This document shows positions 1-64,000 of a DNA stretch of 64,000 nt, in pieces. Under the pieces are notes generated by a model. It was given only the letters and a program-made list of their open reading frames with translations, ran no database searches and was not told the DNA's origin. Made by a program: the position numbers and the translations under genes. Source of the DNA: Myxococcota bacterium (GTDB lineage: Bacteria > Myxococcota_A > Polyangia > Polyangiales > Sandaracinaceae); NCBI GenBank assembly GCA_036149055.1, contig JAYZQJ010000133.1, forward strand, positions 1-64,000, in the 5' to 3' direction. The stretch's first letter is position 1, and each line of letters starts with the position of its first letter.

Positions 1-210
1 GCGAGCCGCAGGGCCCCCAGCGCCCCGTCGCTGGGGTCGCGGGGCCAGCGCGCGAAGCGCGCGAGGCCCCGACGGAGTCGGGAGGGGGGCCCCATTGGCG
101 CTTTGCCCAATGGGGGGAGGGTTTGCACCAAACCCTCCAGCAAGAAGCAGCGGGAGGGGGGCCCCATTGGCGCTTTGCCCAATGGGGGGAGGGTTTGCAC
201 CAAACCCTCC
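1..210 (-). repeat. Partial copy (C) of structured repeat element, truncated by the window start; contains a perfect 60-bp tandem duplication (79-138 = 151-210)
   Basis: Bases 1-41 match the reverse complement of 18218-18257 with 1 mismatch and 1 indel. Each 60-bp unit has hairpins CCCCATTGG..CCAATGGGG and GGAGGGTTTG..CAAACCCTCC. It begins 8 bp after the tatA stop. Confidence 0.85.
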
Positions 211-218
211 GAAAAAGC

Positions 219-461
219 TCAGCGCTCGACGACTTCGGCTTCGGCGACGTCCTCGTCGGCGACGCGCTTGGCGCTCGACTTGGACTCGACCTGCTTGTCC
301 TTCGAGGTGACCTCGATGTCGTCGTCGGACTTCAGCGCGCGCTTGAGGTTGCGGATGCCCTTGCCGAGGCCTTCGCCGATCTGAGGCAGCCGCCCCGCGC
401 CGAAGACGACCAGGACGATCAGCAGCACGATCAGAAGCTCTTGCCAGCCAATGCCACCCAC
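219..461 (-). CDS. tatA: Twin-arginine translocase TatA/TatE subunit
   Basis: [39 protein letters not shown] signature; GTG start with GGAGG upstream. Confidence 0.93.
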
Positions 462-589
462 GTGTTCCTCCTGCGCCGCGAGCGCGACGCGCGCCCGAAA
501 GGTACGGCTACGCCCGAGAACGGGCAAGCGGGCAGGACGTAGCGCGAAGCCCGGCCAGAAGCACGCGACCGCGCTACAGTCGCGCCGCC

Positions 590-1774
590 ATGGCGCGCGT
601 CACCCTCCGCAAAGGTCGCGTCCGGCCGGTCTGGGCCGGTCACCCCTGGGTCTTCGCGCAGGCGATCGCCCGCGTGGACGGGGCCCCGGCCCCGGGCGAC
701 GCGGTCGAGGTGCGCGACCCGGAGGGGAACTTCCTCGGGCGCGGCTTCTGGTCGCCGAAGTCCGCCATCCCCGTGCGCCTCGTCACGCGCGACCCGGCGG
801 AGGCGCTCGACGAGGGCGCGATCGTGCGGCGCATCGAGGCGGCCGGCGCGCTCCGGCAGCAGCTCGGGCTGCCGCGCGAGGGGACCGACGGCTACCGGCT
901 CGTGCACGCCGAGGGCGACGGCCTGCCCGGGCTGATCGCGGACGTCTACCGGGACGTCGCGGTCATGCAGCTGGGCACCCACGGCGTGAAGCGCTTCGAG
1001 GACGTCATCGCCCACGCGGTCGGGCGGGTCTCGGGGGCGCGCACCGTCATCGAGGTGCCGTCGCGTCGCGCGCAGGAGCGGGAGGGGCTCGACGTCGAGC
1101 CGCGCACGCTCCGGGGGCCCGCGGCCAAGCGCCTCGCGTTCTCCGAGCGCGGCTTCGAGTACGGGGTCGAGATCGAGCTGGCCCAGAAGACGGGCTTCTA
1201 CTTCGACCAGCGCGAGAACCGGGCGCGGGTGGAGGGCCTGGCGCGCGGCCGCCGCGTCCTCGACCTCTACAGCTACGTCGGCGCCTTCGGGCTCGCGGCC
1301 GCGCGGGGCGGCGCCGAGATCGTCGACGCCTGGGACAGCAGCGCGGCGGTGGTGGCGGAGGGCGCCGCGATCGCGCACGCGAACGGCCTCGGCGAGAAGG
1401 TCCGCTTCGCCAAGGGCGACGTGCGGCGCGTGATCCAGAAGCTCGCGCAGGACGGAGAGCGCTACGACATGGTCATCCTCGACCCGCCGAAGCTGGCCCC
1501 CACCGCGAAGCACCTCGCGAAGGCGAAGAAGGCGTATCGCCGGCTGAACGCGAACGCGATGGCGCTGGTGACGCGCGGAGGCATCCTCGCCACCTGCAGC
1601 TGCTCGGCGGCGATGACGGAGCCGGACCTGCTGCGCGCGGTGGCGCTGGCCGCGAAGGACGCCCGCCGCGAGGTGAGCCTGCTCGCCGTCGGCCATCAGG
1701 GCATGGACCACCCCACCCCGGTGGCCTTCCCGGAAGGCCGGTACCTCGACTGCGCGTTCGTGAGGGTGTCATGA
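590..1774 (+). CDS. rlmI: RlmI/RlmK-family 23S rRNA methyltransferase (PUA + SAM domains)
   Basis: [44 protein letters not shown] and TCSCS motifs. Confidence 0.85.
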
Positions 1775-2562
1775 GGCCGCTTTCGGAGCTCCCCGACGAG
1801 ACCGCGGCGTCGCTGCGCGGCGTGATCTTCGACGTGGACGACACGCTGACCACCCGCGGGCTCTTGACCGAGGCGGCCTACGCGGCGCTCTTCTCCCTTC
1901 ACCGGGCCGGGCTGAGCCTGATCGCAGTGACCGGGCGCCCGCTCGGGTGGACCGACGCGTTCGCCGCGAGCTGGCCGGTGGATCTCGCCATCGGGGAGAA
2001 CGGCGCGGGCTGGGCCCACCGCCGCGGCGGCGCGATCTCGGTCGGCTACTACCACGACGCCTCGAGCCGGCGCGCCCACGCGGCGACCCTCGACGCGCTC
2101 GTGCAACACGTCCGCGCGAAACACCCCGACGTGCGGGACGCCACCGATCAGCCCGCGCGGCGGTGTGATCACGCGTGGGACGTCGGAGAGCACGACGAGC
2201 TCGCGCCCGAGGCGGTGGAGGCGCTGCGCGAGACCATCGAGGCGGAGGGCGCGCGCTGTCTCGTGAGCTCGGTGCACGCGCACGCGCTCGTGGGCGGCTG
2301 GGACAAGGCGCGCGGCGTCGCCCGGGCCGCCGACCACGTGCTCGGCGCCGACGTGCACGCGGAGCCCTGGCTGTTCGTGGGCGACTCCGGCAACGACGCC
2401 GCCGCGTTCGACGCGTTCGAGATCTCGGTCGGCGTGGCCAACGTGCGCGCTCACCTGCCCGCGCTGACCACGCCGCCCGCGTTCGTCACCGACGCGGAGC
2501 GAGGCGAGGGGTTCGCGGAGCTCGCCGCGAAGATCGTTCGCGCGAGGCGCGCCGATGGCTGA
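1771..2562 (+). CDS. HAD-IIB family hydrolase
   Basis: FDVDDTLT, VTGRP, ENG, DK and GDSGND motifs; ATGA overlap with the upstream gene. Confidence 0.85.
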   Translation: MRPLSELPDETAASLRGVIFDVDDTLTTRGLLTEAAYAALFSLHRAGLSLIAVTGRPLGWTDAFAASWPVDLAIGENGAGWAHRRGGAISVGYYHDASSRRAHAATLDALVQHVRAKHPDVRDATDQPARRCDHAWDVGEHDELAPEAVEALRETIEAEGARCLVSSVHAHALVGGWDKARGVARAADHVLGADVHAEPWLFVGDSGNDAAAFDAFEISVGVANVRAHLPALTTPPAFVTDAERGEGFAELAAKIVRARRADG

Positions 2563-3106
2563 GCGACGCATCCCCGCGCCCCTCGTGCTCGCCGCCGCCA
2601 GCGCCATGCTCGCGGTCGCGGCGGTCGTGTTCTTCGGCCTGCCCGAGGGCGACGCGGCGCCCGAGGAGGTCTCGACCGACGCGAACGCGCTGCGCCTCGA
2701 CGACTCGTCGCCCGAGCTCGTCTCTCAGAGCTTCTACGACGCCTGGCGCCGCCGGCGCTGGAACGAGGCGCTCACGATCAGCACCGGGGCCGCGCGCCGC
2801 GCCGCGCTCGAGAAGAAGGAGCGCGACGACGCGATGCCCCGCGAGGAGCGCATCGTCGCCGAGCGCACCTGGGACGCGCTGTCGCGGGCCCCGCTGTCGC
2901 TCCTGCTCGACGAGGTCGAGATGCTCGAGGGCGATCGCTACCGCCTCGAGGGCGTCGCCGAGTACCAGCTGGTCGGCCAGCCCTACCGTCGACGGGTGAC
3001 GTTCCACGTCGCGCCCGAAGGCGACGCCTACCGCGTGTCCGAGATGGAGCTGGGCGAGGTGTTGACGGATCTGCCGGCGATCTTCCGCGGCGCGGACGGG
3101 CCATGA
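2555..3106 (+). CDS. Hypothetical protein with N-terminal membrane anchor
   Basis: Overlaps both neighbours as in an operon; hydrophobic N-terminus; protein-like composition. Confidence 0.7.
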   Translation: MAERRIPAPLVLAAASAMLAVAAVVFFGLPEGDAAPEEVSTDANALRLDDSSPELVSQSFYDAWRRRRWNEALTISTGAARRAALEKKERDDAMPREERIVAERTWDALSRAPLSLLLDEVEMLEGDRYRLEGVAEYQLVGQPYRRRVTFHVAPEGDAYRVSEMELGEVLTDLPAIFRGADGP

Positions 3107-3891
3107 GCGACTCCGACTTCCCCGAGGCCGACGCGCACTACCGCGACGCCGCGTACTACGACCACGCCTACAGCCGATACAAGCCGGACGTCGCCTTCTA
3201 CGTCGAGCTGGCGGCGGGGAGCGGGGGCCCGGTGCTGGAGCTCGGGGTCGGCACCGGCCGGGTGGCGCTCGCCGTCGCCAAGGCCGGCATCGAGCTGGTG
3301 GGCGTCGACAAGATGACGAGCATGCTGGAGCGGGCCCAGCGGCGCCTGGATCGGGCGCCGCGGCGCCTGAGAGAGCGCGTCTCGCTGGTGGAGGGCGACC
3401 TGCGCGACGTGCGGCTCGAGCGTCGCTTCCCGTTCGTGGCCGCGCCCTTCAACGTCTTCCAGCACCTCTACACCCGCCGCGACGTGGAGCGCGCGCTCGC
3501 GACCTGCGCGGCCCACCTCACCCCGAACGGCCGGCTCGCCTTCGACGTGCTGATGCCGGACCCGATCAGCCTCGCGCGGGATCCCCACCGCTACTACAAG
3601 AGCCGGCCCGTCCGGCACCCCCGCGACGGTCAGCGCTACGCCTACGACGAGGCGTTCGACTACGACGCCGAGCGGCAGGTGCAGACGACGACCATGCGCT
3701 TCTCGGACCTCGAGACTGGCGAGCCCCGCTTCAGCGAGAAGCTGCCCCAGCGGCAGTTCTTTCCGCAGGAGCTCGAGGCGCTGCTCCACTACAACGGGTT
3801 CGAGGTCCTCCGGCTGGACGGAGGCTTCGAAGGCGAGCCGATCGACGCCTACTGCGAGTCGCAGGTGGTCATCGCCCGCCTGCGGCGCTGA
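3103..3891 (+). CDS. Class I SAM-dependent methyltransferase
   Basis: VLELGVGTGRV, VGVD and EGDLRD motifs. Confidence 0.88.
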   Translation: MSDSDFPEADAHYRDAAYYDHAYSRYKPDVAFYVELAAGSGGPVLELGVGTGRVALAVAKAGIELVGVDKMTSMLERAQRRLDRAPRRLRERVSLVEGDLRDVRLERRFPFVAAPFNVFQHLYTRRDVERALATCAAHLTPNGRLAFDVLMPDPISLARDPHRYYKSRPVRHPRDGQRYAYDEAFDYDAERQVQTTTMRFSDLETGEPRFSEKLPQRQFFPQELEALLHYNGFEVLRLDGGFEGEPIDAYCESQVVIARLRR

Positions 3892-5156
3892 CGGATCCAG
3901 GCGGCGAGCCCGAGCGCGCCGAGCCAGAGCCATGGCGCGCCGCCCGAGCCCGAGGCCCGACACGCGCAGCCCTCCACGCCCGGGTCGCGCCCGGGGCCGG
4001 TGGGCCCGGTGGAGCCGGCGTCGACCCTCGCCGTGGCGGCGTCCCGCGCCGGAGGCGTCACTCCCCCGTCGGCGGGCGGGGGCGGGGGCGGCGGCTCTCC
4101 GCTGACCTCGACGCAGACCTGGAGCTGGTCGTCGGGCGGGCCGCCCTGCCCGGGGTCCGAGAACCAGGTGACGCCCTCCTGGACGAGCCCGAACGTCTGA
4201 CAGTGGCGCCCCGGCGTCTCGGGCCCGCGGAGGTGGAAGGTGAACGGGAAGGTCTCCCCCGGCGGCACGGTGCCGTCGACCGCCTGCACGCGGGTGGGCG
4301 ACAGCCAGTCGGAGGCGGCGAGCGGGCTCGCGCCGTCGCGCGGGGTGGGCGCGAGCCGGGTGTCGCCGGTCCAGTCCTCGGTGCCGCTGTTCTCCAGCTC
4401 CAGGGTGCCGATGACCTCCTCGCCCGGGTACAGCGGGATCGGCGCCGCCGACGCCACCGGGAAGGTCTGCATGACGAACGACGCGCCGTAGCGGCCGGTG
4501 GCGACGCAGAGATCCGATCCGAAGCCGCGCGCCGGGCTCCGGCCGAGGCGCGCCTCGGTCTGGGGCCCGTACGCCCCGTCCTCGTCGATGCGGTCGCCGG
4601 GGTTGTTCGCGTTCCACAGCCGCTGGAAGACCAGGACCGACGCCTCGCGCATGTCGGGCCCCGGGCAGTCGTAGTGCACCGCGTCGCTCGAGGGATACGT
4701 CTGGGTGCAGCCCTGACCGGTCATGGCCGAGCGCGCCGCGCCGTAGTTCGAGAGGTCGACCGCCCTCCCCGTCTGATGGTTGCTCCGCCCCGGGCGCGCC
4801 GCGAGACCGCAGCCTCCTTCGTGATACAGGAGATACTGCTGCACCAGGGTCCGGAACGCGCTGGTGACCCGCAGGGACTGCCGATCGGCGGCGGCGCGGA
4901 TGGCGCGGACCGTCTCGGCGGTCCCGAGGGGGTGCACCCGCCCGGACGTGAGCTCGATGTTCGGGTGGGGCGTGAACTCGGAGACCGCGCCGGGGAAGGC
5001 GCAGAGGTGAGACCGCACGAGCTGCTCGCTCAGGCCCTCGACGCCCGCCGTCGTGCAGCCGCCGCGGTGCGAGTCCACCACCTGGTCCACCGTCTGGGCG
5101 TGGGCGAGTGAGGTACAGAGCCAGAGGACGATCACCGGGAGACTGCGTGAGACCAC
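3849..5156 (-). CDS. Secreted M15/VanY-like peptidase with peptidoglycan-binding and NBR1-Ig-like segments and a MYXO-CTERM-like tail (start approximate)
   Basis: SAFRT..QQ and SNHQTGRAVD (SxHxxGxAxD); DGAYGPQT; VPPGETFPFTFHL; GCACRA-TM-RRRRR tail. Confidence 0.75.
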   Translation of the reverse strand: MVSRSLPVIVLWLCTSLAHAQTVDQVVDSHRGGCTTAGVEGLSEQLVRSHLCAFPGAVSEFTPHPNIELTSGRVHPLGTAETVRAIRAAADRQSLRVTSAFRTLVQQYLLYHEGGCGLAARPGRSNHQTGRAVDLSNYGAARSAMTGQGCTQTYPSSDAVHYDCPGPDMREASVLVFQRLWNANNPGDRIDEDGAYGPQTEARLGRSPARGFGSDLCVATGRYGASFVMQTFPVASAAPIPLYPGEEVIGTLELENSGTEDWTGDTRLAPTPRDGASPLAASDWLSPTRVQAVDGTVPPGETFPFTFHLRGPETPGRHCQTFGLVQEGVTWFSDPGQGGPPDDQLQVCVEVSGEPPPPPPPADGGVTPPARDAATARVDAGSTGPTGPGRDPGVEGCACRASGSGGAPWLWLGALGLAAWIRQRRRRAMTTCDSQ

Positions 5157-5286
5157 GACCGTCGGGTCAGCAATCCCCGTTCCCGGGCGGGAAGCTCGGA
5201 AACGGGGCTCCGCGCGGTCTCCAGACCTCACCGATCGCGCCCGGCTGGCGCATCGACCGCTCCGGTGCTGGACACCGGAGCCGCCA

Positions 5287-6675
5287 TCAGCGCGAGCGCG
5301 CCTGGGCCTTGTCGAGCGCCTCCTGCACGATCTTGTTGTGCTCGGCCTCGTCCTTCCAGCGCACCTGCCCCGCCTCGGGCAGGAGGTGGATGGGGTCGAA
5401 GTAGAGGAAGTAGCGGCCGCTCTTCACGCTCGGCGCGGTGTACACGCTGACCCCGGTGGTCCGGTCGTAGTACTCGAAGGAGTGCGCGTCGCGCTTTCCG
5501 CCGCCGCCGGGGGCGTCGACCACGAAGACCGGGGTGTTGAAGCCGGCGGTCACGCCGCGCACGTTCTTCTCGAGCGCGATGGCCGTATCGACCGTGGTCC
5601 GGAGCTCCTCGACGCCCTTCACCATGTCGTGCTGGTAGACGTAGTAGGGCTGCACGTTGCAGTAGCCGAGGCGCTTCACCAGCAGCTGCATCGTCTCGAC
5701 GTCGTCGTTGACGCCGCGCTGAAGGACCGCCTGGTTCCGCACCGTCACGCCGGCGCTGAAGAGCCGATCCATCGCCCGCTTCGTGATGCCGGTGAGCTCG
5801 TTCGGGTGGTTGAAGTGGGTGTGCAGCACCACGTCCTTGGCCATGGTGCGCCCGCGGGCCACGATCTCGGAGAGCGCGGCGAACCAGTCGTCGTCCGAGA
5901 GGACCTTCTGCGGCATGACCGCCGGCCCCTTGGTGGCGAAGCGCATGCGCCGGACGTTGTCGATGTCGAGCAGGCGGTTGCCGATCTCGCGGATCTGGTC
6001 GGCGCGGAGGTTGAACGAGTCGCCGCCGCTGATGACGATGTCCTCGAGCTCCGGGCGGGTCGCGATGTAGGCGAAGATGTCGTCCCAGCGCTTCTTGTTC
6101 GCCTTGAGGCTGACCTTCTCGAGCTCCTCCTGCTCGACGTTCGGCCCGACCGCGTAGCTGCGGGTGCAGAAGCGGCAGTAGACGGGGCAGGTGTCGAGGG
6201 CGAGGAAGAGCGCCTTGTCCGGGTAGCGGTGCGTGAGCCCGGGGACCGGGGAGTCGGCCTGCTCGGCGAGGGAGTCGAAGCGGAGCTTGGGGTGGTCGGG
6301 GAGCCGGGTCGATCCGAGCGGGATGAACTGCCGGCGCAGCGGATCCTCGTAGGGGTTCTCCCAGTCGATCAGGCTCAGCAGGTACGGCGACACCCGGACC
6401 GCCATGGGGGCGCGCGCGAAGCCCTCGGTCGCGTCGTCGAGGAAGGTCGGGCTGGCCAGCTTTTCGAGGGCCGCGAGCAGCTTGTCGACCTTGGTGATCG
6501 ACTTCTTCATCTGCCAGCGGTGGTCGAGGAAGGTCGCCTCGTCCACGTCGGCGTAGGCCGGGATGCGGCGCCAGAAGTCGCCCTCGAGCAGGTCACGGTG
6601 GGCGAGCGTCGTGGGATCCACCGGGGGCCGCTTGGCCCTCGCCGAGTCCTGTCCTTCGATGACCTTCAGCTCCAT
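5287..6675 (-). CDS. kamA: KamA-family radical SAM protein (lysine 2,3-aminomutase-like)
   Basis: CPVYCRFC, THRYPDK, SGGD, NQAVL, PYY and DAPGGGGK motifs. Confidence 0.85.
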   Translation of the reverse strand: MELKVIEGQDSARAKRPPVDPTTLAHRDLLEGDFWRRIPAYADVDEATFLDHRWQMKKSITKVDKLLAALEKLASPTFLDDATEGFARAPMAVRVSPYLLSLIDWENPYEDPLRRQFIPLGSTRLPDHPKLRFDSLAEQADSPVPGLTHRYPDKALFLALDTCPVYCRFCTRSYAVGPNVEQEELEKVSLKANKKRWDDIFAYIATRPELEDIVISGGDSFNLRADQIREIGNRLLDIDNVRRMRFATKGPAVMPQKVLSDDDWFAALSEIVARGRTMAKDVVLHTHFNHPNELTGITKRAMDRLFSAGVTVRNQAVLQRGVNDDVETMQLLVKRLGYCNVQPYYVYQHDMVKGVEELRTTVDTAIALEKNVRGVTAGFNTPVFVVDAPGGGGKRDAHSFEYYDRTTGVSVYTAPSVKSGRYFLYFDPIHLLPEAGQVRWKDEAEHNKIVQEALDKAQARSR

Positions 6676-6915
6676 CGCGTTCCTCTTCTTCGGGTGGCTC
6701 GACGCGCAGGGGCGGAGCCACGCAGGGGAAAGCGGCGCCATACCACAGCGGCTGGCCTTCCGCACGGGGGCGTCGGCGCCCCTCCGTGACGAAAGTTTGA
6801 CATGGATCTCGGGGTGTTCCACCAACGAGGCAGCCGCGAAGGGAGCCGAATCGTGTTGAGCCAGCCCGTTGTCGATGCCATGCAGAGCCCTGCCCCGCGG
6901 CAGGAGAACGCGACG

Positions 6916-7914
6916 ATGAAGGACCGCCTGCTCTTCCTGATCTCGACCCCGCGCAGCGGCTCGACCTTGATGCAGCGGATGCTGAGCTCGCACAGCGAGA
7001 TCTTCACGCACCCCGAGCCGCATCTGATGACGCCGCTCGCGCACCTCGGCTACTACGACAAGGTCGACAAGGCGCCCTACGACCACATCAACAGCGCCGA
7101 GGCGATGCGCCTCTTCGTCGAGCACCTCCCGGGCGGCGAGGGCGACTACCTCGACGCCCTGCGCGCCTACGCCGACACGCTCTACGGGCGCATGCTGGAG
7201 CCGAGCGGGCAGCGCTACTTCCTCGACAAGACGCCCGCCTACGCGCTGGTGCTCGACTTCGTCGCCAAGGTCTACCCCGAGGCGAAGTACGTGGTCCTCA
7301 CCCGCCACCCGCTCGCGATCTTCAGCTCCTACGCGAACTCGTTCTTCGACGGGGACTGGCGCGCGGCCCACGACTACAACCCGATCGTCGAGCGCTACGT
7401 GCCGGCCATCGCGCGCTTCCTGCGGGAGCGCCCCGTGCCCCTCACCCACGTGCGCTACGAGGAGCTGGTCGAGACCCCGGAGGCGCACCTCGAGCGGGTC
7501 TTCGCGTTCCTCGGCATCGAGCACGAGCCGGAGGCGGTGGACTACGGCGAGCGCTCCGAGCAGGCGAAGGGGCCGGGAGACCCCATCGGCGTGCACCAGC
7601 ACAAGCGCCCGGTGACCGACTCGCTGCACAAATGGGCGGCGGAGCTGGCCGCGGACGACCGCAAGCTCGCCCTCGCCCGGCAGATGATCGACCGCGTCGA
7701 TCCCGACGATCTCGAGCTCTGGGGCTGGCCGCGGGAGCGCGTGTTCGACGCCCTCGAGGAGGCGGGCGGGCAGGCGCCGCCGGAGCCGGTGCTCAACAGC
7801 TACACCTTCCAGCGCAAGGTCATGCTCGCGCTCAAGAAGGACATCCACCGGCGGCCCCACGGCAAGGTCATCCGAAAGCTCCGCTACTACTGCGACGTCC
7901 TCCTTCGGGAGTGA
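6916..7914 (+). CDS. Sulfotransferase family protein
   Basis: PRSGSTL PAPS-binding loop, LDKTP, RHPLAIFSS and VRYEELV. Confidence 0.88.
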   Translation: MKDRLLFLISTPRSGSTLMQRMLSSHSEIFTHPEPHLMTPLAHLGYYDKVDKAPYDHINSAEAMRLFVEHLPGGEGDYLDALRAYADTLYGRMLEPSGQRYFLDKTPAYALVLDFVAKVYPEAKYVVLTRHPLAIFSSYANSFFDGDWRAAHDYNPIVERYVPAIARFLRERPVPLTHVRYEELVETPEAHLERVFAFLGIEHEPEAVDYGERSEQAKGPGDPIGVHQHKRPVTDSLHKWAAELAADDRKLALARQMIDRVDPDDLELWGWPRERVFDALEEAGGQAPPEPVLNSYTFQRKVMLALKKDIHRRPHGKVIRKLRYYCDVLLRE

Positions 7915-8020
7915 TGGAGCACGAAATGCTCCGCGCGGAGCCCGGAGCGCTCCACGCTCCCGCGAGCCGCACGATCGGTGCGCAGCCGGGGTCGGCCCAC
8001 CTCGTGCTGTACCGGCGGCC

Positions 8021-9688
8021 ATGCGGAGGTCCACCCCCCTCTGTTCGCTCGCCCTCGCCTGCCTGGTGGGTTGCCAAGGTTTCGTTGGTGACACTCCGTC
8101 CAGGCCGGGCGACGGCGAGCGGCGCATCCCCGAAGGCGTGGTCGTGCCCGCGCCCCAGACCCGCCTCGCCCGCCTGACCCACACCCAGTGGGAGAACACG
8201 GTCATCGACCTGTTCGGCTTCGACGGGCCGACCGGCCTTTCGGAGGCGCTGCGGGCGGACTCGCTGCCCGGCGAGGCCATCTTCGACAACCCGGGCGGCG
8301 CGCTCGACGTCGACGAGGTGCTCTGGAGCGGCTACCAGCGGGCGGCCGGCGTGCTCGCCGAGCGGGCCACCACCGACGAGGCGATCTTCGCCCGGATCGC
8401 GCCCGAGACCGGCGGCGACGACCGCGATCGGGCGACCCGCTTCGTGCGGGCGTTCGGAGAGCGCGCGCACCGGCGGCCGCTCACCGACGACGAGGTGTCG
8501 GAGTACGTGATGCTCTACGACTCCGCGTCGGGCCTCTACGGCGCCACCGACGACCTGCACTCCGGGGTGCGCCTGGTGCTCGAGGCGATGCTCCAGTCGC
8601 CCTTCCTCCTCTACCGGGTCGAGCTGTCGAGCGCGCGAGAGAGCGGCACCATCCCGCTCGACGACCACGAGATCGCCAGCCGCCTCTCCTACGCGCTCTG
8701 GGACAGCATGCCCGACGAGGAGCTCTTCGCGGCCGCGCGCGCCGGCATGCTGAGCGACCCGGAGAGCGTGGCCGTGCAGGCGCGGCGCATGGTCGACGAT
8801 CCCCGCGCCGAGGCGGTGTTCGTGCGCTTCCACCGCCAGCTCTTCGACGTGGACGACTTCGAGGGCATCGCGCCCTCCCCCGACCGCTTCCCGGACGCGC
8901 CGCGCGATCTGGGCGCGCTGGCGGCCGAGGAGCACGACCGCTTCGTGCGGGAGATCGTGTTCGGCCGGGACGGCGGCTACCGGGACCTGCTGACGTCGCC
9001 CGACACCTTCGTGAACGCCGAGCTCGCCGCGATCTATGGCGTGCCGGGGAGCTTCGGCGAGGCCATGGAGCTGGTGACGCTCGATCCCGCCCAGCGGCGC
9101 GGCGTCTTCACCCAGATCGGCTTCCTCGCCTCGAACGCGACCCAGACGAGCCCGGATCCGATCCACCGCGGCGTGTTCCTCGCCGAGCGCATCGCCTGCG
9201 TGCACATCGACGCGCCGCCGGACGACATCACGCCGCCTCCGGTCATCGAGGGCGCGACCAACCGCGAGACGGTCGCGAACCACACGGAGCAGCCGGGCTC
9301 GCGCTGCGCCGGCTGCCACGCGCAGATCATCAACCCGTTCGGCTTCCCCTTCGAGAGCTACGACGCCACCGGCGCGTGGCGGGAGATCGACAACGGGCAG
9401 CCGGTGGACACGACGGGGAGCCCGCCGATCGACGGGGTACCGACCCCGGTGGGCGGCGCGGTGGAGCTCGCCGACGCGATGGCGGAGAGCACCTGGGTGC
9501 ACGAGTGCTACGTGCGCCACTGGGTGGAGCGCACGATGGGCCGCCACGCCGAGCCCGAGGATCAGGCGCTCGTGAGCCAGCTCGCGGAGGGCTCGCGGGA
9601 CGGCTCGTTGAGCATCCGCGAGCTCGTGGTCCAGATCGTGACGTCGCGCGCGTTCCTGCACCGGAGCACCCGGGAGGTGAGCGAATGA
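8021..9688 (+). CDS. DUF1587/1595/1592/1588-type lipoprotein
   Basis: Lipobox LVGC; RLTHTQWENTVIDL; LQSPFLLYRVE; EIASRLSYALWDSMPDEEL; PIHRG; CAGCH..INPFGF. Confidence 0.85.
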   Translation: MRRSTPLCSLALACLVGCQGFVGDTPSRPGDGERRIPEGVVVPAPQTRLARLTHTQWENTVIDLFGFDGPTGLSEALRADSLPGEAIFDNPGGALDVDEVLWSGYQRAAGVLAERATTDEAIFARIAPETGGDDRDRATRFVRAFGERAHRRPLTDDEVSEYVMLYDSASGLYGATDDLHSGVRLVLEAMLQSPFLLYRVELSSARESGTIPLDDHEIASRLSYALWDSMPDEELFAAARAGMLSDPESVAVQARRMVDDPRAEAVFVRFHRQLFDVDDFEGIAPSPDRFPDAPRDLGALAAEEHDRFVREIVFGRDGGYRDLLTSPDTFVNAELAAIYGVPGSFGEAMELVTLDPAQRRGVFTQIGFLASNATQTSPDPIHRGVFLAERIACVHIDAPPDDITPPPVIEGATNRETVANHTEQPGSRCAGCHAQIINPFGFPFESYDATGAWREIDNGQPVDTTGSPPIDGVPTPVGGAVELADAMAESTWVHECYVRHWVERTMGRHAEPEDQALVSQLAEGSRDGSLSIRELVVQIVTSRAFLHRSTREVSE

Positions 9689-11103
9689 GCAAGCTCGGAC
9701 GACGGCTGGTGCTGCGCGGCGCGTTCGGCGCGACCCTGGCCCTGCCCTTCCTGGAGAGCGTGGGCCGCCCGGCCGCGCGGGCCGAAGGAGAGGACGCCTC
9801 GTACGCGATCTTCTTCCGCCAGGCGAACGGGGTCGCGACCGCGCGCAGCTCGGTGCTGGGGGACGAGCCGGAGCGCTTCTGGCCGCGCTCGCTCGGCCCG
9901 CTGACCCTCGACTCGGTGCGCGACCGGGCGCTCGACGAGCTGTCGCCCTACCTGTCGAAGCTGCTCGTGGTCGGCAACGTCAACACGCAGGCCTTCGACT
10001 ACGGCGACGGACACGCGCGGGGCGCCCTGCAGTGCCTCACGGCGCGGGGCCCCGTGGTGGCCGGCGCGGGCGGCGGCAGCGAGGCGGCGGGCGAGTCGAT
10101 CGACCATCGCATCGGTCGCCAGCTCAACCCGGACGGCCGCGACAGCTGGTTCATGTACGCGGGTCGCGGCAGCGGCTGGCTCGGCGGCCCGTGCATCTCC
10201 TACCGGGGCCCCGGCGACCGGCGCAGCCCCTTCCACGATCCGAACGAGGCCTACCGCAACCTGGTCGGCGGCGACGCCGGGCTGAGCGCGGAGGCGCAGC
10301 GCCAGATCGCGGAGCGAGGGCGCAGCGTCAACGACCTGGTGCGCACGCAGCTCTCTCGCCTGATGAGCCGCCCCGAGCTCTCGCGCGCCGACAAGGATCG
10401 CGTCGACCTCCACCAGTCCGCCATCCGCGACCTCGAGGTGCGGCTGAGCTGCCAGCTGGACGACGACCGGGTCCGGGCGCTCGAGGGTCTGGGCGCGGCC
10501 CACGAGTCGACGGACGGCGACGAGGTGCTCGCGGCCGCGCGGCTCCACATGGACGTCGCCGCCCTCGCGGTCGCCTGCGGCGTCACCCGCTCGGTCGCCA
10601 TCCAGATCGGCAGCGGCAACGACGGCAGCACCCGCTACCGCGACGCGAGCGGCGGGTTGATGGAGAACTTCCACTTCCTCTCGCACCGCCGCCTCAGCCA
10701 CGGGAGCGACGGCGCGGTCATCGCGGACTCCGACCGCCTCCACCACCAGGTGGATCGCCACTTCGCGGCCACCTTCCGGCACCTGCTCGACCGGCTGAGC
10801 GAGTACGCGATGCCGTCGGGCGCCACGCTGCTCGACTGCGGGGTCTCCTGCTGGCTCAACGACCTCGGCAGCGGCCCGGCGCACGCCCGCAGCGACATCC
10901 CCTGGGTGCTGGCGGGGAGCGCGGGGGGCGCGCTGCGGACCGGCGAGCACGTGGAGCTCGGGGGCGGCAACGACGTCAACCACAACCGCCTGCTCAGCAC
11001 CATCGCGTCGGCGGTCGGCTGCACCAAGGACGGCGGCGAGCCGCTGGACGACTTCGGCGACCCGTCCCTCCCGCGCGGGCTGCTGGGCGAGCTGCTCGCG
11101 TGA
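9685..11103 (+). CDS. DUF1552 domain protein, probably Tat-exported
   Basis: GRRLVLRG..LALPFLES leader; SIDH; ALAVACGVTR; H..SH; usual partner of DUF1592 proteins. Confidence 0.85.
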   Translation: MSKLGRRLVLRGAFGATLALPFLESVGRPAARAEGEDASYAIFFRQANGVATARSSVLGDEPERFWPRSLGPLTLDSVRDRALDELSPYLSKLLVVGNVNTQAFDYGDGHARGALQCLTARGPVVAGAGGGSEAAGESIDHRIGRQLNPDGRDSWFMYAGRGSGWLGGPCISYRGPGDRRSPFHDPNEAYRNLVGGDAGLSAEAQRQIAERGRSVNDLVRTQLSRLMSRPELSRADKDRVDLHQSAIRDLEVRLSCQLDDDRVRALEGLGAAHESTDGDEVLAAARLHMDVAALAVACGVTRSVAIQIGSGNDGSTRYRDASGGLMENFHFLSHRRLSHGSDGAVIADSDRLHHQVDRHFAATFRHLLDRLSEYAMPSGATLLDCGVSCWLNDLGSGPAHARSDIPWVLAGSAGGALRTGEHVELGGGNDVNHNRLLSTIASAVGCTKDGGEPLDDFGDPSLPRGLLGELLA

Positions 11104-12086
11104 GGCGCGCCCTCCTCCTCACGCTGCTCCTCGCCGCCTGCGACGGGGAGACGCCGCCGGACGACGCCGGGGCCGACGCCAGCGCGACGCTGGACGCGGC
11201 GGCCGGCGACGACGCGGGGCACGACGCGAGCCCGGGCCGCGACGCCGGGACCGACGCGGGGGCGCCGATCGATCCTCTCGAGGGCGCCTCCCCGGCCCGC
11301 CTGATCCAGGGCGGCTTCGCCTTCCTCGAGGGACCGCACTGGACCGACGGCGCGCTCCTGTTCACCGACATCCCGCGCTCGACCATTCACCGCCTCACGC
11401 TGCCCGACACCGTCGAGGAGCTCCGCAACCCGAGCGGCGCCGCGAACGGCCTGGCCACCCTCCCCGACGGACGCCTGCTCGCCGCCGAGCACGAGAACCG
11501 CCGGGTGAGCGTCACCGAGGCCGACGGATCGGTGGTGGGCTTCGCGACCGACTTCGAGGGGAGCGCGTTCCACAGCCCGAACGACCTGGCGGTCCGCGCC
11601 GACGGCACCGTCTACTTCAGCGACCCGCCCTACGGGCTCGACGGGCGCCCGCGCGAGCTCGACTTCAACGGCGTCTTCCGGCGCGCGCCCGACGGCGCCC
11701 TCGAGACGGTGTGGCGCGGGGACGCGAGCAGCCGCCCGAACGGCGTGGCGCTCTCGCCCGACGCGTCCGTGCTCTACGTCGCCTACACGGCGGCCGGGCT
11801 GGTGCGCGCCTTCGACGTGGCCGCCGACGGGAGCACGAGCGGGGAGCGCATCTTCGCCGAAGGCACGCCGAACGCCGACGGCATGGCGGTCGACGCGGAC
11901 GGGAACCTCTTCGTCGCCACCGCCGACGGCGTCGTCGCGCTCGCGCCGGACGGCTCGCGGTGGGGCACCCTCGAGGTGCCGGAGACGCCGTCGAACTGCG
12001 CGTTCGGCGGACCGGACGGCCGCACCCTCTTCGTCACCGCCCGCAGCGGGCTCTACGCCTTCGACCTCCGCGTCCCCGGGGCGTGA
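11100..12086 (+). CDS. SMP-30/gluconolactonase family lipoprotein
   Basis: LAAC lipobox; EGPHW, FTDIP, SPNDL, PNGVALSPD, DGMAVD and NCAFGG. Confidence 0.88.
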   Translation: MRRALLLTLLLAACDGETPPDDAGADASATLDAAAGDDAGHDASPGRDAGTDAGAPIDPLEGASPARLIQGGFAFLEGPHWTDGALLFTDIPRSTIHRLTLPDTVEELRNPSGAANGLATLPDGRLLAAEHENRRVSVTEADGSVVGFATDFEGSAFHSPNDLAVRADGTVYFSDPPYGLDGRPRELDFNGVFRRAPDGALETVWRGDASSRPNGVALSPDASVLYVAYTAAGLVRAFDVAADGSTSGERIFAEGTPNADGMAVDADGNLFVATADGVVALAPDGSRWGTLEVPETPSNCAFGGPDGRTLFVTARSGLYAFDLRVPGA

Positions 12087-12181
12087 CCCGGAGCGCGGCG
12101 CGCTCCGACCGGGGGCCCGGATCGCCCGCTCGAACCGGGGGCACGGTTCTGGCGTACCGTTCGGACATGTACAGTCGGGGA

Positions 12182-13129
12182 ATGCGGCTCACACTCTTGC
12201 TCGGCGCGCTCGCGCTCGTCGCCTGTGACGGCGGCGGCGGGGACGGACCTCTCCGGCCCGACGCGGGCCCCGGCACAGGCAGCGGGCGGCGCGACGTCGG
12301 CGAGGCGACCCTGGTCGAGGGCGGGCCGACGAGCGGGGAGCTCTGCGGCGCGCTCCGCGTGGTCGGCGACCTCGAGGTCCCGGAGGGCGAGACGCTGACG
12401 ATCTGCGCCGGCTCGACGGTGGCGCTCGAGGGCGTCTCGATCACGGTCGCGGGCACCCTCCGCCTCGCCGGCACGGCCGACGCGCCGGTGCAGCTCAACG
12501 GCGATCGGCGCTGGGGTGGGATCGCGGTCCGCGGCGCGCTCGAGGCGGACTTCGCCGAGATCTACGACGCCGAGGACGGCGTCCGCGGCGAGGCGGGCTC
12601 GTCCATCCGCCTCGACGACTCGCTCCTCTACGCCCGAGGGCTGAGCAACCTGCGCCTCGCGAACGGCGCCGTCCTCCACCGCACCCGGGTGTTCGGCGGC
12701 GGCACGGTCCGGGTGAGCGGCGGCGTGCTCTCGATGGTCGACGCCGAGCTCGATCTCGATCACCCGGGCGAGTCCCCCGACTGCACGGCGGTGAGCGGCG
12801 GCACCCTGGAGATCGACCACAGCCGCCTCACCAACTGCCACTGCCCGATCCACATCAACGCGGCCGACGCGCCGGTGTCGGTGACGAACAGCGTGCTCGA
12901 CGGCGCCGCCTACCCCGTGATGATCGCGCGCGCGAGCGGCGTGTTTCGGGGCAACGTGCTCGAAGGATCCCGCGCGCATTTCCAGGACATCGGCGGCGAG
13001 ATCGACGTCGACGTCGCCGGCAACTTCTACCTGGGCGACGCCATGCGGCTCGACACGGACGCGCCCGGGCAGTTCCGCGGCGCGGACGACGCGCTGACCG
13101 AGCGCCCCGCGGACGCCGGGCCGCGATGA
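12182..13129 (+). CDS. Lipoprotein with probable parallel beta-helix region
   Basis: LVAC lipobox; VPEGETLTI..G and GTADAPV..WGGI segments typical of beta-helix proteins. Confidence 0.65.
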   Translation: MRLTLLLGALALVACDGGGGDGPLRPDAGPGTGSGRRDVGEATLVEGGPTSGELCGALRVVGDLEVPEGETLTICAGSTVALEGVSITVAGTLRLAGTADAPVQLNGDRRWGGIAVRGALEADFAEIYDAEDGVRGEAGSSIRLDDSLLYARGLSNLRLANGAVLHRTRVFGGGTVRVSGGVLSMVDAELDLDHPGESPDCTAVSGGTLEIDHSRLTNCHCPIHINAADAPVSVTNSVLDGAAYPVMIARASGVFRGNVLEGSRAHFQDIGGEIDVDVAGNFYLGDAMRLDTDAPGQFRGADDALTERPADAGPR

Positions 13130-13584
13130 GCGACGACGAGGCTTTCATGCAGGAGGCGCTCGCCGAGGGGCGCCGCGCGATGCCGGCCTGCCGGCCCAAT
13201 CCGCCGGTGGGCTGCGTGCTCGTGCGGGCGGGCGAGATCGTCGCGCGCGGGCACACCCAGCCGCCCTACCAGCCGCACGCCGAGCCGATGGCGCTGCGGC
13301 AGCTCGAGGGGCCGCTCGGCGACGTGACCGCCTACGTGACCCTGGAGCCGTGCGCGTTTCACCAGCGCACCCCGAGCTGCGCCAAGGAGCTGGTGCGGCG
13401 CGGCGTGGGGCGCGTGGTGGTCGCGATGCTCGACCCGCACCCGAAGAACCGGGGGCGCGGCCTCCAGATGCTCGAAGACGCCGGGATCGAGGTGATCACC
13501 GGCGTCTGCGAGGCGGAGGCGAGGCGAGACCTCGCCATGCTGGTCTGGCAAGAGGGGGACCCAGCCGAGCTGGATCCCGAGTAG
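13126..13584 (+). CDS. ribD: RibD-type pyrimidine deaminase, stand-alone (no reductase domain)
   Basis: PNPPVGCV, HAE, YVTLEPC..RTPSC and DPHP motifs; only 152 aa. Confidence 0.75.
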   Translation: MSDDEAFMQEALAEGRRAMPACRPNPPVGCVLVRAGEIVARGHTQPPYQPHAEPMALRQLEGPLGDVTAYVTLEPCAFHQRTPSCAKELVRRGVGRVVVAMLDPHPKNRGRGLQMLEDAGIEVITGVCEAEARRDLAMLVWQEGDPAELDPE

Positions 13585-13587
13585 TAG

Positions 13588-16347
<2,760 letters not shown>

Positions 16348-16393
16348 GGCGTCGGCGATGTACCACGAGCCAGGGGCCGGATCGACCACCACG

Positions 16394-16425
16394 AAAAACG
16401 CCGCCCGGGGGTCCCCGAGCGGCGT
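16394..16425 (-). terminator. Intrinsic terminator after the cfa-like gene
   Basis: Minus strand ACGCCGCTCGGG..CCCGGGCGGCGT GC stem followed by a T run. Confidence 0.7.
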
Positions 16426-16448
16426 CCCTCAACGGGCTGACCGAGCCC

Positions 16449-17303
16449 TCAGACCTCGCACCAGCGGAGCTTCAGCTGGACGTCGCTGGACCAGTGGGCG
16501 TCGAACGCGCGCACGCAGGTGTCGAGGTAGCGCTCGTAGTCGTCGTAGACCTTGTCGCCCCACTGCTCGCGGATCTTGGCCTCGTTCGCCTGGAGGCGAC
16601 GCAGCCACTCGCCGGTGGTCTTGCCGTAGCTCTCACGCTGGGTGCGCATCTCGACGACCTCCCAGTAGGGACGGATCGCCATGATGAGCTCTTCCAGCCG
16701 CGGGTTGAGGCCGCCGGGGAAGATCACGTCGGCGGTGAACGCCAGGTCCTCGAGGTCCTTGCGGGTGCGCGGCACGCGATCGCGGAGGATCGCCTGGCAA
16801 GCGAACCAGGCGCCGGGCTTCACGAAGGAGTGACAACGCTTGAAGTACTCCCGGTAGAGATCGACCGCCTTGCCCTGACGGGCCTGCTCGGGAGAGCAGA
16901 TGTGGTCGATCATCTCGATCGACACGAGCGCGTCGTACTTCTCCTCCGGCTCGTAGTCGTGGAAGTCCATCAGCTTCGCGGTCACGCCGGGGAGCTTCCG
17001 GTCGTTGATCCACTCCGCCTGCGCGGTCGAGAGCGTGATGCCGTGGGACCGCTTCACCCCGCGTGAAGCCAGGTACTCCAGGTTCGATCCCCAGCCACAG
17101 CCGATGTCGAGGATCAGCTTGTCCTCGTTCATCTCGGCGTAGTCGTAGAGGATGCGGCACTTGTTGAGCTGCGCCTCCTCCAGGGTCTCCTCCCCAGTGA
17201 AGTAGCTCGCCGAGGTGTAGTGCATGCCCTCGTCGAGCCACAGCCGGAAGAAGTCGTTGGAGACGCTGTAGGACTCGTCGATCTCGCTCTGCGTGGACGT
17301 CAT
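16449..17303 (-). CDS. Cyclopropane-fatty-acid/mycolic-acid synthase family methyltransferase
   Basis: YSVSNDFFRLWLD, LEEAQLNK, ILDIGCGWG, GITLS..Q, VSIEM and IFPGG. Confidence 0.88.
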   Translation of the reverse strand: MTSTQSEIDESYSVSNDFFRLWLDEGMHYTSASYFTGEETLEEAQLNKCRILYDYAEMNEDKLILDIGCGWGSNLEYLASRGVKRSHGITLSTAQAEWINDRKLPGVTAKLMDFHDYEPEEKYDALVSIEMIDHICSPEQARQGKAVDLYREYFKRCHSFVKPGAWFACQAILRDRVPRTRKDLEDLAFTADVIFPGGLNPRLEELIMAIRPYWEVVEMRTQRESYGKTTGEWLRRLQANEAKIREQWGDKVYDDYERYLDTCVRAFDAHWSSDVQLKLRWCEV

Positions 17304-17474
17304 GGGCGGGCAGCATGTACCGATCGCCCCGCGCCTTCCACCCCAAAAACGCCCCGGACGTCCCCATCCGAGGACAGCGATCGGCGGTTGCTTTCGCGGG
17401 CGTCGGCTTCGTGGTAGAGCGGTCTTCGACGTTTCGGAGCCGGATTCAAACGTACTTTCAGTGGGAGGACGCGC

Positions 17475-17933
17475 GTGGCGAGAAGTCGAAAGACGAGCAA
17501 GACCAAGAGCGGCGGACGCGGCAGCAAAGAGGCGATCGCCAAGCGACGCGCGGCGCGGCAGCTCAATCAGCTCTTCAGCGAGGGTGGCAACCGCGGACGT
17601 GGCCTCGACGGCCGCACCGAGAAGCGCCGCCAGCGGCTCCTCAAGGAGCTGAAAGAAGGCAAGAAGGGCAAGCCCCTGAAGGCCATCGAGGTCCTCACTC
17701 ACACCCACGAGCTGCTGGAGCTCGGTGAGACGATCACCTCGATCAAGAAGACCGGCGCCAAGCCGGTGAAGGCGGAGCTGAACGCCGAGGACATGGAGAT
17801 CGTCGAGGCGACCCAGAAGGAGTACGGCTTCCGCGAGGACGCGTGGAAGATGCTCGGGGTGAGCCTCGGGAGCGCGGGTCGCGGCGCCAAGAAGAAGACC
17901 GCCAAGAAGACGCGTCGCAAGAAGACGTCGTAG
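17475..17933 (+). CDS. Highly basic hypothetical protein
   Basis: GGAGG then GTG start; K/R-rich termini; GC-ending codon usage. Confidence 0.8.
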   Translation: MARSRKTSKTKSGGRGSKEAIAKRRAARQLNQLFSEGGNRGRGLDGRTEKRRQRLLKELKEGKKGKPLKAIEVLTHTHELLELGETITSIKKTGAKPVKAELNAEDMEIVEATQKEYGFREDAWKMLGVSLGSAGRGAKKKTAKKTRRKKTS

Positions 17934-17945
17934 CTTCGATCGGGC

Positions 17946-17973
17946 TGGACAGCCCCGCCGAGTCTGGTATAGC
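17946..17973 (+). promoter_or_regulatory. Putative sigma70-type promoter of tRNA-Cys
   Basis: TGGACA-16 bp-TATAGC with an extended TGn, 22 bp upstream of the tRNA. Confidence 0.4.
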
Positions 17974-17995
17974 TCCCAGCCTCCCTCAGGGGAGT

Positions 17996-18067
17996 GGCGC
18001 CGTAGCCAAGTGGTAAGGCAGAGGTTTGCAAAACCTCCATTCACCGGTTCGAATCCGGTCGGCGCCT
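17996..18067 (+). tRNA. tRNA-Cys(GCA), CCA end not encoded
   Basis: Acceptor stem GGCGCCG/CGGCGCC; D arm GCCAAGTGGTAAGGC; anticodon arm GAGGT-TTGCAAA-ACCTC; T arm ACCGG-TTCGAAT-CCGGT. Confidence 0.96.
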
Positions 18068-18322
18068 GTTCCTTGCTGGGAGGGGCTTTCAGCCCCTCCC
18101 CCCCGCTGCGCCGTCAGACCTGTCACCGCTCCGGGTGCTCCGCACCCTCCGCAGTGACGGGTCAGTCGGCTTCACGGGGCCCCCCCACCCAATTCCGCGC
18201 CCCTCGCTTCGCTCGGGCGCGACCCCAGCGCGGGGCGCGGGGGGCCCTGCGGCTCGCGCTCGCGCGGCGCGCGAGCTGGCCGCCCGTTGCCGCGGGATCG
18301 AACCGGGCGAAGTGGTTCGTGC

Positions 18323-18498
18323 GGCGACCTCGCTCCGCTCGTCGCCTTCCGGGGTCGTGCGGCGACTTCGCTGCGCTCGTCACCTGCCGTTGGCGGAGGG
18401 CGACCTCGCTCCGCTCGTCGCCTGCCGGGGTCGTGCGGCGACTTCGCTGCGCTCGTCGCCTGCCGTTGGCGGAGGGCGACCTCGCTCCACTCGTCGCC
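18323..18498 (+). repeat. Five REP-like 24-bp palindromes with an exact 38-bp period
   Basis: GGCGACYTCGCTSCRCTCGTCRCC at 18323, 18361, 18399, 18437 and 18475; two 14-bp linkers alternate. Confidence 0.9.
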
Positions 18499-18554
18499 TC
18501 GTGCGCCGCCTTACGCCATCCCCGTCGGTGCTGCGCCTCCGCCGGGCTCCGGGG

Positions 18555-18797
18555 CTCGGTGTCGGACGGCGGACTCGGGTTCGGACGGCGGACTCGGGTT
18601 CGGTGTCGGACTCGGGTTCGGGGTCGGACTCGGGTTCGGGGGCGGACTCGGGTTCGGGGTCGGACTCGGGTTCGGGGTCGGACTCGGGCTCGGTGTCGGA
18701 CTCGGGCTCGGTGTCGGACTCGGGTTCGGTGTCGGACTCGGGTTCGGGGTCGGACTCGGGTTCGGGGGCGGACTCGGGTTCGGGGTCGGACTCGGGT
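18555..18797 (+). repeat. Degenerate hexamer tandem repeat (TCGGNN)n
   Basis: TCGGAC/TCGGGT/TCGGGG/TCGGTG units with an 18-bp higher-order period. Confidence 0.9.
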
Positions 18798-18857
18798 GGG
18801 TCGCCGGCTCGGCCTGCCCGAAGGGCACGCTCGGCTCTTGGCTGCTAACTACAGAGC

Positions 18858-19661
18858 ATGCGCTTGGCTTTGGTGGTCGTTCTCGCCTTCTCCTTCGGCT
18901 TGGGCTGTGATGGCGAGGGGGGCGAGGACGCGGGGGCGGACTCGGGGATCGATGCGGGGATCCGGGACGCGGAGGCTCCGGATGCGCCGCCGCCGATGTG
19001 TGAGCCGGGCTGTGAGGACGCGGAGACTTGCTGCGCGGACCCCGGGGGCGGGGAGAACGCTTGCTACGCGCTCCGCACCGATCCGGAGCACTGCGGGACG
19101 TGCGGGACGAACTGCGTCGCCTCGAACCGCGGCGACGGGTGCCGGTCGAGTCAGTGCACCTGCGGCGACGACTCGTTGGGGTGCCGCGGGACCCTCGAGG
19201 ACTTCTGCTGCCCGCCGCGCGAGGACGGGGGGCAGGCCTACTGCGCCAACCTCGCGCTGTCGGCGACCGACTGCGGGGGGTGCGACTCGGCGTGTGATCT
19301 GCGGCGGTCGGACCGCTGCGACGGGGGGCGCTGCGTGTGCGGGCTGGCCCGGGAGCCCTGCGAGGGGACGCCGGAGTCGACGTGCTGCGTGGACGAGCCC
19401 GACATCGGCTGCGTGGACACCACGTCCGATCGTTTCCACTGCGGGGAGTGCAACAACCTCTGCCAGGGGGGCGAGCGCTGCGAGGACGGGACCTGCACGC
19501 GCGGGGGCGCCTCCTGCGGGGGCTGCGCGCTCGGAGAGGTGTGCTGCGATGGCGCCTGCTGCTCGCGCCGGGAGTGCCTCGCGGGGACGTGCGGCGCGAC
19601 GCCCGACGCCGGGGCCCCGGACGCGGGCGCCCCCGACGCAGGCGCGCCGGACGCCGGTTGA
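18858..19661 (+). CDS. Cys-rich repeat lipoprotein
   Basis: GLGC lipobox; three CC..C..(H/D)CGxCxxxC repeats; about 39 Cys; PDAGA tail. Confidence 0.8.
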
Positions 19662-19694
19662 CGGGGCGACCCGGCGCTTTGCTCACGTTCGTCG

Positions 19695-20639
19695 TCAGAG
19701 CCGGACGCCGCGGACGACGCGGAGCGCTCCGCCGGCGCGCTTGCCGACCGCGCATAGCTGCCCGGACGGGGCCAGCAGCGCGACCGGCTCGCAGCCGTCG
19801 GGGACCGCCTCGGCGCCGCTCGCGTGACGCAGCGCGATGGCCCGACCGTGCGCGGCGTCGGTCTCCCCGCGCTCGTCGAGGGTCACCCGCGGCATGCCGC
19901 GGCAGGCGGCGGCGAGCTCCAGCAGCCGGGCCCGCGCCTCGGCCCTCGCGGCCTCGTCGGGCGCTTCCCGGTCCGCGGCGCGCGCGAGCGCCTCTCCGTC
20001 GAACGCCTCGTCCAGCCCGAAGGGACCGCTCTGGACGCGACGCAGCGCCACCAGGTGACCGCGGGTGCCCATCGCGCGAGCGAGATCGCCGCCGAGCGAG
20101 CGCACGTAGAAGCCCTTGGACGCCTCGACCTCGAGGTCGATCGCGTCGGGCCGGACCGCGAGGATCTCGAGCCGACGCACCGTCACCTGGCGCTCGGGCG
20201 CTTCGACCGCCTCGCCGCGCCGGGCGCGCGCGTGGAGCGGCTCGCCGTCCACCTTGATTGCGCTGAAGATCGGCGGGCGCTGGGTGATCGTGCCGACGAA
20301 GGCCTCGGCCGCCCGGCGCGCGTCCTCGAGCGTGAAGGGCGGGACCTCGGCGCGCTCGACGACCTCGCCTTCGGCGTCGAGGCTGTCGGTCTCCGCGCCG
20401 AGCGACACGGTCGCCCGGTAGATCTTGTCGTCGTCGGTGAGCCAGCGGACGAGCTTGGTGCCCTCCCCGACCGCGAGGACCAGGACGCCGGTGGCCATCG
20501 GATCCAGCGTGCCCGCGTGCCCGACCGCGCGGGTCCCCAGCGCGCGCCGCGCCCAGGCCACGACGTCGTGCGAGGTCGGCCCCTTCGGCTTGTCGACCAC
20601 GAGCACGCCGTGGACGTCGCCCTTCTTCTTGCGCGCCAT
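19695..20639 (-). CDS. truB: tRNA pseudouridine(55) synthase
   Basis: [35 protein letters not shown] and SKGFYVRSL. Confidence 0.95.
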
Positions 20640-21604
20640 CAGTCGCCGTCGAGGAGCCGCGCGGCGAGGTCGACGACCTTCACCTCGGTGGCCTTCAGGT
20701 CGTCGGGCACGTTCGCGCCCGCCGCCGAGCGATGCCCGCCGCCGTCGAGCGCCGCGGCGATCCGGGAGACGTCGGCGTCGCCGCTCGAGCGCAGGCTCAC
20801 CTTCGTCTCGCGCTTGCCGTCCTTCTCCATCTCCCAGAGGAGCGCGGCGATCTCGACGCCCTCGAGCATGCGACCGTAGTTGACCATCCCCTCGACCATC
20901 TCGTCGTCGGCCTCGAGCCGGGCGAGCATCTCGCGGGTGACCCGCTGGAGCGCGAGGCGCCCGTCGAGGAGGACCTCCATGTCGTCCAGGATGGCGCCGA
21001 GCAGCTTCATCCGCGCCGGCTCCCAGCCCTCGAAGAGGTGATAGGCGGTGTCCCACGGCACCGCCCCCGCCTCCACCAGCTCGGCCGCGAGCCGGAGCGT
21101 CTCGGGGCTGGTGGCCGGGTAGCGAAAGCCCCCGGTGTCGGCGACGATCGCGGCGTAGAGCGGCGCGGCCACGCCGGGCGGGAAGCCCTCGATGCCGAGC
21201 TCCCGCATCACCCGGACGACGACCACCCCGGTCGCCGCCGCGTCGGGCTCGCGGAGGATCACGTCGCCGAAGTCGTCGTGCGCCGCGTGGTGGTCGAACA
21301 TCACGACCGGCCCCTCGAGGCCGTCGGGCATCGCCGGCACGAGCGCGCGCGCGGCCGCGTCCATCACGAAGCAGGCGTCGAAGGTCCCGGTCGGCGGAAC
21401 GCGCTCGACCTCCGCGATCGCCAGGAACCGCAGCATGCGCGGCGGCGGATCCACGCTGTAGACCACGGCCTCCTTGCCGATGGAGCGCAGCGCCGCCGCC
21501 CACCCGAGCGCGGAGCCGAGCGCGTCCGCGTCGGGCCGGCGATGACACGTCACCGCGAAGCGCCGCCCCTCCCGCACCACCCGCAGCGCGTCCTCGCGGC
21601 TCAC
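20639..21604 (-). CDS. nrnA: DHH/DHHA1 phosphoesterase (NrnA-like)
   Basis: [24 protein letters not shown] and GGGHRSAAG. Confidence 0.88.
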
Positions 21605-21975
21605 GCGTCGTCCTCCTGCCGGATCTCCTCGAGCAGCTCCTCGACCCGCTGCGCGCGCTCGGTCGTCTCGTCCCAGAAGAACTTCAGCTCCGGTGTGTAC
21701 CGGATCTGCAGCCGCTGGCCGAGCTCGCGCCGGAGGAACCCCGAGGCCCGCTCCAGCCCGCGCATCAGCCGCTTCACCCGCGACGCCCCCGGCTCGAGCT
21801 CGCCGAGCCGGACGTAGATCTTCGCGTGCCGGAGATCCTTCGAGACGATCACCTCGTGCACCACCGCCCCGGACACCCCGGGGTCCTTCACCGCGCCGGT
21901 GAGCAGCAGCTCCATCAGCTCTGCCCGGATCCGCTCGCCGACCCGCCCGGGTCGTCCGCCGTCAGTCTTCGCCAT
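21601..21975 (-). CDS. rbfA: Ribosome-binding factor A
   Basis: RVGERIR, VKDP, VSKDLRHAKIYV, GFLRRELG and RYTPELKF. Confidence 0.93.
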   Translation of the reverse strand: MAKTDGGRPGRVGERIRAELMELLLTGAVKDPGVSGAVVHEVIVSKDLRHAKIYVRLGELEPGASRVKRLMRGLERASGFLRRELGQRLQIRYTPELKFFWDETTERAQRVEELLEEIRQEDDA

Positions 21976-22366
21976 CGTCCTCACCAGCTTCCAGCCAAGC
22001 CTCTTCCGCGTCGAGGTCCCAGTCCGCCGCCATGCCCCCCAGGGACGGGCCGCCGACCGCGCTCATGTGCTCCCCGTCCCCGAGGTGAACGATCTCGAGC
22101 GATCGCTCCACCAGCGGCGCGTCCGTCGAGCCCTGCACCTGCCCGATCACCGCGTCGATCATCGAAGACGCGTGGCTCGCCGAGTTGCTCACCACCGCCA
22201 TCCCGAGCACCGCCCGGCGATGCACGTCCATGTCGGCCACCTCCGCGATGGCCACGTTGAACCGGTGCCGCACCCGATCGATCACCCGGCGCACCACCTT
22301 GCGTTTCCCCTTCAGGGAGTCGTTCCCGTGCAGAGCCAGGACGATTCGAGCCACCGCGATCACCAT
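21962..22366 (-). CDS. DUF503 (YlxP-like) protein
   Basis: SLKGKRKVV and RFNVAIAEV motifs; position directly upstream of rbfA. Confidence 0.88.
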   Translation of the reverse strand: MVIAVARIVLALHGNDSLKGKRKVVRRVIDRVRHRFNVAIAEVADMDVHRRAVLGMAVVSNSASHASSMIDAVIGQVQGSTDAPLVERSLEIVHLGDGEHMSAVGGPSLGGMAADWDLDAEEAWLEAGEDDGED

Positions 22367-22411
22367 GGAGCCACCCAGAGCGCAGAGCGCCCCCTCCGAA
22401 GGATGAGGCGC

Positions 22412-23233
22412 GAAGCCGAGCCCGACACCGAGCCCGACGCCGAAACCGAATCCGAAGCCAAGCCCGACGCCGAAACCGGGCCCGAAACCGACACCGAGTC
22501 CGAAACCGAAACCGAAACCGAGCCCGAGCCCGAGTCCGACACCGAGTCCGACACCGAGTCCGACACCGAAACCGACACCGAGTCCGAACCCGACACCGAG
22601 TCCGACACCGAGTCCGACACCGAGTCCGACACCGAGTCCGACGCCGACACCGAGCCCGACGCCGACACCGAGCCCGAGCCCGAGCCCGAGTCCGACACCG
22701 AGCCCGACGCCGACACCAAACCCGACACCGAACCCGAACGCCGAGCTCCGTCGCAGCCCAAACACCGACGGGAGATGACGTGAGGCGACGAGCGAAGCGA
22801 GGTCGCCCACCGCCAACGGCAGGCGACGAGCGAAGCGAAGTCGCCGCACGAAGCCGAGAGGCGACGAGTGAAGCGAAGTCGCCGGGAAGCGCCAGCGCGG
22901 GCGACGAGCGAAGCGAGGTCGCCCGACGCACGAACACGGGAGGCGACGAGCGAAGCGAGGTCGCCGCACGAGCCACCCTGCCCGGTTCGATCCCGCGGCA
23001 GCGGGCGGCCAGCTCGCGCGAAGCGCGAGCGCGAGCCGCGTGGCTCACGCGCCCTGTTCGAGGGTGAGGAGCGCGGGACCCGCGGAGTCGAGCGAAGCGA
23101 GAATCCGCGCAATTGGGTGGGGGGGCCCCGCGGAGCCGGCTGACCCGTCACTGCGGAGGGTGCGGATGCACCCGGAGCGGTGGCGGGTCTGACGGCGCAG
23201 CGGGGGGGAGGGGCGGAAAGCCCCTCCCGGCAA
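22412..23233 (-). repeat. Composite structured repeat element, copy B (inverted relative to A)
   Basis: Starts TTGCCGGGAGGGGCTTTCCGCCCCTCCC 2 bp after the RMD1 stop; five palindromes at 22784, 22822, 22860, 22900 and 22942; hexamer tract at about 22412-22745. Confidence 0.9.
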
Positions 23234-23235
23234 AC

Positions 23236-24093
23236 TCAGTGCCACATCTCGAAGAGCGTCAGCCCGATCTCGAAGACGATGAGCCAGATGATCGCCTGCT
23301 CCGCGTGGTGGGCGCGGTTGGACTGGAGCACCGCGAGGAGGCTCGAGGCGCTCTCGTCGAGCAGCTCGATCTTGCGACCGAGCGCGCGGTGCCGCTCGCC
23401 GAGGTCGTATTCGTCGCTGAGCCGCAGCCAGAGGCGCTCGAGGTCGGGGCGGTCCCAGACGATGTCGGGCTTCTCGTCGACCTCGACCCGCCAGACCATC
23501 TCCTGCCGCACCGCCAGCGCGTGACCGATGCGGGCGACGAGGTCCTTGGCGCGGCGCGCGGTCTTGCCCTTGGTCCGCATGCGCTCGACCAGCGGCTGCA
23601 TCTCCTCGAAGACCTTGCCGATGGTCTGCTCGTGGTGGTCGAGCACCACGCTCTTGGCGAGCACGTCGGCCACCACCCGGAGGCGCAGCTCGCCGAGCGA
23701 GTCGAGGATGCAGTCGCCGTCCTCGTCGAGGCCCTCGGTGTGCCGACCGGGCAGCGCCCGCACCAGCACCTGGTCGACGACCGGCTCCACCGCGTCGACG
23801 ACCTTCTCCTTCAGCTCGTCGAGCAGCTCCCGCTCCTCCGCTTCGGTCAGCCCGACGGTGACCACCGCGCCGAACGGGAAGAGGATCGCCAGCCCGTCTC
23901 CGACCCGCCGCGTGTTCGGCTGGGTGACGGGCCGCCGCCGGCCTCCGGTGCGGAGGTCCAGCCGGCGTCCGAGGTAGAGCGCCCGCGTGAGGACCCGGTC
24001 GCCCGGGGCGAACCAGGGCTCGGGGGGAGCGGGCTGCGCGCCCGCGATGGCATGCACGATCGGTCCAGATAACGCTTCCCGGACCGCGGTCAA
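23236..24093 (-). CDS. RMD1/DUF155 family protein (start uncertain)
   Basis: FPFGAVV, LAKSVVLDHHE, EKPDIVWDRPDLERLW..EYDLGER and C-terminal IIWLIVFEI. Confidence 0.85.
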   Translation of the reverse strand: MTAVREALSGPIVHAIAGAQPAPPEPWFAPGDRVLTRALYLGRRLDLRTGGRRRPVTQPNTRRVGDGLAILFPFGAVVTVGLTEAEERELLDELKEKVVDAVEPVVDQVLVRALPGRHTEGLDEDGDCILDSLGELRLRVVADVLAKSVVLDHHEQTIGKVFEEMQPLVERMRTKGKTARRAKDLVARIGHALAVRQEMVWRVEVDEKPDIVWDRPDLERLWLRLSDEYDLGERHRALGRKIELLDESASSLLAVLQSNRAHHAEQAIIWLIVFEIGLTLFEMWH

Positions 24094-24125
24094 TGGCCAC
24101 CGCAGGCGCCACCCCCACCTTCAGG

Positions 24126-24959
24126 TCAGGGGCTGAGCGGGAGCAGGGTCTGGGTGCCCGGCTCGCCGCTGCCGGAGCGCATCGACGCGTCCTCCTTGAA
24201 GCGGAAGTTGCCGTCGGCGCCGACGCAGTAGTCGTAGCGGCGGTCCGATCCGGTCACGATCGTGTTGCCGTCGAGGGTGTAGGTGTCGGACTCGTTCACC
24301 GTCGAGTTGAAGGTGATGTCGCACTCGCACCCCGGCGCCTCGTCGCGGCAGGTGGCCATCCCGTTGGACCCGAGCGCGCTGTTGATCGCCGCCTCCGTGG
24401 CGCGACACGTGAAGATCTTGCAGCCCGGCCCGAGGTAGAAGGTGCCCGTCGCCTCGCTCATCACCATGCGGGTGAGCATGGTGCCGGTCAGCGTGGCGTT
24501 GCCGTCGATCATGCCCGAGGAGCTTCGCACCTCGATCTCGTCCAGCGTGCAGTCACGGGGCACGCCCATCTGCATCAGCACCGGACCGAGCAGCTCCTCC
24601 TTGGTCATGCAGACGTCGGCGTAGCACCAGCTCCCGACCTCGTCGCCGCCGCAGGCCGTGAAGGCCGGGCACATCTCCGCGATGCGGATGGTGCCCATCG
24701 AGCAGCTCAGCACCGGGGGCCCGGCGTCGGGGTCGGTCGTGCCCGAGTCCGGGTCGGTCGTGCCCGAGTCGGGGTCGGTCGTGCCGCCGTCCGGGTCGGT
24801 CGTGCCCGCGTCGGGCTCCGGCGTCTGGGCGTCGCCCGTGCTCACGCCCGAGTCGGTGGTGCCGGTCGACGCGTCCACGTCGACCTCGCCGCCATCACAG
24901 CCCGCCGCGGCGAGCGCCAGCGCGAGCCCGAGAGTCCATCCGAAGCGATCCATCATCAT
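24126..24959 (-). CDS. Cys-containing lipoprotein with TTDPDSG linker repeats
   Basis: AAGC lipobox; 21-bp repeats; CGGD..GSW; GGAGG upstream. Confidence 0.75.
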   Translation of the reverse strand: MMMDRFGWTLGLALALAAAGCDGGEVDVDASTGTTDSGVSTGDAQTPEPDAGTTDPDGGTTDPDSGTTDPDSGTTDPDAGPPVLSCSMGTIRIAEMCPAFTACGGDEVGSWCYADVCMTKEELLGPVLMQMGVPRDCTLDEIEVRSSSGMIDGNATLTGTMLTRMVMSEATGTFYLGPGCKIFTCRATEAAINSALGSNGMATCRDEAPGCECDITFNSTVNESDTYTLDGNTIVTGSDRRYDYCVGADGNFRFKEDASMRSGSGEPGTQTLLPLSP

Positions 24960-25031
24960 CTCCCTCCAAGACAAGTGGGCAGGGATAGCGGATGGACGCG
25001 CTCCTGGGAAGCCGGAGCCCCTGAACGGCGC

Positions 25032-25712
25032 TCACCAGCTCTCGACGTGTGGCCGGAGATCGAGCTCGAACGTCCAGGCCGAGCGGGGCTGGGTCGTCAG
25101 GTAGTGGGCCGCGTCGGCGATGGCGTCGGGGTCGAGCTTGGTCTCGTCGTCTCCGCCCGCCTCGCCGATCTGGCCGTCGATGATGAGGAGCGAGACGTGC
25201 ACGCCGCGGGGGCCGAGGTGGCGGGCCATCGCCTGGGCGAGGCTGCGCTGGGCCGCCTTGGCGGGCGCGAAGCCGGTGGTGAACGGCTTGCCGCGGAGCG
25301 ACGCGGTCGCGCCGACGAACACGATGTTGCCCGTGCCCTTCGGCAGCATGTCCACGAGCGCCTGCTTGCTGGCGAGGAACCCGCCCAGCGCGTTGACGCG
25401 CCAGCCCCGCTCGAAGTCGGCCGCCCCGAGCTCCTCGATGTTGCCCCACGAGCCCGAGCCCGCGTTGAACACCAGCACCTCGACCGGCCCGAGATCCGCG
25501 CGCACCGCGGCGAACGCCTCCTTCACCGACGCCTCGTCCGACACGTCGCACGCGTAGGCCTTCGCGTCCCCCAGCTCCTCGGCGAGCTCGGCGGACAGCG
25601 CGGTCGAGCGCGACAGCAGCCCGACCGCGTACCCCTCGCGGCTGAACCTCCGGGCGAACGCCGCCCCGTTCTTCGGTCCGATCCCACAGACGACACACAC
25701 GGGCTTGCTCAT
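25032..25712 (-). CDS. Short-chain dehydrogenase/reductase
   Basis: GIGPKNG, VFNAG, GATASLRG, FAPAK and WTFELDLRP. Confidence 0.88.
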   Translation of the reverse strand: MSKPVCVVCGIGPKNGAAFARRFSREGYAVGLLSRSTALSAELAEELGDAKAYACDVSDEASVKEAFAAVRADLGPVEVLVFNAGSGSWGNIEELGAADFERGWRVNALGGFLASKQALVDMLPKGTGNIVFVGATASLRGKPFTTGFAPAKAAQRSLAQAMARHLGPRGVHVSLLIIDGQIGEAGGDDETKLDPDAIADAAHYLTTQPRSAWTFELDLRPHVESW

Positions 25713-25769
25713 GTCGTGCGAGTACCACGCGCCCCGCTCCCCCGAGTAGGCCCCATCCCGGGACGCCGA

Positions 25770-26141
25770 TCAGGTCGCGGGCTGGGCGGCGCGCCAGAGC
25801 CAGAGCGCGGCCAGGGTCATGGCGCCGGTCTCCACCGCGACCAGGAGCCACTGCTTCGCGACGATCCCGTCGACCACCATGCCGAGGAGCCGCGCCGCGA
25901 GCGCGCCGGCCATGAAGTAGAAGATCACGGAGGGGACGCTCGTCGACCAGGGGCGCAGCGCGGGGATGGCGATGAAGGACAGCCCCACCCCGAGCAGCAT
26001 GCCCCCGCGGACCCGGCGCTCGACCGCCTCGAAGAGGTCGGCGGGGGCCGCGCCGGTGAGGGGGCCGAACCAGCCGGGGAACGCGGCGGCGGCGACGCCG
26101 ACGATGGCCAGGACGATCCCGAAGGTGCGAAATCCAGTCAT
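25770..26141 (-). CDS. Small membrane protein (DUF4345-like)
   Basis: Four hydrophobic segments; follows the SDR gene in the same orientation. Confidence 0.65.
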   Translation of the reverse strand: MTGFRTFGIVLAIVGVAAAAFPGWFGPLTGAAPADLFEAVERRVRGGMLLGVGLSFIAIPALRPWSTSVPSVIFYFMAGALAARLLGMVVDGIVAKQWLLVAVETGAMTLAALWLWRAAQPAT

Positions 26142-26168
26142 GCGAGGCTCCTCCGCGTCATCGGGCGC

Positions 26169-27116
26169 TCAGAGCGGCCACTCGAAGCCGGTCGCTCGCT
26201 CCGACCGATCCCACAGGCGCTCCATCACCGACTTGTCGTGGGCGTAGGGCTCCAGGGTGCCTCTCCCGACGGGACCGACCCACTCCATCGCGCCGGTGGG
26301 GCCGTAGAGCGCCCTCGCCTCGAGGCCGGGCTCGGTGGCGCACATCACCTCCGGGTAGGCGCCCCTCTCGGCCGACTGCACCATCGGCGAGAGGGACATG
26401 AGCCCGAACGCCATGCGGGTCATCAGGTTGCCGCTGGTCTCGATGAGGGAGGTCTTCGACGAGCCGGGGTGGCAGACGAAGACGCCGACATCTTTGCCTG
26501 CGGACTGCAGGCGGTCCTGCAGCTCGTAGGCGAACATCATCTGCGCGAGCTTGCTCTGGGAGTAGGCGCTGTTCTGCTGGTAGCCCTCGTCCCAGTTCAG
26601 GTCGTCGAGCTTGATGGTGCGCAGGCCCATCTTGTAGCCGAGGCTCGCGACCACCACGACGCGGCCCTTCGACTCCTCGATGCGCTCGAAGAGCAGCCCG
26701 CAGAGCAGGAAGTGACCGTAGTGGTTGGTGCCGAGCTGGCTCTCGAAGCCGTCCACGGTGAGCTTCTGGGTGGGCACCTGCGCGATGGCCGCGTTGCAGA
26801 TGAGCGCGTCGATCCGGGGCACCGTCTCCAGGACCTCCGCCGCCGCCTCACGCACGCTCGCCAGCACCGCCAGGTCCATGCGCACGAAGGACACGTCGGC
26901 GTCGGCGCCCAGCTCCTCCTTCAGCTTCGCGATGGCGGCGGCCGACTTCTCCGGGTTCCGGTTCAGCATCACCACGCGCGCGCCCCTGGAGAGGAGCAGG
27001 CGCGTCGCCTCGAACCCGGTGCCCGAGTTGGCGCCGGTGATCAGATAGGTCTTGCCTGCGAGCGAGCCGAGTCGCTCCGGGGTCCAGCCCTTCGGTCCGA
27101 ATGTCGTGTCTGCCAT
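26169..27116 (-). CDS. SDR oxidoreductase (retinol dehydrogenase-like)
   Basis: TGANSGTG, CNAA, GTNHYGHF, YSQSK and HPG. Confidence 0.9.
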   Translation of the reverse strand: MADTTFGPKGWTPERLGSLAGKTYLITGANSGTGFEATRLLLSRGARVVMLNRNPEKSAAAIAKLKEELGADADVSFVRMDLAVLASVREAAAEVLETVPRIDALICNAAIAQVPTQKLTVDGFESQLGTNHYGHFLLCGLLFERIEESKGRVVVVASLGYKMGLRTIKLDDLNWDEGYQQNSAYSQSKLAQMMFAYELQDRLQSAGKDVGVFVCHPGSSKTSLIETSGNLMTRMAFGLMSLSPMVQSAERGAYPEVMCATEPGLEARALYGPTGAMEWVGPVGRGTLEPYAHDKSVMERLWDRSERATGFEWPL

Positions 27117-27211
27117 GGTTCGAGCTCCTTCTTGCTCTCTCCAACCTAGGCAGGGCTCGCGACACCGAGCTGTCCCTGCGCGCCATTTCGCTGCCTTCGG
27201 GCGCCATCGCG

Positions 27212-28204
27212 TCAGGCCGTCGCCAGCTCTTGCCGCAGCGTCTCGGGCGTCGTCCCCGTCCACCGCTGGAACGCGCGGAAGAAGGAGGTCGCCTCGTCGA
27301 AGCCGAGCAGGTAGGCGATCTCGGTGGCGGTCAGGTGGGTGCGGCGGAGGTACTGACGGGCCAGGCTCTCGCGCGTCTCGTCCACCACCGCCTTGAAGCT
27401 CGTGCCCTCGCTGCGCAGGCGACGCTGGAGCGTCCGCGAGCTCACCGCGAGCCGGCGCGCGACGGTGTCCACGCCGCCCTGACCGCTCGGCAGCGCCTCC
27501 ATGAGCACCGCGCGCGTGCGATCGGCGAACGTCGCGTCCTGCTCGAGGTCGGCGAGTCGCCGCCGCAGCTCCGGCTCGAAGACGCTCCACATCGCCTGGT
27601 TGGCGGTGCGGAACGGCTCACGGGCGTCCGCCGCGTCGAAGGTCACGCGGGTGACGTCGCCGCGGCTCATGCGGACGCCGAGGTAGTCCTCGAACGGCCG
27701 CGGGTCGCGGGGCAGCGCGGGCACCGTCACCGACGTCGGCCGGACCAGCTGCCTCGTGCCCAGCCGCGCGAGCCGGGTGACGAAGAGCGCCTCGCTCCCG
27801 TGCATCGCCGCGGGGACGTGGGCGACCTTCCACCGATAGGTGAGCACGAGGCCCTCGTCGGCGTCACGGACGTCGAGCGCGACCGGCCCCATGAGCGGCT
27901 TGAAGCGCGCCAGCCGCTCGGCCGCCGTCGCGAGGTCCGGGCTGCACAGCGGCGCGAACACCGCCGGCGTGAAGTACTCGGGCTTCATCGCCTCGGTCAG
28001 GCGGACCCAGAATTGCGGATCCACGCCGGCGTCGAGGGCCTCGAAGAAGCGGAGGAACGAGTCGGTGCTGAGCCGGACGTCGTCGTGGTTCAGCAGATCA
28101 TCCGGAAGCTTGGCGCGCCGGAGCACCTCGACGTGGTCGACCCCCGCCTCGGCGAGGATGCCCTTCCACCCCTCTCCGATCGCATAGGTCCGCTCGCCCG
28201 CCAT
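27212..28204 (-). CDS. AraC family transcriptional regulator
   Basis: SSRTLQRRL..EGTSF and EIAYLLGFDEATSFFRAFQRWTGTTP. Confidence 0.92.
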   Translation of the reverse strand: MAGERTYAIGEGWKGILAEAGVDHVEVLRRAKLPDDLLNHDDVRLSTDSFLRFFEALDAGVDPQFWVRLTEAMKPEYFTPAVFAPLCSPDLATAAERLARFKPLMGPVALDVRDADEGLVLTYRWKVAHVPAAMHGSEALFVTRLARLGTRQLVRPTSVTVPALPRDPRPFEDYLGVRMSRGDVTRVTFDAADAREPFRTANQAMWSVFEPELRRRLADLEQDATFADRTRAVLMEALPSGQGGVDTVARRLAVSSRTLQRRLRSEGTSFKAVVDETRESLARQYLRRTHLTATEIAYLLGFDEATSFFRAFQRWTGTTPETLRQELATA

Positions 28205-28378
28205 GGAACCTCCTGCTCGCAGCCTAGCCAGGATGGAGGACCTCCACCGCCGCGCGGAGGCCTCCCCTCGCCCTCCCAGCTTGGGGGAGGACCCGCTCCG
28301 ACACACTGTCCATGCGCGCCAGATCGCTGGCTTGCGGCGCCAGGCCCGCTCGCGCGGCGTCCGACGGCAGCCCAGCGA

Positions 28379-29014
28379 TCAGCCGACCGGACGCGCGGTC
28401 CGCCGCAGCCAGACCCAGCCGAGCAGGAGCAGCCCGAGGCCGGCGAGCGACACCCAGCTGCCGGCGCGGCCGCGCGCCGCCTTCGACTCCGGGATCAAGC
28501 GGAAGCCCGCGTCGGCGAAGGTTAGCCCACGGCCCTCGAGGCGGCGGCGGAAGTCGAGCCGGTCGGACTCGGTGGTGAAGCCCTCCCAGCGCCCCGGCCC
28601 GGCGGGCGCGTCGGCGGCGAGCAGGGCGGCGACCACCACGCCGTCGGAGGAGGAGGTGACGGGCGTGTAGCAGGACTCCCCTCCCCGGCGGTCCCGACGG
28701 CAGAGGCGATGCGCCGGGCGCGCGAAGCCGCGGAGCTCCACGTAGTCGCCGGCCTCGCCCTCGCCGCGCTCGAGCGCCGCGAGGTCCACCGGCTCCACCT
28801 CGACCCGCGCCGCGTGCGCGACCATGCCGACGCCCACGAGGGCCATCACCCCGCCGCTCACGAGCAAGGCGAGCGGCCTCACCCGGGCCCGCAGCCACGT
28901 CGCGCGCCGAGCCCGGGTCTCCGCGTCCCCGCCCCGGAAGAGCAGCGCGCCCCCGATCACCAGCCCCGACGAGACGAGCACCGCGATCGCCGCGACGATG
29001 TCCCCGTCACTCAT
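28379..29014 (-). CDS. Hypothetical membrane protein
   Basis: Three hydrophobic segments; fills the gap between the AraC and ATPase genes. Confidence 0.6.
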   Translation of the reverse strand: MSDGDIVAAIAVLVSSGLVIGGALLFRGGDAETRARRATWLRARVRPLALLVSGGVMALVGVGMVAHAARVEVEPVDLAALERGEGEAGDYVELRGFARPAHRLCRRDRRGGESCYTPVTSSSDGVVVAALLAADAPAGPGRWEGFTTESDRLDFRRRLEGRGLTFADAGFRLIPESKAARGRAGSWVSLAGLGLLLLGWVWLRRTARPVG

Positions 29015-29077
29015 CCGCGAACGAGAGCAGGCTCTCGGCGCCGACGCAACACGGGCTCCTCGTGATACGCAGGGAGG

Positions 29078-29794
29078 GTGCAACACGGCTTCGTGCGCGG
29101 CGTTCGCTTCGAGCGCGAGAGGGTGCCCGACTTCGGGCGCTACCCGTTCGCCATCCCGGCGGTGCGCGACCTCGAGACGCTCGAGCTCGACCCGGGGGTG
29201 ACGTTCCTCATCGGCGAGAACGGGAGCGGAAAGTCGACGCTGATCGAGGCGCTCGCCATCGTGCTCGGGCTCAACGCGGAGGGCGGGAGCCAGAACTTCA
29301 GGGTCGCCGAGCGGCCGAGCGAGTCGGAGCTGCATCGCTACCTGACGCCGATCCGGTCGCACCGGCGACCGCGGCGACGCTTCTTCCTCCGGGCCGAGAG
29401 CCTCTTCAACGTGGCCACCGAGGTCGAGCGGCTCGAGCTCGACGAGTACGGGTGGAAGGCGCTTCACGATCGCTCGCACGGAGAGGCGTTCCTCTGGCTG
29501 CTTCGCGACCGGTTCGTGCCGGGCGGCCTCTACCTGCTCGACGAGCCCGAGGCTGCGCTCTCGCCCAAGCGGCAGCTCGCGATGCTGACGCGCATGCAGG
29601 AGCTGGTGCGCGGGGGCTCGCAGCTCGTCGTCGCCACCCACTCACCGATCCTCATGGCCTACCCGGGCGCGAAGATCCTGCTGCTCGACGAGGCGGGGAT
29701 GCGCCCGGTGCGGTACGAGGACACCGAGCACGTGCAGATCACGCGCGACTTCCTGAACGAGCCGAGCCGGTACCTGAGGCACCTCCTGGACTGA
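29078..29794 (+). CDS. Predicted ABC/AAA-type ATPase (COG3910-like)
   Basis: GENGSGKS, FFLRAES, SHGE, LLDEPE and ATHSPIL. Confidence 0.88.
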   Translation: MQHGFVRGVRFERERVPDFGRYPFAIPAVRDLETLELDPGVTFLIGENGSGKSTLIEALAIVLGLNAEGGSQNFRVAERPSESELHRYLTPIRSHRRPRRRFFLRAESLFNVATEVERLELDEYGWKALHDRSHGEAFLWLLRDRFVPGGLYLLDEPEAALSPKRQLAMLTRMQELVRGGSQLVVATHSPILMAYPGAKILLLDEAGMRPVRYEDTEHVQITRDFLNEPSRYLRHLLD

Positions 29795-29815
29795 CGCGGC
29801 TCGTCGCCGCGCCCG

Positions 29816-31228
<1,413 letters not shown>

Positions 31229-31242
31229 GGTGTCTCCCGCGC

Positions 31243-32568
31243 TCAGCGTGGCTGGCAGCGCATGCCGGACGTCGTAGCAGGATCGTCGCCGTCGAGCCCG
31301 GAGCAGAGGAAGACGTAGACCCGGTCGCGCCCCGGCGCCGACGCGACGAGCTCGTCGCGGCCGTCGAGCCCCGGCGCCGCGGCCACCGCCCAGCCCAGCA
31401 TGTCGCCCGTGCCCGGGCTCGGGTGCCGCAGCGCCACGACCTCCGCCGACAGATCGGACAGCGCCGCCGCGCCCCGGAACACCCAGACCGCGCCCGCGCC
31501 GCCCACGTCGTCCACGTCCGCGGTGCGCGCGCCGACGATCAGCTCGCCGCGTCCGTCGCCGTCGAGGTCGCCGATCGCGAGGGCCGACCCGAAGGCCGAC
31601 GCGTCGTCGCAGGCCGCGCCGTTCTGCGCGCTCGGGCAGGCGAGCTCGGCCGCGACCGGCCAGGAGCCGTCGCAGGTGCCCTCGACCGGGAGCGCGGCGC
31701 CGTCGTAGACGCGCACCACGCTCAGCCGCGCCCCGCCGCCGGGCCCGCTCGAGACCGCGAGGTCGGGCGCGCCGTCGCCGTTCAGGTCGCCGACGGCCAG
31801 CGCCTCGCCCCAGCCCTCGGCCGCGTCGTCCAGGCAGTCGCGCACCGACACGGAGCCCGCGTCGGCGGTGGCGACGACGAGCCGCTTGGTCCCGCCGGCC
31901 GAGGCGGCGGCGGCGAGCAGCACGGAGTCGGCGTCGATCGCGGCGATCGCGACCCGGCGCCCGAGCTCGGCGCCCGCGCCCGCGCCGCCCGAGAGATCGA
32001 CCGCGATCGGGCCGCCGGTCTCGGGGAGGCGATAGACCGCGCCCGCGCCGCCGCCCGCCCCGGGGGCGCCGAAGAGCGCGACCCCGAACGGGTGCGGCGC
32101 CCGGAGCGACGCGGCCGAGAAGCCGAAGCGCTGCCCGCCGGGCCCGGTGACGGTGCTGGTGAGGGTGGCGTCGTCCTCGCAGCGCAGCTCGACGGTGCCC
32201 GACTCGGGCGCGACCGCGCCGACGCAGCGCTCGCGGCCGCCGTAGCGCGGCAGCCCGACCAAGGTGGCCCCGGCGCCGGTCGCGCACGGCGCGTCGACGT
32301 CGCAGCCGTCGAGGATGGGGCCGTCGAGGCGGAGCTCGCCGTCGATGTGGAGCGGGTAGACGGTGAACGGAGAGTCGACGCCCGCGCCGGCGCCGATGCG
32401 CGAGCCGGACGCGTCCCCGAAGGCGACGATCTGCTCGCCGAAGCCGGCCTTGGGGTAGTCGTCCGGCGGCGCGAGCGCGACCACCTGCGACTCGCCGCGC
32501 AGATCCTCGAACTCGGTCGGCACGCAGCCGACGATCAGGAGCGCGCTCACGGCGAACACGGGGCGCAT
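31243..32568 (-). CDS. FG-GAP repeat lipoprotein
   Basis: IVGC lipobox; [28 protein letters not shown] and GAGAVWVF. Confidence 0.82.
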
Positions 32569-34019
32569 CAGAACCTCCCCGTGAAGCCGAGGCTGGCCGC
32601 GCCGTTCACCGGGTCGATCATCGGCGCGAACGCCCAGTCGCGCGCCTCGCGGACCGAGCCCTCGCTCGGCGGCAGCGGGTCGTAGAGGAAGTAGTAGAGC
32701 GCGAGCCCGCCGAGGATCACGCTCAGCCCGAAGGCGGCGTCGGCGGCGATGTAGAGGTAGAGGCCCTGGTCGAAGCGCGGGTCGTCGCTGGTGAGCCGCC
32801 CCGCCTCCTGCTCGGCGCGGAGGCCGCTCATCCAGTCGTTGCCGAGCAGCGCGAGGGTCACCCCGCCGCCGATGAAGAGCGCGGTGAAGACGCTGGTCAC
32901 CCAGGCGCTCCCCCGGTCGACGCCGGGGCGGAGGCGCACGCGCATCGGGGTGAGCTGCCCGTTCTCGATGGTCACCTGGGCCTCGAAGGCCTTCATGCCC
33001 TCCGACTCCACCCGCACCCGGTGCGGGCCCGCCGAGACCTGCCCCTCGTAGGGCACCTCGCCGACCTGCACGTCGTCGACGAGCACCCGCGCGCCCTCGA
33101 CGTTGGCGACCACCCGCAGGCGGCCGTACTCGACCCGGCTCAGCTCGAGCTGCACCGTGACGTCCTCGCCGACGCCGACCTCGACCTCGCGCTGGGCGAG
33201 CTGATAACCGGGCCGCTCGACCCAGATCTGGTGCGCGCCCACGGGGATCGGCGCCTCGAACGGCGTCTGCCCGCGCGGGCCCTGCGCGCGGTCGTCGATG
33301 TAGACCTGCGCCCCGGCGACGTCGCTCTGCACCCGGAGGTAGCCGAGGAACTCGCCCTGGCTCATCTCCACGATGACCACGTAGACCTTGCCCGGATCGA
33401 TCGAGACGCCTTGCTCCACCGTCTGGAAGTCGGGGTGCTCGACGACCACGTGATAGCGCCCCTCCGCGAGGGTGTGGGCGAAGGGCGTCGGCCCGCTCGA
33501 GACCTCGCGGTCTCCGTCCATCACCCGGATGGTCGCGCCGGCGGGGTTGGTGCGCACCGACAGGAGCGACATGAGGTTCTCGAGCGACTCCACCGGCTCG
33601 GGCGCCTCCTCGGGCGCCGGCGTCTCGGCCGGCTCGGGCGGCTCCGTCCCCTCGGGCGGGCTCTCCACCGGCGGCGGCGCGGCGGCCGCGCGCAGGCTCG
33701 CGATCCGCTCGCGCACCGACGCCGCGTCGGCGCTGCCCGGATCGGTCGAGAGGTAGCGCTCGAAGTAGTCGGCCGCGCGCCCCGGCTGCCCGGCGCGCTC
33801 GAGCGCCACGCCCGCGTTGTAGAGGAAGGCGCTGAACGGCTGCGCCTCGTAGGCCGCCTCGAACTCCGCCGCCGCCTCCTCGAACCGCGCCTGCAGGTAG
33901 AGCGCCTGACCGCGCTCCATGTGCTGCCGCGCGCGCTCGATCGCGCCTCCGTCATCCGTCTGCGCCCGCGCGGTCGCCGCCGAGAGCAGCACCGCGCAGG
34001 CCACCATCACCCATCGCAT
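32568..34019 (-). CDS. Secreted TPR + PEGA domain protein
   Basis: Signal peptide; TPR ([13 protein letters not shown]); three PEGA-like repeats; C-terminal hydrophobic helices ending in F. Confidence 0.82.
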
Positions 34020-34076
34020 TCGCGTCTCTCCCCTCGCCCCGACTCTATCGCATCGAGGGGGCGGGCAGCGACGGCG

Positions 34077-35363
34077 TCAATAAACGAAGGGCACGATCCG
34101 GTGCGGGACGCGGCGGCAGTACTCGTCCCAGTCGTCGCCGTACTTCTCTTTGCAGAGCGCGTGGTCGCGGCGCTCGCGGTTGATGAGGAGGGGCGCGAAG
34201 TAGATGAAGTAGAAGTAGGGGACGACCGAGGCGAAGCCGCAGGCGAGGCACCAGGCGAGCGCCATCATGAGGTCGCCCATGTAGTTGGTGTGCCGGGCGA
34301 GGCCCCACCAGCCGCTCAAGAGAAGCGAGGTGCCGCGCTTGGTCTTCAGCACCTTGGGCGGCTTGCCCCAGACCTTCGCGCTCGGGTCCCGACGGAAGCG
34401 CTGCTTCTGCAGGTTGGAGTCGCGGAAGACGACGTAGCCCGTGAAGTTGAGGACGAGCAGGCCGACGATGGCCCAGATCGGCAGGTCGGTCGGCTCGGCG
34501 AGCAGGTACTGCTGCTGCAGGGTGAAGTTGAAGGGGATCCACACGAGGAACGCGTGGGTGAGCATGAACCCGTAGTTCTCGTAGATGATGTCGAGCATCG
34601 AGAGCAGGTTCGACTCGAAGACGAAGAAGTCGGTGATGTAGAAGAGCTGGCAGATCGTCACGACCCACATCGCGCTCGAGATGCTGCCGGTGCGCTCGAG
34701 CTCGGCGGCCGGCAGGAGCACCGCGAGCGCGCCCCACGAGCCCATGCCCACGTGCGACTCGAAGAAGAACTTCAGGTCGAACAGGCCGAAGCGCGGGTTG
34801 AGCACCGTGCCCATGTAGAAGTCGTAGGCGACGTTGCCGCTCGAGCGCTCGAGCGGGCCGCGCTGCCGGCCCCAGGCGTAGAACCAGACCGCGAGCGCCA
34901 CCGCGACCAGCGTGGCGAGGGTCAGCAGCGGGCCGAGCTCCGCGAGCACCGACGACGCCGACAGGGTGCCGGTGGCGAGGAGCGCGAGCAGCACGCCGAT
35001 GGACACCACGAACGCGCTCAGCCCGTTGAGCTTGTACTTCAGCCGCTCGCCGTTCGGCAGGAGCGCGCCCTCGACCACCTTGCCGGGGCAGACGAGCTGC
35101 AGCACCACGTGGAGCGCGAGCCAGCCGCCGAGCATCGCGGTCGCCCGCCAGGTCGGCGCGGGGACCATCGCCGTCAGCTCCGCGAGCGACGTGGGCACCC
35201 AGAGCGAGCCGTCGTGCAGGCTGACGCTGGCCCAGAGATAGAAGGACACGACCGGCATCACGATCGTGAGCGCGAGCGCCCCGATCGGTCCGCCGAAGTG
35301 GTCCGCGGGCACGCGCTCGGCGGCCTCGGTGGACAGGGGCTGGGTGCTGCTCTGGCTCGTCAC
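34077..35363 (-). CDS. ERG4/ERG24-family sterol reductase
   Basis: LKYKLNG, YDFYMG..LNPR..FDLKFF, DIIYENYGFML, SNLQKQRFR, LLLSGWWGLARHTNYMGD and RD..C.EKYG..W.EYC.RVP. Confidence 0.9.
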   Translation of the reverse strand: MTSQSSTQPLSTEAAERVPADHFGGPIGALALTIVMPVVSFYLWASVSLHDGSLWVPTSLAELTAMVPAPTWRATAMLGGWLALHVVLQLVCPGKVVEGALLPNGERLKYKLNGLSAFVVSIGVLLALLATGTLSASSVLAELGPLLTLATLVAVALAVWFYAWGRQRGPLERSSGNVAYDFYMGTVLNPRFGLFDLKFFFESHVGMGSWGALAVLLPAAELERTGSISSAMWVVTICQLFYITDFFVFESNLLSMLDIIYENYGFMLTHAFLVWIPFNFTLQQQYLLAEPTDLPIWAIVGLLVLNFTGYVVFRDSNLQKQRFRRDPSAKVWGKPPKVLKTKRGTSLLLSGWWGLARHTNYMGDLMMALAWCLACGFASVVPYFYFIYFAPLLINRERRDHALCKEKYGDDWDEYCRRVPHRIVPFVY

Positions 35364-35405
35364 GGCGCGCCACCATAGCGGCCGAGCCCCCGGCTGACCA
35401 TCCGA

Positions 35406-35786
35406 TCAGAACGGGTCGACCATGTCGCCTCGGCACTTCGGACAGCGCCCCCAGCGCGCGCGCCCGATGAAGTCGCACGACGTGCACGTCTTGTCGCGCC
35501 CGCGCGCCAGCACCCAGAGCGAGCTCAGCAGGTCTCGCGCCCAGACGACCACCAGGCCCACGGCCACGAACGCGATCAGCGCGACGAGGCCGAAGCCGTC
35601 CATGTCTCCGGATCCGCTCCAGCCGCCCGGCGCCGAGGACGAGCCCCCGCTCGAGCCGCCCCCGGACGTGGCCTCCGGCGCGCCGAACCGGTCGCCGCCG
35701 TAGCTCCCGCCGGTCTGCTGCGCCGCGAGCCCCGCCGGGGTCGCCAGGAGGAGCGCGAGCAGCGCGAGGACGCTCGAGAGCCGCAT
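35406..35786 (-). CDS. Hypothetical membrane protein with C-terminal zinc ribbon
   Basis: Signal peptide, Gly-rich linker, TM helix, CTSC..WGRCPKC. Confidence 0.6.
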   Translation of the reverse strand: MRLSSVLALLALLLATPAGLAAQQTGGSYGGDRFGAPEATSGGGSSGGSSSAPGGWSGSGDMDGFGLVALIAFVAVGLVVVWARDLLSSLWVLARGRDKTCTSCDFIGRARWGRCPKCRGDMVDPF

Positions 35787-35848
35787 GCCCCCGAGGGTAC
35801 GCGACGTAACGACTCCCGGTCTCGCGCCTAAGCGCTACATCAAGAGTG

Positions 35849-36382
35849 ATGAGTGAACCCTCTCGATGGCGGCGGAGCCTGCGCGCGGCGTGGCCCTGGC
35901 TGCTGATGGCCGGGGCGATCGGGCTCTGGACGTTCGGCCGCGGCGGCCCGGCGATCGAGGAGGGCGCGCCCGCGCCGGCGCTCGTGGTGCCCTGGACCGG
36001 GGGCGGCGAGCTCGACCTCGGCGCCCGCGAGGGCAAGGTCACGGTGCTCGCCTTCTGGGCGACCTGGTGCGGGGCCTGCCGCGCCGAGGGCCCCGTCCTC
36101 TCCCGGGTGCACGAGCGGCTCCGCGAGCGCGGCGACGAGGTCATCGGCGTGTCGGTGGACGAGCTGCCCCTCGAGCGCGTGCACGACCGCGCCCGCGCCT
36201 ACGGCATGGACTACCCGATCGCGCTCGCGAGCCGCGCCGACACCGATCGCTTCCAGGTCGAGCTCCTCCCGACCATCTACGTCATCGGCCCCGATCGCCG
36301 CATCGCCGCCGCGTTCACCGGCGGCGTCGGCGAGTCGAGCTTGATGGAGGCGGTCGAGCGCGCCCGCGCCCGCTCCAAGTGA
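35849..36382 (+). CDS. TlpA/ResA-like thiol-disulfide reductase
   Basis: FWATWCGACRAE, GVSVD and LPTIYVI; N-terminal TM helix. Confidence 0.88.
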   Translation: MSEPSRWRRSLRAAWPWLLMAGAIGLWTFGRGGPAIEEGAPAPALVVPWTGGGELDLGAREGKVTVLAFWATWCGACRAEGPVLSRVHERLRERGDEVIGVSVDELPLERVHDRARAYGMDYPIALASRADTDRFQVELLPTIYVIGPDRRIAAAFTGGVGESSLMEAVERARARSK

Positions 36383-36383
36383 T

Positions 36384-38042
36384 CTAAGCGATCAGCTTGC
36401 CCGGGTTCATGATGCCCTCCGGGTCGAGGGCCGCCTTGGTGGCCTCGAGCACGCTCATGCCGAGCGCGCCCTTCTCCGCCGGGAGCCAGTCGGCGTGGTC
36501 GACGCCGACCCCGTGGTGGTGGCTGATCGTGCCGCCGTTCTCGCTGATCGCGCGGCTCGCCGCCTCCTTGATGCGCCGCCACTGGCCGACCTCGTCGTCC
36601 AGGTCGCGCCCGAAGAGGAAGGTGAAGTACAGGCTCGTGCCCGACAGGTAGGTGTGGCTGATGTGGGCGAGCACCTGCCCCCGGTGGCCGCCGGCCGCGA
36701 TCGCGCCGAGGATGGCCCCGCGCACCGCGCCGTAGAGCCGCGGCACGTTGGCCCAGGTGGTCGAGGTCTCGAGGGTGTCGAGGCCCACGCCGCGGTCGAG
36801 CAGCGGGTCGCGGAAGTAGGGCATCGAGAAGCGGTTCTCGTACCAGCTGTTGCCGGGCCCGCGCCCGACGAAGAGGCCGCCCTTGCGGGTCGCGATCGCG
36901 AACGCGTGCCGCCAGCTCATGCGCACGATGGCCGCCGGGCCCTCGAAGCCGACCATCAGCACGCAGGGCGCGTCGAAGCCGACCTTGCCGAGCGCGCCGA
37001 GCGCGATCTCCTGCGCCTTGGACGGCTTGAGCACCGCCTTGAACTCGCCGTAGAAGTGCGTCTCGGCCACGTCGCTGAGCCGCAGGGTCGAGACCGGCAG
37101 CTCGGCCTGGGTGATCGCGCGCACCGCCTCCACCCCGCTCTCCCAGTCGCGGAAGAGGAAGGAGACGAAGTCCCGCGCCTCGGCCGTCTCGTGGATCTTC
37201 ACGGTGGCCTCGGTGATCACGCCGAGCGCGCCCTCCGAGCCGGCGATGACCTGGTTGAGGTCCGGGCCGGCGGCCGACGCGGGGAACGGCTGGGTGCGCC
37301 ACTCGCCCTTCGGGGTGGCGACCCGGGCGGCGACGAGCTGCTTGGCCGCGCCGCCGTAGCGGTTGGACTGCTGGCCGGCGCCCCGGGCCGCGATCCAGCC
37401 GCCGAGGGTGGAGAACTCGAACGACTGCGGGAAGTGCCCGAGCGTGTAGCCGCGCTCGGCGAGCACCTCCTCGAGCTCGGGCCCGTAGATGCCCGCCTCG
37501 AACGTCGCGGTGAGGCTCGTCTCGTCGAGATCGAGCAGCCGGCTCATGCGCGTCGTGTCCAGGGTGACCACGCCCGCCTGGCCGCCGTCCTTCCGGGCCT
37601 CGACGCCGCCGACCACCGAGGAGCCGCCCCCGAAGGGCACCACCGCGACGCGCTGCTCGGTGCAGTACGCGAGGATCTGCACCACCTCGTCGTGGCTCTC
37701 CGGATAGACGACCGCGTCCGGCGCCTCGGCGATCTCGCCGGACCGGATGCGGACCAGGTCGTAGTAGCTCTTGCCCACCGCGTGGAACGCGCGCTCGTAG
37801 GCGTCGGTGCGCACCCGGTCGTCGGCGGTGATGGCGCGGAGCTGGTCCAGCACCTCCTCCCGCAGCTCGACCGACGGCAGCGTCAGCGCGTCGAGGGGCT
37901 TGGCCGGCGTGTCCGGCAGGGTGTCGACGCCCAGGGCGTCCTTCACGAAGCGCCACACCTCGGCGTCCCGGCCGTGGAGGTCGAAGCTCTGCGCCTTCAG
38001 CCCCCAGCCATTGAAACGAAGCTCGTCGCGGCGATATCGCAT
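36384..38042 (-). CDS. Alkyl-dihydroxyacetonephosphate synthase-like FAD oxidoreductase
   Basis: FNGWG, PFGGGSSVVGG, GHFPQSFEFSTLGGWIA, GSEG, HISHTY..G.SLYF and SHHHGVG. Confidence 0.85.
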   Translation of the reverse strand: MRYRRDELRFNGWGLKAQSFDLHGRDAEVWRFVKDALGVDTLPDTPAKPLDALTLPSVELREEVLDQLRAITADDRVRTDAYERAFHAVGKSYYDLVRIRSGEIAEAPDAVVYPESHDEVVQILAYCTEQRVAVVPFGGGSSVVGGVEARKDGGQAGVVTLDTTRMSRLLDLDETSLTATFEAGIYGPELEEVLAERGYTLGHFPQSFEFSTLGGWIAARGAGQQSNRYGGAAKQLVAARVATPKGEWRTQPFPASAAGPDLNQVIAGSEGALGVITEATVKIHETAEARDFVSFLFRDWESGVEAVRAITQAELPVSTLRLSDVAETHFYGEFKAVLKPSKAQEIALGALGKVGFDAPCVLMVGFEGPAAIVRMSWRHAFAIATRKGGLFVGRGPGNSWYENRFSMPYFRDPLLDRGVGLDTLETSTTWANVPRLYGAVRGAILGAIAAGGHRGQVLAHISHTYLSGTSLYFTFLFGRDLDDEVGQWRRIKEAASRAISENGGTISHHHGVGVDHADWLPAEKGALGMSVLEATKAALDPEGIMNPGKLIA

Positions 38043-38087
38043 GGGAGGCGAGCCTGCCGCGGCGCGATGCCCCGGGCAACCGCCGTC

Positions 38088-38115
38088 TTGACTGAGATTC
38101 CGGGCGCCCTATGGT
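38088..38115 (+). promoter_or_regulatory. Putative sigma70 promoter for ribA
   Basis: TTGACT-16 bp-TATGGT. Confidence 0.45.
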
Positions 38116-38228
38116 CACCCGGCCCCGTCCCGGGAGAGGGGCAACGTCTCCCGAACGTGGTTAGGATCCTCGTGGACGCGCTCCACGCTCGAACCCAGGG
38201 TTTTGCCAACCAAAAGGTGGCTGACCCG

Positions 38229-38888
38229 ATGAACTTCGCACTCATGACCGACCCGACCCGAGAGACGACCGTCGAACGTTACGCGGAAGCGGACGTGCCG
38301 ACCGAGTACGGCCTCTTCAAGCTGATCGTGTACCGCGAGCGAGGCACCAAGGACCTCGTCGAGCACGTCGCGGTGGTCAAAGGCGACGTCTCCGGCAAGC
38401 ACGGCGTGCACATCCGCGTGCACTCCGAGTGCCTCACCGGCGAGGTGCTGCACTCGATGAAGTGCGACTGCCGCGAGCAGCTCGACTTCGGCCTCCGTCA
38501 CATCAGCGACGAGGACCACGGCGCGGTGCTCTACCTCCGCCAGGAGGGCCGCGGCATCGGCCTCGGCAACAAGATCAAGGCGTACGCGCTCCAGCAGAAG
38601 GGCATCGACACGGTCGACGCCAACCGGATGCTGGGCTTCGAGGACGACCTCCGCCGCTACCACATCGCGACCGACATGCTCTCCGACCTCGGGGTCGAGT
38701 CGGTGGTGCTGCTGACGAACAACCCGGCCAAGGTCGACGCCCTGCGCAACGACGGTGTCCAGGTCAGCGGCCGCCTCCCGGTGCACATCGAGCCGAACGA
38801 GCACAGCCGCGACTACCTGCTGACCAAGCGCGCCCGCATGGGCCACATGCTCGGCAACCTCGGCGAGCTCCTCCTCGACGCCGAGTAG
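38229..38888 (+). CDS. ribA: GTP cyclohydrolase II
   Basis: RVHSECLTGE, KCDCREQL, YLRQEGRGIGL.NK and LLTNNPAK. Confidence 0.93.
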   Translation: MNFALMTDPTRETTVERYAEADVPTEYGLFKLIVYRERGTKDLVEHVAVVKGDVSGKHGVHIRVHSECLTGEVLHSMKCDCREQLDFGLRHISDEDHGAVLYLRQEGRGIGLGNKIKAYALQQKGIDTVDANRMLGFEDDLRRYHIATDMLSDLGVESVVLLTNNPAKVDALRNDGVQVSGRLPVHIEPNEHSRDYLLTKRARMGHMLGNLGELLLDAE

Positions 38889-38912
38889 GCGACGGGGCAT
38901 CCTCGCCCCGAG

Positions 38913-39269
38913 ATGGAGTGCGCGGAGCACGGCTTGCACGGTGCCTGCGTGCGCTGCGGCAGCTTCGTCTGTCGCGCGTGCCGGCGCTGGGTCGACGAGC
39001 GGCTGCACTGCGCCGCCTGCCAGGCGCGGGTCGGTGACGGGCCGGGGACGCTGGCGATGGCGGCGGCCCTCTGCTCGACCCTCGGCCTCGGCTGTCTGCT
39101 CCCCGGCGCGCTCGGCGCGATCCTCGGCGGCCTGGCGCTGCGGGCCATCCAGCGCGGCGCCGCGCCCCCGGCGGGGAGGCCGTTCGCGCGGCTCGCGCTC
39201 TGGCTCGGCCTCGCCGAGGTGGCCGCGCTGATCGTCGCCCTGCTTTTTCTGTCCGCCACGAGCGCGTAG
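38913..39269 (+). CDS. Zinc-finger plus DUF4190-like membrane protein
   Basis: CAEH..CVRCG..CRAC..CAAC followed by two hydrophobic helices. Confidence 0.6.
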   Translation: MECAEHGLHGACVRCGSFVCRACRRWVDERLHCAACQARVGDGPGTLAMAAALCSTLGLGCLLPGALGAILGGLALRAIQRGAAPPAGRPFARLALWLGLAEVAALIVALLFLSATSA

Positions 39270-39278
39270 CATCGCCGG

Positions 39279-39908
39279 ATGCCGAAAAAGAAGTTCGCCG
39301 TCGAGGAGGGCGCGCCGAAGCGCCTCGAGGTGGAGTGGAGCGGGCAGTTCGACACCACGACCTTCCGCTGGGACGGCGCGACGCTGAGCGAGCACGACGG
39401 GTTCGAGATGACGGAGGGCGTGACCCTGTCCCTGCCCGAGGGCTTCACCGTCGAGGCCATGGCCGTCCGAGGCGGCGGCCTCTGGCCCGGCAGCAAGGTG
39501 AAGCGGCTCACGCTCCGTTTCCCGGACGGCTCCCCGGTGCCCGGCTCCGGCGAGGACCCGCGAGAGGCGAGCAGGCAGGCAGGCTACCTGCTCTACTTCA
39601 TCGCCGGGCTGAACGCGCTCTGCGGCGTCTTCGCGATCGTGACCGGCGCCGACGCTTTCGCGGCGGCCGGGATCGGCGTCGGGCAGATGTGCGCGGGCGT
39701 CCTCTACGGCGTCCTCGGCCTGTTCACCATGCGGGGCTCGCGCGTCGCGCTCGCCATCGCGATGGGGCTGTACGCGGTCGACGGGATCGCCACGCTGGCC
39801 ATGAGCGTGGCCGAAGGCGGGAGGCCGAGCGTGTTCGGCCTCTTCATCCGGATCGGCTTCTTGATCGCGCTCGGCACGGCGTTCCGGACGATGAAGCCAC
39901 GGCGTTGA
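39279..39908 (+). CDS. Hypothetical membrane protein
   Basis: Soluble N-terminal half plus about four TM segments. Confidence 0.7.
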   Translation: MPKKKFAVEEGAPKRLEVEWSGQFDTTTFRWDGATLSEHDGFEMTEGVTLSLPEGFTVEAMAVRGGGLWPGSKVKRLTLRFPDGSPVPGSGEDPREASRQAGYLLYFIAGLNALCGVFAIVTGADAFAAAGIGVGQMCAGVLYGVLGLFTMRGSRVALAIAMGLYAVDGIATLAMSVAEGGRPSVFGLFIRIGFLIALGTAFRTMKPRR

Positions 39909-41034
39909 TAGAGTGGAGGCGTGAGAGCCCTCGCGTTCGCCGTCGCCCTGGCCGGATGCGCCGACGTGGGCGCGGCGAGGGCGCCGATCGCGAACGGCGT
40001 CGAGGCGCCAGGCGAGGCGAGCGTCGAGGCGAGCGTGGTCGCGCTCGTCGATGCTCGAGGCGACCTGCGGTGCTCGGGCGCGCTCATCGGAGAGCGCGTG
40101 GTGCTGACCGCGGCCCACTGCGCGGCCGACTCGGCCCGGGCGGAGCCCGACGTGGCCGTGGTCTTCGGTCCCCGCACCGACGAGGAGGGCGTCGCGATCC
40201 TCGAGGCGCGCGCGCACCCGGACTGGCGCGGCGAGGCCGACGCCGACGTCGCGCTCCTGCTCCTCGCCGAGCCCGCGAGCGCCGCGCCGCTGCCGCTCGC
40301 TCCGGGCGCCGCCGCCGCGCCGCCGCCGGTCTCGGTCCGGCTGGTGGGCTACGGGCTCACCGCCGCCGGGGCCGACGACGACGACCGACGGCGCGCCGGC
40401 GACGCGGTCACCACCGAGGTCACGCCGGGCCACGTGGTCCTCGGCGCCGACCCCGCGCTCGCCTGCCGCGGCGACTCCGGGGGCCCGGCGCTGATCGACG
40501 GCGCGGTGGCGGCGGTCATCAGCCGGGGAGACGCCGCGTGCGAGACCCGCACCCGCGCCGCCCGCGTCGACGCGGTCCTGCCGTTCCTGGAGGCCACCCT
40601 CGCCGACTGGGCGGACGGAGCGCGCGGCGCGGGAGAGTGGTGCCTGCACGCCGACCACTGCGAGGGCGGCGCCTGCGTCGAGGCGCCGGACGAGCCGGCG
40701 ATCCGCTACTGCGACGCCCCCTGCGCGGCCGACGCCGACTGCCCGGCGGCGATGACCTGCGCCTCCGGCCGCTGCGCCTACCCGACGCCGACGCCGGGCG
40801 CCTTCGGGGGCCCGTGCGCGTCGGACGCCGAGTGCGCGCGCGGCGAGTGCGTCGACGACCCGTCGTTCTGCAGCGTGCGCTGCGTGACCGGACGCGGCGA
40901 CTGCCCGAGCGGCGCGAGCTGCGCTCACCTCGGCGGCGTCGACTTCTTCTGCGTCCCCGACCCGGCCCCCGCCGGCTGCGCCATCGCACCGACGCGCAGG
41001 TCCGGCGCGGGGCTCCTGCTCGTCCTCGCGCTCC

Positions 41035-41631
<597 letters not shown>

Positions 41632-41664
41632 GGGCGCCTCCTCGTGTTTCGAGCAGGTTACCAG

Positions 41665-41677
41665 CTTGTCTGACAAG
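41665..41677. promoter_or_regulatory. Putative FadR/GntR operator
   Basis: Perfect dyad CTTGTC-T-GACAAG in the 70-bp divergent intergenic region. Confidence 0.6.
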
Positions 41678-41701
41678 TTTCCAGCAGGTATCTTCCGGGT
41701 C

Positions 41702-42421
41702 ATGGAGGACGTCTTCGATCGCGCGCTCGCCGAGGTGGGCCGAGAGCCCCTGTGCATGACCGTGGCCAGCCAGATCCGGGCCTCGATCCTCTCGGGCGCC
41801 CTCTCGGACGGCACCGCGCTGCCCAGCGAGAAGGAGCTGTCGGCCCGGCTCGGGGTCGGCCGCTCCACCGTCCGGGAGGCCCTCCGCATCTTGCAGGCGC
41901 AGGGCCTGATCAGCGGCGGCAGCTCCGTCTCCACCAAGGGCCCGGTGGTCACCCGGGACGGCGCCCTGCCGATCGCCGCCTCCGCGCTCGAGGCGGTGGT
42001 GGCCCTCGGTCAGGTCCCCCTCGCCGACCTCGTCGGGCTCCGCACCCTGATCGAGAGCGCGGCGCTGCGGGCGGCCGCGGAGGCCCGGCGGGAGGACGCG
42101 CTCGAGGCGGCCGAGGCGGCCCTCGAGGAGATGCGCGCGGCCGGCGCCGACGTCGAGCGCGCCCACCGGGCCGACGTCGCGTTCCACGCCGCGCTGATCG
42201 ACGGCGCCGACAACGGCGCCTACTCCCTCGTCTACCGGGTGCTGCGCGAGAGCATCGCCGCCCACCTCCGCGACGCGCTCGACGCCGAGCCCGACCCGGG
42301 CGGCACCGTCGCGCGCCTGGTCGCGGAGCACGAGGACATCCTCGAGGCGGTGCGCGCCGGCGACGGTCACGCGGCGGCGGCGACCCTGCGCGGCCACCTC
42401 GACGGGTTCTACGGATCATGA
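41702..42421 (+). CDS. GntR/FadR family regulator
   Basis: LPSEKELSARLGVGRSTVREAL; FCD domain DVAFH and EHEDIL. Confidence 0.9.
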   Translation: MEDVFDRALAEVGREPLCMTVASQIRASILSGALSDGTALPSEKELSARLGVGRSTVREALRILQAQGLISGGSSVSTKGPVVTRDGALPIAASALEAVVALGQVPLADLVGLRTLIESAALRAAAEARREDALEAAEAALEEMRAAGADVERAHRADVAFHAALIDGADNGAYSLVYRVLRESIAAHLRDALDAEPDPGGTVARLVAEHEDILEAVRAGDGHAAAATLRGHLDGFYGS

Positions 42422-43776
42422 GCCTGCTCGACCGGCTCGCGCGCGACCTGCCGCCGGAGGCGCTCGTCACCGACGCGGACGTGATGGCGCAGTACGCCCG
42501 CGATCAGGCCGGCCCCTGCCCCGCCGGCGCCCCGGCCGCGGTGGTGATCCCGCGCTCGGTCGAGCACGTCGCCCTGACCCTCCGGCTCGCGAGCGAGACC
42601 CGCACGCCGGTCGTGCCCCGGGGCGCGGGCACCGGGCTGAGCGGGGGCGCCAACGCGATCGACGGCTGCGTCGTGCTGAGCCTGCACGCCCTCGACCGGG
42701 TGCTCTCGATCGACCCCGCGACCCGCCTGGCCACCGTCGAGCCCGGGGTGCTGAACGCCACCCTCGACGCGCGCGCCCGCGAGCACGGCCTGATGTACGC
42801 GCCCGACCCGGCGAGCCGCGAGATCTCGACGGTGGGCGGCAACGTGGCCACCAACGCCGGCGGCGCGTGCTGCCTGAAGTACGGCGTCACCGGAGATCAC
42901 ATCGCCCGGCTGCGCGCGGTGCTCGCCGACGGCACCGAGATCCAGACCGGCAGCGCGACGGTGAAGAACGTGGCCGGGCTCGATCTGCAGCGGCTGCTGA
43001 TCGGCTCGGAGGGCACGCTGGCGGTGGTGGTCGAGATCACCGCCCGGCTCCTCCCGGCGCGCCCGGCCTGCGGGACCCTGGTGGCCTTCTTCCCCTCGCT
43101 GCAGGCGGCGGGCGAGGCGATCGTCGCGCTCGAGCGGCCGCGCGCGCTCTCCAAGCTCGAGGTCATGGACCGGACGACGGTGCGCGCGGTCGAGGACCTG
43201 ACCCGCATGGAGCTCGACACCGACGCGGCGGCGATGATCCTCGCCCAGGCCGACACCGCGGACGCGGCCGCGCTCATGGAGCAGGCCGAGCGCCTCTGCG
43301 TCGAGCGCGGCGCCACCCTCGCGATGACCACGCTCGACGAGGCGGAGGGCAAGATGCTCATGGCGGCCCGGAGCGCGGCGCTGCCCGCCCTCGAGAAGAA
43401 GGGCCACTGCCTGCTCGACGACGTCGCGGTCCCCGTGCCTCGCGTCCCCGCGCTGCTCGCCCTCTGCGCGGAGGCGGCGGAGCGTCGCGGGGTGACGGTG
43501 GGGACCTTCGGCCACGCGGGCGACGGCAACCTCCACCCCACCCTCGTCTACGACGCGCGCGACCCGGCGGAGAGCCAGGCCGCGCTCGAGGCCTTCGACG
43601 ACATCCTCCGCGGCGCGCTCGAGCTCGGGGGCACCGTCACCGGTGAGCACGGCGTCGGCACCCTCAAGCGAGATTACGTCGAGCGCATGGTCGGGAAGCG
43701 GGAGCGGACCCTGATGCACGGCATCAAGCAGGTCTTCGATCCCCTCGGCATCCTCAACCCCGGCAAGGCCTACTGA
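42418..43776 (+). CDS. FAD-linked oxidase (GlcD/D-lactate dehydrogenase family)
   Basis: PRGAGTGLSGG, PDPAS, GGNVATNAGG, GSEGTL, GHAGDGNLHP, GEHGVG and LNPGK. Confidence 0.9.
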   Translation: MSLLDRLARDLPPEALVTDADVMAQYARDQAGPCPAGAPAAVVIPRSVEHVALTLRLASETRTPVVPRGAGTGLSGGANAIDGCVVLSLHALDRVLSIDPATRLATVEPGVLNATLDARAREHGLMYAPDPASREISTVGGNVATNAGGACCLKYGVTGDHIARLRAVLADGTEIQTGSATVKNVAGLDLQRLLIGSEGTLAVVVEITARLLPARPACGTLVAFFPSLQAAGEAIVALERPRALSKLEVMDRTTVRAVEDLTRMELDTDAAAMILAQADTADAAALMEQAERLCVERGATLAMTTLDEAEGKMLMAARSAALPALEKKGHCLLDDVAVPVPRVPALLALCAEAAERRGVTVGTFGHAGDGNLHPTLVYDARDPAESQAALEAFDDILRGALELGGTVTGEHGVGTLKRDYVERMVGKRERTLMHGIKQVFDPLGILNPGKAY

Positions 43777-43780
43777 CCGC

Positions 43781-45130
43781 TCAGAAGGCCTTCGGGGCCG
43801 CGTCGAGCTCGGCGTCGGCGGCGCTCGGGAGCTCGGTGTCGGCCGGGCTGACCGCCGCCTTCTTCTGCCCCCACTTCGTGCGGCCGGTGATCTGCATCAT
43901 CACGAAGAGCGTGAGGATGGCGCCGATGGTGATGGCGAGGCCGGTGAAGCCCTCCCACATGAAGGTGTAGGAGAAGAGCACCAGGTAGAGGAGCTGGCTG
44001 ATGCCGATGTGCTGCAGCGCGAAGCGCCAGCCGGTGAACAGCCGCGCGTAGGTCGTGACGAGCAGGACCGAGACGCCGGCGCTGATCGCGAACGAGGCGC
44101 CGATCTCGAGGTGATCCACCAGGTAGGCGAAGAGCAGGTGGAACGCGAAGAAGCTCGTGCCGAGGAAGAAGTAGTGCATCGGGTGCAGGTCCTTCTTGCG
44201 GTCCATCGCGAGGATGCCGACCACGAAGAAGAAGAACAGCAGGCCCACCGGCGCGAAGAAGGTGATGCGCGCCGCGAGCGGGCCGGGGTTCACCCGCACC
44301 GGCATCTCGACCCCGATCGGGCGGTTGGCGATCAGGCTCTCGAAGTCCCAGACGCCGCGCCAGCCGTCGCCGCGCTGGCCGTGCTCGGTCGGGCTGAGCG
44401 TGTCCTCGGGGAAGTCGACCTCGCCGAAGTCGGTGGTGATCGCGAGCCGGAAGTTGCGGACCCGCGAGGTGCCGGCGGCCATGCGGTAGCGCCAGGTCTC
44501 GGTGCCGCGGCTCCGGTAGGTCACCCGGAAGGTGCGCGCCTCGCCGGGCGCCATCTCCGTGGTCCAGGCGGCGTGCTCCCCTTCGATGGCGAAGTCGACG
44601 CTGCGCCCCTCCTCGTCCTCGACGTCGAAGGCGTCGTAGGTCGCGTTGGGGGCGCCGACCGGCGCGTAGCTGCGGCTCGAGTCCCAGCCCTGCTCGGCCG
44701 CGCGGGCGGAGAGCGGGAACACCAGCTGGATCTCCCGCGCGACGTCGGTGTCGTTGCGGAAGGTGTACCGGCCGTCGAGCGAGACGGTGTAGGTCGGGTA
44801 CCAGGAGAGCCCGCGCCGCCGGTGCTCGAGGTCGAGGTCCACCTCGACGTCGGTGCGGGTCAGCTCGATCGCGACCTCGCGCGTGGTCGTCGTCGGCGGC
44901 TGCGGGTTGCCGCTCGGGTCGTAGGTCACGGTGCCCGGCGTGGACGGCTCGGGCTCGCGGAAGAAGGCCCGCGGCTGCCCCTGCTCCGCCGGCGGCCCCC
45001 AGAGCTGATGCACGTCCCCCTGCCCGCTGATGCCCGAGTCGTCCGAGCGGACGAGCAGGGTCGAGCCGAGGATCACCCACGCGAAGCTGCAGCCGATCCA
45101 GACGGTGGCGATGCCGAACAGTCTCTTCAT
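43781..45130 (-). CDS. CreD-like inner membrane protein
   Basis: N-terminal TM, large periplasmic domain, C-terminal TM bundle with LHPMHY and LFAYLVDH. Confidence 0.65.
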   Translation of the reverse strand: MKRLFGIATVWIGCSFAWVILGSTLLVRSDDSGISGQGDVHQLWGPPAEQGQPRAFFREPEPSTPGTVTYDPSGNPQPPTTTTREVAIELTRTDVEVDLDLEHRRRGLSWYPTYTVSLDGRYTFRNDTDVAREIQLVFPLSARAAEQGWDSSRSYAPVGAPNATYDAFDVEDEEGRSVDFAIEGEHAAWTTEMAPGEARTFRVTYRSRGTETWRYRMAAGTSRVRNFRLAITTDFGEVDFPEDTLSPTEHGQRGDGWRGVWDFESLIANRPIGVEMPVRVNPGPLAARITFFAPVGLLFFFFVVGILAMDRKKDLHPMHYFFLGTSFFAFHLLFAYLVDHLEIGASFAISAGVSVLLVTTYARLFTGWRFALQHIGISQLLYLVLFSYTFMWEGFTGLAITIGAILTLFVMMQITGRTKWGQKKAAVSPADTELPSAADAELDAAPKAF

Positions 45131-45249
45131 CTCTCTTTGCCTCCCGACCCATGGATACGCTCGGGGTGGCGCGACGCTCCGTCGGCGGCGAGGAGAGAAG
45201 GAGGACCAATTGTGGCGAAGTTATGGCGGCGGCGAAGATGTGGCGGCGG

Positions 45250-45546
45250 CTACTCGATGATCACCACGCCGCCCGCCTCGCGGACCCGGAACACGGGGTT
45301 CGACTCGCCGCGGCCGACCTCCGTCAGCACCTCTCCGGTGCGCACGTCGAGGCGCCAGCCGTGCCCCGCGCAGACCACCACGTGGCCCTCCATGCGCCCC
45401 TCGCAGAGGCTCTGACCGCTGTGCGGGCAGGCGTCCTCGATCGCGTAGACCCGGCCGTCGACCCGCACCGCGAGCACGTCGTAGGGCGGCCTCGGGCAGC
45501 GCACCGGCGCGCCGTCGACCAGCGCGTCGGACGGGAGCCGGATCAA
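45250..45546 (-). CDS. Rieske (2Fe-2S) ferredoxin
   Basis: CPH..L.EG..CAGHGW.LD.RTG; TTG start overlapping the upstream stop. Confidence 0.82.
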   Translation of the reverse strand: MIRLPSDALVDGAPVRCPRPPYDVLAVRVDGRVYAIEDACPHSGQSLCEGRMEGHVVVCAGHGWRLDVRTGEVLTEVGRGESNPVFRVREAGGVVIIE

Positions 45547-46229
45547 TGCAGCTCGCCGCCGTGCCCGGAGCTTCGCAGCTGCGCGAGCAGATCGACGAGC
45601 GCGTCGTGCACCCGGGCGAGCCGCACCTTCACGTCCACCGCCTCGAGGAGCTGCTGGCGCGCCTCGGGCTCCGAGACCAGACGGTCGGCGATGCGGTCGG
45701 CGAGCACGCCCGGCGGCGTCTGCGCGTCCACCCCGAGGTGGAAGTCCGGGTAGCGCTCCCGGACCAGCGCGACCACCGAGGCCGCCGTGGCCAGCACCGG
45801 CGTGGTCACCTTGTGGATCGCCTCGGGGTGCGTCTCGCGATCGTCGAGGCGCGTCGCCTTGGCGCGGCGGTAGGAGAGGCCGCCCTCGGGCAGCTCCTCG
45901 AGCTTCACGCGGGAGAGCCCGTGGAGCAGGAGATCGAAGCGGCCGTCCTCGCGGCGTCGCCAGTCGAGGATGCGGCCGGCGCCCGCGATCTCGTGGATCT
46001 CGGGGCGGCCCTCGTAGTCGGCCTCCCAGTCGCCGCGCAGCAGCGTCACCGCCATCGCCATCGGGCCCTTGGAGACGCAGTCCTCCATCATGTCGCGGTA
46101 GCGCTCCTCGAAGAGGTGGAGCGGCAACGTGGACCCGGGGAAGAACACCACGCGCGGCAGCGGGAACACCGGCAGGTTGGAGAGCTCTTCGTCGGTCAGG
46201 GGCTCCGTCTCTTCGGGGAGCTCGATCAT
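45543..46229 (-). CDS. LON peptidase substrate-binding (N-terminal) domain protein
   Basis: LPVFPL..VFFPG..LPLHLFEERYRDM and RQQLLE..D...RL. Confidence 0.88.
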   Translation of the reverse strand: MIELPEETEPLTDEELSNLPVFPLPRVVFFPGSTLPLHLFEERYRDMMEDCVSKGPMAMAVTLLRGDWEADYEGRPEIHEIAGAGRILDWRRREDGRFDLLLHGLSRVKLEELPEGGLSYRRAKATRLDDRETHPEAIHKVTTPVLATAASVVALVRERYPDFHLGVDAQTPPGVLADRIADRLVSEPEARQQLLEAVDVKVRLARVHDALVDLLAQLRSSGHGGELH

Positions 46230-46813
46230 GGTTCGCCTCGGCCGGTGATTTGAATGGCGCTGAGCAGCTGTTGTTGGAGCGACGGGTCTTCACTCATGGA
46301 GCCCGCGAACGCAAGCGTCGTGGCCCGGGAAGCGTGACGCCGGTCCCCCCGCGCCGTCATGCACGTGGGAGCTAGGTCCACGACCGCGCCAGCGCCACGC
46401 GCGCCGAGGTGGGTGACGAGCGCCTCGGCGATGTCGCGCCCGAGATCCTCCTGCAAGCGGAGGCGACGCGCGAAGCAGTCGACGAGCCGGCCGAGGGCGC
46501 CGAAGCCGACCACCCGCTCGCCGGGAAAGTAACCCACGTGCACCACGCCGGCGGCGGGCATCAGGTGGTGCGGGCACATCGTGGCCGTCGCGAGATCGGT
46601 GACCACCACCAGCCCCGGCGCGTTCGACGCGGTCGCGTCGGCGAGGATCTCGGCCGGATCGTCCGCGTAGCCGGAGAGGAGGTCCTCGGCCCAGGCCTCG
46701 GCGACGCGCCGGCCGGTGCCCTCGAGCTCGGGGTCTCGTCCGACCGGAGCGCCCACGGCGCGCAGAAAGGCTTCGATCGCGCGCGCGGCGCCGTCGAGGT
46801 CGGGATCCGGCAT
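46226..46813 (-). CDS. folE: GTP cyclohydrolase I-like protein (divergent)
   Basis: TGRRVA, MCPHHLMP, RLVDCFARRLRLQE and CMTARG. Confidence 0.75.
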   Translation of the reverse strand: MPDPDLDGAARAIEAFLRAVGAPVGRDPELEGTGRRVAEAWAEDLLSGYADDPAEILADATASNAPGLVVVTDLATATMCPHHLMPAAGVVHVGYFPGERVVGFGALGRLVDCFARRLRLQEDLGRDIAEALVTHLGARGAGAVVDLAPTCMTARGDRRHASRATTLAFAGSMSEDPSLQQQLLSAIQITGRGEP

Positions 46814-46823
46814 GACGCCCGGT

Positions 46824-47375
46824 CTACTTGCAGTCCCGGCCCCAGAGCAACCGCATCGCCCGGGGCAGATCGCTGCGCTCCATGACGTCGCAGTCGAAGC
46901 AGCTCTCGGGGAAGCTCTTGGACTCGCAGCCCTGGCACTCCTGGATGATCGCGACGGTCTGCGCCAGCTCCTCGCGGAGGCGGCGGAGGCACGCGATCTT
47001 GCGCTGCATCTCCTCGATCTGGCCCTCGAGGACCTCCTGCATCGCCTGGCTCGCGCCCTCCGGCGACGGGTGCTCCTTCTTCAGCTCGAAGAGGGCCCGG
47101 ATGTCGTTGAGCGAGAGGCCGGCCTCGCGCAGATCCATGATGAGCTGCAGCTTGGCGAGGTTGTCCTTGCCGAAGAGGCGGTGGCCTCCCTCGGTGCGGG
47201 TCTCCGGACAGAGGACGCCGGCCTCTTCGTAGAAGCGGACCGTGCGCACCGTGGTGTCGCAGGCCCGGGCCAGGTCCCCCGTCGTGAGGGGCCTCAGCCG
47301 GTCGCACGGGACCTCGGGCTCGTCCGACGCGGGGTCGGCGGCGCTCGGGTCGGGGTGTGTGCTCTCGGCGGCCAT
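46824..47375 (-). CDS. MerR family regulator with Cys-rich C-terminus
   Basis: TTGDLAR..TVRTVRFYEEAG..GGHRLF; CQGC..CFDC. Confidence 0.88.
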   Translation of the reverse strand: MAAESTHPDPSAADPASDEPEVPCDRLRPLTTGDLARACDTTVRTVRFYEEAGVLCPETRTEGGHRLFGKDNLAKLQLIMDLREAGLSLNDIRALFELKKEHPSPEGASQAMQEVLEGQIEEMQRKIACLRRLREELAQTVAIIQECQGCESKSFPESCFDCDVMERSDLPRAMRLLWGRDCK

Positions 47376-47425
47376 ACGTGTTTTCTGCTTTGTTTTCGCT
47401 CGATTTCGGGGCGAAGCCCTCGATC

Positions 47426-47455
47426 GATATAGGTATCTGACCGGCGCAGTGTCAA
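47426..47455 (-). promoter_or_regulatory. Putative promoter of the merR operon with a dyad overlapping -35
   Basis: TTGACA-18 bp-TATATC; TGAC-N9-GTCA dyad. Confidence 0.45.
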
Positions 47456-47617
47456 CTGGGGCGAGGAGGACGTCCGTGAGGAAATCAACCTCGACGGAAC
47501 TTTGTGGCCGGCAGGAGGAAACCGCCAGGGGCCTCCGACGATGAGGCGGTCAAACCCCCAACGGGGTCGTCCTTGCGGCCCCGGAGTCACGTTGCGTATT
47601 CTCCGCGGAGGTCTTCC

Positions 47618-47995
47618 ATGAGCACCCCCATCAAGCCCCCCGGTGGCTCCCCCGACGGGATCCCCGAGCCGGCTGACACCCCCGAAGGCAGCCAGGTCGA
47701 AGGCGGCGAGCTCCGAGGCATGGTCGAGCGCGCCGGCGCCGATCGGGCCGAGGGCTCGGCCGGCAGCGAGGCGGCGTCGCCGCTCGACGCCGTCCGCGCC
47801 GACGTCGAGGCCGGGCGCATCGACGCCGATCAGGCGATCGAGCGTCTCGTGCAGCGGGCCCTGGCCGGCGCCTCCGGGCTGTCCCCGTCCCAGCGCGACG
47901 CCCTCGAGGCGCAGCTCCGGGACGCGCTCACGGAAGATCCGACCCTGGTCGCCCTGCGGAAGGATCTCGAGCGTGCTTCTTCGGCGAAGCCTTAG
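47618..47995 (+). CDS. Hypothetical protein
   Basis: GGAGG then ATG; disordered N-terminus and helical C-terminus. Confidence 0.7.
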   Translation: MSTPIKPPGGSPDGIPEPADTPEGSQVEGGELRGMVERAGADRAEGSAGSEAASPLDAVRADVEAGRIDADQAIERLVQRALAGASGLSPSQRDALEAQLRDALTEDPTLVALRKDLERASSAKP

Positions 47996-49277
47996 CTTCA
48001 TCACCCTCGCCCTCGCGCTCGCGCTCGCCGCGGGCGCGTCGGCGCAAGAGACGCCCCGCGTCTACATCGTCTCGGTGCCCATGGAGGCGGGCCTCGACGC
48101 GGAGGCCACCCGCGCCGGGGCCGCCGCCCGGGCCGCGCTCCGGGGCATCGAAGGCGTCGACTGGCGCAGCCCCGATCAGCGCTTCCTCGGCTACGACGAC
48201 GCGGCGCTGGGCATCCTCGACCGGGCGCGCGAGCAGCTCGACGCGGGGCGCCAGGCGTACCTGCAGCTCGAGCTCGACGGCGCCATCGAGCAGCTCCGGG
48301 GCGCGGTCGAGAACTTCGACGCCGCCGCGGTGGCGCTCGAGGATCCGAACGACCTCGGTCAGGCGCTCCTCTTCCTCGGCGCCAGCCACGCGTTCAACGG
48401 CCAGACCCGCGACGCGATCAACGTCTTCCGGCGCCTGCACACGCAGATGCCGTTCATCCAGCCCGACCCCGACACCTTCCCGCCGGACGTGGTGCAGCTC
48501 TACGAGCGCGCCCGGCCGCGCGACGCGAGCAACCCGCAGGGCATCGTCTCGATCGACTCGAACCCGCAGGGCGCGATCGCCTACGTGGACTTCCTCGCCC
48601 GCGGCCGGACCCCGATCAACGTCGACGACCTCATCGGCGGCGACCACGTCATCCGCGTGACCCGACCGGGCGCGACGCCCTTCGTCGAGAGCCTCGGGGT
48701 GCGCCGCCGTCGCGCGTCGACCTCGAACGCGTACCTCGTCGACACCCCCGGCCTCGAGGGCCTCGCCGACGCGATCGACGACATCCCCGAGGCGGACATC
48801 GAGACCCTCGACGAGGTGAACCCGATCGCCCGCGTCGCCGAGATGCTGCAGGTCGACAAGATCGGCGTCATCCGCGTCTCGAGCGGCGGCGACGGTCAGG
48901 TCTCGATGGAGCTGCTCCTCTTCGACACCGAGACCGGCCGCCGGCTGGTCCGCGGGCAGGGCAGCGCGCCCACCGCGGTCGGGGAGCTCGAGTCCAGCGT
49001 GCAGCGCGCGGTCAGCGGCGCCTTCGAGGCGGCCCTCCGCCCGTCGCAGGCGACCGACGAGGAGGAGATCCCCGCGTTCACCGACGAGGAGACGCCCTTC
49101 GACCAGCAGGAGGAGCCGAGCGGGCCCCCCGAGCCGCTCATCGAGCAGTGGTGGTTCTGGACGATCATCGGCGTGGTGGTCGCCGGCGGCATCGCGGCGG
49201 GCATCGCCGGCGGGGTCGCCGCTCAGGGTCCTCCGCTCGGGCAGGACCCGGGCGGACAGGTCGTCTTCACGTTCTGA
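47973..49277 (+). CDS. Secreted PEGA domain protein (start approximate)
   Basis: Signal peptide; DSNPQGAIAYVD..GRTP; C-terminal EQWWFWT-TM. Confidence 0.78.
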   Translation: MLLRRSLSFITLALALALAAGASAQETPRVYIVSVPMEAGLDAEATRAGAAARAALRGIEGVDWRSPDQRFLGYDDAALGILDRAREQLDAGRQAYLQLELDGAIEQLRGAVENFDAAAVALEDPNDLGQALLFLGASHAFNGQTRDAINVFRRLHTQMPFIQPDPDTFPPDVVQLYERARPRDASNPQGIVSIDSNPQGAIAYVDFLARGRTPINVDDLIGGDHVIRVTRPGATPFVESLGVRRRRASTSNAYLVDTPGLEGLADAIDDIPEADIETLDEVNPIARVAEMLQVDKIGVIRVSSGGDGQVSMELLLFDTETGRRLVRGQGSAPTAVGELESSVQRAVSGAFEAALRPSQATDEEEIPAFTDEETPFDQQEEPSGPPEPLIEQWWFWTIIGVVVAGGIAAGIAGGVAAQGPPLGQDPGGQVVFTF

Positions 49278-49281
49278 TCCG

Positions 49282-50529
49282 ATGCGCCTCTCCATCACCC
49301 TCGCGGTCGCCCTCGGCCTCGTCGTCTCCGCTCGCGTGGCCTCCGCCCAGGAGGTCACGGCGAGCGCCGTCATGCTGCGTGAGGCCGGCGCGACGCCCGG
49401 CCAGGACGCGGTGGTCTCCACCGGCCTCCGGCGCGGGCTGCGCGACGTGGAGGGCGTCCGCTTCGTGCACCCGGTCGACGTGCTCAGCACCCCGGAGTTC
49501 TCGCCGGACGTGCAGGACGCGATCGACGAGCTCGAGCCCATCGCCGACATGGTGCGCACCGGCGACGCCCGGTACGCCTACCGGCGGGCGGACGAGATCG
49601 CCGAGCTCTTCGAGCAGAACCTCGAGCGCGTGCGCCGCACCCAGCTCGTCGACGCCTACCTGCTCGCCGCCATCGGGCGCTGTCAGGCCGGGCAGCGCCG
49701 GGACTGCGAGGCGCGGCTGCGGGACGTGATCGCCTTCCGCGAGGGCCTCGTCTACGACCCCGACCGCTACGGGCCCGAGACCCAGGAGATCTTCGAGCGC
49801 GTGAAGGTCCGCGCGCTCTCCGGCGGGCGCGGCACGCTGGTCGTCGAGACCGACCCGCCGGGCGCCGAGATCTACGTCGACGGACGGAGCTACGGCCCCT
49901 CACCCGCGCGGGTCGACGGCCTGCTCGCCGGCGGCCACTACGTGACGATCAAGGAGATCGGCCACCTCGAGCGCGTGGTCCGCGCGGAGGTGCGCGCCGG
50001 CCGCGAGAACGTCGAGACCTACGAGCTGACGCCCAACCCGCGCGCGCGCCTCATCGTGAGCGAGGAGGCGCAGGAGCGCATCCGCGGCCAGCTGGGCGAG
50101 ACCCGCGCCGGCCCCGCGATCCGCAGCCTCGGCAACACCCTCGGCACCGCGCAGGTGATCGTCGGCGTGCTGCGGCCCGCGGCGGGCGAGCAAGTCCACG
50201 TGCAGCTCTACCTCTACCACGTGCACACCCGGCTGCTTCAAGGTCAGCTCGAGGCGACCGTCAGCGTCGACGAGGCGGGCATGGAGCGCATGCGCCAGCT
50301 GACGGCCGAGCTCTACGACGGCGTCGACCTCGGCGGCGGCATCGCGGCGCCCGAGGACGACACCGAGATCGCCGGGCCCCAGCCCGAGATCTGGGAGCAG
50401 TGGTGGTTCTGGACGGCGGCGGGCGGCGGCCTGGTGGCCATCATCGCCGGCATCGCCATCGGCGTGCACTTCGCGGGGCAGGAGAACATCCCCCCGGGGT
50501 TCCTCCGCGCCTCCGGCACCCTGCCGTGA
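49282..50529 (+). CDS. Secreted PEGA domain protein, paralog of the upstream gene
   Basis: ETDPPGAEIYVDG..GPSP; C-terminal EQWWFWT-TM. Confidence 0.8.
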   Translation: MRLSITLAVALGLVVSARVASAQEVTASAVMLREAGATPGQDAVVSTGLRRGLRDVEGVRFVHPVDVLSTPEFSPDVQDAIDELEPIADMVRTGDARYAYRRADEIAELFEQNLERVRRTQLVDAYLLAAIGRCQAGQRRDCEARLRDVIAFREGLVYDPDRYGPETQEIFERVKVRALSGGRGTLVVETDPPGAEIYVDGRSYGPSPARVDGLLAGGHYVTIKEIGHLERVVRAEVRAGRENVETYELTPNPRARLIVSEEAQERIRGQLGETRAGPAIRSLGNTLGTAQVIVGVLRPAAGEQVHVQLYLYHVHTRLLQGQLEATVSVDEAGMERMRQLTAELYDGVDLGGGIAAPEDDTEIAGPQPEIWEQWWFWTAAGGGLVAIIAGIAIGVHFAGQENIPPGFLRASGTLP

Positions 50530-51695
50530 TCGCGCGAGGGGGAGCCTCGCTGACCCTGGTGGTGCTCGCGCTGATGGGGTGCGAGAACCCGCCGCCGCCG
50601 CGCGTCGAGCACTTCGAGGACGACGAGCTCGAGGCCGAGGTGATCGAGGAGTCGGAGGAGGACGCCCCGACCGAGCCGCCGCCCGCGCTCGGCCCCGCCG
50701 ACTTCGAGGCGCGCTCCCGCGACGCCCGCGACCGGACGCCGCCGCCGATCACCCCGGCGGCGCACGGGGACGCGGAGTTCGACGGCGAGGAGCCGGTGAT
50801 CGCGCGCCGCTACGTCTACCGCGTCCGCATGGTCGTGCCGGCCGGGGTCGGCGAGAGCGACGTGACGATGATCCCGCCCGCCGCCGAGCTCTTCGTCGAC
50901 GTGGCCCACGAGCGCCTGAGGGCGCGCTTCGCCGGGCGCGGCTGGCCGGTGCCCGCCGGCTCGGAGGTCCGGCTCCGTCGCGACCGCCCGGGGGTCTACG
51001 TCTTCGACGGACGCGGCGGGCGCCCGCTCGAGCCGGGCGGGCTCGCGAGCTGGTTCGAGGGCGGACGGGTGAGCCGCCGCGGCCCGCCGCTCCGCGTGTT
51101 CCCGCACTGGGGCTTCTCGCGGCGGCAGCCCGAGCCGGACGACGAGGAGGCCCCGGGCGAGCTGATGTGCGCGCTCCTCGCCGAGCTGGCCGGCGAGCCG
51201 CGGGAGAACGTCATGCGGCGCTGCGAGCGAGGCGCGCCGCATCTCTGGCGCATGGGCTTCTGGCGGGCCGAGCAGACCGCGGGCGTGCCCCTCGAGCTGC
51301 CGCGGAGCGCGATGCGGGCCGACGAGCGCGAGCCGCCGCGCCCGATCGCCGAGGCCTCCAGCCGCGCCTTCCTCGAGCCCGAGGCGCTGTCCCGGCTGCC
51401 CGCGCGCGCCGCGACCGACGAGCCGGCGGAGGGCGCGCCGGCCGAGGGGCTGCGGGTCCGCAACGACTCGGCCACCCGGGTCCTGGTCGCGGTGGGCGGC
51501 GTGCTCGCGGGGTTCGTCGACGCCGGGTCCGAGGGCTGGTTCGTGGGCCTCGCCCCGGGCGAGCACGAGGTCGGCGCGCTCCGCCCCCTGGGCGCGGTGG
51601 TGCAGCGGAGCCGGCCGGTGCGGGTGCCGGGCGTGCACCGGGTCTGCGACGGACGCTGCAGCCGCCGCCCTCCCCCGGAGGAGACGCCCGAGTGA
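50526..51695 (+). CDS. Hypothetical lipoprotein
   Basis: LMGC lipobox; GTGA overlap with the upstream gene. Confidence 0.7.
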   Translation: MIARGGASLTLVVLALMGCENPPPPRVEHFEDDELEAEVIEESEEDAPTEPPPALGPADFEARSRDARDRTPPPITPAAHGDAEFDGEEPVIARRYVYRVRMVVPAGVGESDVTMIPPAAELFVDVAHERLRARFAGRGWPVPAGSEVRLRRDRPGVYVFDGRGGRPLEPGGLASWFEGGRVSRRGPPLRVFPHWGFSRRQPEPDDEEAPGELMCALLAELAGEPRENVMRRCERGAPHLWRMGFWRAEQTAGVPLELPRSAMRADEREPPRPIAEASSRAFLEPEALSRLPARAATDEPAEGAPAEGLRVRNDSATRVLVAVGGVLAGFVDAGSEGWFVGLAPGEHEVGALRPLGAVVQRSRPVRVPGVHRVCDGRCSRRPPPEETPE

Positions 51696-51735
51696 CGGCC
51701 TTGCGTTTCCGCCGCCGCTGCGGTGTGCTGCGCCG

Positions 51736-52014
51736 GTGACGCGAGAGGACGAAGCCATCACCCAGCCCGATCTCGTGCTGGGCGAAGAGGAGCGCCTCCA
51801 GGCCCTCGACCTCTGGCTCGAGCACATCGAGATCCCGGCGATCCTGATCCCGCTGCTCGAAGGCGTGGTGCTCGGCCATCACCACGGTGACCTCGCGGCC
51901 TACCTCGGGGCCGAGCTCCAGGAGCTGCCGCTCTGGGAGCGCTGCTTCGCCCGCTGGGCCGAGCAGACGGTCTACCAGGCGGCGGCGGACATTCTCGACG
52001 CTGCCCGGCGGTGA
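51736..52014 (+). CDS. Small hypothetical protein
   Basis: Protein-like composition; fills the gap before the palindrome. Confidence 0.5.
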   Translation: MTREDEAITQPDLVLGEEERLQALDLWLEHIEIPAILIPLLEGVVLGHHHGDLAAYLGAELQELPLWERCFARWAEQTVYQAAADILDAARR

Positions 52015-52057
52015 TCGATGTGGGCCGAGTGTCCGCGGGCACGGGCACGGGCACGGG

Positions 52058-52081
52058 GATCACGCCGCGCGCGGCGTGATC
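52058..52081. terminator. Perfect 24-bp palindrome between convergent genes
   Basis: GATCACGCCGCG/CGCGGCGTGATC, preceded by (GGGCAC)3; no U tract. Confidence 0.45.
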
Positions 52082-52676
52082 AGGCGTCGACCGCGGGGCT
52101 CTTGCCGTCGAGGACCGACGCGTAGACCTCGTGGCTGAGCTCGACCGGGCCCTCGCCCTTCGAGGCCGCGAGCGCGCCGAGCACCGAGAGGGTCTGCTCG
52201 ACGACCTCGTGGCGCACCGCGAGGCGGTGGTAGTCCTCCTCGCGCACCGGGCCGGTCGCCTCGAGGGAGCGGGTGACCGCCTCGCGGTCCTCGGGCATCA
52301 GCGCGAGGTGCGCCGCCCAGTCGGCGAGGGCCTGCCCGTGGAGCGCCTCGAGCACCACCCCGATGGGGTTGAGGCTGAGGAACACGCGCTCCCCCTCGAG
52401 CCGCCAGCCCTGGTAGTCCTCCTTCGGCGTGTGCCACCGGAACCCGGGCAGGGTGCGGCGGAGGACCTCGCCGAAGTAGGCGCCGGCGCAGGGAGCGACG
52501 AGGGCGACGACCTTCTCGTCCGGCACGCCGCCGTCCTCCTCGCGCAGGGAGATCAGGTAGTGGTCGAGGATCGGGAGCGTCTCCGCGGTGAAGTCGAGGT
52601 CGAAGCCGAGCTTCTCCTTGACCAGCCGGAAGGCGCCGAGCGCCAGGTCCTCGACGACGGCGGGGGTGTCGGACAT
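52080..52676 (-). CDS. Hypothetical protein
   Basis: LDFTAETL..LD and GAYFGEV..W pattern; family uncertain. Confidence 0.7.
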   Translation of the reverse strand: MSDTPAVVEDLALGAFRLVKEKLGFDLDFTAETLPILDHYLISLREEDGGVPDEKVVALVAPCAGAYFGEVLRRTLPGFRWHTPKEDYQGWRLEGERVFLSLNPIGVVLEALHGQALADWAAHLALMPEDREAVTRSLEATGPVREEDYHRLAVRHEVVEQTLSVLGALAASKGEGPVELSHEVYASVLDGKSPAVDA

Positions 52677-52803
52677 CGCGGCCGCAACGTAGCAGAAGCC
52701 GGCCGCCGCGCATGAAGGGCAGGATCCTGTAAGTCTCCGCGTAGGTCGGACCGTCCGGGGATCTGTGATACACGAACCGGATGTTTCGAGCCGGGCAGGA
52801 GCG

Positions 52804-55686
52804 ATGATGGCGGTAGGTGAGCCGAGTGGGGCGCGCGCCCAGCGCGCGGAAGAGCAGGAACCCTCCTACGAGGGCGCGCCGGGGCGAACCCGCCTCCGGT
52901 CCATTCACGTCCCGCTGCCCAGCGGCTTCGTGCGCACCGTCCAGGTGTACGACGTGGTCAATGTCGCCACCGATCCGAACCTGCGCGAGCCGGCGCTCGC
53001 CGGAGCGCTCCACCGCTTCGAGACCGGCGAGGTCCTCGCGGTGCCGTTCGTCTACCACGACCCGGGCGCCCGCAAGCTCGCGCTCGTGGTGCCGGAGGTG
53101 CTGCGGCATCAGGAGCTCGAGCTCCGGGCCAAGCTCCTGCTGGAGCTCGCCGAGCACGCCGATCAGCCGCTGCCGAGCTACGCCCGCGAGGCCACCTGCG
53201 TCATCGGCACCGCCGAGCTGCGCGGCTACCTCGAGCGGCCGAACACCACCGCCGCGCTCGGCGAGATCGTCGAGCTGCAGCGCGAGATCACCACCCGCGA
53301 GGCGCAGCTCGAGACGCGCGCCCAGGACGTGGAGATCCAGAGCGAGGCGCTCACCCAGCGCGAGGCGCGGCTCCACCAGCGGGCCGAGCAGGTCACGCGC
53401 CGCGAGGACGAGCTGCGCGCCTACGGCGAGGAGCTCGAGGCGGCGCAGGCGGACCTGGCGATGCGTGAGCAGGAGCTCGAGAGCCGCTTCGAGTCGCTGC
53501 GGCAGCGAGAGACCGCGCTCGAGGGCCGCGAGGCGGGGAGCCCGGCCGCGCTCCCCGGCGAGAAGACCGGCGTGACCTCGCCGGCCGCCATCGAGGCGGA
53601 CATCGCCGAGGAGGTGGTGCAGCTCGTCGACGACGAGGTCGAGCCGATGGAGGCCATCGAGGAGGTGGTCGAGGACGTCGACGACGTCGAGGAGCTCGAG
53701 CCCCTCGAGACCCACCCCGGCGAGGCGGAGAGCGACCTCGCGGACGAGGTCGAGATGATGGCCGACGCGTCGGTCGAGGCGGCGCCGATCGAGGAGATGC
53801 CGCTCGACGCGATCGAGGACGTCGAGGAGATCGTCGACGACGTCGAGGAGCTCGATGAGGTCGAGGCGATCGAGGAGGTCGAGGCGATCGAGGAGATCAC
53901 CGGCCTCCACGCCCACGAGATCGGCACCGACGAGAACGACCTCCGGCTCACCGAGTCCAAGACGACCATCTCCGACGGGCTGCCCGCCCGGAGCGAGCCG
54001 CCGCCCCCGCCGTCCGAGCCCGCGGTGAGCGCCGCGCCGCCCCCGCCCTCGGTCGCGCCGCCCGCCGGCTTCCTCACGCGCAAGCACGGGCCCGACGCCG
54101 AGGCGATCGACGAGAAGGGCACCGTGCGGATCTTCGCGCGCCTGCCGCAGGGCAAGCAGGAGTGCTTCCAGGACGGCGAGAAGGTCGACCTGCTCGCGCA
54201 GCTGGTGGTGCTCGACGAGTGCCCGGTCGTGCTGCTGAGCCTGGTGGAGGACGACGGCAAGCGGCCGGTGGTGCTGCGCGCGGCCCTCGACCCGCGGCGC
54301 AACGACGAGCGGCGGGTCATCGAGGACCTCCGCCGCACCTTCGGCGCCCGCGTCTCGCTCTTCGACGCGGACGGCGGCTACGTGCGCACCGTCGAGGTGG
54401 CGGCGCCGCGCGAGGTGAACGCGGCGCGCATCCTCGAGCGCGTCTCGAAGATGCGGACCGCCTCGGCGCTGGATCCGCAGACCGCGATCGAGCGGGTGCT
54501 CAGCGCCCCGCCGCCGGTGAAGGCGAAGGACCATCCGTTCCGGCCGGCGGAGGAGATCGAGGCGCCGAAGCACGCCGCGGCCGCCCGCGAGGCGCTCGCC
54601 AAGCTCGCCACCTGGAGCACCCACGACCAGATGGATCACGCGCTGCTCGTGCTCTCGATCCCGAAGGACGTGGTCGACGGCACCCTGCGCAAGGTCATCG
54701 AGCACGCGGTGGGCTACGGCCTGCCGCTCCCCGGCCGGCTGACCGAGCGGGCCATCTCGCTCGGGGTCGCCGCCGACGGCGCCGCGCTGATCACCAAGCA
54801 GATCACGGCGTTCGCCGAGACCAGCGGCTCGCTCGCCCAGGGGCAGCTGACCCCGGAGCAGGTGGCCGAGGCGTGGGAGCAGCTGCTCGAGCGGGCGGCC
54901 GAGAACGAGGTCGCGATCGACACCGAGACCCACGAGCTGGCGTGGCGCGCGATCCGCAAGGTCCGCGGCGACGACGGCTCGGTGGACGTCGACCCGGCGA
55001 AGCTGCCCGAGATGGGCGCGCCCGAGCTGCTGATGCTGCTCGAGCACCCGAAGTACCGCCGCGACGCGGCGATCGAGCTCGCCTCTCGCAAGGACGCCGC
55101 GCACGCCGAGACGCTCTGCAAGGCGGTGCGCAAGATGCCCCGCGCCGAGGTGGTGCGGGTGGTCCCGAAGATCGTCGAGATCGGCGACGGGGCCGGCGAC
55201 GCGCTCATCGACGGGCTCAACGCGCGCAAGACCTTCGTGCGCCAGGCCTTCGCCCTCTCGCTGGCCCACCTGAAGCTGCGCCGCGCGGTGGTGCCGCTCG
55301 TGCACCTGCTGGCCTCCGAGGAGAGCGACGTCTGGAAGGAGGTCGCCCGGGTGGTCGGCGCCTTCGGCACCGCGAGCCTCCGGAACGTGCAGCGGCAGCT
55401 CAAGGACCCGAAGGGCAAGCAGGAGCGCTACATCCTCACCCTCGCCCACCTCGCCAACCACGGCTGCGAGAAGCAGGTGCAGAAGCTCGCCTCGGACGAC
55501 CGCCCGAAGGTCGCGATGATGGCCAACGAGGCCCTGACGTTGCGGGAGAAAGCCAAGAAGACCGAGGCCGAGGTGCTCGGGCAGGCCGATCCGAGCGGCA
55601 AGGACGCGGTGATCGCGTTCTCCCGCCGCTTCTACGAGGTCCTCGAGGGCAAGGCGCCGGAGGCGGACCTCGAGGAGACGGATTGA
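52804..55686 (+). CDS. Large multidomain protein: CpXC-like N-terminus, coiled coil, acidic linker, HEAT-like C-terminus
   Basis: VNVATDPNL..PFVYHD; heptad E/R/Q region; E/D-rich repeats; helical repeats. Confidence 0.8.
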   Translation: MMAVGEPSGARAQRAEEQEPSYEGAPGRTRLRSIHVPLPSGFVRTVQVYDVVNVATDPNLREPALAGALHRFETGEVLAVPFVYHDPGARKLALVVPEVLRHQELELRAKLLLELAEHADQPLPSYAREATCVIGTAELRGYLERPNTTAALGEIVELQREITTREAQLETRAQDVEIQSEALTQREARLHQRAEQVTRREDELRAYGEELEAAQADLAMREQELESRFESLRQRETALEGREAGSPAALPGEKTGVTSPAAIEADIAEEVVQLVDDEVEPMEAIEEVVEDVDDVEELEPLETHPGEAESDLADEVEMMADASVEAAPIEEMPLDAIEDVEEIVDDVEELDEVEAIEEVEAIEEITGLHAHEIGTDENDLRLTESKTTISDGLPARSEPPPPPSEPAVSAAPPPPSVAPPAGFLTRKHGPDAEAIDEKGTVRIFARLPQGKQECFQDGEKVDLLAQLVVLDECPVVLLSLVEDDGKRPVVLRAALDPRRNDERRVIEDLRRTFGARVSLFDADGGYVRTVEVAAPREVNAARILERVSKMRTASALDPQTAIERVLSAPPPVKAKDHPFRPAEEIEAPKHAAAAREALAKLATWSTHDQMDHALLVLSIPKDVVDGTLRKVIEHAVGYGLPLPGRLTERAISLGVAADGAALITKQITAFAETSGSLAQGQLTPEQVAEAWEQLLERAAENEVAIDTETHELAWRAIRKVRGDDGSVDVDPAKLPEMGAPELLMLLEHPKYRRDAAIELASRKDAAHAETLCKAVRKMPRAEVVRVVPKIVEIGDGAGDALIDGLNARKTFVRQAFALSLAHLKLRRAVVPLVHLLASEESDVWKEVARVVGAFGTASLRNVQRQLKDPKGKQERYILTLAHLANHGCEKQVQKLASDDRPKVAMMANEALTLREKAKKTEAEVLGQADPSGKDAVIAFSRRFYEVLEGKAPEADLEETD

Positions 55687-55774
55687 GTCAGCTCACTCGG
55701 TTCGGCGATTTTTCTGACGCTTCGTCACGTTCGCCGCACACTGATCTGGGGTAAGCTGGCGGAAACGATAGTGA

Positions 55775-55803
55775 TGGACAGTGGCGCGGTGAGGCTCTAT
55801 ACC
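55775..55803 (+). promoter_or_regulatory. Putative sigma70 promoter
   Basis: TGGACA-17 bp-TATACC in a lower-GC intergenic region. Confidence 0.4.
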
Positions 55804-55838
55804 CCTCCACTGGGTTCGGGGCGAGGCGCGCCCTCTGA

Positions 55839-56600
55839 ATGGCCATGCGGCTAGGCATCTTCAGCGACGTACACGCGAACATCGAGGCGCTCTCGGCGGT
55901 CATGGAGGCATACCGCTCCGAGAGCATCGACGAGTTCTATTGTCTCGGTGACGTCGTCGGCTACGGCGCCAGCCCCAACGAGTGCGCGGACATCATCCGC
56001 AACCAGGCCAAGGTCACCATCCTCGGCAACCACGACGCCGCCGTCGCGGGCCGGATGGACTACTCGTACTACTACGAGGCCGCCCGCCACGCGCTCGACC
56101 TGCACGCGCGCCGGCTGAAGCCCGAGAACATGAAGTGGCTCGAGACGCTGCCCTACCGGCACGACCTCGAGGACCACGGCGTCACCCTCTGCCACGGCTC
56201 GCCGGTCCGGCTCGAGGAGTTCGAGTACATCTTCGCGCCCGAGCAGGCGCGGGAGTGCCTCCCGATCCTCGACGACCTCGGCGACATCACGTTCATCGGC
56301 CACTCGCACCTCTGCAAGGTGTTCGCGCTGCGCGCCCCGGGCGCCGGCGGACCGGGCGAGGTCGAGGAGCTGCCGGCCCGCAAGTTCCAGCTCAAGGATG
56401 GCTACAAGTACATCGTGAGCGTGGGCTCGGTGGGTCAGCCCCGCGACTACGACAACCGCGCGAGCTACACGATCTTCGACACGGAGACGCGTGAGTTCGA
56501 GTTCAAGCGGGTCGAGTACGACATCGAAGCCGCCGCGATGAAGATCTTCGAGGGCGAGCTCGAGCGAAACTTCGGTCACCGCCTGTTCATCGGCGTGTGA
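55839..56600 (+). CDS. Calcineurin-like metallophosphoesterase
   Basis: SDVHAN, LGDVVGYG, GNHD, HGSP, GHSH and GSVGQPRD. Confidence 0.92.
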   Translation: MAMRLGIFSDVHANIEALSAVMEAYRSESIDEFYCLGDVVGYGASPNECADIIRNQAKVTILGNHDAAVAGRMDYSYYYEAARHALDLHARRLKPENMKWLETLPYRHDLEDHGVTLCHGSPVRLEEFEYIFAPEQARECLPILDDLGDITFIGHSHLCKVFALRAPGAGGPGEVEELPARKFQLKDGYKYIVSVGSVGQPRDYDNRASYTIFDTETREFEFKRVEYDIEAAAMKIFEGELERNFGHRLFIGV

Positions 56601-56606
56601 GCGGCG

Positions 56607-57842
56607 CTACTCGAGCGCCGTCAGCCTGAACAGCCCCTCCCACGGAGGCCTCCCGTCCGCGAGCGACAGGAGCGACGGGCGCTGCATCCGCCCCGCCGGC
56701 GCGACCCGCGGCGCCACCCCGGGCGGCAGCGAAGCTGCGACCGAGCGGCGCAGGGCCGCGTCCCCGGCGACGCCGAGCGTCTTCAGGTGCACGCCCAGCG
56801 AGCCCAGCGCGGCGCCGACTTGGCGCGCGTCCTCGAGGTCGAGGACCATCACGTTGCGCCAGCCCGGGCTGATCCGGAGCGCCGCGCGCCCCTCGTAGCT
56901 CACCGCCCAGCCGTCACCCTCGTGGAGCTCGCCCCGCGCCGCCGCGACCCCGCGCCACTGGATCTGGGCGGCGCCGACGTCGGCCGGCAGCGCGCCTCGC
57001 GGCAGATCCTCGGCCAGGCGCCCGAGCTGGGTCGCGAGCATCGACGCCCAGCGCCTCGCGTCGATCGCGCCTCCGCGCTCCACCCAGATCACGTGGGGCG
57101 ACATGCAGCCGCGCTGGTCGTAGGCCGCGACGTCGAGCGCGAAGGCGGTGGCGGCGGCGGCGGCCTCCGCCTCGTCGCCGAGCGCGCCGCGCGGCACCAG
57201 CCCCACGCCCAGCCCGTGGCCGTGCGGCACCAGGGTCGCGGTCGGAGAGAGGCGCTGCCGCACCGCGGTGAGGGTGGCGTCGCTGCCGTAGACCGAGACC
57301 ACGTCGGCGCGCGACATGAGCGCGCTCTCCAGGCTCGGGGTGCCGCCCGGGAAGGTGACGACCTCGCAGGCCTCGGCGAGCTCGAGGTCGATCTCGGCGA
57401 GCGCGGCCACGAAGAGCTGCGGCAAGACGTCGTCCTTGCTGGAGGCCTTCACGATCAGCGGCGAGCCGGCGAGCAGGGCCATCGAGCACGGCTGCACGCA
57501 GGCGGTGAAGACGTTGCCGGCGAGGATGAGCGCCGAGAGCCTGGCCGGGGAGAGCGCGGCGCCTTCGGCGGGCGTCATGCGGCGCGCGGCCTCGAGGTGC
57601 GCCGCCTCGTCCGCCTGCTCGAAGGTGGCGCGCAGCGCCCAGGCGATCATCGGCAGGCTGAGCCCGGTGGTCTCGGGGAGGCGCTCACGCGCGGCGCGAC
57701 CGGGCGCGCGCTCCGGATCGGCGATCAGGCCCCACGCCGCCGCCACGAGCGACGCGACCTCCTCGCGGGGCCGGGCCCGGAGCTGCGCCCCCGCGGAGAT
57801 CGCGGCCTCGACCCGGTCGCGGAGCTCCGCCTCACCGATCAC
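56607..57842 (-). CDS. LuxC-like acyl-CoA/acyl-protein reductase
   Basis: LAGNV, VKASS, VSVYGSD.T and DVAAYDQRGCMSP (catalytic Cys motif). Confidence 0.8.
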   Translation of the reverse strand: MIGEAELRDRVEAAISAGAQLRARPREEVASLVAAAWGLIADPERAPGRAARERLPETTGLSLPMIAWALRATFEQADEAAHLEAARRMTPAEGAALSPARLSALILAGNVFTACVQPCSMALLAGSPLIVKASSKDDVLPQLFVAALAEIDLELAEACEVVTFPGGTPSLESALMSRADVVSVYGSDATLTAVRQRLSPTATLVPHGHGLGVGLVPRGALGDEAEAAAAATAFALDVAAYDQRGCMSPHVIWVERGGAIDARRWASMLATQLGRLAEDLPRGALPADVGAAQIQWRGVAAARGELHEGDGWAVSYEGRAALRISPGWRNVMVLDLEDARQVGAALGSLGVHLKTLGVAGDAALRRSVAASLPPGVAPRVAPAGRMQRPSLLSLADGRPPWEGLFRLTALE

Positions 57843-58884
57843 CGAGGGCCTCCTCGATCGCGAGCGAGCAGCCGCGCGGGGTGGCGCCGCTGGCCCGACC
57901 GTGCAGCTCGAGCGTGTCGCCGCGCGCGCCATCGCGGCGGACGGTGGCGAGGTCGCTGGTCTGGATCCCGACCGCGGTGTCCAGGTTGGCGAGGTCGTCG
58001 ATGCGGAGCAGCCCCGGCTCTCCGTCGGGGCGCGGGGCGAGCGTCTCGGGATCGACGGCCACGCAGCGCACCCAGCCCGGGACGCCGTAGCGCCGCGGCG
58101 CCTCGGGCGCGCGCAGGGTGGTCTCGTACATCTGCGAGCTCAGCTCGGTCATGCCGTACTCGCCGACCACCCGGGCCTCGGGCACGCCGTAGCGCGCCGA
58201 GATCGCGGCCCGCAGCGCGTCGGGCGCGACCTCCCGCGAGCGGCCCTTGAAGCCGCCGGTCTGCATCACGAGGCTGCCCGCCGGCAGCGAGAAGGCGCGC
58301 TTCAGCGCGTCCTCGGCGAACACGAAGGCGAACGAGGTCCCCAGCACCGCGGTGGGCGCGTCGGTCTCGAGCGCCGCCTCGAGGGCGACGCAGTCGAGCC
58401 GGCCCTCCGAGAAGACCCAGCGGGCCTCGGTCCCGAACCAGTCGACGAAGCGCCCGAGCATGTAGCTGAGGGAGGAGTCCGGCGCCTCCTCGGGGTGCGG
58501 CGCGAGGAAGACCAGACGCATCGGCCCGGCGGAGAAGAGCGCGCGCGTGGCCTCCGCCTTCGCGGCCCGGTCGTAGAGGTCGAGCTCGCGCACGCACGAG
58601 GCGCCCCGCGCCCCGCTGGTCGTGCCCGAGGTGCGGAAGACGCGCGCGTCCTCCTCGGGCGGGTGCGCGGCGACCCGCACGTAGCGGAAGACGTCGGTCG
58701 GGACGGCGGGGAAGCCGAGCGGGTCCTCGCGGCGCTCGGCGAGCTTGGCGAGCGGCTTCACCCGCGTCCGCTGCCAGGCCGCCGCCTCGCTCAGGAGCGC
58801 GTCGCGGGCCGCGTCGTCCCGCGCGCCGTCGGCCAGGCGATCGATCAGGGCCGCGATCTTCGCGGCGAGCGCGGCGCGGCTCAC
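57832..58884 (-). CDS. LuxE-like acyl-protein synthetase
   Basis: FRTSGTT, SSLSYM, MQTGGFKGR, EYGMTELSSQMY, DLANL..IQTSDL and GR....PRGCS. Confidence 0.82.
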   Translation of the reverse strand: MSRAALAAKIAALIDRLADGARDDAARDALLSEAAAWQRTRVKPLAKLAERREDPLGFPAVPTDVFRYVRVAAHPPEEDARVFRTSGTTSGARGASCVRELDLYDRAAKAEATRALFSAGPMRLVFLAPHPEEAPDSSLSYMLGRFVDWFGTEARWVFSEGRLDCVALEAALETDAPTAVLGTSFAFVFAEDALKRAFSLPAGSLVMQTGGFKGRSREVAPDALRAAISARYGVPEARVVGEYGMTELSSQMYETTLRAPEAPRRYGVPGWVRCVAVDPETLAPRPDGEPGLLRIDDLANLDTAVGIQTSDLATVRRDGARGDTLELHGRASGATPRGCSLAIEEALGDR

Positions 58885-60173
58885 GACGACAGCCTCCGGG
58901 CGAGGGTCCGGGTGAAGGCGTCGAGCAGCGCCTCGTCGACGTTCAGGGGCGGGGTGAGCTGGAGGACCTCGGCGCGCGGGCCGGCGGGCAGGGTGATCCA
59001 GCCCTCGGCGAGCAGCTCGGCGACGAGCCGGAGCACCCGGGCGCCGTCGTGCAGCTCCACCCCGACCATCAGCCCGCGCCCGCGCACCTCCTTCACCGCG
59101 TCGAGGCCGCCGAGCGCCTCCCGCAGCGCGCCGGTCCAGCGCGCGCCGACCTCGGCCGCCCGGGCGGCGAGGCCGTCCCGCTCCAGGATCTCGAGGCTGG
59201 CGAGCGACGCGGCGCAGGCGAGCGGGTGGCCGCTGAAGGTGGCGGTGTGGATGGCGGCGCCGCGGGGATCGCCCCACGCGCGCATCACCTCGATGCCGCC
59301 GATGCACGCGCTGACCGGCAGGGTCCCGCCCATCGCCTTGCCCGCGCAGAGCAGATCGGGGACGACGCCGTCGGCCTCGTGCGCCCAGCGCCGCCCGGTG
59401 CGCCCGAGCCCGGTGAAGATCTCGTCGAAGACGAGCAGCGCGTCCCGCCGATCGCAGGCCTCGCGCAGCGCGCGGAGGAAGCCCTCGGGCGGGAAGCGCA
59501 GCCCGCCGCGGCCGAGGGCGGGCTCGACCACCACCGCGCCGACGTCGTCGGTGAAGTGGCGCTCCACGTCGAGCGCGCCCCACGGGGCGAAGCGGACGTG
59601 GGGGTTGAGCTGGGCCGCGAAGGGCTCGCGGAAGGGCGGCGCGAAGCCGCAGAGCGCGAGCGGGCCGTACATGAGCCCGTGGTAGCCGCCCTCGAACGCC
59701 AGCACGCCGGGCTTGCCGGTGTGGAGCACGGCGGTCTTCATCGCGGCGGCGAGGGCGTCGGCGCCGTTCTGACCGAGGATCACGCGCGCGTCGTCCATCG
59801 GGGCGAGCGCGGCGAGCCGCTCGAGCAGGCGGATCTTCGGCTCCGACGGGTGCACGTCGCCGAGCGCGTGGAGGAGCTTGCCCGCCTGCGCCCGCACCGC
59901 CTCGACCACCTCCGGGTGGCCGTGACCGACGGCGGCGACGCTGAAGCCGGCGATGAGATCCACGAAGACGTTCCCGTCGACGTCGACCACGTTCGCGCCC
60001 TTCGCCTCCGCCCAGACGATCGGATCGTTCGGCGCGCCCGCCCGCTCGGCCCGCCGCGCGCGGCGCTCGGTCAACGAGGGGCACTCCGTGCGCGCGAGGA
60101 CCTCCACCCAGCGGGCGGAGTCGGCGCCGGGGATCGGGCCCCGGATCTCCGGGAGGCGCTGGCCGAGCTCCAT
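58881..60173 (-). CDS. Class III PLP-dependent aminotransferase
   Basis: DVDGNVFVD, GHGHP, FEGGYHG, VVEP, FDEIFTGLGRTG, AGKAMGG and TFSGHP. Confidence 0.92.
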   Translation of the reverse strand: MELGQRLPEIRGPIPGADSARWVEVLARTECPSLTERRARRAERAGAPNDPIVWAEAKGANVVDVDGNVFVDLIAGFSVAAVGHGHPEVVEAVRAQAGKLLHALGDVHPSEPKIRLLERLAALAPMDDARVILGQNGADALAAAMKTAVLHTGKPGVLAFEGGYHGLMYGPLALCGFAPPFREPFAAQLNPHVRFAPWGALDVERHFTDDVGAVVVEPALGRGGLRFPPEGFLRALREACDRRDALLVFDEIFTGLGRTGRRWAHEADGVVPDLLCAGKAMGGTLPVSACIGGIEVMRAWGDPRGAAIHTATFSGHPLACAASLASLEILERDGLAARAAEVGARWTGALREALGGLDAVKEVRGRGLMVGVELHDGARVLRLVAELLAEGWITLPAGPRAEVLQLTPPLNVDEALLDAFTRTLARRLSS

Positions 60174-60179
60174 GAGGCT

Positions 60180-60872
60180 CTACGTAGCAGCGTCGCGCCG
60201 TCCGAGCCCGAAGGCGGCCCCCTCCGGGTCCTCGCAGGCCGCGACGCGCAGCCCGTCGAGCGCGGTCGTGGGCGCGCCGATCACCCGCCCGCCCTCCGCC
60301 TCGACGCGCGCGAGGGCGGCGTCGAGGTCGTCCACCGGGGCGTGGAACAGCCAGTGCGGATGCACCCCGGGGAGTCGGCCGACTGTCTCGAGCACGGCCG
60401 TCTCGAGCACGGCCCCGGCGGAGCGCAGCGGCCAGACCGGACCCACGCCCGGCAGCGCCACCGGGTCTCCCACGTCGGCGGGCGTCAGGGCTCCGTAGAA
60501 CGCGGTCGCGCGGCGCGCGTCGTCGGTGTGCAGCGCGGCCCAGTCGAAGGGCCCGCGCGCGACCGGCGCCGCGTCGAGCCCGAACACCGCGCCGCCCGGA
60601 TCTCGGCAGACGGCCCGCGCCTCCGACACCGGCCCGAGGGTCAGGCCGCCGGCCGCCCGCACGCGCTCGACCGCCGCGGTCACGTCGGCCACCGCCAGCC
60701 GCCCCAGCCAGTGCGACGGCGCCCCCCGGGCCCGCGCCGGCCCCGGCAGCGGCTCGACCGCGATCTCGCCACCGAGCCGCTCCCCTTCGAACACCCTGCG
60801 ATAGAACCCGGCGGCGGCCGCCGGATCGATCGCCCGAAGCACGTGACCCGCGAAGCGCATGCCCGGAGCCAT
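60180..60872 (-). CDS. VOC/glyoxalase family protein
   Basis: Two VOC repeats: AAGFY..HW..VADV..GG..DPGGAVFGL and VDDLD..DPEGAAFGL. Confidence 0.8.
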   Translation of the reverse strand: MAPGMRFAGHVLRAIDPAAAAGFYRRVFEGERLGGEIAVEPLPGPARARGAPSHWLGRLAVADVTAAVERVRAAGGLTLGPVSEARAVCRDPGGAVFGLDAAPVARGPFDWAALHTDDARRATAFYGALTPADVGDPVALPGVGPVWPLRSAGAVLETAVLETVGRLPGVHPHWLFHAPVDDLDAALARVEAEGGRVIGAPTTALDGLRVAACEDPEGAAFGLGRRDAAT

Positions 60873-60991
60873 AGCCTCCCGACCGCGGCGCTCGCCACCC
60901 CCACCTCGGCGCCTCCTCGCTTCCGACCTTCCTCCCTTCCGGGGAGTCGGAGGCTTCCGAACCGCGAGCGACCGACGAAGGCGGGGGGCGC

Positions 60992-61915
60992 TCACCCCCC
61001 GAGGAACGGGTTCCCTGCGGCGTCGCGCGCCGGAGGCTCCTCGACCGCGACCTGGAGGGAGTCGATCCAGAGGACCTGGTCGCGGGGCGCGCCCTCGTTG
61101 CCGAACCAGGTGAAGATGTTGAGGCCTCGGGCGACGTCGGTCGCCTCCACGAGCGTGCGCTGACCGGTGGCCTCGCCGACGAGGGCGCCGTTCTTCCAGA
61201 CGCGGACGCGGCCCATGCCGCCCTCGTCCACCGGGAGCTCGTCGAGGTAGTAGTAGACCTCGTAGGTCTCCCAGGTGTCGCGCTGGACCTGTGTCTCGGG
61301 GGTGCCCCAGCGGCTCCAGCGGTGCGTGCCCTCGTAGATCCAGTGATGCGGCCGGGAGTCGTCGCGGCTGGCGAGGTACCAGTCGAGGTAGCCCCGCGAC
61401 TCCCCTCCGTCGGCGGCGAAGGTGCGCAGCCGGAGGAACTTCGAGCGGCCCTCGTTGAACTGCCAGTCCGAGGGCACGTAGAGCGCGATCCGGATCCAGA
61501 TCTCGTCGCCCTTCACGAGCTGACCGAGGCGGCGGTTCAGGATGCCGCCGAACGCGCCGAAGCCCTGGCGCCCCTCGGGGACCCCGAGCCGGCACGCGGT
61601 CGCGCCCTCGAAGACGTGGGTGTCGTCGCGCACGCTGAGCGAGAACGACTCGTCGAAGCCGTCCTCACCCCAGCAGCCCTCGCCGACCTCGCGGTCCTCG
61701 AAGTCGGCGTCGATCAGGAGCGTCGGCTCCGGGAGGACGCCCGCGTCCGGCTCGAAGCCGGCGTCGTCGGTCGCGCCCGCGTCGTCGCTGGCCCCGGCGT
61801 CGGAGGGCACGTCGACGAGGCCGGCGTCGTCGGGCGCGGCGGCGTCTCCCGCGCCGGGGGCGGTGCCGCAGCCGAGCGCGAGCACGATCCAGAGGGTCCG
61901 AGGCATGATGCGCAT
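60992..61915 (-). CDS. Lipoprotein with polysaccharide-lyase-like beta-jelly-roll domain
   Basis: ALGC lipobox; DDAG linker; EIWIRIALYVP, W..YEVY, GRVRVWKNG and WID. Confidence 0.55.
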   Translation of the reverse strand: MRIMPRTLWIVLALGCGTAPGAGDAAAPDDAGLVDVPSDAGASDDAGATDDAGFEPDAGVLPEPTLLIDADFEDREVGEGCWGEDGFDESFSLSVRDDTHVFEGATACRLGVPEGRQGFGAFGGILNRRLGQLVKGDEIWIRIALYVPSDWQFNEGRSKFLRLRTFAADGGESRGYLDWYLASRDDSRPHHWIYEGTHRWSRWGTPETQVQRDTWETYEVYYYLDELPVDEGGMGRVRVWKNGALVGEATGQRTLVEATDVARGLNIFTWFGNEGAPRDQVLWIDSLQVAVEEPPARDAAGNPFLGG

Positions 61916-61992
61916 GCCGTCCACCCTGCCGGCCCGGCGGGCGCGCCTCCACTAACCTTCCCTGATCTCCCGTCCGCCCCCAGCCTTCGATC

Positions 61993-62427
61993 GTGCTCTG
62001 CCACCACCGCCTGCCCGACCTCCGCCTCACCTGCCTCCTCGTCGGCGCGGTCTACGTGCTCATCGCCGGCGCGATCCTCGTGCGGGGCGCCGACGCGATG
62101 GGCGACTACGCGGTGCCGGCGGAGGTGATCGCCAGCGCGCACTACGCCGACGCGATCACCTGGGTCTACGTGCACATGCTCGTGCTCGGCCTGCTGATCG
62201 CGACCCTCGGGACCCTGGCGGTCACCCCCACGGCCAAGCGCTGGGTCCCGCGCGGCTTGCTCGCCGTCCACCTCGTGTACCTTCTCCTCGACGTGCGCAC
62301 GTCCGACAGCGCCCTGGGGAACGCGCTCTACCGGGGACCCGCCTCGCTCGCCCCGGCCATCGTCGGCGGCATCGTGGCGCTGCTGTTCGTGCACCTGAGC
62401 GTCTGTCGTGGAGAGGCCCGTGGGTGA
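61993..62427 (+). CDS. Hypothetical membrane protein
   Basis: Four hydrophobic segments. Confidence 0.65.
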   Translation: MLCHHRLPDLRLTCLLVGAVYVLIAGAILVRGADAMGDYAVPAEVIASAHYADAITWVYVHMLVLGLLIATLGTLAVTPTAKRWVPRGLLAVHLVYLLLDVRTSDSALGNALYRGPASLAPAIVGGIVALLFVHLSVCRGEARG

Positions 62428-63328
62428 CGCCGAGGCGCGGATCGCGGGCGCGGTGGACGGGCTCGTGGCGAGCGAGGTCCTGCGGCCGGTCGCGCTGCAC
62501 TCCTCGGAGGAGCGCCTCTTCGCCGACTGCGACCTCGCCTCGCTGGCCGAGAACCGGCTCGCGGAGTCCGTCGATCCGCGAGGGATCGACCCCGCCACCC
62601 GCGCGCGCTTCCTCGACGAGGCGACCGACGAGACCCAGCGGCTCCCGAGCGAGCGCGCCTACGAGCGCTGCTTCTGGCTGATGGACGAGGGCGAGCGGCT
62701 CGGGACCGTCAGCCTGCTCGACTCGAGCTGGGGCTCGTCGCGCGCCTACCTCGCGAGCCTCTACGTCTTCCCCGACCGTCGCGGCCGGGGCCTCGGCGCC
62801 CGCGCGATGCGGGCCATCCGGGACGCGCTCGCGGCGCGACGCATGGGGCTGCGCCTCGACACGAGCTGGCTCTGGCAGGACGCGGTGCGCTTCTACCTGC
62901 GGCTCGGCATGCGCTGCTGGATGTGGAAGCGGAGCCTCTCGTTCTGCTGGGACCTCGACGCCGTGACGCCGGCGCTCGAGGTCGAGGGCGCGCGCGCCTC
63001 GCTGACCCTGGGCCCGGAGACCACCGTCGTCGCCGCGCACGACGGCGCCTGGCTGAGCCTCGAAGACGGCGAGGGCCACCGCCGGGGTGACGCGCACACC
63101 CACCTCGCGCTGGAGCTGGCGATGCGCGGCTGGCCGCTGCTCCGGAGCGAGGCCGAGCGGAGGCGTCACCGGGCGTCGGACGCCGGCGCCCCCGAGGCGC
63201 TGGCGGATCGGATCGAGGTCTGGGAGGCCTACGCGCGCCACATGGGCTGGCGGGTGGAGACGCCGCGGATCCCCGGGCTCACCTACCCGAGCTGGGCGGA
63301 GCTGCAGCGCGCCTGGACGGAGACGTAG
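62420..63328 (+). CDS. GNAT family acetyltransferase
   Basis: LYVFPDRRGRGLG acetyl-CoA motif and AVRFYLRLG. Confidence 0.78.
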   Translation: MGDAEARIAGAVDGLVASEVLRPVALHSSEERLFADCDLASLAENRLAESVDPRGIDPATRARFLDEATDETQRLPSERAYERCFWLMDEGERLGTVSLLDSSWGSSRAYLASLYVFPDRRGRGLGARAMRAIRDALAARRMGLRLDTSWLWQDAVRFYLRLGMRCWMWKRSLSFCWDLDAVTPALEVEGARASLTLGPETTVVAAHDGAWLSLEDGEGHRRGDAHTHLALELAMRGWPLLRSEAERRRHRASDAGAPEALADRIEVWEAYARHMGWRVETPRIPGLTYPSWAELQRAWTET

Positions 63329-63331
63329 GCG

Positions 63332-64000
63332 CTACTTCTTGCGCCAGGGATAGAAGACGACGCCGGTCGCGCGCGCGTTGCGCATGAGCTCGGGGTCGTC
63401 GAGGAGGAGCACGTCGAGCTGCGCCCCCTCGGCGTCGCCCGCGCGGCGCACCTCGCTGACGATGTCGTTCACCCGCTGGCGGAAGCCCGCGTCGACCCGG
63501 AGCCCGACGGTGGGCGAAGGCGCGGCGGGGCCGCGGGCCGCCTGGACCATCGCCGCCCACTCCACCTCGGGGTAGTTGCGCAGCACCACGGTGAGCGCGT
63601 CGAAGAGGGCGTCGCTCGGCATCGAGGCGAGCGGCTGCAGGCTCACGCTCGTGCCGCCGCCGAACGCCGCGGCCGAGGGATCGAAGTCCTTGCTCACCGA
63701 GAAGCCGTCGTCCTCGTCCTGCGTCGGCGCCGGCTCGAGCCCCGGTGTGGACGTGGGCGGCTTGATCTCCGCCGGGACGCGCGGCGCGGCGAGCGATCCG
63801 GGCGCGGGGGTGGCGGTCATCGGCCCGGCGCTCGGCGGCGGGGTCGGGCGCACCGCGCGGATGAGCGACGAGGAGATCTTGCCGGCGCCGGCGAAGGGCC
63901 CGGACGAGTCGCGGCGCGCCGCGGGGCTGAGCAGCGGCTCGAACTCCTCGCGCGCGATCTCGAGGGCGTGATCGTCGGCGATGTCGATCACGACGTAGCT
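63332..64000 (-). CDS. Partial CDS (5' end beyond the window), possibly SseB-family
   Basis: Pro-rich linker followed by a compact domain (YPEVEWA..LDVLLLD..FYP) reminiscent of SseB_C. Confidence 0.5.
   Translation of the reverse strand, partial: SYVVIDIADDHALEIAREEFEPLLSPAARRDSSGPFAGAGKISSSLIRAVRPTPPPSAGPMTATPAPGSLAAPRVPAEIKPPTSTPGLEPAPTQDEDDGFSVSKDFDPSAAAFGGGTSVSLQPLASMPSDALFDALTVVLRNYPEVEWAAMVQAARGPAAPSPTVGLRVDAGFRQRVNDIVSEVRRAGDAEGAQLDVLLLDDPELMRNARATGVVFYPWRKK

Follow-up and report, generated by a model that had tools for sequence, protein, structure and literature searches.

The repeats described here form a family of gene-less, hairpin-built DNA elements of myxobacteria whose copies lie, in sense orientation, directly behind the stop codons of functionally unrelated host genes. 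We give about an even chance to the explanation that the family is a non-autonomous mobile element, moved as single-stranded DNA and predicted to be pasted 3' of D-Y-TGA by a candidate enzyme. The data show where and which way the copies lie, a biased target, orthologous sites that are filled in one species and empty in another, ends that lack inverted repeats, a TGA-like word at both ends, and DNA-type loops.

Three copies in the window

The window, a stretch of 64,000 nucleotides, contains all three copies (A, B and C) reported by the sequence-only reading, at the positions that it had given. A and B are colinear, with 91% identity between their heads over 145 nt, and each holds the five palindromes described there. 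Folding of the sense RNA exceeded chance in all three copies (z = -6.0, -4.9 and -4.2; 0/200 shuffles each). The genes named as neighbors, tatA (TatA_B_E), tRNA-Cys and DUF155/RMD1, run in the same orientation as the element, as had been claimed; the distances of 2-8 bp had to be revised to spacers of 10 nt (A), 7 nt (B) and 8 nt (C) between gene end and first hairpin. Gene calls were taken from a self-trained caller (8014 genes) that missed short genes. The features are as follows:

219..428, minus strand: tatA, which hosts copy C and ends in a TGA at 221-219
211..218, minus strand: T-rich 8-nt spacer of copy C
1..210, minus strand: copy C, subfamily H1, two tandem heads followed by core hairpins (first hairpins at 210 and 138)
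17996..18067, plus strand: tRNA-Cys, host gene of copy A
18068..18077, plus strand: T-rich 10-nt spacer of copy A
18078..18190, plus strand: copy A head, subfamily H2, with hairpin 1, long hairpin 2 and C-run
18191..18300, plus strand: core hairpins of copy A, whose opposite-strand loops are of the GNA type
18323..18498, plus strand: copy A, five tandem 24-nt palindromic units with a period of about 38
18570..18797, plus strand: hexamer-based tract beside A, belonging to a distinct repeat family
22416..22746, minus strand: hexamer-based tract next to B, a separate repeat family
22784..22965, minus strand: copy B, five tandem palindromic units
22985..23228, minus strand: copy B head and core, subfamily H2; the junction on the DUF503 side is possibly chimeric
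23229..23235, minus strand: T-rich 7-nt spacer of copy B (2/7 bases differ in strain-level run X2)
23236..24057, minus strand: DUF155/RMD1, which hosts copy B and ends in a TGA at 23238-23236

Copy C had been classed as a partial homolog. Its homology holds. Base 1 of contig C133 is also the first base of the window, which is the sole reason why the copy looks partial; its two heads correspond to a 72-bp tandem duplication at 79-218.

Family size, unit and ends

Genome-wide, the family comprises about 170 elements in 278 fragments, and it was detected in 25 of 301 genomes, with a reversed-pattern control returning 0. Complete copies measure about 250-350 bp (typically ~300 bp), making the unit of 0.7-0.8 kb proposed from A and B atypical. 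The hexamer tract, previously counted as part of the element, was found at 84 places, of which just 10 lie within 300 nt of an element; it accompanies 10/278 element fragments and is a separate repeat. Four-helix-bundle genes were noticed as candidate partners of this tract.

Modules in a cluster nearly always point the same way (both orientations in only 9/355 clusters). The two ends are unrelated, with neither terminal inverted repeats nor TA. The spacer preceding the first hairpin is T-rich and the most variable part, with a diversity of 0.28 versus 0.034 in the body across 58 H1 copies (~8-fold) and 84 distinct sequences among 130; no conserved guide word was found before the first hairpin, and spacers vary even where heads have inserted into other copies. 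The inner stems of both hairpins vary in sequence yet stay complementary, an unquantified observation read from the cross-genome list.

Tails of subfamilies H1-H3 end in TCGA, TTGA or CTGA in most copies listed. H4, a 115-bp sister element, docks by the opposite end, antisense to H1-H3 and with no spacer; its ends are sharp and constant, with TTCA closing 32 of 42 copies, and by a count made by eye the terminal TCA supplies the stop of a called convergent gene in 21 of these 32. Read along the host gene, both H1-H3 and H4 begin behind a TGA and end in a TGA-like word; these features, the missing inverted repeats and the DNA-type loops are what IS200/IS605 and REP elements would show. Of 372 GC-closed triloops, 143 read GNA on the opposite strand, against 203/1986 in coding DNA; GCGNAGC is described as an extra-stable DNA mini-hairpin with a much less stable RNA analogue (PMC13037366). 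On the sense strand, G.T mismatches exceed A.C mismatches (21 versus 10 distinct contexts), so folding extends beyond the opposite strand. The lower DNA folding energy of the opposite strand, seen in 55/55 cases, is discounted as evidence because that strand is G-richer.

Placement behind stop codons

Among 140 primary first hairpins, 132 (94%) lie at most 17 nt behind a stop codon on the same strand, which supports the 3'-end targeting and mosaic, non-autonomous mobility suggested earlier and shows orientation and position to be far from random genome-wide. Stop-linked heads mostly keep a spacer of 7 nt (75 heads) or 6 nt (24 heads), and the 130 counted heads use 123 TGA and 7 TAG stops. YTGA sites alone would predict only 35% stop-linkage (p = 6e-50). 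In the last sense codon of the hosts, the second base is C in 4% versus 30%, and the third base is C or T in 91% versus 51%. Other heads follow the 3' ends of tRNAs (among them Cys, Met and Ala), the end of a 5S rRNA or terminator U-tracts. Since all three stop types serve as sites alongside tRNA and 5S ends and terminators, one tetranucleotide target does not explain the sites. Some copies face gene 5' ends (L036, L040 and L166). Elements are enriched at convergent gene junctions (100/165 versus 36% genome-wide). With respect to replication, the strand ratio was 33:23 against 2176:2125, judged by a crude skew whose signal is weak and unimodal, and it showed no clear bias. Clustering of the neighbors turned up nothing beyond kinases, response regulators and further members of large families.

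Filled and empty orthologous sites

In the sister species G001, 44 sites had an orthologue at the junction, of which 28 were empty and 16 filled, confirming the empty sites that a mobile origin had led the sequence-only reading to look for. Several filled sites hold a different or species-specific subfamily, inspected empty orthologues mostly share the same D-Y-stop ending, and element remnants are decaying. In the cleanest pair (G019/G003), the flanks are 96% identical and G003 is empty; the G019 copy lies between the TGA and the host's own post-stop bases and closes with a second TGA; a 3-bp duplication is possible. The rpoZ stop carries copies of different subfamilies in G003 and G001 and no copy in G019, G013, G149, G004 and G000. 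At some filled sites, T-enrichment extends into the last codons with the frame kept (L175, L118/C227 and L170), a feature that clean pasting does not predict. Between near-identical strains, spacers differ, and alignments end where the spacer begins. Eight strain-level runs, whose contigs break at the repeat, gave no empty allele at four sites among the matches listed, a result of little weight. Synteny often breaks at elements, an observation for which no control was run, and a search of G001 for empty H4 sites met broken synteny that left the boundaries blurred.

Copy B and the assembly

Copy B is flanked here by RMD1 and DUF503-rbfA. In G001, infB, an element and DUF503 are adjacent, and the RMD1 orthologue has no element; in the present genome, infB is followed by an element head with which contig C56 breaks off, and this head has 36 identical bases in common with copy B. 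Because the G001 gene order conflicts and the infB-linked head shares these bases, copy B may have arisen by a chimeric assembly join or by rearrangement of two copies with each other; among four strain-level runs, no contig was found to bridge it. The element lies at 212 of the assembly's 578 contig ends, and 212/278 fragments touch such an end. Together with the conflict between junction B and the infB-DUF503-rbfA order of the sister species, this could suggest that all copies are assembly artefacts, which we regard as highly improbable. Copies sit inside single- or two-contig genomes, the same gene-to-head junctions recur in independent runs, and the matches in 25 genomes contrast with none for the reversed pattern; at the level of the family this explanation is refuted, and only B stays in question.

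Search for a mobilizer

The own genome contains nine matches to PF01797 (Y1), with a different flanking repeat or none, and the domain is present in 8 of 16 relatives. None of these nine genes or of the 23 listed in relatives is flanked by the element, although contig ends may hide one. The near-complete genomes G003, G019 and G134 (1-2 contigs) carry 7, 16 and 4 strict copies, respectively, and gave no PF01797 match, while the IS200-type loci of G001, G008 and G017 have unrelated ends. GIY-YIG gave three matches, and the one small gene inspected has no element flank; the RAYT or GIY-YIG gene envisaged next to a copy was therefore not found by either search. Searches for DUF559 and IS91-type enzymes returned one weak match and 0 matches, respectively, the latter with no responding control. 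One reverse transcriptase match was obtained in the genome. IS110 is present in 13 of 17 genomes and absent from G000, G014, G017 and G002. Separately, three IS110 loci were seen to carry an element fragment nearby. Viral contigs gave two matches, both of which look like chance. Rfam 15 returned only tRNA and a weak CsrC match, outside the element, for positions 1-25000 of the window, and 0 matches for seven further element loci.

Relation to described repeats

The family is a variant of REP/BIME/PATE-type repeats, and we claim no new class. Like REP/BIME sequences as described in PMC3733652, PMC8266576 and PMC6006769, its members are high-copy, intergenic, gene-less hairpins that build mosaics and tandem arrays, lie close to gene 3' ends and are enriched between convergent genes; GTAG REP termini are reported to supply a TAG stop often (PMC3733652). 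Unlike them, the present elements have a variable T-rich spacer in place of the GTAG/CGTC tag before the first hairpin, modules that run one way where REP and iREP form pairs, a multi-hairpin unit of 110-350 bp, and no RAYT flanked by the element. PATEs and other gene-less IS200/IS605 derivatives, as presented in PMC10055086, likewise lack terminal inverted repeats; they too have subterminal hairpins, sit in a fixed orientation 3' of a short word and carry a right end resembling the target word. Here, in contrast, no cognate TnpA/TnpB was found, the left spacer is hypervariable, restriction to gene ends is near-absolute and, given a weak skew signal, no clear replication-strand bias was seen.

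The BRE of Betaproteobacteria, in the account of PMC3110155, is likewise a small, GC-rich repeat of several hairpins that begins with a T-run, forms tandem arrays, is patchily conserved from locus to locus and has its upstream gene in a consistent direction (table 3 there), and its mobilizer is not established in that account; it differs in its length of ~90 bp, its at most 29 copies per genome and its phylum, and two BRE sequences showed no likeness by eye. YPAL/RU-2, ERIC, RUP and NEMIS resemble the family as non-autonomous intergenic repeats co-transcribed with upstream genes, YPAL being described as lacking TA termini and targeting dyad symmetry (PMC2229807). The present family has no TA termini or terminal inverted repeats, its architecture is modular and branched, and apart from a possible TGA it shows no target duplication of 3-26 bp.

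Mechanism and alternative explanations

In the favored explanation, the hairpins would be protein-binding sites, with the left target and the right end being similar words, and movement would follow a strand-specific 'peel-and-paste' route of the kind used by IS200/IS605 and REP systems. In IS200/IS605 elements, the target and right-end motifs are reported to differ only slightly, and gene-less PATE-like copies exist (PMC10055086). Access would be limited to transcribed DNA, on its non-template strand, at points where nascent RNA is no longer ribosome-covered or folded, leaving stop codons, tRNA and 5S ends and terminators as open sites; IS608 is reported to prefer strongly transcribed rrn genes (PMC5027513). 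Insertions disrupting a reading frame would be lost, and the T-rich spacer would be written imprecisely at each insertion. New heads also insert into older copies, creating mosaics and tandem arrays. A more specific version, which we consider doubtful, has insertion guided by the end point of translation or RNA maturation (the edge of the terminating ribosome; tRNA, 5S and terminator ends) and not solely by DNA sequence, through an enzyme that is neither a recognizable Y1 nor IS91 transposase and rewrites 6-10 host-side bases to T with every insertion. If true, it would represent a translation-guided safe-harbor transposition route.

Host recombination or gene conversion without a dedicated transposase, in which the T-rich leader anneals to gene-end look-alikes (D-Y-TG, CTTG) and copies overwrite one another to give patchwork spacers, is unlikely in our estimation, even if it would accommodate the sites filled in both species by species-specific or different subfamilies, the diverse, strain-variable spacers, the partly overwritten last codons with an intact frame (also in pyk), the near-complete carriers devoid of a transposase match and the synteny breaks. 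Homology of 4-6 bases is poorly suited to RecA-type recombination, making new insertions at empty genes hard to obtain by such a route, and the sharp, constant H4 ends and the clean G019/G003 insertion, with host bases kept, also argue against it. Attachment of the element at the level of RNA, or under guidance of the terminating ribosome, appears quite unlikely; here RNA 3' ends cut back to the leading edge of the ribosome, tRNA trailers and terminator ends would be joined to RNA or DNA of the element through an untemplated T-rich stretch and then written back into the chromosome. It would fit sites that neighbor natural RNA ends (all three stops, tRNA 3' ends, 5S and terminator U-tracts), the fixed 6-8 nt offset and spacers that change even inside other copies, but the D-Y-TGA bias and DNA-type loops suggest that DNA is recognized, H4 has the reverse orientation and no spacer, some copies face gene 5' ends, and no link was found to the single reverse transcriptase match.

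An RNA function in the 3' untranslated region (stability, processing or termination), with selection explaining placement, is distinctly improbable. Strong sense-strand folding, the G.T excess, enrichment at convergent junctions and recurrent occupation of the same housekeeping genes (infB, rpoZ, pdhA and tRNAs) speak for it, as do effects of REP and YPAL on upstream transcripts described in PMC3733652 and PMC2229807. Against it stand the empty majority of orthologous sites, the decaying remnants, the functionally unrelated hosts, an H4 that is antisense to H1-H3, and the missing Rfam match; moreover, selection alone would need to purge most insertions elsewhere, though other repeats fill intergenic DNA freely. 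The earlier alternative of a repeated structured RNA is upheld in its folding and weakened as a reading by the opposite-strand DNA-type loops, the patchy distribution and H4. A secondary RNA effect is compatible with a mobile element.

Implications

For genome projects, the element is behind more than a third of the contig ends in this assembly, can produce chimeric joins and gives spurious ORFs. For repeat biology, the family offers a sharp case for how REP-like sequences spread and come to lie at stop codons: it combines 94% stop-linkage, a measurable target word, a pair of subfamilies that dock by opposite ends, orthologous sites of both the filled and the empty kind, and carrier genomes that gave no Y1 match. 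It makes targeting by transcription or translation testable, and it points to a mobilizer that inserts without harming genes.

Three hairpin repeat elements behind genes

The window, the first 64 kb of contig C133 in a 9.9-Mb, 73% G+C genome of 289 contigs (G000), holds three copies, and the positions and upstream host gene ends assigned to them by the sequence-only reading were confirmed on the sequence.

Element copies in the window
18073-18797, + strand: copy A, subfamily H2, behind tRNA-Cys, spacer 10 nt, folding z -6.0
23233-22412, - strand: copy B, subfamily H2, behind the DUF155/RMD1 gene, spacer 7 nt, folding z -4.9
210-1, - strand: copy C, subfamily H1, behind tatA, spacer 8 nt, folding z -4.2

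All three folded much better than shuffled sequences, and no Rfam family matched the element. Copy C, proposed as a partial homolog, is partial only through truncation where the contig begins; its head (the first hairpins) is present twice in tandem (72-bp duplication). The proposed 0.7-0.8 kb unit had to be shortened to ~250-350 bp, the size of full-length copies among 37 listed, and the hexamer tract taken as part of it belongs to a repeat of its own, with 10 of 84 tracts near an element. Long stop-free frames in hexamer tracts and palindromic units (22403-22783, + strand; 18511-18848) pass a gene caller and can result in false annotations. Two stretches inside predicted genes, 24726-24815 and 53804-53898, consist of short tandem repeats in frame (periods 21 and 9-27), and ten four-helix-bundle genes (PF05635; L010-L019), several close to contig ends, are possible partners of simple-sequence tracts.

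Scanning the genome for modules (head, core or palindromic unit) yielded 278 fragments. Of these, 212 touch a contig end, 106 with a head and 92 as tails lacking one, from which we estimate ~170 elements; modules are present at 212 of the 578 contig ends. The 195 heads fall into four subfamilies (H1, 111; H2, 29; H3, 30; sister subfamily H4, 25). The module order is a T-rich spacer, hairpin 1, hairpin 2 with a variable insert, a C-run, core hairpins, one to several palindromic units and a tail, with a diversity of 0.034 in the body versus 0.28 in the spacer among 58 H1 copies.

Placement behind gene ends

Using genes from our own self-trained caller, and leaving aside 27 internal and 3 contig-edge heads, we found 130 of 140 H1-H3 heads 2-17 nt 3' of a same-strand stop (123 TGA, 7 TAG), which bears out the claimed sense-wise placement after genes. 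The other ten lie at tRNA 3' ends (2), facing a tRNA 5' end (1) or elsewhere (7). When overlap with the stop was permitted, the count of stop-linked heads rose to 132/140; the spacer measures 7 nt in 75 of them and 6 nt in 24. Random intergenic positions would give at most 6.4%, and a null built on the proposed target word YTGA (3688 sites at stops, 6927 elsewhere between genes) 35% (p = 6e-50). The last sense codon of host genes rarely has C as its second base (4% vs 30%), mostly has C or T as its third (91% vs 51%) and is enriched for Tyr (12.6-fold), His (8.7-fold) and Cys (7.5-fold). The next gene is convergent for 100/165 fragments versus 36% genome-wide.

A gapped head pattern occurred in 25 of 301 genomes of the order, a tally that takes in genome G023 (none of the claims depends on G023 by itself), and its reversed control in 0; inner stems, read by eye from the match list, differ in sequence between genomes with complementarity kept. 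At least 88 stretches matched in a genome-collection scan, and among 80 titles listed 70 bear myxobacterial labels (Sandaracinaceae, Polyangiaceae, Kofleriaceae, Nannocystaceae, Myxococcota) and 10 others. Of 90 collection loci put through a crude ORF test, 34 were stop-linked and 9 lay at edges; the remaining 47 form a class into which the test also puts tandem heads, tRNA ends and matches by chance. Some copies recognised by eye follow tRNAs or a 5S rRNA end.

Filled and empty sites

A mobile element had been among the initial suggestions, and empty orthologous sites were indeed found. When 57 heads called primary (a few turned out internal) were compared with the same-genus sister genome G001, 44 had an orthologue at the junction, of which 28 were empty there (one at a contig end) and 16 filled, often by a different subfamily; 8 heads had no orthologue and 5 aligned too far off. 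Where a stop-codon site is empty, there is no T-rich spacer and the D-Y-stop ending is mostly retained; several filled sites have T-enriched last codons with frame and stop position unchanged. Further G001 copies lie behind tRNA ends or behind terminator U-tracts that the empty orthologue has as well, or point towards the 5' end of a gene. The tRNA-Cys site of G001 (C57:64750-66853) keeps only a decayed hairpin-1 remnant; this locus also has a 1.7-kb convergent gene not in the window.

Five more loci were compared between the near-complete relatives G019 and G003. In one, whose flanks are 96% identical, the element has inserted cleanly, with TGA before it and the downstream bases of the host after it, and it ends in a second TGA. 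At pyk and rpoZ one relative has an element and the other none; a remnant in decay is left at pstB, and pdhA has a different, related repeat. The rpoZ stop carries different subfamilies in two genera and is empty in five genomes. Eight strain-level runs gave no empty alleles at four sites, with alignments of runs other than X2 ending at the spacer; in X2, 2/7 spacer bases of copy B differ. Separately, an H1 element and a 1.2-kb gene, whose orthologue lies elsewhere in G001, stand between two genes 1 base apart in G001 (G000 C157, L271:12900-14500), possibly by cargo movement or rearrangement.

The site of copy B behind RMD1 has no element at its G001 orthologue. There infB, an element and DUF503 are consecutive; here the order is RMD1-element-DUF503-rbfA (21600-24100; L050, L052). 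Because the infB of G000 terminates in an element head at the end of contig C56 (C56:1-700) that has 36 bases in common with B, and because the G001 gene order conflicts, copy B may result from misassembly or from rearrangement through recombination between two copies.

Sister subfamily H4

H4 elements are ~115 bp, near-identical and share the head grammar of H1-H3 (C169:25512-25629 and ~40 other places). Only 3/25 H4 heads are stop-linked; 32 of 42 distinct tail matches end in TTCA, and the TCA is the exact stop of a called convergent gene in 21/32 (counted by eye), most others having no called gene. In the direction of the host gene, H4 opens with TGA, followed at once by a hairpin, and closes with CTGA or a variant of it; H1-H3 follow YTGA, and their last bases are TCGA, TTGA or CTGA. 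The reported lack of terminal inverted repeats holds for H1-H3 and H4 alike.

Search for a mobiliser

No mobiliser for the element was found in its own genome or in relatives, and no recurrent nuclease gene adjoins the copies. The nine G000 matches to Y1 (PF01797-type transposase) are flanked by a different repeat or by none, never by the element. Y1 matches occur in 8/16 relatives, with none in the one- or two-contig element carriers G003, G019 and G134, and IS200-type loci of relatives have their own ends, not the element's. IS110 genes occur in 13/17 genomes, none in G000. Multi-copy mobiliser genes may have been lost at contig ends, or a divergent HUH protein could have been missed by the Pfam model.

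Seven loci (L001-L007; G000 C132, C4, C83, C116, C198, C143, C29) encode a ~235-aa RAYT-like Y1 family, most of them surrounded by a 17-nt repeat of another kind in many inverted copies, REPIN/REPtron-like and unrelated to the hairpin element. A second Y1 family has two near-identical copies truncated by the ends of C191 and C144, with an upstream leader in common (L008, L009). IS110-family genes lie within ~500 bases of an element fragment in G134 (L361, L371) and G001 (L359) and could be insertions into the repeat. In genome G008 (C49, L331), an IS200/IS605-type tnpA adjoins another uncatalogued hairpin-rich repeat.

Mechanism and alternatives

Strand-specific single-stranded transposition as in IS200/IS605, plus access to an exposed strand, has by our analysis about an even chance of being how the element moves; its ends, target word and loops fit the IS200/IS605 description. 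IS200/IS605 target and right-end motifs are nearly alike and PATE-like copies lack genes (PMC10055086), TnpA-REP combines strand-specific chemistry with guide-directed cleavage (PMC8266576), and IS608 prefers highly transcribed rrn genes (PMC5027513). Since stop-linkage exceeds the YTGA null, and tRNA, 5S and terminator ends are used, an extra factor is needed. It would be an exposed non-template strand at points where the new transcript comes free of its ribosome or its fold; frame-breaking insertions would in addition be lost. Insertion guided by translation or RNA ends, through a putative enzyme, is unlikely.

Spread by host recombination and conversion is unlikely. Triloops bear on RNA-level readings: T-N-C on the sense strand (G-N-A on the other) occurs in 143/372 GC-closed element triloops, the copies not being independent, versus 203/1986 in coding DNA, and GCGNAGC is described as an extra-stable DNA mini-hairpin whose RNA analogue melts far lower (PMC13037366). 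Sense-strand mismatches are G.T in 21 and A.C in 10 distinct contexts, an excess that counts against a one-strand reading of folding. RNA-level or ribosome-guided attachment is quite unlikely. Selection for a role as a 3'-UTR RNA is improbable as the explanation. In E. coli, ribosomes can stall at REPs that lie near a stop. An assembly artefact, for all the contig ends carrying modules, is very improbable given the copies in near-complete relatives.

The element works like REP/BIME and PATE, yet belongs to neither. It lacks the GTAG/CGTC tag and inverted pairs of REP/BIME, and no cognate transposase was found (PMC3733652, PMC6006769); it resembles BRE in design, with no sequence likeness visible by eye in two BRE sequences (PMC3110155), and YPAL and TIR-MITEs have ends unlike its own (PMC2229807). 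No description of the family was found in the literature covered, mostly open-access papers. The family is real, uncatalogued within the literature and databases searched, and a variant of known hairpin repeats.
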